A DNA stretch of 64,000 nt from a virus (lineage: Duplodnaviria; Caudoviricetes). Within the stretch, counting starts at the first letter, position 1; each line of letters begins with the position of its first letter. Below, one piece after another: positions 1 through 64,000 of this stretch. The position numbers and the translations under genes were made by a program. The stretch covers positions 16,181 to 80,180 of the IMG/VR virus record IMGVR_UViG_3300028805_000094; one strand, written 5' to 3'. The notes under the pieces are model-generated. The model did not search any database. It worked only from the letters and a program-made list of their open reading frames with translations, and was not told the origin of the DNA.

Positions 1-34
1 GCATCGTAATTTGTTTTCTCCTTTTTCTTCTTCA

Positions 35-337
35 TCATAACTCCTCCCATTCTTCCCAGTTCTCACAACCGCAAGCACTACACCAATCATCACAATCTGC
101 GAAGGGATCATCAATATGGCAGACGCCGTTTTTATAATAGGGGCAATCTAAACCATTCACAGGACAATAGGTTGTTTGTCCTTTATAAGTCCCTGCTTCG
201 GCATCTCGAATCTGTTTGAATTTTTCTTCTTGAATCTGCTTGCTGAGGGCGTTCATGTTAGCGCAAAGTCTTTCAAATAACGTCATATACTCGTTATACT
301 GTTTTTCTAACCGTTCAAGTGTTGTCATTTTATCCAA
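35..337 (-). CDS. hypothetical early protein, N-terminal coiled coil and Cys-rich acidic C-terminus
   Basis: Intact 100-aa ORF with upstream RBS and TGA stop; CPxxxxxCP...CH...C..WC..C cluster. Confidence 0.7.
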   Translation of the reverse strand: MDKMTTLERLEKQYNEYMTLFERLCANMNALSKQIQEEKFKQIRDAEAGTYKGQTTYCPVNGLDCPYYKNGVCHIDDPFADCDDWCSACGCENWEEWEEL

Positions 338-367
338 CCCCTTCTCTTTTATACCTATATTATATCA

Positions 368-508
368 TTAATGATGCAACTTGTCAAGTACAAATTTAAT
401 TTTTCTCACTTTCTCATTTGCTTCATACCATTCGCCTTCCGTGCGCGCAAGGCTCCGCGCGCGAATAGCCTTGACATAAGCAAGAAAGAATCTCTGATAA
501 GCTGTCAT
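368..508 (-). CDS. small basic hypothetical protein
   Basis: ATG at 508 follows an AGGAG RBS, downstream of the promoter at 534-562 and the palindrome at 572. Confidence 0.6.
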   Translation of the reverse strand: MTAYQRFFLAYVKAIRARSLARTEGEWYEANEKVRKIKFVLDKLHH

Positions 509-614
509 GTTTATCACTCCTTTTACTATGGCAAGTATATCATAGTATAGGGAAAAAGTCAATCAGGCGTATTAGATGTTTAACATCTAATATCTTGAAA
601 TGAAAAAAAAGGGC

Positions 615-944
615 TTACGCCCTCTTGTAAGTATTCGGCTTGCCCTCAATCTTTACGACCTCGGACGCCCACAACTTAGTCACGCCATACTGTACGCGAC
701 CGCGCCCGAATCCGTCAGGCAGTTCATCCTTTACCGCGTCATACAGTTCCGCGATAGTCACGGGGGTATCAGACAGCGCACCAATGATGATGTCGTGAAC
801 AGCGGTGTACTCTGCATCCTTCGCGGCTTTCTGCTCAGCACCGCGATTGATGTCAGCATCCAGTTCCGCAAGAATAGCGTCCTTGTTCTCAAAGTCGATG
901 TTAGACAGGGCGGCGGCGATAGCGATCATGGTGTTCTTCTTCAT
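615..944 (-). CDS. winged helix-turn-helix protein, paralog 1 of 4
   Basis: C-terminal VTIAELYDAVKDELPDGFGRGRVQYGVTKL...EGKPNTYK aligns by eye with ORFs 1596, 5747 and 9102 and fits a wHTH helix/wing pattern. Confidence 0.65.
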   Translation of the reverse strand: MKKNTMIAIAAALSNIDFENKDAILAELDADINRGAEQKAAKDAEYTAVHDIIIGALSDTPVTIAELYDAVKDELPDGFGRGRVQYGVTKLWASEVVKIEGKPNTYKRA

Positions 945-1193
945 ACTAATAACCTTTCTGGTTTTTAGGTCTTTTCCTTGACCTCTTTTGTGCCTTTATT
1001 ATATCATAGGTTCAGCGGTCTGTCAAGTGGTTTTTGAAAAAACTTTTTAAGTTTTTTTCAAATTTTCCGTTCTTGGCATCTCGTCCTTGCCCCTCGTGAC
1101 AATTATTATTATACTCAGATTTTAGGAAAAATCAAGTCTTAGTATTAGATGTTAAACATCTAAGTGTTTGAAAAAGAAAATGCCCCGAAGGGC

Positions 1194-1466
1194 TTATTCA
1201 AGATGAACAGTTACTGGAGAAATGTAACAAAAATTTTTAATACACCATTTAACCCAAGTTTCATAATGAGCTTTTGTCCAACCAGATTCTTTTTCATAAA
1301 CTTCCATATTGTCACTATTTACATATTCACTATAATAATCATTTTTATGCGCTATGGCATACTCATAAATAGTTTTTTCTGCAAGTTCTTTGTTCTTAAA
1401 AACTTCTCCATCAAAGCAAGAGAAACGAGAGTCCTCAGAATCCCATTTAACAATTACATATTCCAT
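1194..1466 (-). CDS. hypothetical early protein
   Basis: ATG at 1466 after an AGGATG RBS; stop TAA is followed directly by a GCCC-TTCG-GGGC terminator. Confidence 0.65.
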   Translation of the reverse strand: MEYVIVKWDSEDSRFSCFDGEVFKNKELAEKTIYEYAIAHKNDYYSEYVNSDNMEVYEKESGWTKAHYETWVKWCIKNFCYISPVTVHLE

Positions 1467-1595
1467 TTTTATTTCATCCTTTCTTTTTTCTTTTTGTATA
1501 TGTAGTATATTAGATTTTAGGATAAAAGTCAAGATAATCTATTAGATGTTTAACATCTAATATTGGTAAGAAAAATCGCCCCGAAGGGCGATGGA

Positions 1596-2000
1596 TTAGG
1601 CAAGGCGGTAGTGGTTCGGGCAATTCTTCTTTTCCGTGATAATCACGTTCGGCTTCATCTCGCGCAGAAGAACGGCCTGCACCTTGTTCGCGGTAAAGTT
1701 ATCGGGAAGATTATCCTTTGCGCGCTCGTAAATCTCAACGGCGGTATAATCATCGTTGACGCTCATGGCATCGGTAAGAATCGGGATAACAGTCTCCATC
1801 AGCAGAGCGCGGGCTTTCTGATTCTTCTCACGGCGCACCGCGTTCTCCTTGTCCTTCTGGGCCTGCGACTTCTCCCAACGAGGGGCTTCCGCGCGCTTCT
1901 TCAAAGTATCACGCAGAGCAGTAAGGCGCTCGATAGTCTCGGCGGTCAGGTTGTTGTTGATAGCGTTCTCGATAGCGGTAACATAGGTCATCTTCTTCAT
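1596..2000 (-). CDS. winged helix-turn-helix protein, paralog 2 of 4
   Basis: YTAVEIYERAKDNLPDNFTANKVQAVLLREM...NCPNHYRL; conserved leader; downstream TTCG terminator. Confidence 0.65.
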   Translation of the reverse strand: MKKMTYVTAIENAINNNLTAETIERLTALRDTLKKRAEAPRWEKSQAQKDKENAVRREKNQKARALLMETVIPILTDAMSVNDDYTAVEIYERAKDNLPDNFTANKVQAVLLREMKPNVIITEKKNCPNHYRLA

Positions 2001-2600
2001 AACTTTTATCCTTTCTGGTTTGTGGAGTGTCCTTCTCCTTTGATGGTCTTATTGTATCATAGTTTCGGGAAATTGTCAAGGGTTTTTCAAAAGTTTTTTT
2101 ATGTTTTTTCGGGGACTTGCAAGTGAGGTTTTCGTATTGCGCCTATCCTATCGCATTACTGCGTGTCTGTGCATGGCACTTTATTTTCCTCTCCCCGTGA
2201 AACATCTTGATTATATCATAGTTTTAGGAAAGTGTCAAGTGATTTTTTTATTAAGTTTTTGTTACAAGGGAGAGCAGTCGTTACTTTTTTTACTGACCTC
2301 ACGGGAGCGCCTTTATAGAGGACTCTTCGCTCTCCCTTGGAACAATTATAGTATAGCATAAGAGGATGGAAAAGTCAACCATTTGATATTAGATGTTTAA
2401 CATCTAATATATAAAAGAAGGAAGAATATTATTCTTCCTTCTTATTCAATTTTTCAAGTTCTCTAATTTTTCTAAAACACTCATATACACCATAGACATC
2501 ATTTTCTGCGAGGCACTTTTTCAATTTCTTCTCATAGTAACGGATTGAACGCACTTCACCCTTTTTCATTTCTTTTTATCTCCTCTCTAAGTAAGCTAAG

Positions 2601-2783
2601 TTATTTATATTTATTTCTATTTAGGTCAACATCGCACCAGAGGATGAGGTCTCCGTATGGGCTTATATAAAATTCATCTTCTGGCGTTTCATTCAAATAA
2701 TTATATTCACTTTCAGAATATATGGCGACTTTTGCATCCTGTGGGTACTCTTTAAGTTTTTCTCTTAATTCTTTTACTGTCAT
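2601..2783 (-). CDS. small phage protein of the MTVxELxxxLxxxPxDAxV type
   Basis: Begins MTVKELREKLKEYPQDAKV, a motif common in small phage proteins; tandem with the paralog at 2817-2957. Confidence 0.65.
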   Translation of the reverse strand: MTVKELREKLKEYPQDAKVAIYSESEYNYLNETPEDEFYISPYGDLILWCDVDLNRNKYK

Positions 2784-2816
2784 TTTATTTGGCTCCTCTT
2801 TTATTATATACTTTTT

Positions 2817-2957
2817 TTAACTGATAGAAACAATATTATTATTAGAATTGATTGTAACTTCTTCAACATCAATCAGCGGGCCGCCATCGCCTTGAATCAT
2901 TACCGTAGCGTTAGAGGGAAACTGTTCAAGATACTGAACTAATTCTGTAACTGTCAT
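2817..2957 (-). CDS. small phage protein, MTVxEL paralog
   Basis: Manual translation MTVTELVQYLEQFPSNATVMIQG... (46 aa, below the ORF-track cutoff) with an AGGAG RBS. Confidence 0.6.
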   Translation of the reverse strand: MTVTELVQYLEQFPSNATVMIQGDGGPLIDVEEVTINSNNNIVSIS

Positions 2958-3282
2958 TTTCTTATCTCCTCTCTTGTTGTGGCTTTATTATATCATTTAT
3001 TGTAATCATTGTCAACTATTCTTTTATAAAAATTTTTTTCATCTTCTGACATTTCATCATATCGTTTACGAGCATCTGGATCGGCGTAAGGATAGTAAAT
3101 ATAACCAACGGCAATCAAAGCGGCTTCAAAATCAATCTCATTTTTAATTTGATATTTGTCCTTTTCCATATTTATTTCTCTCCTTTCTTGTTGTGACTGT
3201 ATTATAGCATTTTATGGGAAGAAAGTCAAGAGCGAATAATTAGATGTTAAACATCTAATTTGTTTTTAAAATTAAAGAGGGA

Positions 3283-4035
3283 TTAAAATCCCTCAGTAAA
3301 GTTGTACGTGTCATTTCTTACATACTTTTTACAATACATCCCTTGATGAATAACTTGCCCGTTGATTTTAATGGTATACGGTTTCATCTGCGGTCGTGTA
3401 AGAATTTTTACAACCTTATAATCTGTTCCTTCTTCCGCTCCGCACATAGCAAAGCAATACTGCAAAATTTTTGTTTCAATATCTACATCATACGCGCCCA
3501 TGTGTTCTTCATTAAAATCGGTATCATTCATCAAGAATCTGTAAACATTTTCCGCGCTTCCTGAATAGTTGCCCGAATCAGTAAACAATTCATTATCTTC
3601 ACAAAATTGCTTATACTCAGGGGCGCAAGTGATAAACTCACTGGCATAGCCCCAAATATCGTGAATTGGAATATTTTCAAGGGGGTTATTGCACTTGAAC
3701 CAATCACAATTAAAGGTAAAAACTTTATCATCAAATGCGCTATTATAGGCATAAGCGTCTGTCACTTCATACTGCTTAATATCCCGATACATTGCGCGCA
3801 TAATGTATCCCCATTTGTCCATAACGGCTTTCTTGCTTCTCATAAGCTGGATATATAGAGGGCGCTTTTCCTTATAATAGGCACTCTCAAACAGAGGGAG
3901 ATTATGCCAAACTTGCTCGACAACAAAGTGCTTGCGCGTTACTTCTTCGCCGTCTTTGATAATCTTATAGCCGAGGTCATAGCAGAACGGGCGGTCAAGA
4001 GAGGTAGTTTCAGTATCAAATACAAGGTAGGACAT
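3283..4035 (-). CDS. DEDDh (DnaQ-like) 3'-5' exonuclease, paralog 1
   Basis: Exo I FDTET, Exo II AYNSAFD, Exo III EEHMGAYD. Confidence 0.85.
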   Translation of the reverse strand: MSYLVFDTETTSLDRPFCYDLGYKIIKDGEEVTRKHFVVEQVWHNLPLFESAYYKEKRPLYIQLMRSKKAVMDKWGYIMRAMYRDIKQYEVTDAYAYNSAFDDKVFTFNCDWFKCNNPLENIPIHDIWGYASEFITCAPEYKQFCEDNELFTDSGNYSGSAENVYRFLMNDTDFNEEHMGAYDVDIETKILQYCFAMCGAEEGTDYKVVKILTRPQMKPYTIKINGQVIHQGMYCKKYVRNDTYNFTEGF

Positions 4036-4155
4036 TTTAAAAATTCCTTTCTGGTTTTTTAGTGTTTTCCTTCACTTCATGGCTATATTATACTATGAAT
4101 TAGAAAAAAGTCAATAAGAATATTTAGATGTTAAACATCTAATATAGTTAATAGG

Positions 4156-4509
4156 TTAGTTTGCGCTAACCCATTCATCACTATCATAATCATACTTATA
4201 TAAACCAACTTTATTTGGCGGGAAAATCAGACCCAAATTATCACGAATAAAAGTAATGAAATCATCAGACAATTCGGCATTGATATTTATATATAAACTT
4301 TGCTTATAAGCTAAATTAAACCATGCCATTGTCCCTTCAATGTTAAGGCCATCAGGGCAAAACATTGGACGTTTCATCATATCCAATAAAAGTACATGAT
4401 TCTTGAATTCATCCATTAAGGATACAGCGCGGCTCTCATACTCTTTACACTCTTTGAGAGAATCAAATCTTTCGCCATCATAAGCAATATAAATTACTTC
4501 AACCTTCAT
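4156..4509 (-). CDS. hypothetical phage protein
   Basis: N-terminal YIAYDGERFDSLKECKEYE motif typical of small phage proteins; AGGAG RBS. Confidence 0.7.
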   Translation of the reverse strand: MKVEVIYIAYDGERFDSLKECKEYESRAVSLMDEFKNHVLLLDMMKRPMFCPDGLNIEGTMAWFNLAYKQSLYININAELSDDFITFIRDNLGLIFPPNKVGLYKYDYDSDEWVSAN

Positions 4510-4563
4510 AATAATTAGCTCCTCTGATTTTATATAAGACGTACAACGCCTTATTCTTTCATG

Positions 4564-4872
4564 TTAATTAAGTAAGATAATGCCAGATTTATAGCCTAGA
4601 CCATAAAGATTGTTAAGTGCTTCAAGGCAGTCGCGTTTGTAAGTGAAATAATAGAAGCGGACATTATGCTCAGTAATGTATCCAAGAAAGTTACAATCAT
4701 AATCTAATATAGAAGAATCTTCTGTTCTGCCCGCGAAGGCAATCCTTTTCCCGCGCTTACCGTTTTCAATTCTAATCATGTAATTACGCTTGCCATTAAC
4801 AATCTTGCTCCCTAACTGCTCAGTAACTATCACATCATTAAGCGCGCGGCCCATTTCTTTTAAAGTCATCAT
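4564..4872 (-). CDS. hypothetical protein, paralog of 11626-11904
   Basis: Shares NYMIRI and (F/W)xYYxYKxD motifs with ORF 11626; start moved to the ATG at 4872 behind the RBS. Confidence 0.7.
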   Translation of the reverse strand: MMTLKEMGRALNDVIVTEQLGSKIVNGKRNYMIRIENGKRGKRIAFAGRTEDSSILDYDCNFLGYITEHNVRFYYFTYKRDCLEALNNLYGLGYKSGIILLN

Positions 4873-5000
4873 TTTTTTATCCCTCTTTCTTTTGTTATTG
4901 GTTTCTTTTGATGGTGTTATTATATTACAGATTAGGGGAAAATGCAAGAGTTAGAGTTAGATGTTTAACATCTAATATTTGCTAAAAGAAAAGAGAGGGC

Positions 5001-5291
5001 TTACGCCTTCTCCTTCGCCCTCTCTTTCTCGGCTTTCTTCTCTGCCTTGATGCGCTTATCTTCCTGCCACGCTGCCGCGGCTTCGTAGGGGTCAAACGCG
5101 GGAGAAATCTTTGTTGCCTTGTTTGCCTTAGTCTTTACGGAAATCTCCGTCCAAAACTCTTCGCCCTCTACATTCTGCAAGATGGCGAAAGAGTTATCAG
5201 CAAACTGAACGGCTTCGTTCTCTTCGAGGATGGACATAATCAGGTTCAGGGTGTTCGCGCGGGCAACGTTCTTTCTTTCGGTAGTAGTCAT
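5001..5291 (-). CDS. protein with Lys/Ala/Glu-rich helical tail, paralog of 8277-8684
   Basis: Start at 5291 behind the AAACCAGAAAGG leader; FAI..EGEEFWT..FDPYEAA..KAEKK matches FALP..EGNERYV..YDGYKAA..KAAKK. Confidence 0.75.
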   Translation of the reverse strand: MTTTERKNVARANTLNLIMSILEENEAVQFADNSFAILQNVEGEEFWTEISVKTKANKATKISPAFDPYEAAAAWQEDKRIKAEKKAEKERAKEKA

Positions 5292-5585
5292 ATTATTTTG
5301 TCCTTTCTGGTTTAATGGGTTTTCCTTCCCTTTGATGATGTTATTATAGCATGGTTTCGGGAGATTGTCAAGCACTTTTTTGAGAAATTTGCAACTTTTT
5401 TCGTAGCAGGAAAAGTTGCGGAAACCTGTCCGCTTCATGCCCTGAGACGACAGGCAATTCACGGCAACCCTTCTACTTATCATCTCCTTCGGTTCGTCCC
5501 TTCATCTGACATACATAGTATACTATAATTTTTGAAGAAAGTCAATTATTGAAATTAGATGTTAAACATCTAATTTATTTTATGC

Positions 5586-5611
5586 AAAAAAGAAAACCAC
5601 CCGAAGGCGGT
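5586..5611 (-). terminator. intrinsic terminator directly after the tRNA-like RNA
   Basis: Minus strand ACCGCC-TTCG-GGTGGT followed by TTTCTTTTTT, 2 nt after the CCA. Confidence 0.85.
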
Positions 5612-5613
5612 AA

Positions 5614-5731
5614 TGGTGGAGAGTGGGAGAATTGAACTCCATCCCTCATGGGACGACCCCCTTTTGCATGGGTCTACGCAATCATCTTTCGATTTACCGC
5701 GGTGGCTCCCCTGATGCCACGTTCACTCCCC
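5614..5731 (-). ncRNA. 118-nt tRNA/tmRNA-like RNA with G3:U70 alanine identity and encoded CCA
   Basis: 5' GGGGAGT pairs with ACTCTCC, followed by ACCA; T-arm GGAG-TTCAATT-CTCC; four internal hairpins instead of a canonical cloverleaf; terminator downstream. Confidence 0.8.
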
Positions 5732-5746
5732 ATAAAAGGGAAGGGC

Positions 5747-6142
5747 TTACGCCCCTTCCTTCAAGCGGTAGGTATTCGCCTTGCCCTTAGTCTCGATAAT
5801 GTCCAGTTCGTCACGCATCTCACGCAGGAGAACGTTCTGAACCTTCGCAACCGAGAAGTCCTCGGGCAGTTCATTCTGAACCATTCCAAACAGTTCCTTC
5901 ACGGTTACACCCTGCAACGTGTGGGACAGACCCTCGCGCAGGATGGGCGCAACCTTAGCAACGAGTTCGGCACGAGCGGCGGCAGTCTTAGCCTTGCGCG
6001 CAGAGTTCGCGGCTTCCTTCTGCTCAGGCGTGCGCGTGCGCTTCTGGTCAAGCTGGGCAATCATGGCTTTAATCACGGTCTTAGCATCGGTATCATCAGC
6101 CATGGTAGAGAGGGCGAGGGTGAGAGCATCTTTCTTAGTCAT
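5747..6142 (-). CDS. winged helix-turn-helix protein, paralog 3 of 4
   Basis: VTVKELFGMVQNELPEDFSVAKVQNVLLREM...KGKANTYRL. Confidence 0.65.
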   Translation of the reverse strand: MTKKDALTLALSTMADDTDAKTVIKAMIAQLDQKRTRTPEQKEAANSARKAKTAAARAELVAKVAPILREGLSHTLQGVTVKELFGMVQNELPEDFSVAKVQNVLLREMRDELDIIETKGKANTYRLKEGA

Positions 6143-6400
6143 ATCATTTACCTTTCTGGTTTGTTGAGGTTTTCCTTCCTCTGTTGTGTCCTTATTTTAT
6201 CATGGACTTTGAATTTTGTCAAGAGGTTTTTCAAACTTTTTTTTGATTTTTTTCAATCATGGCGTTTCCTCTTGCTTGTGTCATGCCGGTGTGCTGTTCG
6301 CTCCTGACATTGTTTATTATACTCATTTTAGAGAAAAGTGCAAGAGGAGGGATTAGATGTTTAACATCTAACTATATAACAGGCACGAAGCCTGTCAGTC

Positions 6401-6586
6401 TTAATAATATTTTGTAGTATGGATATATTTCCCGTCTTGTGTAAAGATTAGTTTACGGGACGCTAATTCTAATGCGGGATAAATTGGAGCAGGCGTGTCG
6501 TGTTCTTCATCATCAATATATTGATCTTCGTATTCAGTTTCTTTTGCATCCCATAAAATACTTTTAAGAATTTCATAATCAGTCAT
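6401..6586 (-). CDS. small acidic hypothetical protein
   Basis: 61-aa ORF with a D/E-rich centre, last in a co-directional cluster. Confidence 0.6.
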   Translation of the reverse strand: MTDYEILKSILWDAKETEYEDQYIDDEEHDTPAPIYPALELASRKLIFTQDGKYIHTTKYY

Positions 6587-6591
6587 GATTT

Positions 6592-6747
6592 TTATTTCCT
6601 TTCATTATTAAGAACTTTTAATTCTTCATAGGAAGTCTTTTTTATAACTCGTCTAATGGTCGAAGTATAAAGACCGCAATGATTAAGCAAAAAACAGATA
6701 AGACAATTGATAATACGATCTCGAATATCAAGATAAATACTATACAT
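6592..6747 (-). CDS. small hypothetical protein
   Basis: ATG at 6747 behind an AGGAG RBS. Confidence 0.55.
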   Translation of the reverse strand: MYSIYLDIRDRIINCLICFLLNHCGLYTSTIRRVIKKTSYEELKVLNNERK

Positions 6748-6766
6748 ATTTTTCTCTCCTTTGCTT

Positions 6767-7021
6767 TTACCATCCAGCACAGCCACAACAAATATCGCAA
6801 GTCTCTATAATAATACGAGGATCCTTATATAATTCTTTTAATATTTTATCCTTAGTATAACATTGAAGCTCTTTAAAAGGCTCTCCGTAGTCAAAGAAAT
6901 TACTATGATTCTCATCATCAAAGGCACAAGCTTTAAGATACAAATATTGTCCATTTTCTGATTCCCAATAAGAAATATTTTCTTTCTGCAAATAATTTTT
7001 AATTTCTTTAAATTTCATCAT
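6767..7021 (-). CDS. hypothetical protein with C-terminal CxxCCGC
   Basis: 84-aa ORF behind the palindrome promoter at 7090. Confidence 0.65.
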   Translation of the reverse strand: MMKFKEIKNYLQKENISYWESENGQYLYLKACAFDDENHSNFFDYGEPFKELQCYTKDKILKELYKDPRIIIETCDICCGCAGW

Positions 7022-7118
7022 TTTTTTTATCTCCTTTGCTTTTGTGATGTAAGTATATCATAATTGTTTTAGGATTGCAATATCAGATATTAGATGTTTA
7101 ACATCTAATAAAAAATGC

Positions 7119-7343
7119 TCACTCCTCAACGGGTGAGCCAATGATTTCATAATAGCAGTTATCATCAGACGTATACAATTCAACGCCAGCAGGAGTTTTA
7201 TTTGTTTCAGCAACGAAAGTCCAATTGTTATAAATCGCATTTTCTGCTGCTTTGATGCCTTGTTTCTTTGAAGCATAGACACCAACGAGATAGGTATCAA
7301 CCGCGTCATGTTCAAGGACTACCCACACTTTTTTATTCTTCAT
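7119..7343 (-). CDS. hypothetical phage protein
   Basis: VWVV...LVGVYASKKQG motif typical of small phage proteins; has its own palindrome promoter (7413). Confidence 0.7.
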   Translation of the reverse strand: MKNKKVWVVLEHDAVDTYLVGVYASKKQGIKAAENAIYNNWTFVAETNKTPAGVELYTSDDNCYYEIIGSPVEE

Positions 7344-7459
7344 AATCTTATTCTCCTTTTCAATTTGTAATTGTATTATAGCATACTTTTAAGAAAAGTC
7401 AAGCCACAGATATTAGATGTTTAACATCTAATTTCTAAAATAAGAAAACAAGAGGTATA

Positions 7460-8143
7460 TTACCTCTTGTTATATAATACTCGTTCCATCTTCTTATGTG
7501 TGCGGTATGCCTTGGCGACAATTTCTTTCTCAATCATAACGTCTTCAAGCGCTGTATGACTTTCTTCAAAAGTCAAATCATTGATAATGAATCTATACAG
7601 AACTTCGGCAGTCATGCGCGGGCGCGGCGTCTTGTGCGCGGTCATAAATCCATTTTTATTACAGAACTTAATATATGATGGAGTTTTTGCAAAAGTTTTC
7701 GCCATCTTCATACTATCCCAGACTTCGATATTGGGGAGGGCGCGCACGTAATCAAGGCCAGTCAAATAACGGACTGTTGTATTTAATGCATCAATATCAA
7801 ATGCTGCATTGTGCGCGCAGATAGCAATGATATTATATTTGCGGCAGAGTTTCGCAATCTCATTCATAATCTCAAAGAAACTGCGCGCGGTGCGGCGATT
7901 GTTTGCTAAATCATCATAATATTGCGGCAACTTATTAGCATAATAGGCGCTCTGCATCTTTTCGCGCTCACCGAAAAAGATTTCACTAACTACGTTAGAA
8001 GATGAATAAATCACTTCGCCAGTAGAGGGATAGACAACTGCATAGCCAATATCATAGGTCAGATTATTACCACGGGTAACTGCATCGCAGGGCGTAATGT
8101 TACAAGTCTCAGTATCCAGTACCATAATTGCGTGCTTCTTCAT
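7460..8143 (-). CDS. DEDDh (DnaQ-like) 3'-5' exonuclease, paralog 2
   Basis: Exo I LDTET, Exo II AHNAAFD, Exo III ESHTALED. Confidence 0.88.
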   Translation of the reverse strand: MKKHAIMVLDTETCNITPCDAVTRGNNLTYDIGYAVVYPSTGEVIYSSSNVVSEIFFGEREKMQSAYYANKLPQYYDDLANNRRTARSFFEIMNEIAKLCRKYNIIAICAHNAAFDIDALNTTVRYLTGLDYVRALPNIEVWDSMKMAKTFAKTPSYIKFCNKNGFMTAHKTPRPRMTAEVLYRFIINDLTFEESHTALEDVMIEKEIVAKAYRTHKKMERVLYNKR

Positions 8144-8276
8144 TCCTTTATTGCCTTTCTGGTTTGTAGTGTTGTTCCTTCACTTCATGGGTAGAGTATA
8201 TCATAAAGTTATGGGAAAAGCAAGTCTTGATGTTAGATGTTAAACATCTAATCTTATGAAAATGAAATAACGGTTG

Positions 8277-8684
8277 TTACACCGTTACTTCTCTGTCAAG
8301 GTACTGGTTACTGTCATCGGCTTCGGCCGCGGCCTTCTTAGTCGCGCGCAGGGCGCGCTTCTGTTCGCGCAACCTTGCGGCGGCTTCCTTCTTCTCTGCG
8401 CTTGCGGCCTTCTTCGCGGCCTTTTCCTTGCATTCTGCTTCGTAGTCCTCTGCGGCCTTGTAACCATCGTAGGGAGTATAACCGCCGTTACCTGTCCGAG
8501 TGCCACGAGGGATAGCAATCTTTACGGTTACATAACGCTCATTACCTTCTGCATCGAGGAGGGGAAGCGCGAACTCACCCGCGCCAGTCTGCGGAATAGC
8601 AACGTCATACTTCTGGCCGAGAAAATCACGAACGGCTTCATAGATTTCAGAACGGAGAGCATTTTCAAGAGCGGCTTTAGTCAT
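8277..8684 (-). CDS. protein with Lys/Ala/Glu-rich helical tail, paralog of 5001-5291
   Basis: Shared motifs with ORF 5001; conserved leader; TTGACA promoter without palindrome. Confidence 0.75.
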   Translation of the reverse strand: MTKAALENALRSEIYEAVRDFLGQKYDVAIPQTGAGEFALPLLDAEGNERYVTVKIAIPRGTRTGNGGYTPYDGYKAAEDYEAECKEKAAKKAASAEKKEAAARLREQKRALRATKKAAAEADDSNQYLDREVTV

Positions 8685-8902
8685 AATTTTTGCCTTTCTG
8701 GTTTTTTAATGTTTTCCTTCATTTGTTGATGTAATTATAGCATACAGTTTCGGGATTGTCAAGAGGTTATTTTGATTTTTTTTATTTTTTTTATTTCTTA
8801 ACCTTTTGAACAATTATATTATAACATAATTTCAGAAAAAAGTCAATAGTTTTTTCTTACAAAAATCGCGTGTTATTTTTGTGCTATTTTTATGCCGGTG
8901 CC

Positions 8903-8983
8903 TCACCCTCTAAATGAGAGAAAAATGCCGTAAAGGATGAACGCGATTACAAAAGAAAGGATTCCTTGCCCGATGGTAGCCAT
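8903..8983 (-). CDS. 26-aa hydrophobic single-pass membrane peptide
   Basis: Manual translation MATIGQGILSFVIAFILYGIFLSFRG with an AGAGGA RBS, the only ORF behind the palindrome promoter at 9059. Confidence 0.55.
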   Translation of the reverse strand: MATIGQGILSFVIAFILYGIFLSFRG

Positions 8984-9101
8984 ATTATATTCCTCTTTTC
9001 TTTTTTCTTTTTGTAATTGTATTATACACTATACAAGAATAAAAGTCAATATGAAGTATTAGATGTTTAACATCTAATCTTTCTTACTAAAAAGAAGAGG
9101 A

Positions 9102-9437
9102 TTAGCTCCTCTTCTTGTATACATAAACCTTGTCATTAGACTTGCGGTCGATTACATCGCTCCAATAATGGTTAAGGCCATAACTCAGTTTGGAACGGCT
9201 GAAATTTTCGGGGAGAGCATCCTTCACGCTTTCATAAAGCTCTGCCGCGGTGACTTCTTCATCGGTCATATTTGCGAGAACAACGGCCTTCGCGCGCTCG
9301 TAAAGCGCCTTATTCACGGCGGCCTTTTCCGCACCCTTGTTAAGTTCTGCTTCAAGTTCGGCCTTGATTTCATCAAGATTCGTCAGAGTAGCGCCATTCA
9401 GATAGTTGACGAGAGACTGCATAGTGGACTTCTTCAT
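9102..9437 (-). CDS. winged helix-turn-helix protein, paralog 4 of 4
   Basis: VTAAELYESVKDALPENFSRSKLSYGLNHYW...DKVYVYK; closest by eye to ORF 615. Confidence 0.65.
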   Translation of the reverse strand: MKKSTMQSLVNYLNGATLTNLDEIKAELEAELNKGAEKAAVNKALYERAKAVVLANMTDEEVTAAELYESVKDALPENFSRSKLSYGLNHYWSDVIDRKSNDKVYVYKKRS

Positions 9438-9514
9438 AATAAAACCCTTTCTGGTTTGTAAGAGTTTTCCTTCTCTTGTTTACATTATTATTATATCACA
9501 GGATTTTGTTTTTG

Positions 9515-9706
9515 TCAAGTATGATCTCGTAAAAAATTGTGAAGTTCATACAGGATTCGTGTTAAGTCTGCATACAATTGATTTTCTTCTTCTGCGTCTG
9601 CATCTTCAATATCTTTAACCCATTCATTGACTAAGTTATAAAAGTCAATAATCTTCTGACGGTCTTGCCCTTCCATAGTTACTGTGATAGTCTTTTCAAT
9701 CTTCAT
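9515..9706 (-). CDS. small acidic hypothetical protein
   Basis: 63-aa ORF with RBS and palindrome promoter at 9774. Confidence 0.6.
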   Translation of the reverse strand: MKIEKTITVTMEGQDRQKIIDFYNLVNEWVKDIEDADAEEENQLYADLTRILYELHNFLRDHT

Positions 9707-9816
9707 ATCTTTTAGCTCCTTTCTTTTATGGCTATATTATAATACAAGAAAAGAGAAAAGTCAACTTTTAGAATTAGATGTTAAACATCTAATCCTTAAA
9801 AATAAAAAAACGGCAT

Positions 9817-10323
9817 TCAGGAAGAATGCCGCATAAATTCATTACAAGCGTAATCAATAACGATGCCAATGTTATTTTTATAACCAATATTCCACTCGTG
9901 TAAATCTTCCACATTATTATATACATATTCTTCTTCATCAATGCTCCAATTGGTCATTCTATCTGAACCGATTCCGCCAATTCTGGGCATAATGTAGAAC
10001 GCGCGCCCATGGCATACAAACTTTGTGATTTTAGCAAAGAGATATTCATATCCATCATCTTCCGCGCGCTGATAAAATTCGCATTCATCTTCACATCCGC
10101 CAAAATATTGAATTTTTGTGGGATTATAGTCAATTTTGACTACATAGTCAGACGTAATCAGAACAACACGGCAAGCGCCAGATTCTACACGTACATGACG
10201 TTTTTTTGCTTCATTATAACGCTTAATTGCTTTTTCAAAATCATCGGGCATATAACAATTTTTAAGATACTCTGCAATCTGCTGAATAAACTTCTTTGCG
10301 CGGACTTCATAACTTGTTTTCAT
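9817..10323 (-). CDS. minimal protein-kinase-like (phosphotransferase) fold protein
   Basis: SGACRVV (Gly loop), VVK (ATP lysine), E in the helix-C position, DLHEWN (catalytic loop), IDYA (DFG-like). Confidence 0.7.
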   Translation of the reverse strand: MKTSYEVRAKKFIQQIAEYLKNCYMPDDFEKAIKRYNEAKKRHVRVESGACRVVLITSDYVVKIDYNPTKIQYFGGCEDECEFYQRAEDDGYEYLFAKITKFVCHGRAFYIMPRIGGIGSDRMTNWSIDEEEYVYNNVEDLHEWNIGYKNNIGIVIDYACNEFMRHSS

Positions 10324-10438
10324 ATTAGCGCCCTTCTTTCTTTTAGTTGCCTACATTATAACACGTTTCGGGAAAAAGTCAACAGAGAGACTTAGATGTT
10401 AAACATCTAAGTTTTTAAAAATGAAATAAAGGGTGTTA

Positions 10439-10876
10439 TTAACCCTTTATTAAATTTTGTAATACTTCCATAATATCGCAAGGTTCATAACTTTCGCCGC
10501 CCCAATTTGTGCGGTTTTGCGCTTCATCATCAAAGAGGATGCCATCACCGCAAGTTTCCCATTTATTGATGCCGTATTTTGTAATTTTTATATAATTCCA
10601 CTCAACACTCGGCAGATGCTTTTCCAACCAGCTTCTTTTTGTTTCAGCAACTATTTCATTGTAGCTTTCCGTCCCGCTCTTGCTTAGCCAGCTAATAATC
10701 CCAATCTCATAGCCAGCTCGTTGAAGCGTGTTCAGCTTGCGGGCAAGCTGTGACAGATTGACCAGCGGGCGCGCGACTGCGTAGGGCGTGGGGTCTGATG
10801 CGATAAGCATATCAAGCCAGTTATTCACGCCGTAGAGGTCTGCGATAGTGCCGTCCATATCAAACCATATCTTCAT
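10439..10876 (-). CDS. HAD-superfamily hydrolase, 5'(3')-deoxyribonucleotidase-like
   Basis: Motif I FDMDGT, motif II ISW(S/T), motif IV LFDD. Confidence 0.82.
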   Translation of the reverse strand: MKIWFDMDGTIADLYGVNNWLDMLIASDPTPYAVARPLVNLSQLARKLNTLQRAGYEIGIISWLSKSGTESYNEIVAETKRSWLEKHLPSVEWNYIKITKYGINKWETCGDGILFDDEAQNRTNWGGESYEPCDIMEVLQNLIKG

Positions 10877-10984
10877 TTTCTTTTTATTTCCTTTCCCTTT
10901 GATGGTGATAGTATAGCATAGTAAAAGGGAAAAGTCAACGGAAGGGATTAGATGTTAAACATCTAATATTATTAGGGAGTGGAA

Positions 10985-11107
10985 TTACTCCCACCCTGTT
11001 TCATACTCATTATTATGTTCTTCAAGGTATTTATAGAAGTTTTCCCAATCTTCTTCCAATTCCTTTAATTCTTCCTGCGAATAACCTTCCCAAATATCAT
11101 CTGACAT
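10985..11107 (-). CDS. 40-aa highly acidic peptide
   Basis: Manual translation MSDDIWEGYSQEELKELEEDWENFYKYLEEHNNEYETGWE; AGGAG RBS; terminator overlapping the stop. Confidence 0.65.
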   Translation of the reverse strand: MSDDIWEGYSQEELKELEEDWENFYKYLEEHNNEYETGWE

Positions 11108-11155
11108 ATTATATATCTCCTTTTTTGTTGTTTGGTTCTTTAATTTTAAAAATTG

Positions 11156-11503
11156 TCAATTATTATTAGAAAAGAACTCACGAATGTTAAACCATTTATC
11201 TTCTATTAGATTACCAATTTCATCAATGGTTCCGCCCCATTCGTTTGTCTTGCATCGTACATACTTGCCTTTCAAATCTTCCCAATATTCTACGCCAACT
11301 GTATTCATAATTTTCATTATAGCTACAAGTCCATTACCAGAATTAGCTTTAAATTCTTTAGCGCCTAAATATCCATGACCGATACAATATCCGCCATAAC
11401 AACAACCCCAGCCATCACCTTCAAGTGTTAAATCAAAAGTTAAGCAACCATGATCGGCCATAGAAATACGCGTATCTATAATTTTTGCGTTCTCAATATT
11501 CAT
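11156..11503 (-). CDS. conserved phage hypothetical protein
   Basis: ENAKI...DHGCLT...GYLG...WEDLKGKYVR pattern seen in Firmicutes phage proteins. Confidence 0.7.
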   Translation of the reverse strand: MNIENAKIIDTRISMADHGCLTFDLTLEGDGWGCCYGGYCIGHGYLGAKEFKANSGNGLVAIMKIMNTVGVEYWEDLKGKYVRCKTNEWGGTIDEIGNLIEDKWFNIREFFSNNN

Positions 11504-11625
11504 ATTTATCGCTCCTTTTTTCGGTAGTTTCTTTCTTTATCGTGATTAGAGTATACACTATAATAAGGAAAAAGTCAACAAGAGAAATTAGATGTTTAAC
11601 ATCTAAGACAAAAACGGCTTAGGGA

Positions 11626-11904
11626 TTATTCAATCCCTAAGTTATTCAAAATTTGAAGCGCTTCTTTATAATCTTTCTTGTACGTGTAGTAAAACCAACG
11701 TGTATGATTTTTACAGATAATAGAAAGATATTCACCATTGAAAATTTTTCCGCGTCCGAAGCCGCCTGCGTAGGTGATTTTATAATGTCCGTTTCTCATG
11801 TCAATTCTAATCATGTAATTATTACGCCCGTCAACTTTTGATACTAATTCACTGAGACTAGTTTCTTCAATCAATTCCGCGCACATTTCAAGAATTTTAT
11901 TCAT
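11626..11904 (-). CDS. hypothetical protein, paralog of 4564-4872
   Basis: NYMIRI and YYTYKKD motifs. Confidence 0.7.
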   Translation of the reverse strand: MNKILEMCAELIEETSLSELVSKVDGRNNYMIRIDMRNGHYKITYAGGFGRGKIFNGEYLSIICKNHTRWFYYTYKKDYKEALQILNNLGIE

Positions 11905-12276
11905 GGTTTTTATTTCCTTTCTTTTGATGGCGTAAGTATAACATAATGGGAAAAAGAAGTCAAGAGAAAAAGTTAGATGTTAAACATCTAATTTAAAATG
12001 AAATTCGGGATAAATTAAAATTATATATGTTATAGAATAGTAAAAATGAAATAAAATGAAATTACAGGATTATAATGAAATAATAGTTATATATAAGAAA
12101 AGATATGAAACAAAATGAAATTCTGCATTTTTCTTTTACTTTTTCTTTACTTATATTATATAATATAAAATAAAAATTGTCAATATTTATCATTAGATGT
12201 TTAACATCTAATGTTATTTATTAAGTTTGTTATAAAAATAACAATACCGTTTAATAAAAAAGAAATAGGCTTTCGC

Positions 12277-12612
12277 CTATTTCCAAATGGTTTTTCCGTT
12301 CTGAGTGAAGAACGTTTGATTCCTGTCAACCTTTTTCCTGAGATAGGAAGGAATTTTCTTCGGCCCGCCGTATATCGCAACCAATTCCCTATAAGTTGTT
12401 ACATACATTGTAATAATTGTATCTTTTCTTTCATTCTTTACAATCGTGATTCCTGTATCTGTTACGCAAGTATAAGTGCCTTGTTTGCCCTCTCTAATCT
12501 GCGCGGGACTGCGGAAATATTTCTCAATAATTATTTGACCGATTCCAATTTCATTAACGATATGGGAAACTCTGTTTGCTCTTTGTACTTCGCAATGATA
12601 ACTCATTTTCAT
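12277..12612 (-). CDS. hypothetical protein (possible small RNase fold); the only early gene seen ending in TAG
   Basis: SYH...R..R N-terminus and ...IITMY strand; the TAG lies inside a terminator hairpin at 12263-12282. Confidence 0.65.
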   Translation of the reverse strand: MKMSYHCEVQRANRVSHIVNEIGIGQIIIEKYFRSPAQIREGKQGTYTCVTDTGITIVKNERKDTIITMYVTTYRELVAIYGGPKKIPSYLRKKVDRNQTFFTQNGKTIWK

Positions 12613-12746
12613 TTTGTAATACCAACCTTTCTTTTGTTGTTTGGTTCTTTCTTTTTACGATTGTATTATATAATGAAATGGGAATTTTGTCAACGGATAG
12701 AATTAGATGTTAAACATCTAATTTGGGAATGAAATGAAATGCGGTT

Positions 12747-12995
12747 TCACCGCATTTCAGTAATTGCCATTTTTTCATTTTCCATTTTGATTTCATCGGA
12801 AATGTATACACGGTCTTTGAAAAAGAATGCGATAACTTCGCCTGTTTCACTATTCATAACGTCTGTTTCAATACCGCGATTTTCAAACATAGAACGTGCG
12901 GTATAGATTGCGCCGAAAGCCGTTTCAAAAGTAAAACCGTAATCATAAACCTTGTGATTGAGATAGCAAGTGATTTCGTACTTCATGTTTTTCAT
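12747..12995 (-). CDS. hypothetical protein
   Basis: ORF with RBS, palindrome promoter at 13060 and a stop-overlapping terminator. Confidence 0.65.
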   Translation of the reverse strand: MKNMKYEITCYLNHKVYDYGFTFETAFGAIYTARSMFENRGIETDVMNSETGEVIAFFFKDRVYISDEIKMENEKMAITEMR

Positions 12996-13360
12996 TTCCT
13001 TTCTTTTTCTTTTGTGATTGTATTATATTCTATTATGGGATAAAAGTCAAGTATTTTTTTTAGATGTTAAACATCTAATTTGAAAATGAAATGAGAGAAT
13101 TAGTATTCTCTCATTTCAACGCTATATTTTAGTCCCCATTCTTGTGCAAGTTTACTAGATTCTGCGAACTTTCGGGATTTTTCTGCCTCTTCAAAAGTTG
13201 CGAACGGCCCATCAAAAACAAAATCAAATTCGTCAATTACATACCATACGGACATTTTTATTTCTCCTTTATTTGATAAGTTAATTATATTATACTTTTA
13301 GGATTTTGTCAATAGGCATTTTTATATATTTAATATTTAAAATATAATATGAAATTCCAA

Positions 13361-13564
13361 TTATTTAGTGTTATAACTAAATAAGTAACGTACTCCTACA
13401 CATATTATAAAGAAAGTCCAATAATTGAAATGCGCGGCATTGAAAGTATCTGCAAGAACGCGATTCCATACAATAGTAAAAAGTGCGGCAGGAAAGGCTA
13501 CATGTGCGAGAAAATTACCAATAATATGAGCGATAATTTTGCAACATTTTTCTTTATTTTCCAT
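13361..13564 (-). CDS. small membrane protein (two hydrophobic segments)
   Basis: Start at 13564 behind an AGGAG RBS; hydrophobic IIAHIIGNFLAHVAFPAALFTIVW and YWTFFIICVGVRYLF. Confidence 0.6.
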   Translation of the reverse strand: MENKEKCCKIIAHIIGNFLAHVAFPAALFTIVWNRVLADTFNAAHFNYWTFFIICVGVRYLFSYNTK

Positions 13565-13692
13565 AACTAATTCTCCTTTTGGTTTTAGGACTTTTTTCTT
13601 ATTCTTTATTGTGATTATATTATAATAGTTTAGAAATGAAATGTCAAGTTTTATTTTAGATGTTAAACATCTAAAATAAAATAAAAGAGGGA

Positions 13693-13887
13693 TTACTCCC
13701 TCGTATCTCTCCACTCCCAAGGAAAAAGAAGTTGCGTATGAAATGGCCTACCATAGTCAATCATGTTAAAAAACTCTGCGATTTTGCTGGTGATAAATAC
13801 GTGCCACGGAACGGCGGAAATATACGTTTCTCCATCATCATATACTTCAATGATTGCCTTACGATACGCCATAATTTTCCGCAACAT
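13693..13887 (-). CDS. hypothetical protein
   Basis: AGGAG RBS; stop inside the terminator GAGGGAG-TAA-TCCCTC. Confidence 0.65.
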   Translation of the reverse strand: MLRKIMAYRKAIIEVYDDGETYISAVPWHVFITSKIAEFFNMIDYGRPFHTQLLFPWEWRDTRE

Positions 13888-14163
13888 TCTTAATCTCCTT
13901 TTGGTTTTTAAAAGTTATCCTTCTTTTATTTTGTAACTATATTATATAAGAGTAATTGAAAGAAGTCAATAGATAAGAATAGATGTTAAACATCTAATAT
14001 TATACAAGTCTTTTATATCTTTAATTAAATAATAATAATCGCCTTGTCTTGTCGTGCGCTTATACCTTATTGCTATCTATTTAACCTTCTTATCCTATCA
14101 AAGGTTTTATCTATTACTTAACAATTAAGTTACGTCATAGCATTGTATGCTATGACGTATTAC

Positions 14164-14403
14164 TTACCTATACTTCTCCATGCTCCGAACCATTCCATAG
14201 ATAAAGTCATTCAATTCTTCTTCTGTATACACTATCATATCATTGATTGATTCATTGTGTATAACAATCTCATAGACACGACTGTAAGTGTACTTTCTCC
14301 AATGGCGCGCCCGCATCTCTCGTGCGATAGCATCTTCAATGAACTCCCACATCGGTGTACCATAGTAGATAGCGGTGTAAACATTTGATAGCTTAATCTT
14401 CAT
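14164..14403 (-). CDS. hypothetical protein
   Basis: 79-aa ORF with an AGGAG RBS and a TTGACA promoter near 14462. Confidence 0.6.
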   Translation of the reverse strand: MKIKLSNVYTAIYYGTPMWEFIEDAIAREMRARHWRKYTYSRVYEIVIHNESINDMIVYTEEELNDFIYGMVRSMEKYR

Positions 14404-14464
14404 GGCGTTTAGCTCCTTTGCTTTTTCTTCTTCGCTTAGATTATATCACATTTTGTAGCTTGTG

Positions 14465-14662
14465 TCAATACTTTTTCTCGCTTGCCAGCTTGCTTTTTAG
14501 TTGTAGCTTGCCAGCTTGCTTCCAGCTCGCCTGCGCAATAGGCGGCCCTGTGGTGCGCTGTTTGGCCTTCGCTTGCCCGCGCCTGCCCTGCGCTGTTCGG
14601 TGGCGCGCCCATGGGCTTCCACACAATTTGTATGTGATGCTATTTGTGTGTATCATCTTCAT
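14465..14662 (-). CDS. basic 65-aa ORF in a GC-rich repeat segment (may instead be non-coding)
   Basis: GAGG RBS and palindrome promoter at 14734, but atypically GC-rich with direct repeats. Confidence 0.35.
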   Translation of the reverse strand: MKMIHTNSITYKLCGSPWARHRTAQGRRGQAKAKQRTTGPPIAQASWKQAGKLQLKSKLASEKKY

Positions 14663-14800
14663 CTTTTTGCCCTCTTTTCGTCTCTTTTCATAGTCTATTA
14701 TACACTTTTTTACGCAAAAGTCAACGAGGGAAGTTAGATGTTAAACATCTAATATATACATTTTGTGTGTGTTAGTTAGATAAAACTAACATATGTGTGT

Positions 14801-14899
14801 TATATAACTTAAGTTATATATTCTTGTATGTATAACTTAAGTTATATATTATGTATCATATAACTTAAGTTATTTATCGTGTTATATAACTTAAGTTAT
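14801..14899. repeat. four copies of the palindrome ATAACTTAAGTTAT in AT-rich DNA
   Basis: Cores at 14804, 14832, 14860 and 14886 (spacing 28, 28, 26). Confidence 0.92.
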
Positions 14900-14959
14900 T
14901 TATCCGTAACATGTTAGATGTACCTAACAGATACGCATAGAAAAAGGGTCTATTGCTTT

Positions 14960-15268
14960 TCAGCAATAGACCAGAGACATGTCAGACCATTTAAGAATGC
15001 TGATTTGATTGCATTTTCTTCCAATATCGAGCGCTTCCTTTTTAGTGCTAACACGCTTACTTTTATCAATATAATAAATACCGTCACTGTACCAGACGCC
15101 ACAAGTGCCATTATATTGCTTTATGGCTTTCATAGCTTCCAGCGGCGTTTTGCACTCTTTGCCCTCCGTAGCGACTTGATAACCGCTCTTATACGTTATA
15201 GCTTTCCCATTTTTCAAGGTCAATCCGTCATTATTTTCCAGCTTGCGAATCGTGCGAATATTAATCAT
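14960..15268 (-). CDS. hypothetical protein with distant SAM-lyase-like motif layout
   Basis: GVW...YYID.S...A..IG...NQISI pattern; stop-overlapping terminator. Confidence 0.5.
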   Translation of the reverse strand: MINIRTIRKLENNDGLTLKNGKAITYKSGYQVATEGKECKTPLEAMKAIKQYNGTCGVWYSDGIYYIDKSKRVSTKKEALDIGRKCNQISILKWSDMSLVYC

Positions 15269-15305
15269 GGTTTAATCCTCCATTCTTTGAGTGGATATAG
15301 AGGCT

Positions 15306-15521
15306 TTACGCCTCTATATCCTCGTTCTCTGCCAGCTCTCTAAATTGTACTGTTTTGAAGTTTGGAAGCGTCAATCCAATGGCCCAATAATAAATAGCCG
15401 GATCATCTTCATATAAAATTCGCGCGCCCTGTGCTTTTAATTCTTCGATCTGCTTTAAAACTTCTTTGTGGGTCAATAGTGTAGCTTTAGTCCCATCAAT
15501 ACGGATGTACCTAGTTTTCAT
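15306..15521 (-). CDS. hypothetical protein
   Basis: AGGAGG RBS; stop inside the terminator GATATAGAGGC-GTAAA-GCCTCTATATC. Confidence 0.65.
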   Translation of the reverse strand: MKTRYIRIDGTKATLLTHKEVLKQIEELKAQGARILYEDDPAIYYWAIGLTLPNFKTVQFRELAENEDIEA

Positions 15522-15580
15522 AGCTTGTATCCTCCTCTTATTCGTCGGTTAGTTGGATGGGAAGGGAAGAGCCCGAAGGC

Positions 15581-16150
15581 TCATTCCCGTTCCTCTTTGA
15601 AGGTTCTCAGCGTCGGAAGCTGTCCTGCTAAGAGTAGAAAGAATAGTGCGTTCCTCAGCTTGCGAAGCGGTGTAGGTTGGAAAGCTAGCACTCCGCGGCT
15701 TGTCATGTGGAACACCCCCGCAAGTCCTTTGCGCGAACACGTTCCGGCAATTTCGATGAATGCCGAACGTTCCATAACGACTGTATTGTCCGGAATATCC
15801 TCAGCCGTTTCAATCCTATCCATAAGCGGAAAGACAATGTAAGCAGCGTTTGGCATAACGTCCGTTTCATCCCATTCATAGCTTGAAGGAATGCCTACAG
15901 TTCCGCCGGTCTTAATTTCCGCCACTTTTCCGAATAGCTTCATATCCGCTTTCCCTGCCGAACGTGCGCGGAAATCGCTTTCATTACGTAATCCGCCATT
16001 GTACCAAAAATCACGGACATACGCTTCTACAGCCTTTTGAGATATTGCGAAGGTTTCCGCCGTGCTGCCTTTTTGACGTTCATTAATCGAACGTTCAGTC
16101 ATTGCATGAATGGCACTTTCGCGTCTGTTTTCGCTCATCCGCATTTTCAT
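15581..16150 (-). CDS. putative PD-(D/E)XK nuclease
   Basis: KADMKLFGKVAEIKTG gives the D...ExK layout; outermost gene of the leftward array; TTGACT/TAAGAT promoter near 16197-16225. Confidence 0.55.
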   Translation of the reverse strand: MKMRMSENRRESAIHAMTERSINERQKGSTAETFAISQKAVEAYVRDFWYNGGLRNESDFRARSAGKADMKLFGKVAEIKTGGTVGIPSSYEWDETDVMPNAAYIVFPLMDRIETAEDIPDNTVVMERSAFIEIAGTCSRKGLAGVFHMTSRGVLAFQPTPLRKLRNALFFLLLAGQLPTLRTFKEERE

Positions 16151-16538
16151 TTTTGTTTACCTCTTTTCTTTTGTTTTTTTCCCTTGCGGTGATTGTATCT
16201 TACACCCTACAGAATTAAAAGTCAATACCTTTTTTTCGCTTTTTTTATCTTTTTTTCGCGTTTTCTTTCGATTCGTCAAAATGCACAAAAACGGGGCGGT
16301 CTTTTTTACGCGGTCAGATGCGAATTTCTGCCCTATACGTAACACATGTTATTTTATTTTTGAAATACTGACAGGGTGTCAATTATAATTGTTATTTAAT
16401 TTTTGCCGTCTGTCAAGTTTTTAACAATCTGCGCGACGCAGGAGCAGGAGATTGACAGAATTTTCACAAGGCGGGGCGGTACAATCGGGAATGTTAGGGT
16501 CGTCTAACACGCCCGCTTCGCGGGCCTGGACAAATTCC

Positions 16539-16644
16539 ACCAACTTTTTTAAAACCAACTTTTTTAAAATTGACTTTCACCAACTTTCCACCAACTTTTT
16601 TCAAAATTATTCTACCAACTACCCACCAATTATTACAAACCAAT
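16539..16644 (+). repeat. seven ACCAA(C/T) direct repeats with T-tracts upstream of the rightward promoter
   Basis: ACCAAC at 16539, 16554, 16579, 16590 and 16614; ACCAAT at 16625 and 16639. Confidence 0.85.
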
Positions 16645-16646
16645 AC

Positions 16647-16675
16647 TTGACTTTTCTAATAAAATATGATAAAAT
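16647..16675 (+). promoter_or_regulatory. sigma-A promoter for the rightward virion operon
   Basis: TTGACT, 17 nt, TGa-TAAAAT, followed by a GGAGGT RBS at 16685. Confidence 0.75.
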
Positions 16676-16697
16676 ATCCATAACGGAGGTGACTGCT

Positions 16698-18020
16698 TTG
16701 AAAAAGGCATACAGCTTAGACTACTCCATAGAACGTGATAATGATAGGGTCGCCGCAATATATGATATATTAGATTAGTTACCAAGCGACCCCACCTCCA
16801 CAGATTTGGAATAGATGGCAAATTATATATTATATGGGAAAGATGAGAATGGGCAAAATGCCATACAAAGGGGCGAAGCCACCAATGGCAACACCCGTTA
16901 CAATTCGTTTAAAACCAAAGAAGATACCAACCTATCGTTAGAGGCCATATTAGATAATCCGATGGCCGACCAGCAAGACTTAGCACCATAGTTAAAACAT
17001 GAAGTATATATAAAGAAAACTCGTACTATTGCGCGCCCGAAATATAATAAGAAGACCGGCGAGCTAATTGAAGTGGGGGATAGTGATATTCCAGGTATGC
17101 AAGAACTATGGGAGCGCATAGACCACCTGGAACATTGGATAGCGGCAATAGAGGGCCGCGTAGTACCCAATGAGTAGGATGAAATATTTGATAATTCCTA
17201 TCGTCTATATTAGTTGAAACATATATTGATAGATTTGCGGCGCCACCAATACTATTTAAAAGATTACTATAAACCCGTAATTAAATTTTAGGCAATAGAC
17301 CATCCGCACGCCCAATTCTATGATTGGACTGCTGATTCCTTCTATTGGATGCCCTACGAGCAATGGCGGGCCCGCGTAGATAATGCCCTACTACATACTA
17401 TATCCAAAGACCTTCAAGATTATGAAGTAGATGGCATTGCGCCCGACTGCAAGGTTAAATGGGTAGTGCGGCGCCACATATTCAATTGGGAAGACCCTCT
17501 CCACGTAAGGGCGCTAATAAATAATTATGAGTTGCTATATTAGTATATGCATGATAAGTTGAATACCTATGGGTATACTTTATTACTGGACTTTGAACGG
17601 TATAGAAAAATGGCGGCCTTATCCCCTGTGCGCGAGTACCTATTAGAATAGAAGATATTACATACGCCCTATGATAAAATTATAGAGGGGCTACAAGTCA
17701 ATTTTGATTTGCGCTATAATGAGAATCACCTAAGTACCATATTGGCGCAGGAAATACCTCAAAAGATTGCTATGGCCGCGACTAAGCATCGTCTAATATT
17801 AGATACGCCGCTGGAAAATATGAAGACTTGTTCTCATTGTGGCGCGGTTCTACCAAGAACTAACTTATTCTTTGCCTATAATCGTAGTCGTAGAGATGGT
17901 TATTCTTCCAGTTGTAAGGAATGTGAGAGATTGATGAGAATATAGAGAGGAGGGCAGACTGCACATGACAAGCGAAGCAAAGAGTCGTAGATGTCTAAAA
18001 TGTAGGCAAGAAAAGCCTGA
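16698..18020 (+). CDS. first late-operon protein with C-terminal CxxC...CxxC zinc ribbon (TAG read as Gln)
   Basis: Manually translated without TAA/TGA from the TTG at 16698 through several TAG; joins track ORFs 16452, 17349 and 17709. The 3' end is uncertain (TAG at 17943 versus TGA at 18018). Confidence 0.7.
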
Positions 18021-18915
18021 GTATGCTTTTGCCCATACGCCCAGTAAATTCTTCCCTGGTCATCGCTCTCTAATATGCACAAATTGTTTAGAGACTATGA
18101 TAGATTAGAGTAACTTAGGGGAAGTAGACAGGTTATGTAGGTACTTAGATGTGCCATTTGACTTAAATAGATGGACGCAATTGTATTCTACACACAAGGA
18201 CAAAACATTATCAGCATATTTTAATACCTTGTTAGACGATCACTATTCTGCTTTATAGTGGGCAGATGAAAACGAACGATGGCGTTTGGCACGCGAAGAA
18301 GAAACTATAAATGAAGAAATGGAAGTTCTAAGCGCGGCGAAGCTACGTCGTCTCCGAAAGGAATGGTCGTCTACCTATACAGAAGAAGAGCTATTATGGC
18401 TGGATGAATACTATAATTAGATATTAGCCACACAAAATGTATCGACGCCAATATTGAAGTCGCGCGCTCGCGACCTATGCGAGCTTACCTTACGTTCTAA
18501 GAAAGGCATACGCGAGGGGGCGGATGTAAAAAAGGATATGGACGCCATAGAGAATATTATAAAGAACTGCCATTTTGAAGCCTCTAATGCAAAATCTGCG
18601 GCAGACTTTGAATCCGTAGGTGAGCTAATGGTTTACTATGGCAAGAAAGGATGGCACCCAAATTGGCATACGGAGCCACAGGACTCTATAGACTTTATGA
18701 TGGAAAATATTCAAAATTATTTGAAACGTTTAGTTATGAATGAAGGCAATTTTGCTGAACAGGTCGAAGAGAAGCGCGCACGCTATAATATGACTGAGCG
18801 CCTTGAAGAAATTGAGAATGAAGCGGTTGAATTTGATGAAAATGCGGACATAGAATATGAAGGAGACGATGAACTCGCGGCAGACCTTCAAAGTGAAGGT
18901 GAGATGAATGAATAA
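17965..18915 (+). CDS. probable terminase small subunit or terminase-associated protein (TAG=Gln)
   Basis: ATG at 17965 behind AGGAGG; N-terminal CLKC...CTNC; directly upstream of and overlapping terL. Confidence 0.6.
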
Positions 18916-20689
18916 AGATGCGGTTCTTCGTGATGGTACGCCAATTGAAAAAGGAATCGTATTAACAAAAGAGTTTCTTGACTCAAATCAAGCTTTATTC
19001 ACTCGCTATTTAGATTTATGGATTCGTTATCCAGACTTATTGCTTGATATGATTCAAGACTATGAAGATTCAAAAAATTTTCATATAATGCCTTTTTAGC
19101 GTATTGAATTGCGCGCATCTATGCGATATAGGTACACATTTTGGACTGCCACACGCGCGACCTCTAAATCATTTACGGCTTATTTAAGTGCCTTTATGCG
19201 AGCAATGTTATTGCCTCGTTCAACGATAATGATTGCTTCTGATACGAAAGGTACAGTTATTAAAATTGCCGAAGCAAAGTTTGAAGAAATTTTTAGGCAC
19301 TGGCCTCTATTAAGAAAAGAACTCGCTACGAGAGTAGATGATGGAAAAACTGGCGTTAAATCAAGTAACAATTATTACGAGATTTATCTAAAAAATGGCA
19401 GTTTAATTTCTGTTGTATCTAAGGATACTTCTCGTGGCTTGCGCGCGACCGCTGCAATTTTGGAAGAAGCTGCATTAATTGAAGAAATACCTTTTAATGA
19501 AGTCCTCTGGCCGCAAATGAACATTGCACGACGTGAAGTAGATGGAACCATAAATCCCAATGAGCCAAGTGCTTCGTAGATTTTCATAACTACTGCCGCG
19601 GAACGTACTGTATTCATGTATTAGAAATTGATAGAAATTACCGTTAATGCAGTATTGCGCCCAAAGGAATACTTTTCTTGGGGGCTAAGTTATGAAGTAC
19701 CTCTTCATTATGGATTAATAGATAAAGCAACTCTTATGGACTAGCGATATTCTAACACTGTTAGTGAGGATTCATTCGCGCGCGAAAGTTTATCAATTTG
19801 GTCTGGCAACAGTAAGGAAGCCTGGTTAGATTCTAAAAAATTAGTAAAAAGAAGAACTTTATTAAAATGTGAGCGAAAAGCACAAGAAAATCCAACTAAT
19901 CCTGACACTTTTTATTTGATAGGTGCTGATATAGCTCGTTATTCAGCGAATACCGCAATTATGGTAATAAAGGTAACTCCTAATGATAATGGCTTTAAAA
20001 AGAACGTCGTTTATACAGAAGTTATACATGGCGCTAATTATATCACTGAACAAGCGCCTAGATTGAAAAAGTTAATATAGTTATATAATCCACGAGAGAT
20101 AGTCATTGATGGAAACGGCCCAGGAATTGGTCTATTAGATGCTATGGCAGTTCCATCAATAGATGCTAGAACTGGTGAACAATTTAAACCCTATTATGCT
20201 TTTAATAATGAGCATCATTTACCTGAATAGATGAAAAATGAAAGTGAATACCCTAGACCAGAATATGATGCTATTATATATGATATAAAAGCTGGTGCTG
20301 GAAATGATGATGCTATACATTCTAATTTTTTTGCACAGATTAATAATGGCACCGTTTCTTTTTTGGCACATGAACGTATTGTAAAGGATAAATTAATGTA
20401 GACCAAAAAAGGAAGGAAGATGACTCCTTATGATAGAAGGGTTTATCTTATGCCTTATGAAATGACTTCTAGATTAATAGATGAATTAAATAATTTAAAA
20501 TTAAAGCCTACTGGCGTATAGAATCAATTCAAAGTAGAGCGAATCTCTCGTTCTATTGAGAAAGACCGGTTTAGTGCATTAGAGTATGGGCTTTATAGAG
20601 TAAAATATTATGAAGATAAGAGTTTAAAGAAAAAGAAGAAACGCGATTTTGGTTCATATATCTTTTTAAATCATAAGAGTAGGAGGTGA
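18908..20689 (+). CDS. terL: terminase large subunit (TAG=Gln), 593 aa
   Basis: Walker A-like ATRATSKSF, Walker B AILEEA, coupling motif QIFITTA (Q encoded by TAG), nuclease motifs GADIAR, VIDGNG and KDRFSALEY; continuous to the TGA at 20687. Confidence 0.92.
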
Positions 20690-20696
20690 GATAAAG

Positions 20697-22253
20697 TTGG
20701 CTGAACAGAAAAAATATACTTTTACGGATTTTAAAAATAAAGTTCGTAAAAGTAACTTACGAGTTAATAGAATGCCTGTTAATGAGCGCGCGTATCGCTC
20801 TTCTTGGGGATACCGACAGAATGTGCCAGTAGCGGATGATTTTACTTTAGATGAAATTTTAGACATAATTAGATCTGGAGATTTTGAATCATTACGAGAG
20901 TTGTCAAGATATTATTATAGAACAAATAGCAATTATAGAAATAATATTGACTTCCTTGCTCATCTCCCACTGTATGATAATCTAGTTATTCCTATCTATG
21001 AAGAAGGGAAGGGATCACAAGCTTAGATTACAAAGGCGTTTTATAATGCTTGTGATTTCATAGAAAAATTGGATATACCTAATACTTTTGCTAGAATAAC
21101 AGTAGAATGGTTACTAAATGGAGTATATTATGGTATCTTGCGTGAAGATGGCGAGCAAGCTGTAATATAGGATTTAGCGATCTCATACTGTCGTAATAGA
21201 TTTAAAGATTTTAATAATTTAGATATATTAGAATTTAACTTACAGTATTTTGATAATATTCCTGATGCAGAGATGCGCGCCGAGGCATTAAAAACTTTCC
21301 CTAAAATGATTCAACAAGAATATATTCGTTGGAAGAGTGGAAAATATAAAATGTCTCAGTGGGTGCCTATCCCAGCCGCAATGGGAGGGATATGTTTTAG
21401 TTTCTCTAACGATCCAATTCCTCTTCTAATCGCCAGTATTCCAGAATTAAAGAAATTAGATGATGCTATTAATAGAGAAGAAAAGCGTGATGAAAATGAA
21501 TTATATAAGTTATTAATTCAACGTATGCCAATTAGTAATAATGGCGAATTAGTCTTTTAGCTTGAAGAAGTTGCGGATATTCATGAGTCAGTTGCCAGTA
21601 TGTTAGCTGATGTAGATACAGTAGACGTTTTAACGACTTTTGGAGAAACAGATTTAGAGAGCTTATAGGATTCTTCCGCGGCAACCCAAGCATCAGATAG
21701 AATTGCAAAATATAGAAAAGATACTTGGGCCGCGCTTGGTAGAGGAGAAATTCTATTTAATCCAGAAAACAGTTCGACTTTAGCATATCAATTAAAGAAA
21801 GATGAAGCTTTAATGATCGGGTATTTAAATACCTATGAAACGTGGCTTAAATATAATTTAAATGATAAGTTCGCGCGAAAAGATGTTGAGTTTGATTTTA
21901 AAATACTCCCAACCACTGTGTTTAATCGCAGCGATTTATAGCAATCATATTTCCGAGGCGCGCAATATGGATATTCTAAAATGATTGCGGGCGTAGCTAT
22001 GGGTGTAAAATAGAGGGATCAATTAAGTTTAATGAATTTTGAAAATGAATTCTTAAAGATGTCAGAAAAAATGGTTCCATTACAATCTTCATATACAACT
22101 TCTGGAACTGCTGTTGCAAATGAAGAAAAAACTGCGAAAAATACAACAGAAACGGTCAAGGTTCAAGACATAACAAATACTGGGGGAAGACCAGAATTAC
22201 CCGATGAATAGAAGTCTGAGAAAACTCAGGCAAATATCGCGGCAATGGGATAA
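20697..22253 (+). CDS. portal protein (TAG=Gln), 518 aa
   Basis: Follows terL; open to the TAA at 22251 through TAGs; C-terminal PLQSSYT...GGRPE motif typical of this portal class. Confidence 0.82.
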
Positions 22254-22268
22254 TAGGAGAGAATTATT

Positions 22269-23522
22269 ATGGATAGATAGATACCACTTAATTTTGAGTC
22301 AATGATAATTGATTCTCCCGTCCAAGAAATTTCAACTGCCAATCCTAATATATATCGTTTAAAAGTGCGCGTATTTACTAAATATGCTAATAGAAACGGT
22401 TCATATATTACTGAGGAAGTGGCAAATCAATTAATAGAAAGCGCAACAAATGGCTTAACTCCTGTTGTTGGATTTTTTGATCCTGAGACGAAGACTTGGG
22501 CTTCTCATACAGGCCCTACATTAGCTAATGCGTATGGTTATGTAGAAGATTTCTTGGGATGGGAACCATTTCTTGATACAGATGGGGTTACTAGAGAATA
22601 TGCAGTATTTTCTGTAATGCTATTTACTGAATATTATGAAGAAGCGAAAAACATTATTAATTAGAATCAAAGCATGGAATTAAATCCAAAATCTATTACG
22701 GGAGATTGGGCAGAAATTCAAGGCGAATATTATTATGTCTATACTACCGCAAAGATGATGGGATTCTGTGTAATTGGTTCTCATGAGCCTTGTTTTTCAG
22801 TTTCGGCATTCTTTTCAAAGGATGAATAGACTCGTAATGAATAGCTTTCATAGATTTCTTCACTTTTATTTGATTTAAAAAAGCAAGTAGAAGGAATGGA
22901 TAAGAAAGAACAAGGAGGAATACAACCGATGGATGAGTTTGAAAACAATCAGCCCGCTCCAGAGGAAGAAGTCAAAGAACCAAAAGAAGAGGAAAAGCCT
23001 GCTGAGTTTGAGGGGCAGGTAGAAGAAACTCCTTCTGAAGAAGAGGGGAAGCAAGAAGAAAAAGTAGCCTCTGATTTTGAAGTACTTCAGAACAGCTTTA
23101 ATGAATTAACCGAAGCGTTTAATGATTTAAAGACTAAATATGAAGAAGCGATGACAACTATCTCTCAATATAAAGAAGCTTCTGAAAAGGCTGAAAAAGA
23201 TTTTAATGAAAAATATTCCGCTCTTGAAGCTAAGAATGTGGAATTACAAGAAATTTCTAACAAATATAATGCAATGATTGAGCAGAAAGCGTTAGATGAA
23301 AAGAATTTATTAATACAAAAATATGAAAAACTTATTGATGAAGAAGAAATTGGTGTAATTCGTGAGTAGATTAATGACTTTTCTTATGATGAATTGGAAA
23401 GCAAGTTAGCGATTTGTTTTGCTAATAAGCAGATGGCCGGCGGTGAAGAGAAGAAAGTGCCACTACCAGAGCCTCAAGAATCTCAATTCGCTTTACTTAT
23501 GAAGAAATATCGTAAAAATTAA
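22269..23522 (+). CDS. prohead protease / scaffold (TAG=Gln), 417 aa
   Basis: Between portal and capsid genes; N-terminal protease-like region (NRNGS...QSMEL) and acidic coiled-coil C-terminus. Confidence 0.75.
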
Positions 23523-23536
23523 GGAGGAATAAAGCT

Positions 23537-24118
23537 ATGAAAAGATTTCCACTAGAGCAGTATGCTTCTCTAGAATTAAATCAAGTTGCTTTCTCCAAGA
23601 CTGGCATGGTAGTTTCTCAGACTCCTCTTGGCTCTGAGTTTACCGCTGCGAATCCTTGTGAGAATGGTATGTGGGTACTTGCTGATAAAGCTGTTGGCAC
23701 AATTGGTTCCGCCGCGGCTGTTACTGATACCCCAATCGGTATTGTTTATACCGCTGAAAAAGAATATGATGACGCACATTATGGACTAAAGACCTTTGGT
23801 CGCAAGATTGCGGGTGACTATCCTCGCGTTGGCATTCTTGGTCTTGGTGACACTGTAACCACGAACTGCTTACAGTATGACGAGACTGAATTTGCCGCCG
23901 TAACTACTAGTGGTAGTGAAAAAACTTCTGATGAAGTTCTATTTGATGCTTTAAAAGCATGTGATACCACTCCTGTCTATGTTTGCCTAGTTGCCGGTTC
24001 TCCAGTTCCAAAGCTAACTGGTACTAAGCCAAATGCTGGTATCTATGGTAAGGTTACTAAATTCTACACTGTACCTAACGGCGAGAAAGGCGTTAAGTAT
24101 CAGATTGTAAGTCTATAA
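23537..24118 (+). CDS. head decoration / capsid-associated protein
   Basis: Directly upstream of the MCP; strong RBS; highly biased codons; no TAG. Confidence 0.65.
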   Translation: MKRFPLEQYASLELNQVAFSKTGMVVSQTPLGSEFTAANPCENGMWVLADKAVGTIGSAAAVTDTPIGIVYTAEKEYDDAHYGLKTFGRKIAGDYPRVGILGLGDTVTTNCLQYDETEFAAVTTSGSEKTSDEVLFDALKACDTTPVYVCLVAGSPVPKLTGTKPNAGIYGKVTKFYTVPNGEKGVKYQIVSL

Positions 24119-24132
24119 TGGAGGTGCGAACT

Positions 24133-25209
24133 ATGAATAATCTACAAGTTCTTATGAACGGCGTATTCGGTCGTAAAGTACCTGCTGAGTTCGCCGCCGA
24201 AAATTATGATTATGAAGCTGCGCTCAGAGATGAGCTAACTAAGCTTCTTTGCGATAGTAACGGTAAAATTAATCGTTATAAATTCGAGCGCAATAAGTAT
24301 GACCTATTTGAACTACTTTCTCAGAATCTTGATGAAGTACTTCCTCGTAGTGTTAGTGCTGCGCTTGACATGTTTACCGAGGTAATTCAGGTTCCCCAGG
24401 GCTCTCGTCTTGAGTTCCGTGTTACTCGCGGCAAGCAGCGCGGCAAGCAGTTTGTAACCCGTGCTACTGAATCTGGTAACTATGAAGCCTTCCGTCTTGA
24501 TCGGGATAAGTTTGATGTATATCCAGTTGCTATTGGTGGTTCTGGTATTATCGACTTTGAGCGTTATCTTGATGGTGTTGAGGATCTAACTGATATTTAT
24601 CAGGTTATTAATGAAGGTATTGTTGATCGTATCTTTGAGATGGTTCAGGAGACCCTACTCCAGTCTTGGAATCTCGCGGGCCGTCCTGCGGCGAATAAGG
24701 TCAACGTTAATGGTTTTGACCCAGTTGCTATGACGAAGCTCTGCAATACTGTTGCTGCTTATGGCGCGCCAGTAATTTATTGCTCTCCTGAGTTTGCTTC
24801 TGATATGGTTAATGCTATTATTTATAACAACACCACGAAGATTTCTGATCAGGACATGATTGATGTTCGTGAGCGTGGCTATATCGGCAAGTTCCATGGC
24901 GTTCCTGTTGTAATTCTACCTCAGTCTTTTGTTGATGATACAAATACTAAGACTGTTATGAATCCTTGCTTTGCGTATGTTATTCCCGCCGGTCGTGAAA
25001 AACTCGTTAAGCTTGGCTTCGAGGGCAATTCTTACTTCCGTGAGTGGGAGCATGAGGGCGACAACGGCATCCAGTTACAGGCTTATGTAAAGGTTGGTTG
25101 CGGTATCTATTCTACTCCTAACTATTGGGGTATTTATTATAATAGCGCTCTTAACGCGAATGGCCGCGATGGTGGCTGGGCTGCGTACAATAGCGCACTA
25201 GTAAAGTAA
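24133..25209 (+). CDS. major capsid protein
   Basis: Position and size (~358 aa); highly expressed codon bias; GYIGKFHGVPVV motif typical of the HK97-fold P domain; no TAG. Confidence 0.85.
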   Translation: MNNLQVLMNGVFGRKVPAEFAAENYDYEAALRDELTKLLCDSNGKINRYKFERNKYDLFELLSQNLDEVLPRSVSAALDMFTEVIQVPQGSRLEFRVTRGKQRGKQFVTRATESGNYEAFRLDRDKFDVYPVAIGGSGIIDFERYLDGVEDLTDIYQVINEGIVDRIFEMVQETLLQSWNLAGRPAANKVNVNGFDPVAMTKLCNTVAAYGAPVIYCSPEFASDMVNAIIYNNTTKISDQDMIDVRERGYIGKFHGVPVVILPQSFVDDTNTKTVMNPCFAYVIPAGREKLVKLGFEGNSYFREWEHEGDNGIQLQAYVKVGCGIYSTPNYWGIYYNSALNANGRDGGWAAYNSALVK

Positions 25210-25276
25210 TTTATGATATAAAGGGGTGAGTGAAAAAATCTCACTCACCCCATTTAAGAGGTAAAAGGAGGATTTT

Positions 25277-25717
25277 ATGATTACAGTTAAAAATATTAGT
25301 TCTGCATTAGTAGTATTAATGCTTCCAGATTTACATTTCCGCAGAGAGCTAATGCCTGGGCGCGAAATTCCAATTAAGCAAGAGGAATATGAGGCTATGA
25401 CTTTTGATCCTGGTATTATGAATATGCTACAAGATCATTATATAAGATTTAATGGTATAACAGAGGAAGAGCAACCTGTTACCATTAATAATGATGAAGT
25501 ATATGAAGCTGCGAATATAAAAAAGATGCTTGAAGAACAAGATATTACTAATTTTGCTAAATTCATTCCAACCGCCGCTCCCGCAGAAAAGGATGCCGTT
25601 GTTAAATATGCAACTGATCTTGGAATTACTAATGGCGGCTTTGTTACTTTAATTAAAAAATATTGTGATGTTGATATTATAAATGCTATTAATACTCAGC
25701 ATCAGCTTAATTCCTAA
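25277..25717 (+). CDS. virion morphogenesis protein (hypothetical)
   Basis: First gene after the MCP, with a strong RBS. Confidence 0.6.
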   Translation: MITVKNISSALVVLMLPDLHFRRELMPGREIPIKQEEYEAMTFDPGIMNMLQDHYIRFNGITEEEQPVTINNDEVYEAANIKKMLEEQDITNFAKFIPTAAPAEKDAVVKYATDLGITNGGFVTLIKKYCDVDIINAINTQHQLNS

Positions 25718-26205
25718 TGGCAACTCCCTTTTTAAAGGTATATGATGCGTTTCTTGCGCGCATAACCGCAGACGAATGGACTCTTGAAGAAGAGCTTGCC
25801 ATAGTAGAGCGGGATTGGCAGGAACTTCTTAAAATGGCCATTTTTAGATTTAAATATCCTAGGGTAAGCTTAGATATAGAAGAAGTTGATTCCGAAGTTA
25901 CTGACGATCACCATTTACATTCTTATCAGTTTGTAGAAAATTTGTCTAATGATGAAATTCAATTACTAGCTTTATATATGAAGCATGAATGGGTAAAACG
26001 ATGTATAGCTAGTTGGGAGAATATTAGACAACTATATGCAGATAAGGATTTTAGTCAAGCAAATCACCTTGATAAGTTAAATAAACTAGAAGCCGCTGTA
26101 AGAGAAGAAGTTGATAAAGCTGTGGGAATTTATGACCGTTCAAGAAATAAGCGTCCCGCCGCATTATTTAAAAAATTGGCAGGAAAGAAAAATAATGCAA
26201 ACTGA
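25717..26205 (+). CDS. head-tail adaptor/connector-like protein
   Basis: Synteny; helical protein with ATPFxxVYDAFLxxI N-terminus. Confidence 0.55.
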   Translation: MATPFLKVYDAFLARITADEWTLEEELAIVERDWQELLKMAIFRFKYPRVSLDIEEVDSEVTDDHHLHSYQFVENLSNDEIQLLALYMKHEWVKRCIASWENIRQLYADKDFSQANHLDKLNKLEAAVREEVDKAVGIYDRSRNKRPAALFKKLAGKKNNAN

Positions 26206-26476
26206 ATCATCTATAACCTTTGACGGGTATAAAAATAAATTAAAAGGGCGGCTTTATGGTTTATTATGTGAAAGAGAAAAAAATGGCGAGTGGGAAAAAT
26301 TTTTAGATTCTATTATTATAGAGATTCAAGGATTGGGCGCGCAGAGCATAAATTGGTGGCCCTTAATCGGAAAACTAAATATGTTAAGAATGCTATCTTA
26401 CGATTATTTCCGTAAGACAATCTTTGAATGCATGAATCTAATTGGAGGGCTAGAAGAGCCTAATGAACTATCTTGA
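26195..26476 (+). CDS. hypothetical protein in the head-tail cluster
   Basis: ATG at 26195 overlaps the upstream stop. Confidence 0.6.
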   Translation: MQTESSITFDGYKNKLKGRLYGLLCEREKNGEWEKFLDSIIIEIQGLGAQSINWWPLIGKLNMLRMLSYDYFRKTIFECMNLIGGLEEPNELS

Positions 26477-27659
26477 TGTTTATTTCTCTAGACTTAATCA
26501 TTTAGGTGAGACTACTGCTGAACGTGTACGAAATGGTGGAATTAGATCGTTTGAAAAGTGGAAAGAAGAATCTCCACACACTATAAGAAATTTATCTGTT
26601 GAACGAGGAATTTATTTTGATGGTATTATATTAACTAATAAAGATAAAGAATATTCAAAAATAATGTTTTTGAATGTTGCGAATGACATTCCTTTACTTA
26701 TTGGGGATATAATGAATTGGACGACAGATGATGGAAAAGAAGAAAAATGGATACTTTTTTAGGAAGAGAAAAAAGTTAATGGAACTTATAGAACTTTTTG
26801 GATTATTAGATGTAATTATTTGCTAAAGTGGATTGATAATTTAGGACATTTACAATAGTCTTGGGGTTATATTGTTAGTTCCGTGGATAGTAAGATTAAA
26901 GGCAATTTTAGGACGTGGAATTCACTAATTACACCACAACCTAATAAATATGCTGAAATCCTTATGCCACGCTATCCAATTAATAGAGCTACCAATTTTA
27001 TTGTAGAAGAAGAATCTTGGACTGTGGTTGAATATGACCACACGAGCGTGCCAGGAGTTATTTATCTTTCACTAACTGAGGGCAAGATAAATAGCATTTA
27101 TGATGACTTAAAGAACAATATTGCTGATACAGATAAATTAGCTAATTATAAAATTATAGTTCCAGCGGAAAAATAGAATTTTGCAATAGGGCAGACTATT
27201 ATTCCTTCTTTTACATTAACTAAAAATGGAATTCCAATAGATGCTGAAATAGAACTACTACCAACGGATAAGAAGGTTGCACGCATTATAGACGGCGCGC
27301 TTACCGCGGTAGGTAATGGAGAAACAAAGATAATGGTAAGATTAAAAGATTATCCATCTATCTTTGATTACATAGATGTTGTTATTGATACAGAACCCGA
27401 AGTCTTTTCTGCGTATATTGAAGGAAAAGATAGTATACGATTAGACCGCGAATCAGCGTATAAATTAATAGGTACTAATGATTTAGATGATGAAGTAGAA
27501 TTTTCAATTGATACTACATTAGCTACAATTAAGAAAATAGACTCTACATCATGTTTAATTCATACGAATAATAAGAACTTATTAGGAAGTTTTACATTAA
27601 CAGCGACTTATAAAGGAACTTCATATACAAAAGAAATAAATGTAATACCATTATGGTGA
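26463..27659 (+). CDS. neck/head-closure protein with Ig-like C-terminal domains (TAG=Gln)
   Basis: Track ORFs 26463, 26883 and 27333 join in one frame through TAGs to the TGA at 27657. Confidence 0.7.
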
Positions 27660-27669
27660 GGTGGGAAAA

Positions 27670-28173
27670 ATGGATTTAGAAATGACACAGCGACGCTTCT
27701 CTGTAATGGGAATGAATACTTTTAGAATTGCGAATAAGTTAATGTAGAATTAGAGAATTTGCAGGCTATTAAAGTATCAGGTGCGCGACCCCTTTAACAA
27801 AGAGAAATATCCTGATGTTGATGGGGCAGAATTAATTAATAAGTAGATATTAATTATTCCTAAAATTTATGATGACAGTACAGAAAAGATGTCATATATA
27901 ACAGCTATTTTTGATGACTTTGTGGTAAATCAATTAAATCCAGAATTTAAAACATCAACAGTACGATTTGATATAGCATGTCCTTATGATGAATGGCTAT
28001 TAGATGATCGTTCTTTACGGCCTTATTTAATAATGTAGGAAATAGATACAATGTTTAATGAGGGTAAATTAGCAGGAATAGGTACATTACAATTTCATAG
28101 AGCAGATAATCTGACATTATCCCCTTGGATTGGTGGATATTCTATGAGGTATAAAATTAATGAATTTAACTGA
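27670..28173 (+). CDS. tail completion/terminator-like protein (TAG=Gln)
   Basis: Absent from the standard-code track; manual translation gives 167 aa (…FDIACPYDEW…LRPYLIMQEID…GIGTLQF). Confidence 0.65.
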
Positions 28174-28933
28174 TGATGAGGTTCTGAAATTTTAGAAAGG
28201 AACTCCCATATTATTAGGAGATATATGTGCTATATATTCTGCTACTATTGGTGAAATAGTTGAAATAGGATATTCTAAGTTTCAAGCGTATCTTGGAATT
28301 TTAACAGCTATGAAGCCTGATCCAAAAGATTGTAAGGACGCATAGCTGAAATAGGTTCTTGAAGAAATAACAGATTTTTAGTATATGTTAATGATGACCG
28401 GTATTGATGATTCTGTTAATAAAATGACAAGAGAAGCTTTTAATTTTTTCATTCATGATGATGTGATTTTTTCATTAGACCCTGCGTAGATTGTAGTTGG
28501 TCGGATAGAAGAAAAACACATAATGGATGAAGAGAAATTTTATGAATTTCAGAGAATTCTTCGTAGAATGTATTTCTTAGAGCAAGAAGGCGAAGAGATC
28601 GTAATTCATGAAAATGACCCTCCTGCTACTAAACGGTTGAAAATGCAAATGCGGCGAAACCGTGAAAGAGTGAGGAAAGCGAAAGCTAAGCAGGCCGCGC
28701 GAGAAAAAACTGATTTAAATTTTTCTGATTTGATCGGTAGCATTTGTATTAATAATTGCGGCCTAAATATGGAAAATATTTGGAATATTACTTATTATGC
28801 TTTACAAGACTAGTTAAAACGCATGGGATGGAGAGATTAGTTTGATATAAACAACCGTGCGGCTTTGGCTGGTGCTAAACTAAATAAAAAACAGTTGAAA
28901 CATTGGATGCGTTCAATTGGCAATTTTGAATAA
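28160..28933 (+). CDS. tail-associated protein, possible assembly chaperone (TAG=Gln)
   Basis: Open from the ATG at 28160 to the TAA at 28931 through TAGs; precedes the tail tube gene. Confidence 0.6.
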
Positions 28934-28959
28934 TCATGATTTTATAGGAGGTAACTCAT

Positions 28960-29988
28960 ATGGGTGTTAATATTTTTGACAAATATGGCATTAAAGAGGT
29001 TGCTAACGTATATTTTGAGGCCCTAGATGATGATCCAGCGGCTGGTGTATACAAGGGCGACATCGTGCTATTCCTAGATTCTTTAAAGACTTCTACCATT
29101 GAAACAACTGCTGAGAATACTGCTGCGCAGGGCGGCTGGGGCAATCCTAAGCTAGTTCAGTGGGACTATGGTAAGGAGATTAACATTACTCTAACAGATG
29201 CTCTAATGTCCTTAGAGTCTCTACGTTTCATGCTTGGTGGCGCTATTAAGAAGTCCACTGATGCCGGCAAGACTGTTTATGTCCATCATACCGAAGAGGT
29301 TGTTGTTGACAGTGATGGTGACGTTCCAGCGCCTAAAGACCATTTAACTGGTGTGACTCTTTATCCCAAGGCTATTAAAGACCATCCAATTAAGCTAATT
29401 AATCTTGGCGGTGGCGTTGATGCACAAGGTAATGCTAGTTCAACTGCTGGTACTCGCACGCAGATTGTTGTAACTGATGAAGCGAATGCTATGGTAGCTA
29501 AGAATACGATTAAGTTTAAGAATCCTAAAGCTGGTGTTACAACTCCAACCGCGCCTCTCCCTGGCGATCATATTCGTATTTTCTGGGACGAAGCTGTTAA
29601 TGCGGAACATGCTACGGAATCCGCTGTTGAAGTAACTATTTCTCCTGATACCTTCCCTGGCACTTATAAGGTTGTTGGCGATACCTTTATGCGGTCTGAG
29701 AAGACTGGTAAGGATGAGCCATTCCAGTTTGTTATTAATAAAGCTAAAGTTCAGAGCAATGTTACAATCACTCTAGAGGCCGAAGGTGATCCTTCTACTT
29801 TTGAGATGACTCTAAACGTTCTCCGTTCTACTAATGATGAAGGTCAGAATGAAATGATGAAGCTAGTTCGTTATAATATCGCTGATTCCAGTTCTGCGGA
29901 TGCTGGTAACGATCATGGCTCTTTAGCGGCCAGTTCTACCACCACCGTCGTAACTGAACAAGGCGAAGATACCGGCACTGGTAACTAA
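28960..29988 (+). CDS. major tail (tube) protein
   Basis: Strong RBS and codon bias, no TAG; AQGGWGNPKLVQWD and GDTFMRSEKTGKDE motifs; followed by a terminator. Confidence 0.8.
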   Translation: MGVNIFDKYGIKEVANVYFEALDDDPAAGVYKGDIVLFLDSLKTSTIETTAENTAAQGGWGNPKLVQWDYGKEINITLTDALMSLESLRFMLGGAIKKSTDAGKTVYVHHTEEVVVDSDGDVPAPKDHLTGVTLYPKAIKDHPIKLINLGGGVDAQGNASSTAGTRTQIVVTDEANAMVAKNTIKFKNPKAGVTTPTAPLPGDHIRIFWDEAVNAEHATESAVEVTISPDTFPGTYKVVGDTFMRSEKTGKDEPFQFVINKAKVQSNVTITLEAEGDPSTFEMTLNVLRSTNDEGQNEMMKLVRYNIADSSSADAGNDHGSLAASSTTTVVTEQGEDTGTGN

Positions 29989-30000
29989 TTTAATATAAAT

Positions 30001-30033
30001 AACAGGCTAGGATTTATTCCTAGCCTGTTTTTA
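30001..30033 (+). terminator. intrinsic terminator after the tail tube gene
   Basis: AACAGGCTAGGA-TTTAT-TCCTAGCCTGTT followed by a T tract. Confidence 0.85.
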
Positions 30034-30050
30034 TTATTGAGGAATAACAT

Positions 30051-30929
30051 ATGATAGATCAATATTTTGGAGTGAAAGAACTCTATGAAGTTATTCTGCG
30101 CGCAAAGGTTCCAATGCGATTTGGGAGCCGTATGTTAGAAGCTGATGAACCTGTTCTGTATTTTGAACACGTAATGATGTCTTTGCTGAAAGAATCTAGT
30201 CAGCCAGTTATGGCGCGCGGCGGTTGGTCTAATCTTCCTAGGGTTATTTGGGAAGATCGTTCTGAAGTTGCTTTCTCTTTATCAGAAGGTGTTTTATCTT
30301 CTATTAGTTTAGGAATATTATTAAGTGCTAGTATGAGTACACCAGAAAAAGGTGAAAAATTATTAGTACCAAAAAGGGAAGGCCCTTTTGAATTAAATGA
30401 TTAGCATAGGTTATACTTAGAGCATTGGCCTGTGTCACATGAAAAAAAGAAAACTTTTATTTTTGAATATGATAGAGATGTGGCTCAAAAGAAAATATAT
30501 GGAAAAAGAATATTAGGGTAGAAAGACCCGTTTGAGCCAGATAAAGATAGACCTTGTTTGGAATTGTATAAAGACAAGGCATTGAGTGAATACGCGGATA
30601 TTGATAAGAAATATATAGTAGATTATTACTATGAGTATGGAGAAGACGCGCTAATATATACTATATAGAAAGAGCGTTTTAATGGATTATTCACCCTTGA
30701 AGGTAAGTTTTACTCCAAGGATGAAAACGAAGGCTTTAATTATACTAATTTAATTTATATGCCAAAAGTTAGAGTTGTGAGTAATATAAACTTACGCTTG
30801 GGAGAAAGGGCTGATCCAACAATGTCCGTTTTTAATATAATTGGACTACCAGAGAATATGGGAGATAATCGTAAGGGTATGATTTTAGAAATGACCCGCT
30901 TAAGTAGCGATATAGATGAAGAAATATAA
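30051..30929 (+). CDS. tail-tube-protein paralog (TAG=Gln)
   Basis: FGVKELYEV..VLYFE..ARGGWSNLPRVIWE mirrors YGIKEVANV..VLFLD..AQGGWGNPKLVQWD. Confidence 0.7.
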
Positions 30930-30966
30930 GCCACTTCCTAAGTGTTAGGAAGTGGCGTCTTTTTTT
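30930..30966 (+). terminator. intrinsic terminator before the tape measure gene
   Basis: GCCACTTCCTAA-GTG-TTAGGAAGTGGC followed by a T tract. Confidence 0.8.
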
Positions 30967-30995
30967 GTTTATGGAGAAAAGGAGTGTGAAAATAA

Positions 30996-33900
30996 GTGGC
31001 AAGTGAGATTGGTAGTTTTGTTGTAAGCTTAAAAGCTAAAATTGAAGGGTATCAGACAGAGCTAAAAAAAATGTAGGACGTAATGAATTAGATTGGCGCT
31101 GATACCAAAATAGGCAAGAATCTTGCTAAGCAATTTAAAAGTGTTAGTAGCGACGTTGAAAAGCTAGAACAAAAAATCAATTAGAGGATTTCTTCTGAAA
31201 GTTAGATTGTTAGATTAAAAGACTAGTTAGACGGCGTAGATAATAAAATTAAGGATATTGGCGGAACATTATAGCAAGTACAATTTAAAGATTTGGATAC
31301 TACAAAATTTACCGCCAGCATCCAAGAAATGAGCACCAAATTGAAGGAATTAGAAGCTTAGCTTTCTAATAACATGGGAGGCAGTTTTAATAAAATTATT
31401 CAAGGGTGGCTCGGAAAAAGTGATAATAAATTTGGTAATTTATTAGATAGATTAAAAATTGATCCAAAAGAATTAAATTATGAGAATTTTTCTCAAGTAT
31501 TTACAAAAGCTATGGAAGATGCTCGCGCGCGAGCATAGGATTTAAAAAAAGAGATTGAAGGTCTAACAAAACAAAAAGAACAATATGATAGATTAGCTTC
31601 AGAAGCAGAAAATCGTGCGAATTTTAATCCAACAGATGCGGTAAATCAATCTTTAGGTAAATTTGCTAATGTAAATGTAAAAGAATTATCTTAGGATAAA
31701 ATCAAAGATTTTTAGGATAATTTAACAAAATTCTTTCAGGATATAAATTTAGAGCCAGATATTTTAGAAAAGAAAGTTTAGCCGTTAATTGATAATTTAG
31801 TTAATTCTACAAGTAGCGGAGAATTTCAAAGAAAACTAGCACAATTTGAAGGAAATCTAGCAAAAAGTCTCGGTATGAATAAAACTAATATTGATTAGCT
31901 TTTATAGAATACCTTAAATATAGATCCAAAATAGTTCTTTAATTTTGATAATTTTTTAGATACTAGTAAAATAAATGATTTTTCAACGGAAGTGTCTAAT
32001 TTACTTAATAATTTAATGCCAGACAAAAGTTCTGATGAAATTAGTGCAACATATGAAACTGTTTTTAAAGCTTTTACTAATGGGAGTCCAGCAGAAGCTA
32101 TTAAAGCAGTAACTACAGCATTATAGGAATATTAGAAGGAGCAACAAGCAGTAGCAACTTCAAATAGAAGTTCAAGCGAAGCAATTGGACAAACTATAAA
32201 GGATTTAACTTCAGAATAGAAACAAATTCCTAAAGATATTCAAAGCGGGAACGGCTATTTATCTGTTTTACAATCAAATTATAATTCATTGTTACAAAAA
32301 TATGATGAATTAAAACAATAGGTTGAGGAACTACGTTCTTAGCTGAGAGATGCTGGAAAAAATGCAGAAGGTAATATTCATACCGCAGGAACAAATATTT
32401 AGCAAAGTGGATAGAGTGGCCTTGCTGAAAATATTCGTTTAGCAAAGCAATATTCTCAAGAACTTGAATCTGTCAAAAATGCTGAATAGATGGTTGGAAA
32501 AATTGAGGGCATTACTCAGCGCTGGTTTAGTGTATATGCAGCAGTAAGGATGGTTACTAATGCAATTAATTCAATGAAACAAACTATTGCTGAATTAGAT
32601 AAAACCATTACTGAAATTGCTATTGTTACTGATATGTCTCAATCTGACTTGTGGGGTTAGATGGATACTTACACAAGTATGGCAAGAGAATATGCAGCAT
32701 CTATTTCTGGCGTTTATAAAGTTTCACAATTATACTATCAGCAAGGTTTACAGACTGCCGATGTAATGGCATTAACTGAATCAACCTTAAAGATGGCGCG
32801 CATTTCTGGTTTGGATTATGCAGATGCGACTAACTATATGACAAACGCTGTCCGCTCTTTCAAGATGGAAATGTCGGAAGCAGATAAGGTTGTAGATGTA
32901 TATTCCGCTATCGCGGCAAAGTCTGCTACTGATGTTAGCGAATTAGCAGTAGCTATGAGTAAGACAGCATCTTCTGCAGAAGCTGTTGGTTCTAGTTTCG
33001 AGAATACAACAGCTATGATGGCTGTTATGATTGAAGCTACTCGTGAATCTTCTCAGAATATTGGTAGTGCAATGAAATCCATAATTTCACGTTATGGTGA
33101 ATTGAAAGAAAATCCCAGTAAGCTGGTAGATTCAGAAGGCGAGGAACTTAGTTTAAACAAAGTTGATACTGCCTTACAAAGCGTTGGTATTAGTATCCAT
33201 AATGCACAAGGTCAATTCCGTGAATTTGATGATGTTATTATGGAGTTAGCAGAAGCATGGGATACTATTGATGTCAATACGTAGAGATATATTGCAACTG
33301 TAATGGCTGGTAATAGACAGCAATCTCGATTCTTAGCACTAGTTGGTAGTGGAGAAAGATTAAAACAATTGGCGACTGAGGCTGCGGATGCGGAGAATGC
33401 TTCTCAATTACAGTTCTTAAAAACATTAGATAGTATTGGAGCTAAGTAGCAACAACTAGAAACAAGTTTATAGAGTTTATATACGAGTAGCGGATTAGAG
33501 CAGTTTTATAAGTGGATATTGGATGTTGGTAATGCAATAGTTACGCAGTTTAACAACATACCAAGATTATTTAATTTGCCGATTCCTGCTATATTAAGTT
33601 TTGCGACTACTTTCTATTCATTAGCTGACGTTGTGACTAATGTATTCGGTATTATAATGAATAGAATGGCAGTACATAGATAGCAACTTGAAGCAAGTTT
33701 GTCTAATAGTGCGAATACTTAGGTATAGATTGAAGTAGATAAAAATAATTAGGTATTACGTGCTCAAGAAAACGCTCATGCAAAAGAAGAGCAAGAGCAA
33801 GAACGCCATGAAGAAACTATGGCAAAGATACGTGCTACCGGCGGGCGTATAAATGCATATGCCAATGGAAGACCTGCTGATTTTGTTCCAGGTGGAGAGA

Positions 33901-36900
33901 ACAAATAGTATGGTAATGTAAAAACAGTTAATACTGCTTCATTAGGATTGAACTTGGCTAGTTTGGGGCTTGGAGCTATAGCGACTGGTTTAAAGGGTTC
34001 TAGTAATGAAGGAATGTAGAAGGTTGGTGGTATTACTGGAGCGTTTTCTCGTGCGGCGAGTGGCGCAGCATTAGGTTTTACTTTAGGCGGGGGCCCTCAT
34101 GGAGCTGTTGTCGGCGCGGCAATTGGCGGTATAGTAGGCGCGTTTGAAAATCTTAATGCTATATTACCTTCTACTAAAGTTTAGATTGAGAATTTAACTA
34201 AAGCGGCAACTGACGCTAATAATAAAGCATTACAAGAATAGGCAGAATCTAAGTCATTATAGTCTTCTATTGATAAAATAAAAGAATTAGAAAAAGCTAG
34301 ATATAGTAGCGTTGAAGCAGAAGAGAAATATTTAGAGGCTAATGACGCGCTTGCAGCATCACATTCTGAATTAATTGCTCGTTATGATGAAACAGGTAGA
34401 GCAATTATTGATTTATCTTCAGCTAATAATTTACTGCAAGAATCTTTATAGAATACCGCAGATGCTACTAGAGATGCAGCAATTGCTAATTATCGAAAAA
34501 CAGAAAAAGAAAAAGAAAGTAATACGGGTCCAGTTTTTACTTCTACGGCGGGAAAAACTTCAAATTTATTTACTGCTTTATAGGCACAAAGTAATCAAAA
34601 AGTACGCACAAAAGCCGCGACAATTGACTAGGACTCTGATAGTCTTTTATAGACTATTAAAAATGATACTATAAAAAATATTGCAAGAACTTTCTTAAAG
34701 GAAGACATTTCGACTAAAGAAGTTTGGGAAGGATTAAATAGCGCGCGAACATCAGCAAAAGAGATTGAAGGATTAACTGAATTTGATCAAGCTGTTTTAG
34801 ATTATATTAATAATACTATGGATGCTTATGAAGTTCAAGTTACGAAATTTATTGCAAGTGATAATAAATTATCTAAAACGGGAAAAGCTGGTGCTCAAAA
34901 TTATATTAATTCTCTTCTTAAAATAGAAACGTATTAGGATAAATTTTTTGAGGATGTTACAGACAGTAATGATATAATTGCAGCGATGTTACTAAATCTT
35001 TTTAATGATTATAATGGTGATTATACTAAGTATATGAATGATATGCCAAGTAATTTAGAAAAGGTTTAGGAATAGTTAAAAAATGCAATTAATACGATTG
35101 GTATAGATGAGTTTAATAAATTAATAGATTTAAGAAAAACTACAAGTGCGGAAGGCATAACTAGTTATATTAATGAAAAATTTTCTGGATTTGATGAAGC
35201 AGTTCGATAGGCTCTTTTAGATTATTTTACCAGCGTTTATAATATTAGTGATTTTACGAATAATATTGCTAGCTTTAATTCTAAAGGCATTCAAGATATT
35301 TTAAATGCGTTCTCAAAGTCTTTTTCTGATTTATCTGATACAGAATTATTAGCAATAAATGCTTAGGCGGAGTAGATTGACAAAAAGATTGCTACATCCG
35401 GATTAACAGAAAAATAGGGACAGGCCGCTTTAAATACTTATTTGAGTCTTTGGGCAAGTTTAGAGTCAAAGACAAATGGACTAGATTAGTCATAGAGAGA
35501 TGCCGCAGAAGGACTATTATAGGCTTGGGATGGAACTGCGCAAGGGTTAGAAGCTATAATAGATACAATTCCAGAAACTGAAAAGACAAGGGTGTTGTTA
35601 AACCAATTTAGAATATTAATTAATTAGCTTTCTAACAATTTAAATACAACCTTTAGTACCCTAGCTTCTTCTATCGCAGAAGGAATTAAAGATTTTGATA
35701 CGGCTATTGCTGATATGGCAAAAGGCGTATCTATGGATAAGGCAGTTGAGTATGCAGATAAATTTGGAGCAGATATAAGTAAATTTGAATTAGATTACTC
35801 AACTGGGTTGTTTAAATATGATGATTTAAATGTTTTACAATAGAAATATTTTGATAATTTAAATGAACAAATTACTAATGCGAATAGTTATTTAGAAAAA
35901 TATACTGATTCAAAAAATGCGGATGCTATAAATGACGCTTTAACAGCTTTAAAAAATTCTAAGGATGGCAAAATTGATAACTCTTTATTTGATGCGATTA
36001 AAGGATTAAATAAGGAGGAGATTGAACCAGAATTAAAAGCTTATATAGAATACACCAAGACAGCAGGCGATAACGCATTAGAATTTTTTGATTGGATTAC
36101 TAATAAATATAAAGGTATTGCAGAAATATCTGGGCAAGCATTATAGAATGCTCAAGCACGCGGCGCCTTATAGTTGGGGGATTTAAATGGATTCCTAAAA
36201 TAGATGAACGTCGATGAGAGTAAATATAATGAAGTAATTTAGTCATTATTGTCTAATAATGGATTCAATTATGAAGATATTAAGAAGATCGCGGGTCAAA
36301 CCGCCGCGGATGAGATGCAAAAATATGCTACTGCAATTAGTGAAGCTTTAGGAGATATTACTAAAAATTCAGTAGACGCTGCAATTTCGTCAATAACAAA
36401 TGGTAAGGTTGAAAATATTCAAGTTAATCAAGCTAATGAGGATATATTAAGGAAACTCGGCGCGACCGGCGTAGACAGCGGGTCCGCTACTCTAGATTGG
36501 TCTGATACTGATATTAATAGTTATCAGGCTAGAGTTAACTAGATTCTCACTACTGGCTTATCTCCAAAAGATATGGATTCTGCGCTCAGTAGTCTTGAAT
36601 CAGCAGTATATAATATAGATGTATCTGAAGCAATTAATTCTGTTATTAGCTCTTATGAAGGATTTGGTATTGAAGTCGCAAATACTTTTGCATAGGCAAC
36701 TGGCAAGTCATTATCCATGTTATAGTCGGCAGGAATTTTATCATTTAATAAATTAACTGGAAAATATAGTGCTAATATTGAAAAATTACGCATATTTATT
36801 GCTAGGCAAGAGAATTTATCAAATAAAGATTAGAATGCAATGTTGGCTAATATAGATAAGCAAATACGTGAAACTAGCGGAATTTCTGTCTTTAATAATA

Positions 36901-39900
36901 TAGCAAAAGATTATAATAATTTAACAGAAGAATCTATTCAATAGTTAGCAGATAAATTAGAACTTAGTTATGATACAATAAAAGATTCTCTAACACCAAA
37001 TAATGATGGAACTTATAAAGTTGATTTAGCCAGATTACAACAATTATAGCAAAATTTAGGCGCGGCCGCGGATAATAATGCGAAAGAAACCATTGCTTCT
37101 ATAATAGATGACTATATTGCATAGCTTTCTAATATTAGTTCAATTTAGAATTCTGGATATACTAATTTAGGCGATATGCAAAAAATTGCTAATGAAATTA
37201 ATAATGGTAATTTAGACATTTTTGAATGGGATAATCAGTTAAAATCATATGTTTTAAATAGGCAAGGTATAATTTAGCAAGTTTTACATGCCACCAGTGA
37301 ATTAAATTCATTGGATTCGGGAAGTCAAGAATATCAAAAAGCTGCACAGCTAATTAAAGTTAATGGGCAGTTATTAGCTGAAAATATTAATTTTACTGAT
37401 TTATTAAATAGTGTAGGTACTAGTGAATATGTAAAGAACGCTTTACAATTTATTGATGCAGTAGAAGATTATAACGCTTATCTTTTAGCTACTGGTGAAA
37501 CCACTTTATTAGATGCTGAAAATTTATTAAAGGCTGTTTCGGAAGGTGGAAAATCCGCCGTAGCAGCGGCGAAAGTAATTGCTTAGGCCAGCGGTAAATA
37601 GCTTACTGGTAAAGATATTGAAGATGCTTATAGATCAAGTGCAGTACAACTTAATACTGCTGTAGATCAACTTGAAACATCAGTCGGCGGAATAATTGAT
37701 AAAATTACTTATAATATTTTAACAGTTAATGGTCAAATAAATACTTAGAATTTTGAAGATCTTGGTGGCGGTAAATATCTTGTAAAAACAGCAATTGATC
37801 TTGTGGATGGATATGAACGTTTACTTTATAAAATGGCAGAAAATGGTACTTCTACATTAGAAGAAATTAATGCTTTAGAAGTAAAAATCCTCACTCAGGG
37901 AAAAAATAAAAGTATGGCCGCTGCAGATTCTTTAAGTGGAATAGCAGATATTAGTTATGATGCTCTTGGGAAAATTGCTCAAGAACTTGGCAAAGATGTA
38001 TTTACATTAATTAATGAATTAGGACCTTCTATTGAAGACCTTGGCAATGGTAAAGCTAGAATAACTAATTTTGCTCATTTTGCCAATCTTACTGGAATTG
38101 AAAAAGGCACAGAAGCATATACAGAGGCTTATATTTCTTATAATGATGCAATTATTAGCAGTTAGAATAAAACTAAAGAAGAATTACTTAATACCGTTAA
38201 AAATATAAGTAGTGCAAAAGCGGGCGATCAAATTAATGTTGCAACTTTGACTGCTAATTTAGATAATGATATTGTTTATAGTTTAAACGATGCATTAAGT
38301 AAATATGGGGCCAGAATAAAAAATGGTATATTACAATTAGGCGATAATGCTAATATTGTAGCCGTAACAAAAATTATTTAGGATGCTGCCGCTGCAACTG
38401 GAGAATTAGCTGAGCATGATATAGCAGAGATTTAGGATGCTATTGAGACCTTTCTAAATAATATAACTAATATAATTAAATAGGGTATTGCTGGTACATT
38501 AAATAATACTGGGAAATTAGATTTATAGCAATCTTTGAAATCTGCTTATGGCGTTGAATTAGGTGATTCAGATTTTACAAAAGGCGCAGAAGGATTTAAG
38601 TTAACTGAATAGGCAGCAATTAGAGTTTATAATACAATAAAATAGATTGATACATTATAGGGATAGTTAGTTTTAACTGAATTAAATAATTCTCTAAAAG
38701 AAAGCAATGAGAATTATAAAGGAATGGGCGATATAATGAATCGTATCGCTCAATTGAAGGAAAAAATTGATAATCCAAACGGTGTAAGTTCAGAAAGATT
38801 ACAAGAATATAAAGAAGAACTAGCTGTCGCGCAAGAAATAGCTTAGGTAAGGGCAACAACTGATAGCTCAGATTCTTTTGCCTTTATGGATAATAAATTA
38901 CCTGGCGCAATGGAGAATCCACTAACCTATGCAGAAAACTGGGGTAAAGCTATTAACATTCTATAGAAATAGTCTTCTGGTACTAAGAAGGGCTTTATCG
39001 ACGCTCGTGACTGGTATAATATTGCTAATGAGATGAATAATATTGCAAAAGTTAGCGGGCAATCAATAGATTTATTTGGTCATACATTAAGTGGAAAAAT
39101 GAAAGATGCATCTGAACTTATATAGGCTGGTTTTAGCCATTTAAAGTCTATAGATGGCGGGAAGATGCAAGTAGATTTATCAGCAATGCTGAGCGGTATT
39201 GGTAGTGCTTTTGAAAAAGGAGCGATGGACTCTGAAGGTAGCATTACAAAAGGCATCCATGCTATGGCTAAGTCTTAGATGGACATGCTGGATGGTCTTA
39301 TTGCTGTTCTTGAAACCGTTGTTGCAATGCAAGATGCATTTTCTGGACTCGATGCGGGAAAAGACTAGAAGCTTGATTTTGATGAGCTGTTTGAAAATTT
39401 AATACCAACAGGTGATTTAAAAACTGCTGCAGAAAGATTATTAGACAAATTTCCTGACCTTAAAGACCCAAACAATCCATTAACACAAATTAAAATTAAT
39501 GGTGAAACGTTGGCTAAATTGTTAGAAGACGCTAAAAATCAAGTTAAATTTTCAGAAGAAAATGCTAGGGGACTAGCAGCAGCGATAAGCGCTTTATATC
39601 AGGCTATGCTTTCTGGTAATTATGATTTAGACAATATTTATGATAGTGTAAAATAGGTATTATAGCAATCTGGCTTAATTAATGGAAAATTATCAATTGA
39701 TGTTGGTACAACAACCTTATATCTTACTGGTAATGTTATTACTTAGATAGACTGGGGTTCAGATAAAGTTAAAGAAGCCATTAAAAAAGCTTTTGGAGAA
39801 GAGAATAATGCAGATGGTAAGACACCAGAAGAGCAAGCTAGAGAAGTTATGGATGACTTTTCTAAAAATCCGTAGTAGCTGCTAAAAGAGGCCGATGCCA

Positions 39901-42900
39901 ATAAGTTAAAATTTATTTTATCTGTTAGTTCAGAAGTCACCATTGATGAAAAAACTGGGGAATATATTGTTGATGGACATCGTTTTACAGACGAAAAAGA
40001 AGCTTATTAGGCATTATTATTAAAGAAAGCTTCTAAAAATGCGGAACTTACTTTTACTAAAGATGAAAATGGCAAAGAAAAATTAACTGGCGCTGTAATT
40101 AAAGGTACGGAAAATGCTCAGGTTGAAATGACCATTGATTCAGATGGTAATATTTGGTATGTATATAAAGGTGAAAATGGAGTAGGCAAAGCTAAAACAC
40201 CTCAAGAAGCTATTAGAAATTATTTTAGAAATCATCAAGATGAATGGGGAGACAGTTTAACTTTAGATGACGTAGTTCATAAGAAATCAGTTGAATTCAA
40301 TATAGATGCTTCTACGGGCATTACTTTTGGTGGAAAAGATAAAGAAGGTAATAAGACAGATAAGCCTACTTTAGCATAGTCTAAAATGGCGTAGGAATTA
40401 CTTAATAACCCCAATATATAGACATATGAATAGTTAAGAAAATATTCCGAAGAAAATCCAGAATTAGGACTTGAAGTAGATACTACATTAAAAGGACCGT
40501 TATCTGTTGCTGACATGCAAAAAATTGCTGAAATATATGGTGTTGACTATAAAATGGAATCTAAATAGTTATCTCTTTCGGTTTCATTAGCAGAAGGCAC
40601 CTCAGCAACGTTATAGAATCTTTTAACTGGTGAAAATGCTACCGCCACTCTTGAAATTACCCCCACTATTGTTGGTTCCACTACTTCCGGAGAAGGCACT
40701 GAAAACGGTCTTCAGCTAGGAGAGTAGCTAATAAATGCGCCAATAAGAATCAATCCAACCGATGTTCAGTTAAATGGCAATACTTTCTTATATGATAAAG
40801 CCTTGACTGTATATGCAGCAATATCTAACTTAAAGCTATTACCAGGAGAAGGTGGAACTACTGCGGTTGAAGGCGGAACTGGGAATCCATTATCTGAGCA
40901 GGCAAAAGCGTAGTTACAATAGATAGTAGATACTATTTGGAGCGATGAGAGTATAAATACCGTAAAAGCACTTCAAGCAACAGCTTATCTTGGAGAAATT
41001 CTCTTTGCAACAAATGAGGCAACTGTAAATACTCCACCGAAAATAGTTGTACCACAAGACTGGATTGGAGAAAAAAGTCTTTTAAAGGTAGACAAGATTT
41101 TAACATTCTTATATGATCTAGAATATAAACCCACAGAAGCGGCAAAAGCTGAAACTATATAGGTAGATACACCTGGCCCATTAGAAACGATAGACATAGA
41201 ACAGCCATATCGTATTGTGTTCGTTCCAGAAGGTGAAGGTGGTGAGAACGAGCCTCAACAACCCGCTGGGCTTTCAATGGGTGCTGAATAGATTCAAGGT
41301 GGAATTATCGCTGGTAATTCTGATTATTCCGACTATTTAACTTCTATGTCGCAATACTTATAGAAAGGCGGCACGCTTAGCCAAGCAGGAGCTAATAGCA
41401 TAAGTTAGATTGCTAACGCGACAAGAGATAATGCAGGAACCCAAGAATTCTATGAGCAATTCTTTGGAGAAAATGGGTTATTTAATATTGATGATAATGG
41501 TAATATCTCGGCTATGACTACTTAGTTATAGGACATGGGTGAAGCGCTGAGTGATGGTGAACTTATTAGTAACATGTAGAATTTAAGTACATTAGTACTT
41601 GAAGTTAATTCTACGGATTCAAATGGGCTAGCTGCACTTTGGACAGTACTAACAGAGTTAAAAGACGCTGCAAGTGTCTTTATGGAAGGGCCTTGGAAAG
41701 ATGTTACTAGTGTATTAAATGATTTAAGCTCATTAAATATTGAAGCCAAGACCTTAACTATTGATACGGTTCTAACTGGTGAAACTTGGGCGTTAGAGTT
41801 ACTTAAAGATTTATCTAATTCTACAATGAATTTTAATTTAAATCTTGGTGGTACTACAACTACGACAACGCCAACACCAGGGCTTCCAGGGCAAAATCCC
41901 GATATGACGCAATTCCCACAAACTGGCGGTATGCAAGGTACATATGCTGCGGCTTATGCTGGAGTAGGAGTAGGAGTAGGAGTAGGAGGCCAATATGGTG
42001 CTACACCATATGGTAATATGGCAAGTGCTACTCCTGCAACGCCACCCACTCAAGAGCAGCCAGAACTTGATACTGATAAAATGGAAGAAGGCATCGAAGA
42101 GACTAATGAACAAATAAACGCAATGGCCGAAGCAAGTGCTAAGGTGGCAGAAGGAGCAGGTGAGTTTGCGTCACAAACCGAAGCCGTAGCAGGAGCTATG
42201 GAAGAAGCAGATAGTACTATAATAACTCTTCAAGCGGGTGTTTCTACTTTCGCTACTAATGCTGGGACTGGTGCTGCGAATGCAGAAGCTGCTGCACAAG
42301 CTTTAATAAAAATACCAAAGAAAATTCCTATTAAAGCAGAAGTTGATTTATCTGTTAAGGCGGATATGACCGGTGGTGTTGCTCCGGCAAAAGGTGGGGC
42401 GTTAAGCGTAGAAGTTCGTGATGTAAGATTGGAGCAGTCAGAATTTGTCTTATCAGAAGCCAAAGGCACCAATCTTGCCTTACCAAAAGGCAATGCTCAA
42501 ACTCTTATGGGCGAACTTGGCCCTGAACTTTATGTCACTAACGGTAGATATTATGTTGCTGGACAAAATGGCCCTGAGTTTGTTGATTTACCAAAAGATG
42601 CTATCGTATTTAATCATGTAAAAACAAGATAGCTCTTAAAGAACGGAAAAACTAGCGGGCATGGTAAGCCAGTTACAAATGAAAAGAATGCCATCTCATT
42701 CGCTACTGGTACTCCTGGTGGCCCCGCTATGGCGAGTGCAAGTGCGGCCCTCGCCGCATTAAAGCAACTGCGTGCGATGTGGGCTTCACTACTTAAATCC
42801 AGCGCCAAAGACTTAGGCTCTTAGGCCGGTCGTGGTGGCGGAGGCGGAGGCGATGATGCCGGTAAGTACGTACAGCCAACCACTACTACCGCGGATATTC

Positions 42901-45749
42901 AACGTTGGTATAACTGGCTACGCTAGATTGATAAGATTGAAAAAGATATTACTTATCAAGAGAAGCTACAAAAGAAGTATGAAACCGATAGAGTAGCAAA
43001 TGGTTAGAAAATCTTTGATACTTAGAAAGAGCGCTTAAAATTATTAGACCAAGAAATATTAAGGAATGAGCGTTTAGCTGATTTACAAAAGAGTTGGTAT
43101 GATAATAAGAGAAAAGAGCTAGAAGAATCTTCCTATGGTAAAATTTTCACTTATGATGAAAATGGTTTACAACAATATGTTGGTTCTGGTAAACCTGGCT
43201 CTGGGCTTGGTCTTGATATATTAGAGCATCTTACTAAGAGAGACGTGCGCGGCGAAGCCATTGGAGATGCCGCGACTTCCAAGGCGCAGTTAAAATATTT
43301 AGCAAGCGTTGGCTTTAACTTAAATGACTTAATTTACAACGACGATGGCACAAAAGTTGTAAAGAAAATTAACTAGAAAACATTAGGCTTAACTCGTATG
43401 CCTGATGATGAAGATACTGATGCTAGTGAGCTTTACACTAAGTTAATGGAAAACTTCTGGTCTAGGGTCGATGGCTGGCGCGATGAATTAGATAGCCTAT
43501 ATGACAGTTATCAGCAACAGTTAGCTAAAATTGAAGATAATCAGACTAAACAGAATTAGATTATAGAAGGATTTGTAAAGAATGAGTTAAGTGTTGAAAA
43601 AGAATTGCTGAAAGCTGTTGAAGCGCGCGAGCAGGCTGTTATTGACAAACTACAAGAGCAGAAGGATGCGCTAGAAAAAGCTAATGCGAACTATATCAAA
43701 GGCATATAGAAAGCGCTAGAAAAAGAGCGTCAGATTGAGCAGAAGAATGACGAGCAAGAAAATTTAACTAAGTTACAACGTCAACTTAGCATTCTACAAC
43801 GCTCAGGTGGCGGCGCCGCGCAGATAAAGCAACTTCAAGACCAAATTGCTCAGTCTTAGAAAGATATGTATTTTAATGACAGATAGGAAGAGATAAATGC
43901 TGTACAAGAAGCCTCTGATAAGTAGCTTGAAAAACTTGACCAGCAAATTCAGATTCTTACTGAAACATTAGAATATCAGAAAAAGAATGGGCTACTTTGG
44001 AATCAGGTGCGCGAGATTATGGAAGGTGGCGATGAATTCGCTACTGCTTTCTATGATAAATGGGTTACTTCTAAATCTGGTGAGTCTGCCTTAAATATGG
44101 AAGAAGATTTACGAAGCTTCAAAGAATTATTCCAAGAGTGGGTTGGTTTCAGAGAAAGTAAAGAAGAAGATAGACTTGCTAAGGAAGATATGGAGTCTAT
44201 TGCTAATTCTGAAAAATATGGAGAATCTAATGCTAATTATTTAGAAGGATTCGCAGATGATAAAGAACGAAGTGCCGCGCAAAAAGCTGCGGAAGACGCT
44301 GCTAATGCTGCGCGTGATAATTACTTAAAGAGCCATGAAGATGAGGATGAAGCAAGCCGTGAAGCTAATGCACGGGCGGCCGCGGAAAAAGCTTATCATG
44401 AATCTTTACAAAGTAGTTATATGAGTACTACTGGTAATAAAGAAGCGAATCAATAGTTCGCTGAAAATTATGGAAGCTGGTTAGAGAATAGGCGTATTTC
44501 CGATGCTAATGATTTTACTAATACCGAAACATTTAAATAGAATGAAAGTGTATTTAAAAATGCTATGCAGGCTTACTACTTGGAGCATAGAAATGATGAA
44601 GGAGTAAGTGAACAAGAGCTTTGGCAAAACGCTATTAATGCTGGCTAGTAGGCTCTTAAAGAAGATATTGAAGAGAATTATTAGGAAGCCTCGGAAAATA
44701 GCGCATAGGTTATTGGCGGAAAAGCCGTCAGCTATACTTATGATTCCGTAAAAGGAAAAATGAAAAAGAATAGCAAGATTACTTATGGTGAAGGAACATC
44801 ATTAAGCTTTGAAGAAGCAAAAGAAGTCCCCGAAGGAAAGAAACTTAAACATTATTTACGTGTTGCAGGCACTGGTAATTGGGTACTTGCTAATGGCATT
44901 TATACAGGTGAAAGAATTTATAGTCAGTTAGCTGGAAATCAGGCTTGGTAGAGTTGGAATGGAAATCTTGCTGGCGCGATAAATGGCATGAATGGTTATT
45001 ATGGAGCTAATGGATTAACTAATACTGTTGACATATCGGATTTAAAGAGTGGCAATTTAAAGTTCCCTGGAACTTAGATTCCATTAGAGAATGGCGGCTT
45101 TGCTACTCTTGGTAAGAATGGCAATACGGTTAGAATTTCTGATTTTAGCAGTATAACATTTGATAAAAAGAATCCTGACAAGAAGATTAGTAAGCTTGGA
45201 AAAAATATGACTATTACGGCTATTTAGACCCCTGACATGAGTAAGATGGAAAATCTTTAGAATCCAATAACTATAAAAACTAATGGTACTATAAAGAAAA
45301 AATTAAATGATTTATTAGCTGCTGACAGTGGTAGCTTAAAGAATCTATTACAATACTTGGGCAATTATGATATTAATGAAATCAGACGCTATGCGGCTGG
45401 TGGCATGAATTATTACACTGGTCCCGCGTGGTTGGATGGTTCTAAGACAAGGCCAGAAGCTGTACTTAATTCTTCCCAGACTTCTTTCTTACGTAATGAC
45501 TTATTAGGTAATTCTAAGGATTCATTAAAATCCATAGTTTATTCCTTACAAGATAGTATTCGTGGCGCGGCCATAGGCAGCAGTTCTACAACTAATAATG
45601 ATGGTATGGTAATTGAAAATATAGATGTTACCTTCTCTCCTGGCGTAATTAGTAATGATTACGATATGCGGCAAGCGAGTGAGGTATTCAAGAACGAAAT
45701 TGTTAAGATAGCTAGAAAATCTGGCAGTAGAAGTGTTTCAAGGAGGTAA
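30996..45749 (+). CDS. giant tape measure protein (~4,917 aa, TAG=Gln)
   Basis: Nine main-frame track fragments (32661, 36249, 37311, 37803, 40128, 41682, 44007, 44760, 45357) share one frame; all but the last end in TAG. Stretches I checked had no in-frame TAA/TGA, but I did not read every codon. TMP core at 32661-33400 (AAKSATDVSELA...QRYIATVMAGNRQQSRF). Confidence 0.8.
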
Positions 45750-45750
45750 A

Positions 45751-47463
45751 ATGATTATGGCAACTTTAACAGGCCAAGAAGAACTTAGTAACACTCCTAA
45801 AAGAACACAAACTTTTCAAGCAACGCATGATGGGGCAGGCAACAGCCTGCCCCTCTACCTGCGTTCTTTTTTAAGTTTTTCTTATGGAGGAAAAGCAATA
45901 GAGGAATTTTCATTAATAGTTACTTATGATGAAAGAATTGAAAAAGGAATTTATTCAGAATTTGAAGATGCGACTAGTGATTATACGACTGTTGACGGGC
46001 AGTATTATTGGGGCACTAGGATGGAACCGTTAGAATTAGAATTTACATTATCTACTGATTATATGGATTAGAAGACGATGGAAGATTTTAAAGCTTGGTT
46101 CAGACCTGGTGTCGAACGCGCGCTGATTTTATCAGAGCATCCTAATAGGTATATAATGGCTCGTGTTTCAGAACCGCCAGAAATGGATATGACTCCTTTT
46201 GGAGAAGAAGTTGATGTAGAGATAAATGGGAAAACTTATAAGACAATGACTACTATATATAGGGGAGACATAACATTAAATTTTGTTATGGATTATCCAT
46301 ATTGGACTGGAATATTAAATTATATGCCGTATTTAATTACTGGAAATAATGAAACAAATAATGAATAGGCTTCTACTTTATTAGAATAGTTAAAATCTGC
46401 TGAAAGTATAAATACTTTGTCTAGTAAAGACGCATTAAAAATATGCTTAGAAGATAATATCCCTCATGGTTTAGGATTGTATAGTAAAGATAGTGCTTTT
46501 ATATTAGGTAATAAAGATTTATATACAGGTAAAATAACGTTATCACGGGTACCAGGAGTAGTAAAAGCCGGCGTATCAGAAGAGACCGCAAAAGATACCG
46601 ACTATATACGAACTGATGCGAATGCGCCGGAAAGTGCGTGGCCCTATGTCAATAGTTCTTATATACAATATATTCCAACTGATGGTACTGCGATAACAGA
46701 TATTTCTTCAACGCCAAGTGCAGGCGACAACAATCCTACTGCTCCATTTGTAGTTAATTATAACGTTAATTCAATTCCAATGGACTTATCACAAGGCGAG
46801 ACGAAATATTTATTTTATAGCGGCACCGCGCCCTCAAAGCCCTTTATATCTTTTAAATTACAATTTACTTTTGATGATAATGGGTACATAAATCATCCAG
46901 TAAATTCAGTGGCTTCCAGCCCAGAGACAGAGCGCTCCTATATAAAAGTGGGGAAAAATAAATTTGAATTTACTACGCCTGGATTATTAACAGCATATAA
47001 TAAGGTCATACAAATTGTAGACGAAATAAAAGAAGAAGCTTCCATTTTTGATTTAAAGAAAGAATTTCGTGAGAAGATTCGGGATAAATATGTGCGCGCA
47101 TGGGCTATTTATTCGCTTTCTAAAATTGATGCCGCTTCTGCGGATAACGCTAGTGAAAAAAAGACAAAAATAAAAAATAAAATAAAAGAATTATTTACCA
47201 AATATTCCGCTGAATTTGAATTTGATTCTAAAACTGGTACTGCAATTGGTATATTTGATATAAATACATTTAATGAAGAAAAGAATCCTATACCAGAAAA
47301 GATTACGGAAAATGTAGGAGATATGGTTCTTTCTAACTACTTAATAATAAATGAAAGAAATATTCTTGAAAACGGTATTATAACAACAGAGAAATGTACA
47401 CCAATAACCACTAATGAAAGTCTTTCTGATTTTAGTATTGTTTATGATAATATGTATTATTAA
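45751..47463 (+). CDS. distal tail protein (Dit-like, TAG=Gln)
   Basis: Follows the TMP; track ORFs 45733, 46078 and 46417 join in frame; FLSFSYGG...GQYYWGT...LILSEHPNRYIMA. Confidence 0.75.
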
Positions 47464-47484
47464 GGAGTTAAAGGAGGAAAAAAT

Positions 47485-50400
47485 ATGCTGACTAATAAGA
47501 ATCCAAGATAGTATGAAGTTTAGCTTTGGACTCTTCAAGACGACTTTATAGCCGTCTTGAAGAGTTTTAATGTTGATAATTTTGGTACTATTCAAGACCC
47601 TGAGATGTCCTTGTCTGATGATAGTGAAGATAGTTTTTCTTTTAATCTTCCAATGTATATTAGACAAAAAGGGAAGTATGTAGAAAATCCAGTATGGTAT
47701 AATGTTACAGAAGGAAACTTAATAGAAAATTTAAGAAAAGTTAAAGTCATTTTTTATAGAGGAATGCCTGATTAGCGAATATTTGAATTTGTTATTACAA
47801 AAGTAACAGAGAAGCATGATGGATTTGAGAAAACTTGTGAAGTAGAATGTGAAGGTTTAGCTTTTAATGAGCTAGGCAAAACGGGATATAATATAAGTTT
47901 ATCTTAGGAACTATATGATTAGGAATTGGAAGATGGCGTAAAATGCACCGAAACGCTTAATCCAGAAAATGGCATTCTACATTTAGCTACTCGCACAGAT
48001 TTTATATATGATGCTACCGTAACATAGAAAGGTGGTACTAGAAAATATGAAGTAAAGGCTGCTGACATTAGTTATGATGAAGATAAATATGCTGTATCAG
48101 TAAATTTAAATTAGGTCTTTTCTAGGGCAGCTAGTGAGAATGCTGCATAGCAGAATAATAATGAATTATAGGAAGAAACTACTTAGGAAGATAACACTTC
48201 GGAAAATTCAACTAATGAAGGCAGTACTACCGAGAATAATACCGAAGGAAGCGATACTTCTGAATCAACAAACCCAGAAGAGCCAATAATCACAGCCCCA
48301 GATGACACAGTAGAATATGTGATTACGTATACTTATTCTCCAATTAATAATATAAATTATTGGCTCGATAAAGTGCTGCCGCCGCGCCTTAATTGGGATT
48401 ACAGAATCAATATGAATTGGTCAGATTATCCAGATGAAGCGCGCGACCGCGATAAAGTTTATGAAGATGAATATATTGAAAATTGGGAATGGAAAGATAA
48501 TGATGAAGATTATAAACTTTATCCAACTAATGTAGTTACCAGTAAAGAAAAATTTAGAATCATTACACAAGAAAAAAGTAACCGATATAATATAACTTAG
48601 AGTATCGCAGAGACTTTCGGTGTATATTGTCGTTATATTTATACTTATGATGATAATTTACATATCATAGGGCGCACAGTTGAATTCTACAATAATACAC
48701 TTCGTGAAGATGAAGAAATTGTAGACTTTACATATTATTATGATACAGAAGATATATCTCGTAGTATGGATAGTGCGGATTAGGTAACAAAAATGTATGT
48801 TAATTCTACAAATGACAATACACAATATTCTAATTCAATAATAACAACAGAAGCTAATAAAACGCTAGAAGATTATATAATGAATTTTGATTATATGCAT
48901 GAAACTGGTGCGATTACTGACGAATAGAAAGAATACATAGAAGAATTTGAATCAGAAATCAGAAAAATAAATTTAGAGCTTGCAGAATTAAGTGAAAAAA
49001 TTACAATTTGTGAGAATACTCTAAATACTTTTAAGGCTAAGAAAGAATCTGCTGAGGATGGTATGCACGCGGCGGATGAAGCTTTGGATACAGAGGCTTC
49101 TTATATACGGCATCTTTTAAAATCTGACAAAATTGATTATGACAAAAATCCGGAAACTCTTAGTGCGACAGGGTTAGACCCCGAATGTGTAGTTTGTTAT
49201 ACAGAAGATGAAAAGAAATATTGTGATATAAACCGAGAAGGAGTTATTCCTAATACGATAAAGGTTTTTACAACATTATAGGGTGCCAATAATTATCATA
49301 GAGCCTTGTATAATGAGGATATTGTTAAGATAGAGCCAGCAACAAGTAATGGCATTACAACTTATAGAGCTATTATAAAAAATGGAAACGAAAAAATACT
49401 ATACAATGGCGTTCCAATAGATGGAATAATTGTTTCAGGAGTCACAAAACAGGTTGATTTTGAAACAGAGGCGCAGGCGCGCGAAGCCGCAGCCGCATAT
49501 ATTAGTCATAAATAGAATTCATACAATGCTTATCTATTAGACAGTAAATATTATTAGGTTATTATAGATGAAGAAACTGGTTTTGCTACTGGCTTACAAA
49601 TCAATGTAGATTCAGTAGAATATGATAATAGTACTGGGACAGAGACAGGGAATATTGTTACTCAAAATACTGATACTTTATTCTTAGTATATGATTATAG
49701 TCCAGAATCTTATCATAGAAAATTATTTGAATATTTTAAGAATGTAAAAGCAAATAATGAAAAAACTTTCAATGATTATACGAAAGCAGTAGAGAGAATT
49801 GATGGAAAACGTGATGAAAATGATGATTGGGTTTCTGATGACCATGGTATGCTTGGACGATACGAAGATGAATATGCTGCTAAGTTAAAGGAAAAAGAAA
49901 ATTTAATTATTGATTTTGAGAACTATCTCGGTCCAGCGGTTCGTGAAGGCAATTGGCAGCCAGAAGATGATTATGCTAAATATGGAGATAATAGACAAGT
50001 TACATTAGAACTAAAAGGGAATAGTACTTTTGATGGAGAAAATACAGCAATAGGCTGGGACGAAGTACGATTTGAAGGTGAAGAAAAGAATTATTATCGT
50101 TCTGGAATAGATTAGGACGGTAGAATATATTATCCTTGTATAAAATTAACTTCAAGCTTGCGTCAAAAAATAGCTGAGAAAATTTAGAATAGCATTGAAA
50201 AAGATGAAGATGGTGTTGAAACATAGACGATTTCAATAAATGATATTGGCTTTGTGTGGGACGACACCGCTGTTCCTGGAATAAATAATCTAATTCCTGA
50301 AAATAAAATGACTGCTAGTGAAATCGCTAAAATAAGAGAAGCTTGGGAAAAATAGCGAGATATAGTAGAAAAGGTGCCAAATAATACGGGTGAAAAAAAT

Positions 50401-52290
50401 AAGTTAGATGAATTATGGGCAGAATATGTAAGGGCAACGCGTGGATTAGTTGAACCAGAATATCCACAAATTTATCGTATAGGGTCATAGGCAGAAATCG
50501 CTTTTTTAATGAAGAAGGGAAGCGATAGTGAAGTAGGAACTGATACGAATGTTGTTCCAGTTCTTATGCTGACGGATGCGGACAGTTATTGTAGTAGCTA
50601 TAAAGAACTATACGAAAAAGATATGACTCAGACAGATATTCTAAAAGCTTTAAATGGCAAAATAGGTATTTTAACTACGGAAGAAGTGCCACTGATATTA
50701 AATGAAGAAACTGGTGAAGTTGAAACCGGAAGTGGTACCGCGACAGAGGACTAGGAAACTGGTGTATCTTATATTATTGATGTAGTATCTGAGGATGAAT
50801 TATAGTGGATAGAAGACAGCGATTTAGGAAACTATGTTCGTGTTTATCCTCGTATTCAAATTCCATATTCTAATTTCTTGGAGACTGATAATTATAATAA
50901 AATTATCATAAAAGACGATACACCACTTGCTTTACAGGCGGATTATACTATCGCCGCGCGATATGATATTGGTAAGGGTGCAGAGATAACTGATTTAAGT
51001 TATTGGCTATCTGATAATGAATTAAGTGATATATCTTATAGATACTATATTACTATTAAACCAGAAGTAATAATTAGGAATAATTTTTCTTATGGTGAGT
51101 ATAATTTTTTCTATAAGTTATCTAATACAGCATTAGCAATATACATAGATGCTCTTGAAGTATTAAAAGAAAATTCAATTCCAAAAGTTGAGTATGAAAT
51201 TACTCCTATGATATTAAAAACTTCATTCATGAAGAATGCTTATGATAGAATTCATACTATTGTACATATCAATGACCCTGAATTAAAGTTTGAAAACGTG
51301 CAAGGTTATATATCTGCTATGACCTTAAAATTAGATGAACCGTAGGAAGATGATTTCACAGTAAAAAATTATACGGCTAAATTTGAAGACTTGTTTTCTT
51401 CTATTGTTGCTTCGACAGAAGCCATTTAGAAGAATAGTGCAGTTATTTCAAGTGTTTCCCAGTCATTCTCAACGCGCGGCACGCTTACCGAATCTGCGCT
51501 ACAAGAATCTATAAATCAAGCAAATCTTGTTTTTAAAATGAGTAACGATGATTTTATTATAGATGATACTGGAATTAAAGCGTATAGTGAGAGCGGCGGT
51601 ATTGTAAAATATACTAAGAATGGTATATTTACTGCCGAAGAAAAAGATGATAATGGTAACTGGAAGTGGAATACCAGTATATAGCCCAGTGGCATTAGCG
51701 CTAATGCGATAACTACTGGACAATTAAATACTAATTTAATACGGATTTATAGCGGCAATGATTTGCGCTTTTAGATGAATGGAGATGGGCTATTTGCTTA
51801 TAAGAGCTGGCTAACTGAACCTAATGTACCAGAAGTAGACCCAGAGGCATCATCAGATGATATTAGTAATGAAATGGCAAAGCAGGCATCAGAAGATATA
51901 ACATCAAGAGGTGGAATAGACTCCGCGCAATATGTTGTTATGAATGCTGATGGATTATTTTTAACAGCTAAAAAGGGCGCTTTTATTATTGATGACGATG
52001 ATGTGAATAAAACCCCAGTGCGTATTAACGAGGATGTAAATAGGGTTGAAGTTAGTTGGAGAGGACTTGTTTTAAGGAATAATGCTGGTGAAGAAACCTT
52101 ATATGCTGACCCCGATACTGGTAACTTGAATATTTCTGGTAATATTAAAATTAACAATAAAGAAAAAAATATTAGTGCAGAGCTAACAGAAAATAGGTTA
52201 CGTTTTGGGCCATTTGAACTCTCTTAGTTTACAGTTAATAATAGCGAGACCCTTAGCTTTGTATATTACGCAGAAGGAAGTGAGGAATAA
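47485..52290 (+). CDS. tail hub/spike (Tal-like) large minor tail protein (~1,601 aa, TAG=Gln)
   Basis: Follows Dit; eight track fragments lie in one frame; ends at the TAA at 52288; C-terminal WNT...GISANAITTGQL motif. Confidence 0.72.
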
Positions 52291-53585
52291 TGGCAGTAAC
52301 TTTTACTATAAATAAGATTTATACAGAAGATAACGTAATTTATTATGATAATAATGAAGTTAAATAGGTAATTTTGAAACCTGATACAAAGCTACTTATT
52401 AATTATACTTTTGCGAAAGAATCTACTACCGATAATGTAACGGGTGTTATTCGTATTATTTCTGATGATACTGATGAAGATGGAGAATTAGATTTTTATG
52501 ATTATCCAATAGAGCAAGACTCGTCTTCACTTGAAATAACTATGCCAAAATTAAAATCTCTTAATAATGAATTGTCTTTTGAAGCATGGATTTTTCCAGA
52601 TAATAGCGATGAATCTTAGGCTGATATTACACCAGTACAGACGATCGAATATGATAGTTACGAGCCTCCAATTATATTAGAAATAAAAAAAAGAAAGTTT
52701 GTAAGAACCAATAGTGATTATGAGGAAGACCCTAATGGCAGATATATAAAAGTAGAAGCTCTTTCAGTAAAATAGGTTTCAGGAATAATAGATAAAGATA
52801 AAGGCGGCTTTATTAAATATGATGATTTTCCATAGTCATCGTTTACAAAAAAAATTACGAATGCAATTTTAGGTAACGGATATTCAGATGGGGAAGAATT
52901 AAAACTCCTAGATTCTCTTAATAGCGAGGGTGCTTTTAGCGATAATAAAAAAGATTATTAGATAAAAATTTCTTTTAATTATAAAGTTTTAGGAGAATAT
53001 GGAACAGAATGGTCTTATAATAATATTCTCAATAGTATATCTATACCGATTATGAATAGTATCGTTCCATTATAGCTAATAGGTAGAACTGCGCTTGATA
53101 ATGGTAGTCATATTTATGGTGGCATTGCCATAGGCGGCGCGCCGAAGATGATAAAGGAAATAGGCGAGCCTACTTTTGAATGTAGTTACAGAGCTTATTT
53201 TAATGATATAAGTTATGGATATTATCCAGGAGATACAATTAATATTGATAGCCCTTGGTATTCTATGCAAGGTTATCTTACTTCTAGTAATAAACATCTA
53301 TTTATTACAATTCCAATAGGATAGCCAATTTTTGCTGATTCTTTTACAATTAGTGGACATATAACGGTTAGAACGAATGGCAATTATCTTAGTAATATGA
53401 ATTTTGAAAAACCATTTGATTTAAATTCACCACCAGATAATACTTATACAATATAGACAAAAATTCTTGAAAAACGAGCTGGCATTTTAGGCATTTTTAT
53501 AGAACGCACAAAAAGCTTAGGTGGAACAAATAATCACCCTGCCGTGATAAATGCACAGCCAGATATAACAATTACTTTTGAATAA
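52290..53585 (+). CDS. putative receptor-binding/tail-tip protein (431 aa, TAG=Gln)
   Basis: Manually translated continuously; last gene of the virion operon; beta-rich C-terminal domain. Confidence 0.6.
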
Positions 53586-53594
53586 AAAAAATAA

Positions 53595-53618
53595 AGCCCT
53601 TCTCTTACGAGAAGGGCT
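53595..53618. terminator. bidirectional intrinsic terminator between convergent operons
   Basis: AGCCCTTCTC-TTAC-GAGAAGGGCT flanked by A and T tracts. Confidence 0.9.
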
Positions 53619-53627
53619 CTTTTTTTA

Positions 53628-54008
53628 TTATTCTTCTAAGAAGTTGCCTAAATCAATAATCTGTTTTGGACTTAACGATACATCAGCTAAATCATCTAAT
53701 GTTAGCTTATCAGCATTTATTTCAACAGATGTTTTAAGTAGACTATCAATTTCTTTCTGAAAATCTTCTGCGCGGTCTGGGCTAATCATAACCTGATTAT
53801 CTTCTTGCATCATAGCTCCATTATCATCACGCATAGCATACTTTTCAAGAATTTTATCTCTTGACTCATTAAAAGTTGTATTTTCTTTTTCAAGTTCTCT
53901 AATTAGTCTAGCGATTTTAAAAGCTGTTCGTGCGGGCATAGGTGATTGATAAACCTGCCTAAAAATATCATTATTATTTAATATATCATTCAAAGTAGTG
54001 TTAATCAT
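53628..54008 (-). CDS. conserved phage helical protein (DUF1617-like)
   Basis: AFKIARLIREL...ILEKYA..D..G pattern; ATG at 54008 behind a GGAG RBS. Confidence 0.55.
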   Translation of the reverse strand: MINTTLNDILNNNDIFRQVYQSPMPARTAFKIARLIRELEKENTTFNESRDKILEKYAMRDDNGAMMQEDNQVMISPDRAEDFQKEIDSLLKTSVEINADKLTLDDLADVSLSPKQIIDLGNFLEE

Positions 54009-54748
54009 ATATCTTCTCCCCAATGTATTTTACTTTTTTTAAAGATATGGCAAGCATATTTGCCTATGCATATAGCATCGGCTTCATCCTAAGTACACTA
54101 TTGCTAATACCACTAATATACTTTTTCCTATGCTTGTTTTTTCTTATTTTCACGCGCGGCCGCGCCTTCGCTGATGCCGCAGTATTTTCTCCACTAACTG
54201 GCATAAAACAATTCATATGGAATTTGTTTTTCAAATAGAGTATCTAGTAATACACCTTGTAAATTTGCTAAGGTTCGATATGTTTCTACCTAGTATATAC
54301 CATTTTTACCAAGTGATTGCAACTAGATATTCTCTATTCCTACATTATCTGGCTACCATTCATTTAAAACAGTTAATAACCACTATTTTACACTATTGAT
54401 TCTAGCATCTGCGGGCAAATCTTTATCTGCTTTAAAAGTTCCGTAATAGATTAAAGTATCGTCATCAAATAAAGCATACCCCGTAATGCCTGTTGCCGCG
54501 TCTAATGCCAATATTCTATTGGTTTCTATTTTCTTTTTAGGAACTTTATTTTTTATTTTATATGGGTCGCCAGCCATGCACTAATCACATATCATATATT
54601 TACGCCAGTGAGCATACGTCTATAATTGTTTATGTCCTTCTGGACACTACATTTCTAATTCTGTATTTAAGTTTTTATATTCCGTACTAATCAATTTCCA
54701 ACCGTTTTCTTGAAGATGATTAGTAACAGAATGTATATTTATTGGCAT
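54005..54748 (-). CDS. ruvC: RuvC-like Holliday junction resolvase with N-terminal zinc ribbon (13 TAG=Gln)
   Basis: ILALDAATGITGYA, VGIENIQ, ASQWRK and TQDEADAICIG motifs after TAG read-through; N-terminal CPEGH...CDQC. Confidence 0.82.
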
Positions 54749-55557
54749 TATACCCCAGAACTGCCGAAGCCACCTTCCCCTCTGTCAGTTGGTATAAGCT
54801 CTTTTACGATTTCAGGTTTAAAATGATAAGATGGGGAAATTAGCATTTGAGCAATTCTGTCTCCTGCGTGGATAGTATAATCAGAATCAGAAATATTATC
54901 ATATATTACGCCAAGCTGTCCAAGGTAATGCTCGTCAATGATACCTACTGAATTGCTTAAACGCAGTCCGGTTTTCATACCGATACTAGACCGAGGCACA
55001 ATTATTGCCATCCAGTGCGGAGGTAGTTGAATATGAACACCTGTTTTTACCATATTACTTAGAGAATGAGCAGGAAGTACAACATCTTCCATAGCATACA
55101 AATCCGCAGCAGCATCAGTCTCATATGCATAAGTTGGCACATGCGCGCCTTCTTCAAGAGTCATATTTAGAACAATATCATACTTACTAAAGTCTGCGAT
55201 AGCTTTATCAAAAACTTCGTAAAAAATATTAAAGATTTGTCTAACAATCGTCATTTTACTTTCAGACAATTGTAACTGATTGAGATAAGCGTCTACCGCA
55301 AGTTTGGACATAATCATTGAATCTTCTGCTTGCTGACGGTTATATCCATTCTGATAAAAAGCTTGAACAAGTGCGTCGCAACTAGTTTTCTTTACATCTT
55401 CTGTTAAATAAGAAGCAACAACTTTATTTAGTTGCTCTATCGCTTCTTGAGTCAACGATTCTTCTGGAATACTTTCAATATTATTTACTAATTCGTTAAG
55501 CGTTTGAAAAGCTTCATTATTATCAAAAATTTCACCAAGAATATTTAAATCTGCCAT
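54748..55557 (-). CDS. dut: trimeric dUTPase with ~120-aa N-terminal helical extension
   Basis: AAADLY, PRSS, GIIDEHYLG, RIAQM and RGEGGFGSSG motifs. Confidence 0.9.
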   Translation of the reverse strand: MADLNILGEIFDNNEAFQTLNELVNNIESIPEESLTQEAIEQLNKVVASYLTEDVKKTSCDALVQAFYQNGYNRQQAEDSMIMSKLAVDAYLNQLQLSESKMTIVRQIFNIFYEVFDKAIADFSKYDIVLNMTLEEGAHVPTYAYETDAAADLYAMEDVVLPAHSLSNMVKTGVHIQLPPHWMAIIVPRSSIGMKTGLRLSNSVGIIDEHYLGQLGVIYDNISDSDYTIHAGDRIAQMLISPSYHFKPEIVKELIPTDRGEGGFGSSGV

Positions 55558-55572
55558 ATTGCACCTCCAAAA

Positions 55573-55779
55573 TTAATCGTAATATGTTTTTTCAACACTA
55601 ACTACGGCCCAAGAATCAACAATTTCACCTTTTGACTTCTTAGTTTTTAAAACATATCCAGATTTTGTAAGACTGTAACCGCCATTTGCTTGGTTATCTT
55701 TATATTCGTTAATCATCTTCACGGCTTCTTCTTCATTATCTACTCTATATACATCAGTTGTCTTCAATAGAATTCTCAT
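55573..55779 (-). CDS. conserved small phage protein
   Basis: 68-aa ORF with RBS inside the operon. Confidence 0.7.
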   Translation of the reverse strand: MRILLKTTDVYRVDNEEEAVKMINEYKDNQANGGYSLTKSGYVLKTKKSKGEIVDSWAVVSVEKTYYD

Positions 55780-56080
55780 TTACTTCGTCTCCTTTTTTCT
55801 CATTTAGTTCTCTTAATTTTTGTATTAAATCTATATATCCTAATTTTGTAGATGTATCTGTAATAGCCTTTATATTATTTTTTCCAACTTTTTTCTGTAA
55901 TTTTCTTCTAGCCGCACGATTTAAGACAATATTATTTTTTTGTCGTATATCATTTGCAATATAAGATGAAATTTTATTTAGAATTTCTTCATCGGTTTCT
56001 GCATCTACTTTCTGCGCGGCTTCTTCATAAGTTATATTATATAACTAAGCAAAACGCGCGATTGTTTCTTTTTTGTTCAT
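55754..56080 (-). CDS. hypothetical protein with NRAARR motif (one TAG=Gln)
   Basis: Manual translation of 108 aa fills the gap between neighbours with overlapping start and stop. Confidence 0.6.
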
Positions 56081-56382
56081 AAATAATACTCCAAAATTTC
56101 ACTTATAGTATCAAATTCTTTTTCATTATTTAACTTAAACAAGTTGAATAATGAATTATTTTTTTCATTAGCTAACATATCTATATTGATTGAACAAGAA
56201 CATGTTTTTTTTAATGAAGATAGATAAAAGTTATCTGTGTATAAAGTATCATTTTGAACCTTTATATCGGGAAGCTTAGTTTTACTAACAAAAATGTAAT
56301 ATTCTTCTTTTATTTTGCATAATGCTATGAAAGAATTATTAGTACCTTTATATTTTATAATTTTTAATCCATCAAAATCCAT
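56077..56382 (-). CDS. hypothetical protein
   Basis: 101-aa ORF in the operon. Confidence 0.55.
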   Translation of the reverse strand: MDFDGLKIIKYKGTNNSFIALCKIKEEYYIFVSKTKLPDIKVQNDTLYTDNFYLSSLKKTCSCSINIDMLANEKNNSLFNLFKLNNEKEFDTISEILEYYL

Positions 56383-56384
56383 TA

Positions 56385-57353
56385 TTAGCCTCCACTTGAT
56401 TTATTATAACCAAATTCTTGTGTCTTAAAAAAGTCAATATAATATTTTTCTAATTCGTTCAATTTATCTTTATCGCAATAAATAATATATTCAATAGACC
56501 AGTTCCATATTCCTTCATTTAATATGGCATGATGGATGGCCTAATCTGCAATAGATTGTATTCCAACCGCAGATTTAAAATGGTCTGCTAATCTCTTTTT
56601 TATATCAGTACTTTTTCCTATATAAGGTTTTCCAGTATTTATATTGGTAATTTTATAAATGCCAGGTTTAGCCTCTATACCGACTCTTTTAAAGGTATCT
56701 AGAATATATGGTCTGACATACTCACTCCATACTAATTTGCTAATTATATCAGGATGCCGCACTTTTTGATTGACTGTTGTAAGAAGAAAATCTATATCTT
56801 CTCTATATTCTTCTGGAATCTGTATAGTATAAAATAACTTTTCTAACTTATCTTTTTCGTACTATTTTAATGGTTCAAGGATAGCTTCAAATTTATTGCG
56901 GGCATAGTCAATCATTTCCTAGGTATTTTTTTGTATGGCGTCATTTTGCTCTTTCAGTACCTAGGTGGCCGCGCGCATATCATTGATGTATTCTTCGTTA
57001 GACTTTTCTGCCGCAGCCTTTTTTAATTCAAGCTGCTCTTGATTTTGTTCCCACTGAGTATTAAAATATTCGTCTAACTCTTTCTAACGTTTTTCTTTTT
57101 GTTTTTTAAAAAGTTCGTCTAGCTATTCTTGTGATTCTGAGGTTGCTTCTTGATAATCAGAAATAATTTTAGAATATTTTTTCTAAGCATTATCAAGATT
57201 TTTTTCTACTTCTGAATATCTTGCTTTTAAATCAGAAAATTTATTTTGAAATTCATTATATTCCGTAATGTCAATCTTTTTCTAATGTATAACTTTTATA
57301 ATTAATACAAAGATAACGATAGCCAATATAATATTTACTACTTGTAATGTCAT
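56385..57353 (-). CDS. membrane-anchored coiled-coil protein with C-terminal GIY-YIG nuclease domain (TAG=Gln)
   Basis: N-terminal hydrophobic VVNIILAIVIFVLIIKV, long coiled coil, then PGIYKITN...YIGKS..IKKRLADH...E..YI. Confidence 0.75.
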
Positions 57354-57382
57354 AATATTATCCTCACTCTTTTTGATACTTT

Positions 57383-57411
57383 ATTATACCATACAAAAGG
57401 AAATAAGTCAA
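57383..57411 (-). promoter_or_regulatory. sigma-A promoter for the GIY-YIG to dut to ruvC operon
   Basis: TTGACT, 17 nt, TGG-TATAAT; no palindrome upstream. Confidence 0.8.
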
Positions 57412-57414
57412 ATA

Positions 57415-57612
57415 TTACATTTCATCTTTTATATATAAACCACAATGACAACTTTCACCAACTTGAATATCTTCGCGCATTTCTCTACAAACGCATCTAT
57501 ATTCTTCCTTGCCTAAACTGTCTATAATACATGGGCAGAAGCCTTGGTTATCTTTCAGTCCTTGTCTTATATAATCTCGTAATTCAACATTATCTGTTAC
57601 ATGTATTTTCAT
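57415..57612 (-). CDS. ferredoxin-thioredoxin reductase catalytic-subunit-like protein
   Basis: CPC...CVC...CHC signature. Confidence 0.8.
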   Translation of the reverse strand: MKIHVTDNVELRDYIRQGLKDNQGFCPCIIDSLGKEEYRCVCREMREDIQVGESCHCGLYIKDEM

Positions 57613-58091
57613 GTTATTTTCTCTCCATATTGATTATTACTTGCTAAATTAATTCCTAAAACCTCGTCATAATGAGGTTCATCTCCTAAAATAAATCGTC
57701 CCCATTTTACAATAATATTAGAATAATGATGTAGACTCATTTCTACAATTATATCTTCTCCTTTTTCATAGCCTGTATATATTACTATTGGGTCATTACA
57801 TTGTTTATCTATACGGATAAATTTTATCAATTCAATTAAATCCATATAGCTATCAAATGGTTCTAATCCTTGGAAACAAAAGGCTTTTGTTAATGGGTTG
57901 CTATTATATAAATTCCAAATTTCTTCTCCGTAAATTTCAATATCTGGCTCGCGCGCGAGTGCGCTGTTTTGGCACACCGCGCGGCCATTTAGTTTATCGC
58001 ATTTAAAATTACAATGAGGAAATTCTATGGTTAAACATGGTAGCTTATAATTTATTGTATCATAATCAATTATTCCTTTGATTTTCATCAT
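57609..58091 (-). CDS. nrdG: anaerobic RNR activating enzyme (radical SAM)
   Basis: CNFKC...CQNS, GLEPF and IYTGY motifs; downstream of nrdD. Confidence 0.78.
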   Translation of the reverse strand: MMKIKGIIDYDTINYKLPCLTIEFPHCNFKCDKLNGRAVCQNSALAREPDIEIYGEEIWNLYNSNPLTKAFCFQGLEPFDSYMDLIELIKFIRIDKQCNDPIVIYTGYEKGEDIIVEMSLHHYSNIIVKWGRFILGDEPHYDEVLGINLASNNQYGEKIT

Positions 58092-58266
58092 TTACCTCTT
58101 TTAACGGACACCAATCTGGTTTTGTATATGGGACTGTGTACAAATAAGAATATAATTCTCTGGTACCCTCTGGAAGATGACCGTGGCAATACTCAAATTC
58201 ATCATCTAGTAAAAAACATCCTACACACGCTTGCGGCATCGGTATATCAAGTTCAATTTTAATCAT
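58066..58266 (-). CDS. small Cys-rich protein, tandem paralog A
   Basis: MPxxCxxC...YCHG...PxWCPL. Confidence 0.7.
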   Translation of the reverse strand: MIKIELDIPMPQACVGCFLLDDEFEYCHGHLPEGTRELYSYLYTVPYTKPDWCPLKEVNDENQRNN

Positions 58267-58456
58267 TTATATTCTCCTTTTTTCTTACTTCTATCAAAGG
58301 ACACCAAACCGGTCTATCTAATTCACTTCTAACTATATCTTGTACTTCCCAAGCATGATATTCTATAAGTCCATGACAATAATAAAATTCTTCATCATAT
58401 AATGGGCAAAAAGCACAGGATTTTGGCATATCTATATTAAAATTAATTTGTATCAT
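58259..58456 (-). CDS. small Cys-rich protein, tandem paralog B
   Basis: Same motif as its neighbour. Confidence 0.7.
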   Translation of the reverse strand: MIQINFNIDMPKSCAFCPLYDEEFYYCHGLIEYHAWEVQDIVRSELDRPVWCPLIEVRKKENIND

Positions 58457-59335
58457 TCATATGCTCCCATCGCCGCATTTTAAATTCTTCTTTTCTTTCT
58501 TTACTCCAAGTTTTTATTGGCGTGTAAAACCCTACAATTCTAGTGTATTCAGTTTCAACATCTCCGCCACATACGGGGCATTTTTTTCCATAAAAAGCGT
58601 GATTCTTTTTACAAGCTTGAATTTTTGTATTAAAAGCAAAATATGTAAGCCCTTGGTCTGCAATATAATTTACAGCATCCCAGGCTTTTTCAAATGAGTC
58701 GAAAGGCGCATCAATATTCAAATGAGCAATGCTACCACCGTTACAATAACTATCAAATAGAGAAGCAATACGAATACGTTCTGCCATTGTCGTTTTAATA
58801 CCTAGCGGGATAAATTGATTGCCATAAAGAGGTAAATCTTTTACTACTGTATCTGGATAGAAGAATTCGTCAGCGAGTTGCATCTTTGCAGCTGCGGATT
58901 CTCCTGGAATTTGCTCTACATTAATCTTATAATCCTTGTCAGCAGCAAACTCATCTTTTACTCTATGTAAAGTCTGGAAGATTCTTTTTCCGAAAGCATC
59001 CGCGCGCTCGGTATAATAAACATTTCCTAGCTCGTCCTTACGCGTATAGCCAAAGGTTTTCATAGTCTCATAAATACCAATAATACCTACTGTATTATAA
59101 AGATGTTCAAAATCTACAATTCCTTTAGAAAAATTAGGAAGTAATCCCTTCTCTACATTACGACGAATAATATGGCGAACACAATCTAGGGCTTTACAAT
59201 CTAATTGTACAATTTCTCTTAATCGGATTAAATAATCTTCTTCATTTTCTGCTTCTAATGCAATTCGGGCGAGATTAACGGTAGAAACTTTTACAGAGCC
59301 AACTTTTAGAGCTGTACCACCAATACTATTAAAAT
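58443..59335 (-). CDS. nrdD: class III ribonucleotide reductase, exon 2
   Basis: (Y)FNSIGGTALKVGSVKV start; CKKNH...CPVC zinc site; YTRIVGFYTP glycyl-radical motif. Confidence 0.9.
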
Positions 59336-60265
59336 CAAGTTATTCCATATTTTCATATGGCTTGGACCATTTCTTATACGCAAAGCGCATACTTACATTT
59401 CCAAAGACGTATCAATAGTCTCTGTACTCCTCTTGGCGAGGATGGCCTCTACAGACTGAGAATTACTTTTTCCTCTGAAAGTTCTAATCGGATATTTTAT
59501 ATTCTCTTTGTAATGATTTCTTCCGCTATTAATTGCTTTAATTGCTGAAGTATCAAAGCCGAAATATTGGCCAATTTCGGCACATGTACAAGTAGAATAT
59601 TTTAGTAAATATACAATTTGTTCAAACGTTTTATCATCACAATGATATTTACTAGTTTTTATAATTGGATATTGTACTCCTTGGCGTCTATGTGTTACGC
59701 CACGATTTATAGAGGTTATTAATTGTTGATTTACTTTATATTTTTTCTCAATTTCTTTTTGAGTATATTTATGTGATAATAAATCATCAATTATATTATC
59801 TATTACTTCTTGAGAATATGTAGAATTATGATGCTCTTCTCCATATTTATGAGGCGGTTCTTCACCACCTTCAGTAAGATTATAACCATTCGGAGCCATA
59901 CTATTATATAATTTAATATAATATTTTTCCTTTTCATTATAATCTTCATACCATCCAATTATTTCAAAAGTAAAATTTTCCTCTCCATGCGCGCGGATTG
60001 CATCATAAAGTGCCGAAGTACCTATTCCTTCACCAGTCCTTGCGCGAGATTTATGAGAAATCCATCTATGCTGTGGATTATTAGATTGGCCAATATAAAT
60101 TTTATTATTTATAATATCCGTAATTTTATAAATTGCTTTCATTTTTATCATTCTCCTTCCACGAGATTGGCATATCATTTCTGACTTAGCTTTCCTCGTT
60201 AGCATACTTTTACTGTATACCCCTACCGATTCGTAGGCAAATAAGTAATCGGGCATTTTAAGTTT
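59336..60265 (-). mobile_element. group I intron (930 nt) in nrdD
   Basis: Exon 1 ends in U and the intron ends in G; splicing restores LG-Y-FNSIGG. Core-like elements AATCTCGTGG, ACAGAGACTA and AAGAAATGGTCC; P9-like CCATAT-GAAA-ATATGG. Confidence 0.88.
59393..60142 (-). CDS. intron-encoded GIY-YIG homing endonuclease
   Basis: AIYKITD...IYIGQS...R..H and E..YI..Y...NGYN; two C-terminal HTH-like repeats; no TAG. Confidence 0.88.
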   Translation of the reverse strand: MKAIYKITDIINNKIYIGQSNNPQHRWISHKSRARTGEGIGTSALYDAIRAHGEENFTFEIIGWYEDYNEKEKYYIKLYNSMAPNGYNLTEGGEEPPHKYGEEHHNSTYSQEVIDNIIDDLLSHKYTQKEIEKKYKVNQQLITSINRGVTHRRQGVQYPIIKTSKYHCDDKTFEQIVYLLKYSTCTCAEIGQYFGFDTSAIKAINSGRNHYKENIKYPIRTFRGKSNSQSVEAILAKRSTETIDTSLEM

Positions 60266-61295
60266 ACCCTAGGTCTTCAATATTACTTTTTAAACGGCAG
60301 CAATTACTTAGAGAATTAACACTATCATCAATAAATAAATTAGAATCACTCCAAATACGATTATGCTCAACGCCCCAGCGCGCGAATTCCTCGTCTTGGA
60401 ATTTACCATCTTTTCTTAATAAACTAATTGTAAGTACAGGGAAAGTAAACATATTATGCTGACGTATTTCAGCAATAGTTTCCATAAAAAGTTTTTGGAA
60501 ATCTTGAATTTCTTTTAAATCATCAATCATATAAGAGCCATCTGGGAATTGCGCGCCACCAAATAAAGCTTCAAGATAAGCCATATCAAATACTGAACAA
60601 TTAGTAAAAGCAGATTGCATACCATCTCGTACATATGGCTGATTAACTGCATAAACGAAACGTTGAATTTGCTGTTTGGCATAATACTCAGGCGATTTTG
60701 TTGCGTAGCCAGTGGCGCAATCTTTCTTCCAGAAATAGTACATATATGGAATAATATTAGGTAAGCCGACGGCACCAGAACTGCGATTGGCAGCAAAACT
60801 AATAAATTCTTTTACGAAATCAACGAAAGTACTAAGATGTTGTGGTGGCTCAGCATTAAAATTATTTAAGAAGAATAATCCCTTTTCTGCGACATCTTTT
60901 AAATCATATGCGAAGCAATAATGAACATAAGTACTAGTGTCTGCATCATGCATATATAGCGCCTTAGTCCATTCTTTTTCTAGCCAGAGATTAGCATCTT
61001 TAAAGCCATAACGTTTATTCATTTCATAGTATATTTTATTAAATGCTAGTAACTTCCTATGCGGCTTAGGCATCTCGTTCATAAGAGTACGCATATCCTT
61101 ATTCCCTACATTGGAGTTACCATCTACAGAAGCATCCGCTACGGTATCTTTATCAATAAAATTGTCAATAAAGTCGGTATAAGAAAGTTGCTTATCTCCG
61201 AATCCATTTAGGTAAGCCATTTCTTCGCCATATTTTTCACTCAAGCGATTATATGCTGTCTAAAAGTTTTTACTTAATCGTACTTTAATATCCAT
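60266..61295 (-). CDS. nrdD: class III ribonucleotide reductase, exon 1 (one TAG at codon 12)
   Basis: ATG at 61295; YMHD...YCFAY, QSAFTN, FTFPV and SNCCRL motifs; no N-terminal ATP cone seen. Confidence 0.9.
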
Positions 61296-61297
61296 TT

Positions 61298-61507
61298 TTA
61301 ATTCCCCCAATTATTTATCCATCGAACCATCTCGCTTGGTGAATACATTATTTTATCATCTACCATCATAACTGGCGCGCGATCGGTTTTAAATTTCTCT
61401 GGTAATGTTTGTAAATCTTTTTCTTCATAAGAAATATTTTTTTGACTCATTTTTGTCTTAATCATTTTACAAATTCCACAAGTTGGTAATGTATAAAGTG
61501 TAACCAA
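61298..61507 (-). CDS. nrdH: glutaredoxin-like NrdH redoxin
   Basis: TLYTLPTCGIC...APV; TTG start behind an AAGGTGG RBS; adjacent to nrdD. Confidence 0.8.
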   Translation of the reverse strand: MVTLYTLPTCGICKMIKTKMSQKNISYEEKDLQTLPEKFKTDRAPVMMVDDKIMYSPSEMVRWINNWGN

Positions 61508-61509
61508 TT

Positions 61510-61722
61510 TTATTCCACCTTCTTTCCGCAATATGGGCATATACCATTTACTATATTAAAATTATATTTATCACTATAATGAGGACAATTATTCTGTAAT
61601 TCTAATAATTGTAACCGTACCTTACGAATAGTGTCTTTTTTCTCCATTGTAGCGAGAGCATTTTTTAAAGTTTCATCCAATACCGCTTTATCACTAATAA
61701 TCTAATCAATACTTAAACTCAT
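61510..61722 (-). CDS. small coiled-coil plus zinc-ribbon protein (one TAG=Gln)
   Basis: Manual translation of 70 aa ending CPH...CPYCG. Confidence 0.65.
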
Positions 61723-62801
61723 ATTCTCCAACCTCCCTGTTTCAATGAGATATAAGTTTGGAAAAATAATTCTTTCGTTTTGGGAAAAGCTGTTAGTAAC
61801 TTTTCTTTTTCTTCTACCACACTTTTTTTCTTTTCTTTACTTATACCTTTATGAATCCTGTCATTCAATGTTTTTGTTTTTTTTGTTTCGCCGCAAGTCC
61901 ATGCTTCTAATAGTTGTTCAATATTTTGAAGGGGGTTTATAATTCCTATACTTGGAGCGAAAAATTTTATTTTTATTGGGATGCTTGCACTCCAAAAAGT
62001 ATATAATATATTTATTTTATATATAAAATCTTTATAATATTGATTACTTGATTTAAATGTCTCTCCTATTGGGAGATAAACCTCAGAAGATTCTACTATA
62101 TCAGCAAGGAATTGCGCCTTATATTTTTTCATCATATATGGTACTTCATCTAACGGAATATCTAAATCTAAAATTATACTATTTGTTCTAGCAAAATGTT
62201 TTTCATTTCTTAAATAAAAATAATCACTTATTTTTTTACATTTTGCTGGATGAATTAATACGATGCTTGATGGCTTTCTTGAAATTATTTTTTCAATTAT
62301 ATTCTTCCATTCTGGGATAAAGAAGTCTGTATCATATATTATAACCCTTTTATTTGGCATGATTGGTGGAATTGGTAATACATTATCCCCGCTTTTCATT
62401 CTATAATAGCTATCATCTAAGACATGACTAATAATTTTAGTTTTTACTCCGTCTTGATATTTCTATTTTAAGAAATCTTTATAGATTGCAGGCCGCGCAA
62501 TTGTATAATCAATTATAGAGTTTTCAAATGGAATATACTTGCCATTTGTAAGTGCGGCCCCGCCATAAATAACATTAGTTGCACGTAAATAATTTTCTGG
62601 AATAGTTATTGGCTAATCTGATTCACTAAAAAAATATATTTTATCATAGCTATCTAACGACTCTTCATTTAAATCTAACAAACGACAATATTTGTTTTCT
62701 TCAATTTTATAATAGGTAGCTAATTTCATAATTTCTAAATTAGGAATCAATGAAGTGGTGCTCTTGGAAGAACACCAGTCATAATCCAAGAGCCCTATCA
62801 T
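61719..62801 (-). CDS. degenerate radical-SAM/B12-binding-like protein (TAG=Gln)
   Basis: MIGLLDYD...PNLEIMKL...YGG N-terminus resembles phage radical-SAM-associated proteins; no CxxxCxxC; joins track ORFs 62613 and 61719. Confidence 0.55.
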
Positions 62802-64000
62802 CCATTGTTCACCTCTGCGCGCTCAGCTTGATATGTCAATCCATAACTATTTTTTCCAGTAATCTTCATAATAATTGGGAAAGATGAACTCTTTACTTTT
62901 TTAGGAATAAAGTCCATCCCGCGTCTAATGCCTTGAATTCTTAACAAAGTGCCGCGCTTGAACCAACTAGATTCTATTACATGCTTATGGCCATCACTAT
63001 CTTTTTCTGAAATTTGCTTATCATAAATTGCATATTGATTTTTATAAATTTTTACATTTACGACGCCTGTTGGAGTCAATAATGTTACTGTATTTTTTAA
63101 TTTATTTTTATCAATTACTGTCCCAATAATTGTATGAATTTTATAAATCTTTATTTCTCTATCACTATTCTTTGGCGTAAAAGCATACTCAATCTCTGGC
63201 TCTTCTGGTAAATTAAAGAAATCATCAAAATTATTTTTATAATCCTCTAATTCATGTTCATGAGAATAGAAACTAAGACTTTCCATTTCCCATTTACTTA
63301 AATTACCAAAAGCATATTTATTAGCAACTTCATCATATAATGCCTTATTTAATTTTTCTAGCATTTCTTCTTTATGCTCTTTTAAATAAGCACGCATCGG
63401 TTCCATAGCTTTTTTGTAGATATTGTCCCATGTCCGTTGCAGAATTTTTGTACCATCAATTGTAGAATCTAATCCAAAATTTTTATCTATAAAACTAATT
63501 GCAGAATCATTTAATTGATAATATTCGCCATCTTTACAAGTTTTTAAAAATTTATTGAATAAAAATAACTTGCCATAGAATGTCATATTATCAGGAATCA
63601 ATTCCTTGTTGATTAACATTTGCATATTTTGTAAAGTTAATCTTTCTTTTTTATCAGCAATTGATTCAATATAGTTTGCCATTATTTTTTCACGCGGTTT
63701 ACTTTCAATCTCATCAAATGCTCCTGATTTAATAAGATTAGTTATTTGAATTTTATTTAATTTATTTTTAGACAAAAAGTCATTTAATGAACTATAAGGC
63801 CGCCTCATAATTATTTCATTTATTTTTTCACCAGAAATTCTAGCAATTCCACGAAGTCCATAAAGAATAGTATTATCTTTTACTACTGGTGTAAAAGTAT
63901 AAGAAGAACGGTTTATATCTGGCGGCGAAACTTTAATACCATAATTACCAAGTTTACCAATAATTGAAGCAATTCGGCCATAATCAATATTCTTTTCCTT
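62798..64000 (-). CDS. dnaE: DNA polymerase III alpha subunit, C-terminal part (runs past the window)
   Basis: SPPDINRS, ILYGLRGI, RPYSSLNDF, LIKSGAFD and a C-terminal OB fold; no TAG in about 400 codons. Confidence 0.88.
   Translation of the reverse strand, partial: KEKNIDYGRIASIIGKLGNYGIKVSPPDINRSSYTFTPVVKDNTILYGLRGIARISGEKINEIIMRRPYSSLNDFLSKNKLNKIQITNLIKSGAFDEIESKPREKIMANYIESIADKKERLTLQNMQMLINKELIPDNMTFYGKLFLFNKFLKTCKDGEYYQLNDSAISFIDKNFGLDSTIDGTKILQRTWDNIYKKAMEPMRAYLKEHKEEMLEKLNKALYDEVANKYAFGNLSKWEMESLSFYSHEHELEDYKNNFDDFFNLPEEPEIEYAFTPKNSDREIKIYKIHTIIGTVIDKNKLKNTVTLLTPTGVVNVKIYKNQYAIYDKQISEKDSDGHKHVIESSWFKRGTLLRIQGIRRGMDFIPKKVKSSSFPIIMKITGKNSYGLTYQAERAEVNNG

Follow-up and report, generated by a model that had tools for sequence, protein, structure and literature searches.

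A Promoter-Phased Palindrome and a Nuclease-Fold Gene as a Candidate Two-Part Module in the Early Cassette Array of a Rumen-Type Phage

Introduction

The early block of the phage deposited as IMG/VR record IMGVR_UViG_3300028805_000094 raises the question of why one and the same 19-bp palindrome precedes cassette after cassette of small genes. The window analyzed here is a stretch of 64,000 nucleotides, representing positions 16,181 to 80,180 of the 80,180-bp record. The phage is rumen-type and SPbeta-like; its genome is TAG-recoded, its host is of the Bacillota type, and the phage switches its genetic code. Among the cargo genes, almost none has a recognisable function, and the role of the array in "host takeover" is an assumption.

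Distribution of the Palindrome in the Early Block

By means of a motif scan, 24 copies of the palindrome TTAGATGTTWAACATCTAA were detected in the window between positions 572 and 14752, 23 of them perfect and one, at 13979, carrying a single mismatch, which reproduces the count and coordinates given in a first-pass annotation of the sequence; shuffles yielded a chance expectation of 0.01 matches. The confinement to the early block noted there extends to the complete 80,180-bp record, in which the scan found 27 copies, three of them shortly before the window start (record positions 15119, 15439 and 16028), and both 9-nt half-sites were confined to full palindromes. The centre base on the plus strand is A in 14 and T in 10 of the 24 window copies.

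All promoters described in this study are predictions from the sigma-A consensus. Distances between window palindromes and the -35 box on the minus strand amount to 9 nt in 19–20 copies, 10 nt in three and 8 nt in one or two, the copy at 6353 being ambiguous between 8 and 9 nt. Furthermore, a hairpin plus T-run was located just upstream of 17 of the 24 palindromes under a strict test. Palindrome-bounded units mostly comprise one small gene each, and about 27 early promoters within the approximately 16-kb block carry the palindrome upstream (Table 1). A second palindrome, ATAACTTAAGTTAT, is present in four copies (14804..14899), which separate the first canonical palindrome from the head operon. 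The family 4 gene of this operon was found in 192 related viral contigs, either palindrome-bearing or palindrome-less.

Table 1. Predicted promoters and selected genes of the early block (window coordinates).
Positions	Strand	Feature	Elements or details	Gene served
534..590	-	palindrome 572-590	9 nt, TTGACT-17-TATACT	
1108..1163	-	palindrome 1145-1163	9 nt, TTGATT-16-TATAAT	
1504..1560	-	palindrome 1542-1560	9 nt, TTGACT-17-TATACT	
2350..2407	-	palindrome 2389-2407	10 nt, TTGACT-17-TATACT	
3201..3258	-	palindrome 3240-3258	10 nt, TTGACT-17-TATAAT	family 1, 3283-4035
4087..4142	-	palindrome 4124-4142	9 nt, TTGACT-16-TATAAT	
4919..4975	-	palindrome 4957-4975	9 nt, TTGCAT-17-TATAAT	
5517..5573	-	palindrome 5555-5573	9 nt, TTGACT-17-TATACT	
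6315..6371	-	palindrome 6353-6371	8 or 9 nt, weak -35, TTGCAC-17-TATAAT	
7052..7108	-	palindrome 7090-7108	9 nt, TTGCAA-17-TATACT	
7375..7431	-	palindrome 7413-7431	10 nt, TTGACT-16-TATAAT	
8195..8251	-	palindrome 8233-8251	9 nt, TTGCTT-17-TATACT	
9021..9077	-	palindrome 9059-9077	9 nt, TTGACT-17-TATAAT	
9736..9792	-	palindrome 9774-9792	9 nt, TTGACT-17-TATAAT	
10355..10410	-	palindrome 10392-10410	9 nt, TTGACT-16-TATAAT	family 10, 9817-10323
10910..10966	-	palindrome 10948-10966	9 nt, TTGACT-17-TATACT	NT5C-like family 3, 10439-10876
11550..11606	-	palindrome 11588-11606	9 nt, TTGACT-17-TATACT	
11935..11991	-	palindrome 11973-11991	9 nt, TTGACT-17-TATACT	
12155..12211	-	palindrome 12193-12211	9 nt, TTGACA-17-TATAAT	
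12665..12721	-	palindrome 12703-12721	9 nt, TTGACA-17-TATAAT	family 5, 12277-12612
13022..13078	-	palindrome 13060-13078	9 nt, TTGACT-17-TATAAT	
13619..13674	-	palindrome 13656-13674	8 nt, TTGACA-17-TATAAT	
13941..13997	-	imperfect palindrome 13979-13997	9 nt, TTGACT-17-TATAAT	
14697..14752	-	array's first palindrome, 14734-14752	9 nt, TTGACT-16-TATAAT	
998..1052	-	UP-element promoter, no palindrome	-35 1021-1026	winged-helix family 0, 615-944
2051..2105	-	UP-element promoter	-35 2074-2079	family 0, 1596-2000
5343..5397	-	UP-element promoter	-35 5366-5371	family 2, 5001-5291
6194..6248	-	UP-element promoter	-35 6217-6222	family 0, 5747-6142
8734..8872	-	two tandem palindrome-less promoters	-35 at 8762 and 8846	family 2, 8277-8684
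9490..9544	-	palindrome-less promoter	-35 9513-9518	family 0, 9102-9437
16197..16275	-	head-operon promoter, no palindrome	A-tract UP element, TTGACT-17-TAAGAT	
615..944	-	winged-helix family 0 paralogue	109 aa; other paralogues 1596-2000, 5747-6142, 9102-9437	
15581..16150	-	PD-(D/E)XK-fold protein, head operon gene 1	189 aa; D69, E78-x-K80, G83 invariant	
15306..15521	-	ORF right after nuclease-fold gene	71 aa; relatives keep position, not sequence	
14960..15268	-	family 4 gene, final gene of head operon	102 aa	

Conservation and Helical Phasing in Related Phages

The same 19-mer was present in about 24 further IMG/VR phage contigs, with 382 exact copies and 613 near-exact copies (at most two mismatches), and the cargo identity across these contigs is just 65–80%. 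Alignment of the copies shows arms of approximately 100% invariance, a free centre and a 9-nt linker that carries no information, followed by the -35 box, a TRTG -16 element and the -10 box. In the canonical lineage, the spacing to the -35 box is 8–10 nt in 445 copies, 17–21 nt in 11, 28–31 nt in 19 and 39–40 nt in six, and in the TTAGACGT lineage it is 8–10 nt in 31, 18–20 nt in 25, 28–30 nt in four and 39 nt in one. Almost no copies fall between these classes of about 9, 19, 29 and 39 nt, and the quantised spacing indicates that the palindrome is kept on one helical face, even if the 10-bp steps could partly reflect insertion of whole UP subsites of about 10 bp rather than direct contact between protein and polymerase.

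Moreover, the palindromes of other lineages are altered symmetrically in both arms (TTGGATGT, TTAGACGT, CYTTATGT), and positions 9 and 11 also vary symmetrically between lineages. Copies of the divergent "B" type serve a promoter on either side, at equal spacing. About 35 copies are located between convergent terminators with no promoter, so that persistence of a copy does not need one. The earlier proposal that a symmetric dimer site is coupled to the geometry of the promoter is supported by the helical spacing, by arms that vary symmetrically and by the unconstrained centre.

Two Classes of Early Promoters

The first-pass annotation had also inferred that a phage-encoded regulator switches the whole array. 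This is not supported, as about one third of the block's promoters lack the palindrome and form a UP-element class of their own. Promoters of the palindrome class feature the -10 box TATACT in 58% and TATAAT in 33% of cases and an A/T tract in 18%, whereas TATAAT (71%) and A/T tracts (76%) prevail in the other class; the palindrome promoters are accordingly predicted to be sub-consensus. In close relatives without the palindrome, A/T-tract UP elements occupy the same zone at the same genes. Orthologous cassettes are driven by 19 palindrome promoters versus one UP promoter in palindrome genomes, and by 66 UP and 27 other promoters in the remaining genomes. In one class of early promoters, the palindrome has replaced the UP element.

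Cassette Turnover at Palindrome Edges

The prediction of cassette turnover at these sites is supported by comparison of relatives. Homology blocks end exactly at palindrome edges in 21% of cases versus 1.8% expected (approximately 12-fold), single-cassette indels and inverted cassettes were observed, and families 10 and 24 occur at differing positions and in both orientations. With an identical, invariant 19-bp stretch at each cassette boundary, the palindromes double as crossover points, and crossovers between co-infecting relatives would result in gain, loss, replacement or inversion of single cassettes.

A Nuclease-Fold Gene Heading the Array

At the head of every palindrome array examined, a previously unannotated gene encoding a protein of the PD-(D/E)XK (restriction-endonuclease) fold was identified. 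Within this family, the residues D, E-x-K and G are invariant though its members are just 19–30% identical, and this constancy of the catalytic triad suggests that the nuclease is active. Sequence searches against Pfam, PHROGs and PDB returned no match, and a methyltransferase partner was not seen. The structure model, built on just nine sequences, reached a pLDDT of 77.8 (core above 88). Among its 30 top structural neighbours, about 25 are PD-(D/E)XK nucleases, with ThaI as the best (Z 7.2) and with junction resolvases and the homing endonuclease I-Ssp6803I also represented, the matches being middling throughout (Z 5–7.2, Foldseek E of at least 0.1).

All 21 distinct homologues originate from palindrome sources, and none was found in 68 palindrome-less loci or in 35 palindrome-less records searched whole, 13 of which are at least 95% complete; these phyletic tests rest on related genomes and are not fully independent. 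In a prospective test, three independent Logan/ENA contigs were selected by the protein alone; a palindrome array begins within about 1.5 kb in each, and the arm type matched the prediction of the nuclease-fold subfamily in all three. The canonical TTAGATGT arm is common to nuclease-fold proteins that are about 20% identical and form at least four deep clades. Such constancy of one arm across deeply diverged proteins is less readily explained by a sequence-specific reader than by a structure-specific enzyme. Furthermore, to our knowledge, nucleases do not normally need helical phasing to a promoter, which also counts against this protein as the reader. It represents the best candidate for that function, at a confidence slightly short of even.

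Proposed Module and Alternative Explanations

Based on these sequence comparisons, a two-part, lineage-specific module is proposed, in which a symmetric-dimer site and a phage protein would operate at early promoters and the sites would serve as cassette crossover points as well; a probability of approximately 0.6 is assigned to this reading as a whole. Its parts would be the PD-(D/E)XK-fold gene heading the array and one palindrome ahead of each cassette, with the 19-mer serving as an 8-3-8 double-stranded DNA site for a two-fold symmetric phage-encoded protein. Site centres near -54, -64, -74 and -84 lie on the same helical face relative to the -35 box. Given the UP-element position and the helical phasing, the bound protein most likely acts on the host sigma-A RNA polymerase in a class-I-like geometry. 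UP-element promoters, among them that of the nuclease-fold gene, would fire first, and the protein would then activate the sub-consensus "second" class. Activation is modestly favored over shut-off as the effect.

A reversed sign, with the palindrome as a shut-off operator or insulator silencing early cassettes later in infection, possibly by blocking read-through both ways as a symmetric analogue of mycobacteriophage stoperators, is considered rather unlikely. It would suit the constant position between a terminator and the following promoter, the persistence of promoter-less copies between convergent terminators, the need of a code-switching phage to turn early genes off, and the multi-copy intergenic repressor sites known in phages (PMC9283540). 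However, the centre near -54 is clear of the core promoter, a roadblock does not require helical phasing, and loss of the UP element together with a weaker -10 box would be needless at promoters that are merely repressed, the same genes being driven from strong UP promoters in sister phages. The position near -54 also speaks against the previously drawn analogy to Aca operators, which overlap the core promoter. Clearly unlikely, too, is a role solely as a PeSL- or homing-site-like target, at which the nuclease-fold enzyme would cut or resolve the site, perhaps as a cruciform, leading to cassette exchange or recombination-dependent replication, with the fixed spacing as a legacy of a common ancestral unit and no function in transcription. 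Breakpoint clustering at palindrome edges, inverted and relocated cassettes, strict co-occurrence with a protein retaining the D...E-x-K motif, the resolvase and I-Ssp6803I neighbours and a site that stays identical while the protein diverges deeply are all in line with it. Inheritance, however, does not account for spacing classes that are empty in between and point to a selected helical phase, for linkers kept in length but randomised in sequence, or for the systematic replacement of UP elements and the systematic differences between both promoter classes; moreover, a phage cutting both strands of its genome at 27 sites would pay a high price.

Regarding other potential binders, the winged-helix proteins named as readers in the first-pass annotation passed the structural test for the fold and failed the presence/absence test. 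The family 0 fold was modelled with a pLDDT of 93.3 (neighbours Fur, Zalpha, CodY, MarR and ArsR), the recognition-helix region is fairly conserved across the four paralogues, and all four genes are under UP-type, presumably earliest-firing, promoters. Nevertheless, homologues are missing from three complete variant-palindrome genomes (G033, G035, G041), two to four strong copies occur in close relatives without the array (G001, G003, G006, G007, G017), and no association with palindromes was found within ±10 kb of the anchor gene, which makes them very improbable readers. A host transcription factor whose operator was borrowed by the phage is conceivable insofar as the phage reader is a candidate only and the core GT-N3-AC appears to resemble generic GntR-type operators. 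This explanation is highly improbable in view of a scan of 185,579 species genomes, where multi-copy matches were restricted to 2–4-kb MAG contigs that look like mis-binned phage and single matches remained at chance level (about nine expected), and in view of arm sequences that shift between phage lineages along with a phage gene. Finally, an RNA hairpin acting as terminator, processing site or stability element is hardly to be expected: a 7-bp stem with a 3-nt loop is possible, but it reaches just -5.8 kcal/mol without a U tract, lies downstream of real terminators and upstream of the predicted start and is thus mostly untranscribed, changes symmetrically between lineages even at the would-be loop positions 9 and 11, and serves both orientations.

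Comparison with Known Systems

The proposed two-part module shares features with several described systems. The PD-(D/E)XK comparators, namely type II restriction endonucleases, I-Ssp6803I and Hjc/RecU, are neighbours in fold (Z 5–7.2) with the same invariant D...E-x-K core, and they act as symmetric oligomers on palindromic or four-way DNA. Unlike theirs, the candidate targets here lie within the phage genome itself, phased to promoters. The sites of class I activators, for example those of CRP at -61.5, -71.5 and -82.5, are likewise two-fold symmetric and located upstream of the -35 box near the polymerase alpha C-terminal domain; they are known to work only when shifted in steps of about 10 bp on one helical face, the phasing that the palindromes also show. 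The centres at approximately -54, -64, -74 and -84 are roughly a quarter turn off these positions, the candidate binder has no HTH, and dozens of identical copies are placed in one 16-kb block.

Stoperators of Cluster A mycobacteriophages represent more than 20 copies of the site of one phage protein (PMC9283540). Similar to the palindromes, they are placed in short intergenic spaces over a genome block, and site and protein change together between lineages. However, stoperators are 13-bp asymmetric, orientation-dependent sites at which a monomeric HTH repressor stops elongation in lysogeny, whereas the palindromes are symmetric, used in both orientations and promoter-phased.

PeSL (promoter-early stem-loop) cassettes were described for RB49/phi1 and other T4-type phages, and their authors liken them to integrons (PMC2839356, PMC4122927). 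In integrons, as in the array studied here, an enzyme gene stands ahead of a row of cassettes, with a palindromic site of imperfect conservation bounding each of them; nevertheless, integrons rely on a tyrosine recombinase, single-stranded folded attC sites and promoterless cassettes under one common promoter, whereas here a promoter and a terminator belong to each cassette and the enzyme at the head is of nuclease fold. With PeSL cassettes, the array has in common a hyperplastic region of small ORFans surrounded by dense, strong sigma-70-type early promoters and terminators, with indels and replacements among relatives mapping to the repeated regulatory motif. The analogy to PeSL drawn in the first-pass annotation therefore stands for the way in which cassettes are shuffled, but not for the element itself. 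The PeSL stem-loop is a terminator or attenuator that varies in sequence and promoter-relative position (five subclasses), with crossovers spread over the promoter region, in T4-like myoviruses. In the SPbeta-like, TAG-recoded phage with its Bacillota-type host, terminators are separate and all different, and an additional invariant, non-terminator palindrome is present, which is phased to the -35 box, varies symmetrically and is accompanied by a dedicated nuclease-fold gene.

Palindrome Copies and Unit Architecture in the Early Region

Within the window, the 8-3-8 palindrome TTAGATGTTWAACATCTAA was detected in 24 copies, 23 of them perfect, in agreement in number and position with the first-pass annotation and compared with 0.01 copies expected in shuffled sequence. 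The counts of the central base (A in 14 copies, T in 10) and the gaps to the -35 box (9 nt in 19–20 copies, 10 nt in three and 8 nt in one or two) were reproduced as well. Confinement of the motif to the early block, previously noted for the window, also applied to the whole 80,180-bp record (completeness approx. 46% as estimated by CheckV), which contains 27 copies and none outside this block; three of them lie beyond the left edge of the window. Moreover, neither 9-nt half-site was found outside a full palindrome anywhere in the record. The minus-strand unit order proposed earlier was likewise recovered, namely a hairpin with a T-run, the palindrome, 9 nt, TTGAC(T/A), 16–17 nt, TATA(A/C)T, a ribosome-binding site and one to three small ORFs. 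Each cassette, i.e., gene unit bounded by palindromes, possesses its own promoter and terminator. The terminators (hairpin plus T-run) are separate from the palindrome, upstream of it and non-conserved; strict terminator-like hairpins occur at 17 of the 24 copies.

Two further element types were observed in this region. At four places, a palindrome promoter is followed by a UP-type promoter 100–160 nt further on, with no credible ORF in between. These stretches open with a similar ATTGTCA/ATGTCAG...GAGG motif, seen in palindrome-less relatives too, and may represent small RNAs or leaders; an Rfam search provided no credible match in the early block, leaders included. A second palindrome family, TATAAC-N4-GTTATA, groups at both array ends, and two overlapping copies are located just upstream of the -35 box of a promoter at record position 15034, past the last unit. 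These sites could mark a boundary or serve a different regulator as its operator, perhaps the winged-helix proteins encoded in the early block.

Coordinates of features in the window and in the complete virus record
Feature	Position	Strand	Remark
Leaders (palindrome promoter, then UP-type promoter)	window 1095-1030, 2343-2240, 5510-5375, 6310-6225	minus	
ATAACTTAAGTTAT, four copies	window 14804-14899		between head operon and first canonical palindrome
Further TATAAC-N4-GTTATA sites	record 14411, 15038, 15052, 16126		L058
Palindromes left of the window	record 15119, 15439, 16028		
Inverted family 19 cassette	record 15119-15457	plus	left of window; L001, L002:1501-1519
71-aa ORF of head operon	window 15306-15521		
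189-aa nuclease-fold protein	window 15581-16150	minus	first gene of head operon
127-aa HTH_36/DnaD-like protein (weak match)	record 9673-10056		
Long ORFs with TAG as sense codon	window 16425-53582	plus	late and structural genes
ORF of 4,917 codons	window 30996-45746	plus	longest of these ORFs
dUTPase	window 54748-55557		
NrdG-like radical-SAM activase	window 57609-58091		
NrdD (anaerobic ribonucleotide reductase)	window 58443-61244	minus	split in two ORFs
GIY-YIG homing-endonuclease gene	window 59393-60256		splits NrdD

Genome Type and Probable Host

The long ORFs of the late and structural region require TAG to be read as a sense codon, and RBS-supported genes of the early block terminate with TAA (26), TGA (10) and TAG (1); tRNA genes were not found in the window. 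Megablast searches of the early block and the late region yielded no nucleotide match to GenBank phages. Screening of 40 early, left-arm and right-arm proteins against Pfam and PHROGs remained mostly blank, the sole matches being NT5C, a weak DUF6958, dUTPase, the split NrdD, GIY-YIG, PRPP-related domains and a weak HTH_36/DnaD-like domain, and the recoded late proteins gave a weak Sipho_tail match in Pfam and nothing more. In relatives, virion genes adjoining the arrays encode SPbeta-type YonB, YonD (YonD_N) and YonG (YonG_N) domains (L153-L155). Among 185,579 species genomes, the 19-mer occurred in multiple copies only on metagenome-assembled genome (MAG) contigs of 2–4 kb, and single matches were at chance level (approx. 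9). Short MAG contigs with one to five copies were binned as Acutalibacteraceae, Oscillospiraceae, Clostridium or Bacillota (L062-L066, L070); they probably represent pieces of these phages placed in the wrong bins, and these bins hint at the host clade. Based on the TAG-sense late ORFs, early stop-codon usage, SPbeta-type domains and MAG bins, the genome is that of a large phage, TAG-recoded and distantly SPbeta-like, that infects anaerobic Bacillota; its early region, the palindrome block, uses the standard code. Gut phages are known to recode stop codons in their late genes, and promoter palindromes are absent from both corresponding papers (bioRxiv 10.1101/2021.08.26.457843; PMC10607447). 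In the literature, the half-site strings matched nothing except unrelated primers.

Conservation and Helical Phasing among Relatives

A motif scan of relatives recovered the exact 19-mer in approx. 24 further IMG/VR contigs of up to 189 kb, comprising 382 exact copies and 613 with at most two mismatches. Common cassettes are merely 65–80% identical at the DNA level, and the palindrome arms (positions 1–8 and 12–19) are approx. 100% invariant; positions 9 and 11 are 82–92% conserved and the centre is A or T. The 9-nt linker is nearly free of information and is followed by the -35 box, a Firmicute-type TRTG -16 element and the -10 box. Since the arms are invariant despite this cassette divergence and the linker carries hardly any information, the palindromes are maintained separately, under selection, and are not copies of one long repeat.

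A promoter of the type TTGAC(A/T)-17-TATA(A/C)T with the TRTG -16 element adjoins 454 of the 613 copies, and the gap of these strong promoters is 9 nt in 382, 8 nt in 41 and 10 nt in 25 cases. When promoters up to 45 nt from the palindrome were allowed, distances to the -35 box on canonical contigs (those with the arm of our record) fell into classes of 8–10 nt (n = 445), 17–21 nt (n = 11), 28–31 nt (n = 19) and 39–40 nt (n = 6). The lineage with the variant arm TTAGACGT showed 8–10 nt (n = 31), 18–20 nt (n = 25), 28–30 nt (n = 4) and 39 nt (n = 1), and the intervals between classes were nearly empty in both lineages. Because the spacing is quantised, the site stays on a single helical face with respect to the -35 box, with centres near -54, -64, -74 and -84. 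Positioning on one face upstream of the -35 box is the geometry of class-I-type factors. The steps of approx. 10 bp could partly stem from whole UP subsites of approx. 10 bp between palindrome and -35 box. Furthermore, one palindrome can serve a promoter on either side or on both sides at equal spacing, which fits a symmetric reader.

Arm Variants and Replacement of UP Elements

Family 4, a small gene at array heads, was found in 192 viral contigs, of which 80 loci were fetched; only approx. 16 of these contain 8-3-8 palindrome arrays. At least four arm types were distinguished, namely TTAGATGT, TTGGATGT, TTAGACGT and CYTTATGT, each altered symmetrically in both arms, so that the site stays symmetric in its lineage variants. 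The palindrome-less loci include very close relatives sharing families 0, 1, 2, 3, 4, 6, 9, 10 and 12 of the early block with high scores, and their promoters have classical A/T-tract UP elements at -40 to -60. For orthologous cassettes (families 1, 3, 6, 9 and 10), 19 palindrome promoters versus one UP promoter were counted in palindrome genomes, as opposed to 66 UP and 27 other promoters in palindrome-less genomes. Both promoter classes also occur side by side within the early block of the record itself.

In canonical arrays, the -35 box of the palindrome class is TTGACA in 48% and TTGACT in 46% (palindrome-less class: TTGACA in 87%), the -10 box is TATAAT in 33% and TATACT in 58% (TATAAT in 71%), and an upstream A/T tract is present in 18% versus 76%. 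The palindrome module thus takes the place of the UP element at a promoter class kept slightly under consensus. Since a UP element is replaced and the promoters are slightly below consensus, activation is favoured over repression, a sign that we infer.

Other relatives carry other upstream modules in the same place (L072, L082, L091, L117, L137, L140). One consists of TTGTAACA-like repeats approx. 9 nt from a TTGACT -35 box, another of ATGTTAAT ... TTTAAC abutting the -35 box. Lineage-specific upstream promoter elements therefore seem to be a general trait of this phage group.

A Nuclease-Fold Protein at the Array Head

The head operon comprises an A-tract UP-type promoter followed by genes for a 189-aa protein, a 71-aa ORF and family 4. 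The model of the 189-aa protein (pLDDT 77.8, core above 88) shows a restriction-endonuclease-like alpha/beta core, and residues D69, E78-x-K80 and G83 are invariant across a protein family of merely 19–30% identity; the D...(D/E)-x-K motif was also found in the homologues c34 and c40. Among the best 30 structural neighbours in VIA-align, approx. 25 are PD-(D/E)XK enzymes, with Z values of 7.2 for ThaI (rmsd 6.8, 161 aligned residues), 6.0 for MspI, 5.8 for HhaI and 5.7 for Hje (rmsd 2.9, 93 aligned residues), and Foldseek ranked NhoI, Eco15I and ThaI best. The two independent searches provided the restriction enzymes ThaI, NhoI, MspI, HhaI, HinP1I and PvuII as neighbours, and further ones were the junction resolvases Hje/Hjc and RecU, and the homing endonuclease I-Ssp6803I. 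Since the Z values are middling, the predicted assignment to the PD-(D/E)XK superfamily is made at the level of the fold, strengthened by the catalytic motif.

In public data, 180 or more clusters belong to this family, which is unnamed and lacks a Pfam domain. Every palindrome lineage has homologues, and the 21 distinct proteins all originate from palindrome sources; searches of 68 palindrome-less loci and of 35 whole palindrome-less records, including 13 with a completeness of at least 95%, found none. In palindrome-less relatives, the head-operon slot is occupied by unrelated proteins (hhalign probability 0.1%). In a prospective test, four homologues on long Logan/ENA contigs were picked by protein alone, three of which had enough downstream sequence. 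An array started within approx. 1.5 kb in 3/3 contigs, and the arm type was as predicted by the protein subfamily, the 220-aa form accompanying CYTTATGT and the 186-aa form TTAGATGT.

Co-occurrence of palindrome and nuclease-fold gene is strict; sequence covariation between protein and site is modest because very deeply diverged clades of the protein have the canonical arm in common. The protein is a candidate reader of the site; alternatively, it may be a structure-specific enzyme, with a separate protein reading the sequence. An ORF of 50–95 aa always follows the nuclease-fold gene after 40–100 nt (approx. 25 relatives), represented here by the 71-aa ORF. It is conserved in position alone, with no detectable homology between subfamilies. 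Small ORFs of conserved position and variable sequence resemble inhibitor or immunity partners of nucleases.

Alternative Readers and Explanations

The first-pass annotation had proposed winged-helix proteins as readers of the palindrome. Family 0, present in four copies in the record, indeed has the predicted winged-helix fold: its model (pLDDT 93.3) shows helices H64-74 and H81-91 and a beta-hairpin wing at 96-108, with Fur, Zalpha, CodY, MarR, HlyU and ArsR-type domains as structural neighbours (E values of at least 0.04). The role as dedicated reader did not hold, because whole-record searches gave no family 0 homologue in three complete variant-palindrome genomes and two to four strong copies in close palindrome-less relatives. 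Families 4 and 5, both small, basic and near-universal, were considered as well; their protein-atlas neighbours were unnamed or uninformative and PDB profile searches gave no match. Family 4 was rejected as specific reader since it occurs in all relatives, with or without palindromes. An unbiased association screen of 33 families, which is confounded by relatedness, indicated that families 18, 22 and 29 track palindromes; these are absent from the record itself. The small gene adjoining the nuclease-fold gene was also rejected as a controller protein, given that only its position is kept between subfamilies.

Two mechanisms that need no phage-encoded DNA-binding protein were rejected. As an RNA hairpin, the palindrome would form a weak stem of -5.8 kcal/mol without a U tract, and it lies outside the predicted transcripts. 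Against a host operator, no host regulon with this site was found in the 185,579 species genomes, and the arms change along with the phage gene.

Cassette Turnover at the Palindromes

Written as family strings split by palindromes, the arrays share a loose backbone order and display single-cassette differences. Arrays of one direction are broken by a palindrome with divergent promoters next to one with terminators on both sides (18 and 35 copies in total, respectively), the pattern left by inversion of a single cassette with a palindrome at each end. In the record, the cassette of the 76-aa family 19 gene runs opposite to the whole array, with its plus-strand promoter 9 nt from palindrome 15119, and palindrome 15439 lies between two convergent terminators and has no promoter. 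Family 10 is palindrome-bounded in 14/14 genomes at differing positions and in both orientations; copies of opposite orientation have diverged too far to be aligned as nucleotides. Comparison of near-identical genomes revealed no recent inversion.

In order to locate breakpoints, ends of homology blocks inside arrays were recorded for pairs of at least 85% identity. Exactly on a palindrome edge, 21% of the ends were observed versus 1.8% expected, and 54% versus 16% within -30 to +50 nt; at single-cassette indels, two adjacent blocks overlap on one palindrome. The earlier suggestion of cassette gain or loss at the repeats is thus supported by breakpoint enrichment, single-cassette indels and inverted cassettes. 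As judged from these alignments, the palindromes serve as crossover points within an early region built of cassettes. Crossovers may exploit the shared 19 bp passively or be stimulated by an enzyme.

Proposed Role and Comparison with Known Systems

On comparative grounds, the palindrome is the visible portion of a putative conserved module with two components, a helically phased symmetric operator and a restriction-endonuclease-fold protein; this module replaced UP elements at one early-promoter class in a clade of TAG-recoded phages. The protein would bind the site, more probably activating than shutting off the promoters, and may cleave it. A more far-reaching reading, to which we assign a probability of roughly one in five, is a phage-borne, new integron-like cassette platform. 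The head protein would recognise the bounding palindromes and nick, cut or resolve them, so that co-infecting relatives would capture, lose, relocate and invert cassettes, and the same bound protein would set promoter activity from its fixed helical face. If so, expression and shuffling of genes would be coupled through a single protein and its site.

In large phage genomes, no part is more plastic or less understood than the early 'ORFan' regions. Sister phages with the same early genes behind either UP-element or palindrome promoters represent an unusually clean natural experiment, and since the palindrome version is always accompanied by one uncharacterised nuclease-fold gene, a protein and a 19-bp site are directly testable. 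This bears on how large lytic phages stage early transcription with host polymerase and on what physically mediates modular cassette exchange. Moreover, strict helical phasing, four co-existing site variants and hundreds of natural copies would provide a good system for regulon-wide change of operator/protein specificity, and site and protein are potential orthogonal parts for Gram-positive synthetic biology.

Among known systems, a class-I-type operator shares the symmetric site and the single helical face relative to the -35 box. Stoperators of Cluster A mycobacteriophages are asymmetric and orientation-dependent (PMC9283540), their orientation following transcription, whereas the palindrome is perfect and serves promoters on one side or the other, or on both. 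The suggested analogy to Aca operators failed: the Aca inverted repeat overlaps the core promoter and the HTH-type Aca gene is encoded in the same operon, whereas the palindrome ends 9 nt upstream of the -35 box and no conserved HTH gene was found to accompany it. In integrons, promoterless cassettes depend on a common promoter and a tyrosine recombinase is encoded at the head; here, in contrast, a promoter and a terminator come with every cassette, and the head gene encodes a nuclease fold, not a recombinase fold. The analogy to the PeSL cassettes of T4-type phages stood in part. The PeSL stem-loop is a terminator or attenuator, unlike the weakly folding palindrome, and a further PeSL trait is that cassettes form mini-circles during infection. 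In both systems, every intergenic motif contains a strong early promoter of the sigma-70 type and is the place where close relatives differ by indels and replacements, and PeSL cassette shuffling (PMC2839356, PMC4122927) matches the breakpoints at the palindrome edges.

Follow-up and report, generated by a model that had tools for sequence, protein, structure and literature searches.

The locus considered here raises the question of whether a short tRNA-Ala-like stretch in a phage genome is a gene in its own right and, if so, what such an RNA could do. The window, i.e. the whole stretch of 64,000 nucleotides that was analysed, belongs to an 80-kb IMG/VR record from ruminant gut samples. The putative gene is 118 nt long, lies on the minus strand like every feature given below, and runs from G1 at 5731 to the terminal A of the CCA end at 5614 (5614..5731). 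The RNA opens with GGGGAGUG and closes with CACUCUCC-A-CCA. Its G+C content is 0.56 versus 0.35 for the window. The minimum free energy (MFE) fold has a stability of -49.6 kcal/mol (z = -3.2), and only 1 of 200 shuffled sequences was equally stable. With covariance model R1, the locus scored 139.6 bits.

The fold consists of an 8-bp acceptor stem, four internal hairpins and a 4-bp T stem closed by the loop UUCAAUU. The 5' strand of the acceptor (RNA nucleotides 1-8, 5724..5731, with G3 at 5729) pairs with a 3' strand (nucleotides 107-114, with the U70-equivalent at 5620) that is followed by A73 and the encoded CCA (5617-5614; strand and tail together, 5614..5625). GGGGAGU is matched with ACUCUCC, giving the G3:U70 pair, and all eight pairs were formed in 100% of the 19 aligned sequences. 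G8 pairs with C, and this pair is invariant; the layout is therefore 8/4 rather than 7/5, with an acceptor/T stack of 12 bp. An earlier note on this DNA had pointed to these acceptor pairs, to A73, to the T loop and to four hairpins, and all of them are present in the sequence and the fold. It had also remarked that U8 is lacking, which is correct and is explained by the eighth acceptor pair.

Hairpin 1 (5702..5720), taken from the MFE fold, is D-arm-like, with the stem GUGGC/GCCAC and a 9-nt loop of the form A..GGG(G/A/U)A, which we take to be the A14 / GG / A21 pattern of a tRNA D loop. Hairpin 2 (5677..5701) adjoins it with no linker and is composed of a 6-bp stem, an AA/G internal loop, a 3-bp stem and a GNRA tetraloop, which is GAAA in the window and GAAA, GCAA or GUAA across the homologues. 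The flanks of its internal loop, GGUAA and GAU, are invariant. Hairpin 3 (5655..5674) has a 5-bp stem and an A-rich loop of 8-14 nt containing (U)UGCAAAA; this loop is 10 nt long in the window copy. Comparison of homologues showed that the small hairpin 4 (5641..5654) is optional; its loop is AUGA in the window and AUGA, GUGA, AAGA or GAGA elsewhere, and the hairpin is missing from loci L021 and L058. The T arm (5626..5640) has the stem GGAG/CUCC and an invariant loop.

To find homologues, IMG/VR, JGI metagenomes and GTDB genomes were scanned with fixed sequence patterns, and one locus was added via a neighbouring protein. Twenty distinct homologues were obtained, all on phage contigs from the rumen or gut. 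They measure 110-121 nt, with length differences that are not multiples of three, and match the window copy at 68-99% identity. The IMG/VR route via the neighbouring protein alone yielded no loci, and neither the RNA nor 20 kb of the window had a blastn counterpart among GenBank phages.

Nineteen sequences were aligned by fitting to covariance model R1, and 98.4% of the alignment cells were paired; fitting to the model structure biases this value towards pairing, a bias partly answered by a control in which the partner strands were slid and pairing fell to 42-60%. Twelve base pairs had changed on both sides, compared with 3.5 +/- 1.3 in shuffled alignments, and none of 500 shuffles reached this number; the homologues all come from one phage clade, and these counts include inherited changes. 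Covariation was found in acceptor pairs 5, 6 and 7, in the upper stem of hairpin 2 (AU to GC exchanges in eight sequences and UA to CG in two), in three stem pairs of hairpin 3 and in two of the four pairs of the T stem. The stem of hairpin 1 did not vary among the 19 sequences, and its pairing is thus neither proven nor refuted by covariation. The check by homologue covariation proposed in the earlier note came out in favour of the structure, with an invariant hairpin 1 stem and an optional hairpin 4.

The RNA appears to be conserved for its own sake. Between the window phage and its relative G001, the RNA is 91.6% identical, whereas the structural proteins of the same pair are 50-75% identical. 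At locus L114, the RNA is nearly identical to the window copy and the adjacent protein is only 55% identical. Nucleotides 8-56 are nearly invariant, more so than pairing requires. Judged from these comparisons of sequence, the locus is a genuine small-RNA gene under strong purifying selection of its own, and the RNA evolves more slowly than the structural proteins of the phage.

The features of the acceptor end were then considered with respect to aminoacylation. Recognition of G3:U70 in the acceptor helix is an established identity rule of alanyl-tRNA synthetase (AlaRS), and the features of an AlaRS substrate, namely G3:U70, A73 and CCA, are all present. The third pair is a GU wobble in all 19 sequences; by contrast, pair 4 shows one-sided changes and pairs 5-7 show changes on both sides. 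The ACCA 3' end is invariant in every family member. Retention of the wobble amid covarying neighbours is a signature of selection for recognition by AlaRS. The 8/4 layout is no obstacle to this reading: Mukai et al. 2017 (PMC5389517) found efficient translation of an amber codon in E. coli by natural 8/4 tRNAs with G3:U70, and they had designed this experiment as an in vivo test of AlaRS charging. Therefore, this layout is compatible with AlaRS, EF-Tu and the ribosome.

Capacity to decode is a different matter. ARAGORN made no tRNA or tmRNA call in the window or in the full 80-kb record, and at the gathering score no Rfam family matched the RNA, the tRNA model RF00005 included; the absence of a canonical hit was what the earlier note had anticipated. 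Some canonical tRNA features are found, i.e. the 12-bp acceptor/T stack, a T loop of the UUCRANY type and GG in the D-like loop. A canonical anticodon arm, with a 5-bp stem and a 7-nt loop, is not: hairpin 2 ends in a tetraloop, and the loop of hairpin 3 has 8-14 nt with a central triplet that is UGC, UAC or neither. Two other possible functions of this loop were rejected. The self-complementary UUGCAA could serve as a dimerisation site, but it is not conserved (AUGCAA, UUACAA, AUACAA and CUCAAA occur in its place), and pairing of the loop with UUUUGCA past the terminator is seen in the window only and is hence a chance match. Taken together, the RNA can probably be loaded with alanine without decoding, and it is very probably a real alanine-type, non-decoding tRNA mimic.

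A working, if odd, tRNA was nevertheless weighed, either a UAG suppressor or a frameshift or quadruplet decoder acting through the enlarged loop of hairpin 3. TAG is read as sense in the window phage, where a frame of 4917 codons opens only under this assumption, and no suppressor tRNA was found in the 80-kb record. When in-frame TAGs were compared with the orthologues in G001, the aligned residue was Gln at 53 of 147 positions, and the runner-up residue accounted for 15; TAG is thus most likely read as Gln, and the alignment favours Gln over Ala. There is no CUA triplet anywhere in the RNA, and the triplets of the hairpin 3 loop vary. G001, a complete 181-kb relative, keeps to the standard code (table 11 leaves a frame of 5160 codons open) and encodes 19 tRNAs, none of them a suppressor, yet it carries the same RNA. 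Consequently, the RNA is not tied to stop-codon recoding, and the relevance to UAG reassignment that had been proposed for it was not borne out. When hairpin 2 was deleted in silico, relaxed ARAGORN called 3 of the 19 variants tRNAs, with hairpin 3 as the anticodon arm. Even so, a suppressor was rejected, and a working tRNA of any of these kinds is extremely improbable.

If the RNA does not decode, it might still carry a message. A miniature tmRNA was considered in which a 7-codon tag (AUG/UUG CAA AAG ... UGA) passes through hairpins 3 and 4 and ends at a stop in the loop of hairpin 4. The frame was open in the initial four sequences, L004 differed by exactly 3 nt, and a UGA in a hairpin loop resembles the stop codons of tmRNA helix 5. 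In other homologues, however, the loop was AAGA or GAGA, without UGA, in L005, L008, L013, L019 and L043, hairpin 4 was missing in two further loci, as described above, and the other frames had no conserved stop. The tag peptide was therefore refuted, a miniature tmRNA is scarcely tenable, and the statement of the earlier note that no message domain exists stands.

It was also asked whether the RNA is related to tmRNA at all. In a permissive Rfam search, the top match was the tmRNA model RF00023, with 15.5 bits (E = 3e-4 on a 551-nt region) against a gathering threshold of 47 bits, and only the acceptor and T-arm ends were aligned. This score was calibrated with other RNAs: ordinary tRNAs of host-bin genomes scored 17-33 bits with the same model, and the tRNA-like-domain-only (TLD-only) RNA of mycobacteriophage DS6A (JN698994 28478-28560) scored 43.2 bits with helix 2 aligned. 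Because the RNA scored below ordinary tRNAs, the match is not evidence of tmRNA ancestry. The G3:U70 pair, A73, CCA and T arm of tmRNA are present, but they are traits of tRNA-Ala as well and do not discriminate. Features more specific to tmRNA were not found. The RNA lacks an mRNA-like domain offering a resume codon and an in-frame stop. Next to its acceptor it has a local 5-bp hairpin, whereas tmRNA has no D stem there and has helix 2 beside the T arm; a long-range helix of this kind was neither predicted by the fold nor conserved in the 19-sequence alignment. In tmRNA, SmpB contacts the motifs UCGAC in the D loop and GGAC before the T stem. Both are absent or unconserved in the RNA family, and the bases that precede the T stem differ between members (GGAU, GAAU, UAUA, GGCU and CAAU).

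These results bear on the reading of the RNA as a true CDS-less tmRNA, i.e. an ssrA derivative cut to its tRNA-like domain, which would titrate SmpB and block trans-translation. Besides the top Rfam match, this reading is favoured by the T loop UUCAAUU, which is identical to that of the host-bin tmRNA, whereas host-bin tRNA-Ala genes have UUCGAUC, and by the acceptor of L058, which differs from that of the host-bin tmRNA only in one extra A:U pair. The precedent of DS6A also favours it, since the TLD-only RNA of that phage inhibits tmRNA on expression in E. coli (Hudson et al. 2014, PMC4131195; Mao et al. 2009, cited in PMC11915505). Set against the low score, the D-like stem in place of helix 2, the missing SmpB motifs and the 8/4 rather than 7/5 layout, this evidence leaves a CDS-less tmRNA quite unlikely. 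Of the description with which the analysis began, a tRNA-like RNA with a tmRNA-style alanine acceptor, the alanine set was upheld; the label 'tmRNA-style' is not specifically supported, although the T-loop identity and the DS6A precedent favour a tmRNA link. A tRNA-Ala origin is weakly favoured: CUUGCAA, which occurs in the most frequent form of the hairpin 3 loop, is exactly the anticodon loop of the tRNA-Ala(UGC) of G001, and the in silico deletion of hairpin 2 suggests the same derivation.

Comparison with known systems sharpened this picture. The DS6A RNA and the present RNA are both phage-encoded, have G3:U70 and a tRNA-type T arm, lack an anticodon and a tag frame, and have proposed roles that are alike in kind, namely competition with tmRNA. 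However, the DS6A RNA has 83 nt, a 7/5 layout, the D loop and helix 2 of tmRNA and a DNA-encoded end CUA instead of CCA, whereas the present RNA has 118 nt, an 8/4 layout, a D-arm-like hairpin plus three more hairpins and an encoded CCA. The traits of the DS6A type (tmRNA D-loop motif, helix 2a and a near-threshold tmRNA score) were not seen in the present RNA. Covariance model R1 gave the DS6A RNA only 17.4 bits, and hence the two are not one family.

The (8/4) allo-tRNAs, which occur in phages and bovine rumen Clostridia, share with the present RNA the 8-bp acceptor, the 4-bp T stem, the 12-bp stack and, in some cases, G3:U70 (PMC5389517); they have a normal 7-nt anticodon loop and decode, whereas the present RNA has no such loop. 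The CDS-less tmRNAs of jakobid mitochondria (Jacob et al. 2004, PMC1370551) and Mallomonadaceae plastids (PMC11915505) are likewise alanine-type, message-free and under selection. They are ~65-100 nt long, clearly derived from tmRNA and co-occur with SmpB (PMC1370551, PMC11915505), whereas the present RNA has no tmRNA-specific signature and no phage SmpB was found. With phage and host tRNA-Ala(UGC), the RNA has G3:U70, A73 and CCA in common, and it differs from them in the extra GNRA arm after the D arm, the 8-14-nt loop and the 8/4 layout. Thus, its architecture is not shared by the DS6A TLD-only tmRNA, the organellar CDS-less tmRNAs or the 8/4 allo-tRNAs. Membership in the Y RNA-like (YrlA) group was not indicated either, as there was no Rfam match and no TROVE (Ro60) domain in the four phage records searched (G000, i.e. 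the window phage, G001, G002 and G005). By description only, the RNA may be likened to the small stable RNAs C and D (species 1 and 2) of phage T4, which are phage-encoded, associated with tRNAs and of similar size.

The surroundings of the gene were studied for signs of how it is expressed. Upstream lies a gene for a 131-aa winged-helix (wHTH) protein (5747..6142; AlphaFold pLDDT 83.5), which is probably co-transcribed with the RNA. Its stop codon ends 15 nt upstream of the RNA, and an intrinsic terminator with a UUCG loop and a U tract follows the CCA (5586..5611, with the hairpin spanning 5611-5596 and the U tract next), both as the earlier note had reported. This terminator is kept in relatives with the same gene order. 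The winged-helix stop codon is held in a terminator-like hairpin with a weak U tract (5739..5759), 7 nt before G1. The promoter nearest upstream in the window is of the sigma-70 type (TTGACA, 17 nt, TAAAAT; 6194..6222), and none was found between the winged-helix gene and the RNA. In four metatranscriptome runs, examined as contigs, low-depth pieces touched 5593-5640 and 5699-5976; none of them spans the gene, they give neither ends nor strand, and they may derive from DNA carry-over.

The AlphaFold model of the upstream protein has a C-terminal winged helix, and in fold comparisons it weakly resembled DNA-binding domains, namely those of Fur, ArsR/SmtB and MarR (best E = 0.011). A partnership of this protein with the RNA found no support; four lineages of its homologues have no RNA within 6 kb. 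A search of ten early ORFs, both neighbours included, against Pfam and PHROGs gave no family match at threshold.

Two gene orders were distinguished. In the window and six relatives, the winged-helix gene comes first, then the RNA and then the terminator. In nine relatives, it has a promoter of its own, TTGACA-17-TATAAT, which ends 11 nt before G1, and it runs into the next promoter. In relatives whose winged-helix gene is 49-56% identical, there is no RNA within 6 kb and a single terminator occupies the place. The RNA may therefore be regarded as an optional cassette. Such an arrangement could suit a cis-acting, tRNA-like element of processing or stability, in which early transcripts would be divided at the tRNA shape by RNase P and 3' trimming, leaving the neighbouring mRNAs with protected ends, and the released RNA would have no role of its own. 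The position between the upstream terminator-like hairpin and the second terminator is consistent with this, as are the absence of the cassette at the same place in relatives and its location, in the nine-member group, at the start of the transcription unit of the following gene, without a terminator of its own. However, a processing signal requires neither G3:U70 nor an encoded CCA, and both are invariant; the internal hairpins and loops (GNRA and CAAAA) are conserved; and nine relatives devote a consensus promoter to the RNA. A purely cis-acting role is thus very unlikely.

The RNA is borne by phages. Two family members lie on contigs that were binned with Acutalibacteraceae genomes, and on the strength of this metagenomic binning the family is a candidate host. 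When 151 sampled genomes of the candidate host family were searched with covariance model R1, a single one contained the RNA, and this was the bin with the phage-like contig; a cellular origin was therefore rejected. The candidate host genomes carry tmRNA, SmpB and RqcH. SmpB, an RF-1 domain and RtcB, like Ro60 (TROVE), were not found in the four related phage records searched, so that these genomes offer no pointer to a pathway. One relative with the RNA and one other relative encode an RNA ligase of the T4 Rnl1 type. In T4, Rnl1 is a tRNA-repair enzyme, and its presence here suggests conflict over tRNAs in this phage group.

From these observations, a course of events can be proposed. The RNA would be made early, in the window by read-through from the promoter of the winged-helix gene, and in one subgroup of relatives and in L038 from a consensus promoter of its own. 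RNase P would cut its 5' end, since a leader exists in every gene arrangement, the 3' end would be trimmed to CCA, and host AlaRS would charge the RNA with alanine. Being unable to pair with a codon, the RNA would work off the message, against some host factor by which the top half of tRNA-Ala-like RNAs is recognised. Where a tRNA has its anticodon and variable arms, the RNA has the GNRA arm, the arm with the A-rich loop and the optional hairpin. We place about an even chance on this overall reading, that of an early-expressed, RNase P-processed, AlaRS-chargeable, non-decoding tRNA-Ala mimic acting as a decoy or competitor. Action as a decoy or competitor, taken by itself, is held with slightly less than even confidence.

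A different use of the alanine, outside translation, was also considered. The RNA could donate it to a tRNA-dependent transferase, or it could bind AlaRS or a T-box leader and so reprogram the alanine-tRNA metabolism of the host. Retention of alanine identity with loss of decoding would fit such a carrier or sensor, as would the tRNA-Ala(UGC) motif UUGCAA, which is retained in most versions of the hairpin 3 loop. However, no candidate transferase was found next to the RNA, the ten early ORFs mentioned above having no family match at threshold, and L028, L039 and L038 have lost the UGC triplet. A role of this kind is highly improbable.

As regards the target of a decoy or competitor, any single factor that might be named is unlikely to be the right one. 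The earlier note had put forward titration of SmpB, EF-Tu or AlaRS, or a nuclease decoy, as candidate functions. The most likely candidates are alanine-dependent ribosome rescue, by tmRNA-SmpB or by RqcH, and a tRNA-directed defence enzyme. RqcH selects tRNA-Ala partly via the anticodon stem-loop (PMC8373112). The stacked hairpins 1 and 2 lower the odds of a tmRNA-like complex with SmpB since, judging from published TLD-SmpB structures, they would fill the place of SmpB on tmRNA. Against a multiple-turnover enzyme, a decoy would need a high copy number, which counts against action as a decoy. That nucleotides 8-56 hardly vary points to a specific macromolecular partner, and this partner could lie outside the decoy scheme entirely. 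In another version of the proposal, the alanine-charged, anticodon-less early adaptor would enter, poison or hijack rescue, either by tmRNA-SmpB on the 70S ribosome or by RqcH alanine-tailing on the 50S subunit, so that the phage would decide whether stalled chains are tagged for degradation, and the invariant module of hairpins 1 and 2 would be the handle for the targeted factor. This version is unlikely.

Phage tRNA genes are usually read as helpers in codon usage or as replacements for tRNAs destroyed by host defences. What the RNA described here retains is limited to the parts recognised by RNase P, AlaRS, EF-Tu and elbow-binding factors; decoding has been abandoned. Its evolution, slower than that of the structural proteins, and its strong early promoters imply a function off the codon. 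From this window, the probably co-transcribed gene order was described, the tmRNA score was calibrated, the mini-ORF was rejected, and the RNA was found to be independent of stop-codon recoding, which removes an attractive but wrong lead. The RNA family is small and sharply defined. If its target is ribosome rescue or a tRNA-directed defence, the RNA would join a class of RNA-based counter-measures with a single documented case so far, that of the DS6A RNA, shown by heterologous expression.

Further short alanine-acceptor RNAs of 70-104 nt were found on unrelated metagenome contigs. The RNAs at L023:448-517 and L041:5969-6072, which both adjoin tRNA genes, scored 37.7 and 23 bits, respectively, with the tmRNA model, and the RNA at L044:565-664 scored 25.2 bits with the same model. 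The RNA at L024:1256-1352, also adjoining tRNA genes, had no Rfam match and reached only 20.6 bits with R1, the covariance model of the family of the 118-nt tRNA-Ala-like RNA. These four RNAs look like additional message-less tmRNAs or tRNA-Ala mimics.

In G001, the complete relative of the window phage, an additional promoter-driven cassette (TTGACA-17-TATACT) was found at L009:300-470, immediately upstream of the G001 copy of the 118-nt RNA. This cassette contained no obvious ORF and was followed by a G+C-rich, hairpin-prone stretch of approximately 110 nt. It may represent a second small RNA located in the early region. In the window, the 32 nt at 6151-6182, upstream of the winged-helix gene, were present in many RNA-library contigs with differing flanks, and their summed depth was high (up to approximately 355). 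Such a pattern is expected of a leader that many of the early transcripts in this phage group have in common.

The Rnl1-type RNA ligase of phage T4 mends tRNA cleaved by a host anticodon nuclease. Genes for ligases of this type (PF09511) were detected in two relatives of the window phage, at G005:C1:5799-6383 (L123) and at L121:11752-12447, and no such gene was found in G001, in the related phage record G002 or in G000, the whole record containing the window.

G000 and G001 (L105-L112, L097 and L098) are syntenic phages of approximately 180 kb, whose structural proteins are 50-75% identical. Their genetic codes were found to differ. G000 requires TAG as a sense codon, and in the comparison with G001, TAG of G000 lay opposite Gln at 53 of the 147 aligned positions. 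Under the standard code the complete G001 remains open, and none of its 19 tRNAs is a CUA suppressor. One of them, tRNA-Ala(UGC) at L097:2679-2752, has an unusual T arm with the loop AGCGUUA in place of UUCRANY, and ARAGORN nevertheless called it. In all 80,180 bases of the TAG-recoded G000, no tRNA gene, including a suppressor tRNA gene, was found, an absence that covers these 80 kb of a record with an estimated completeness of 46%; the tRNA block of G001 lies in a region without a counterpart in the G000 record. The G000 and G001 pair is good material for studying the gain or loss of recoding.
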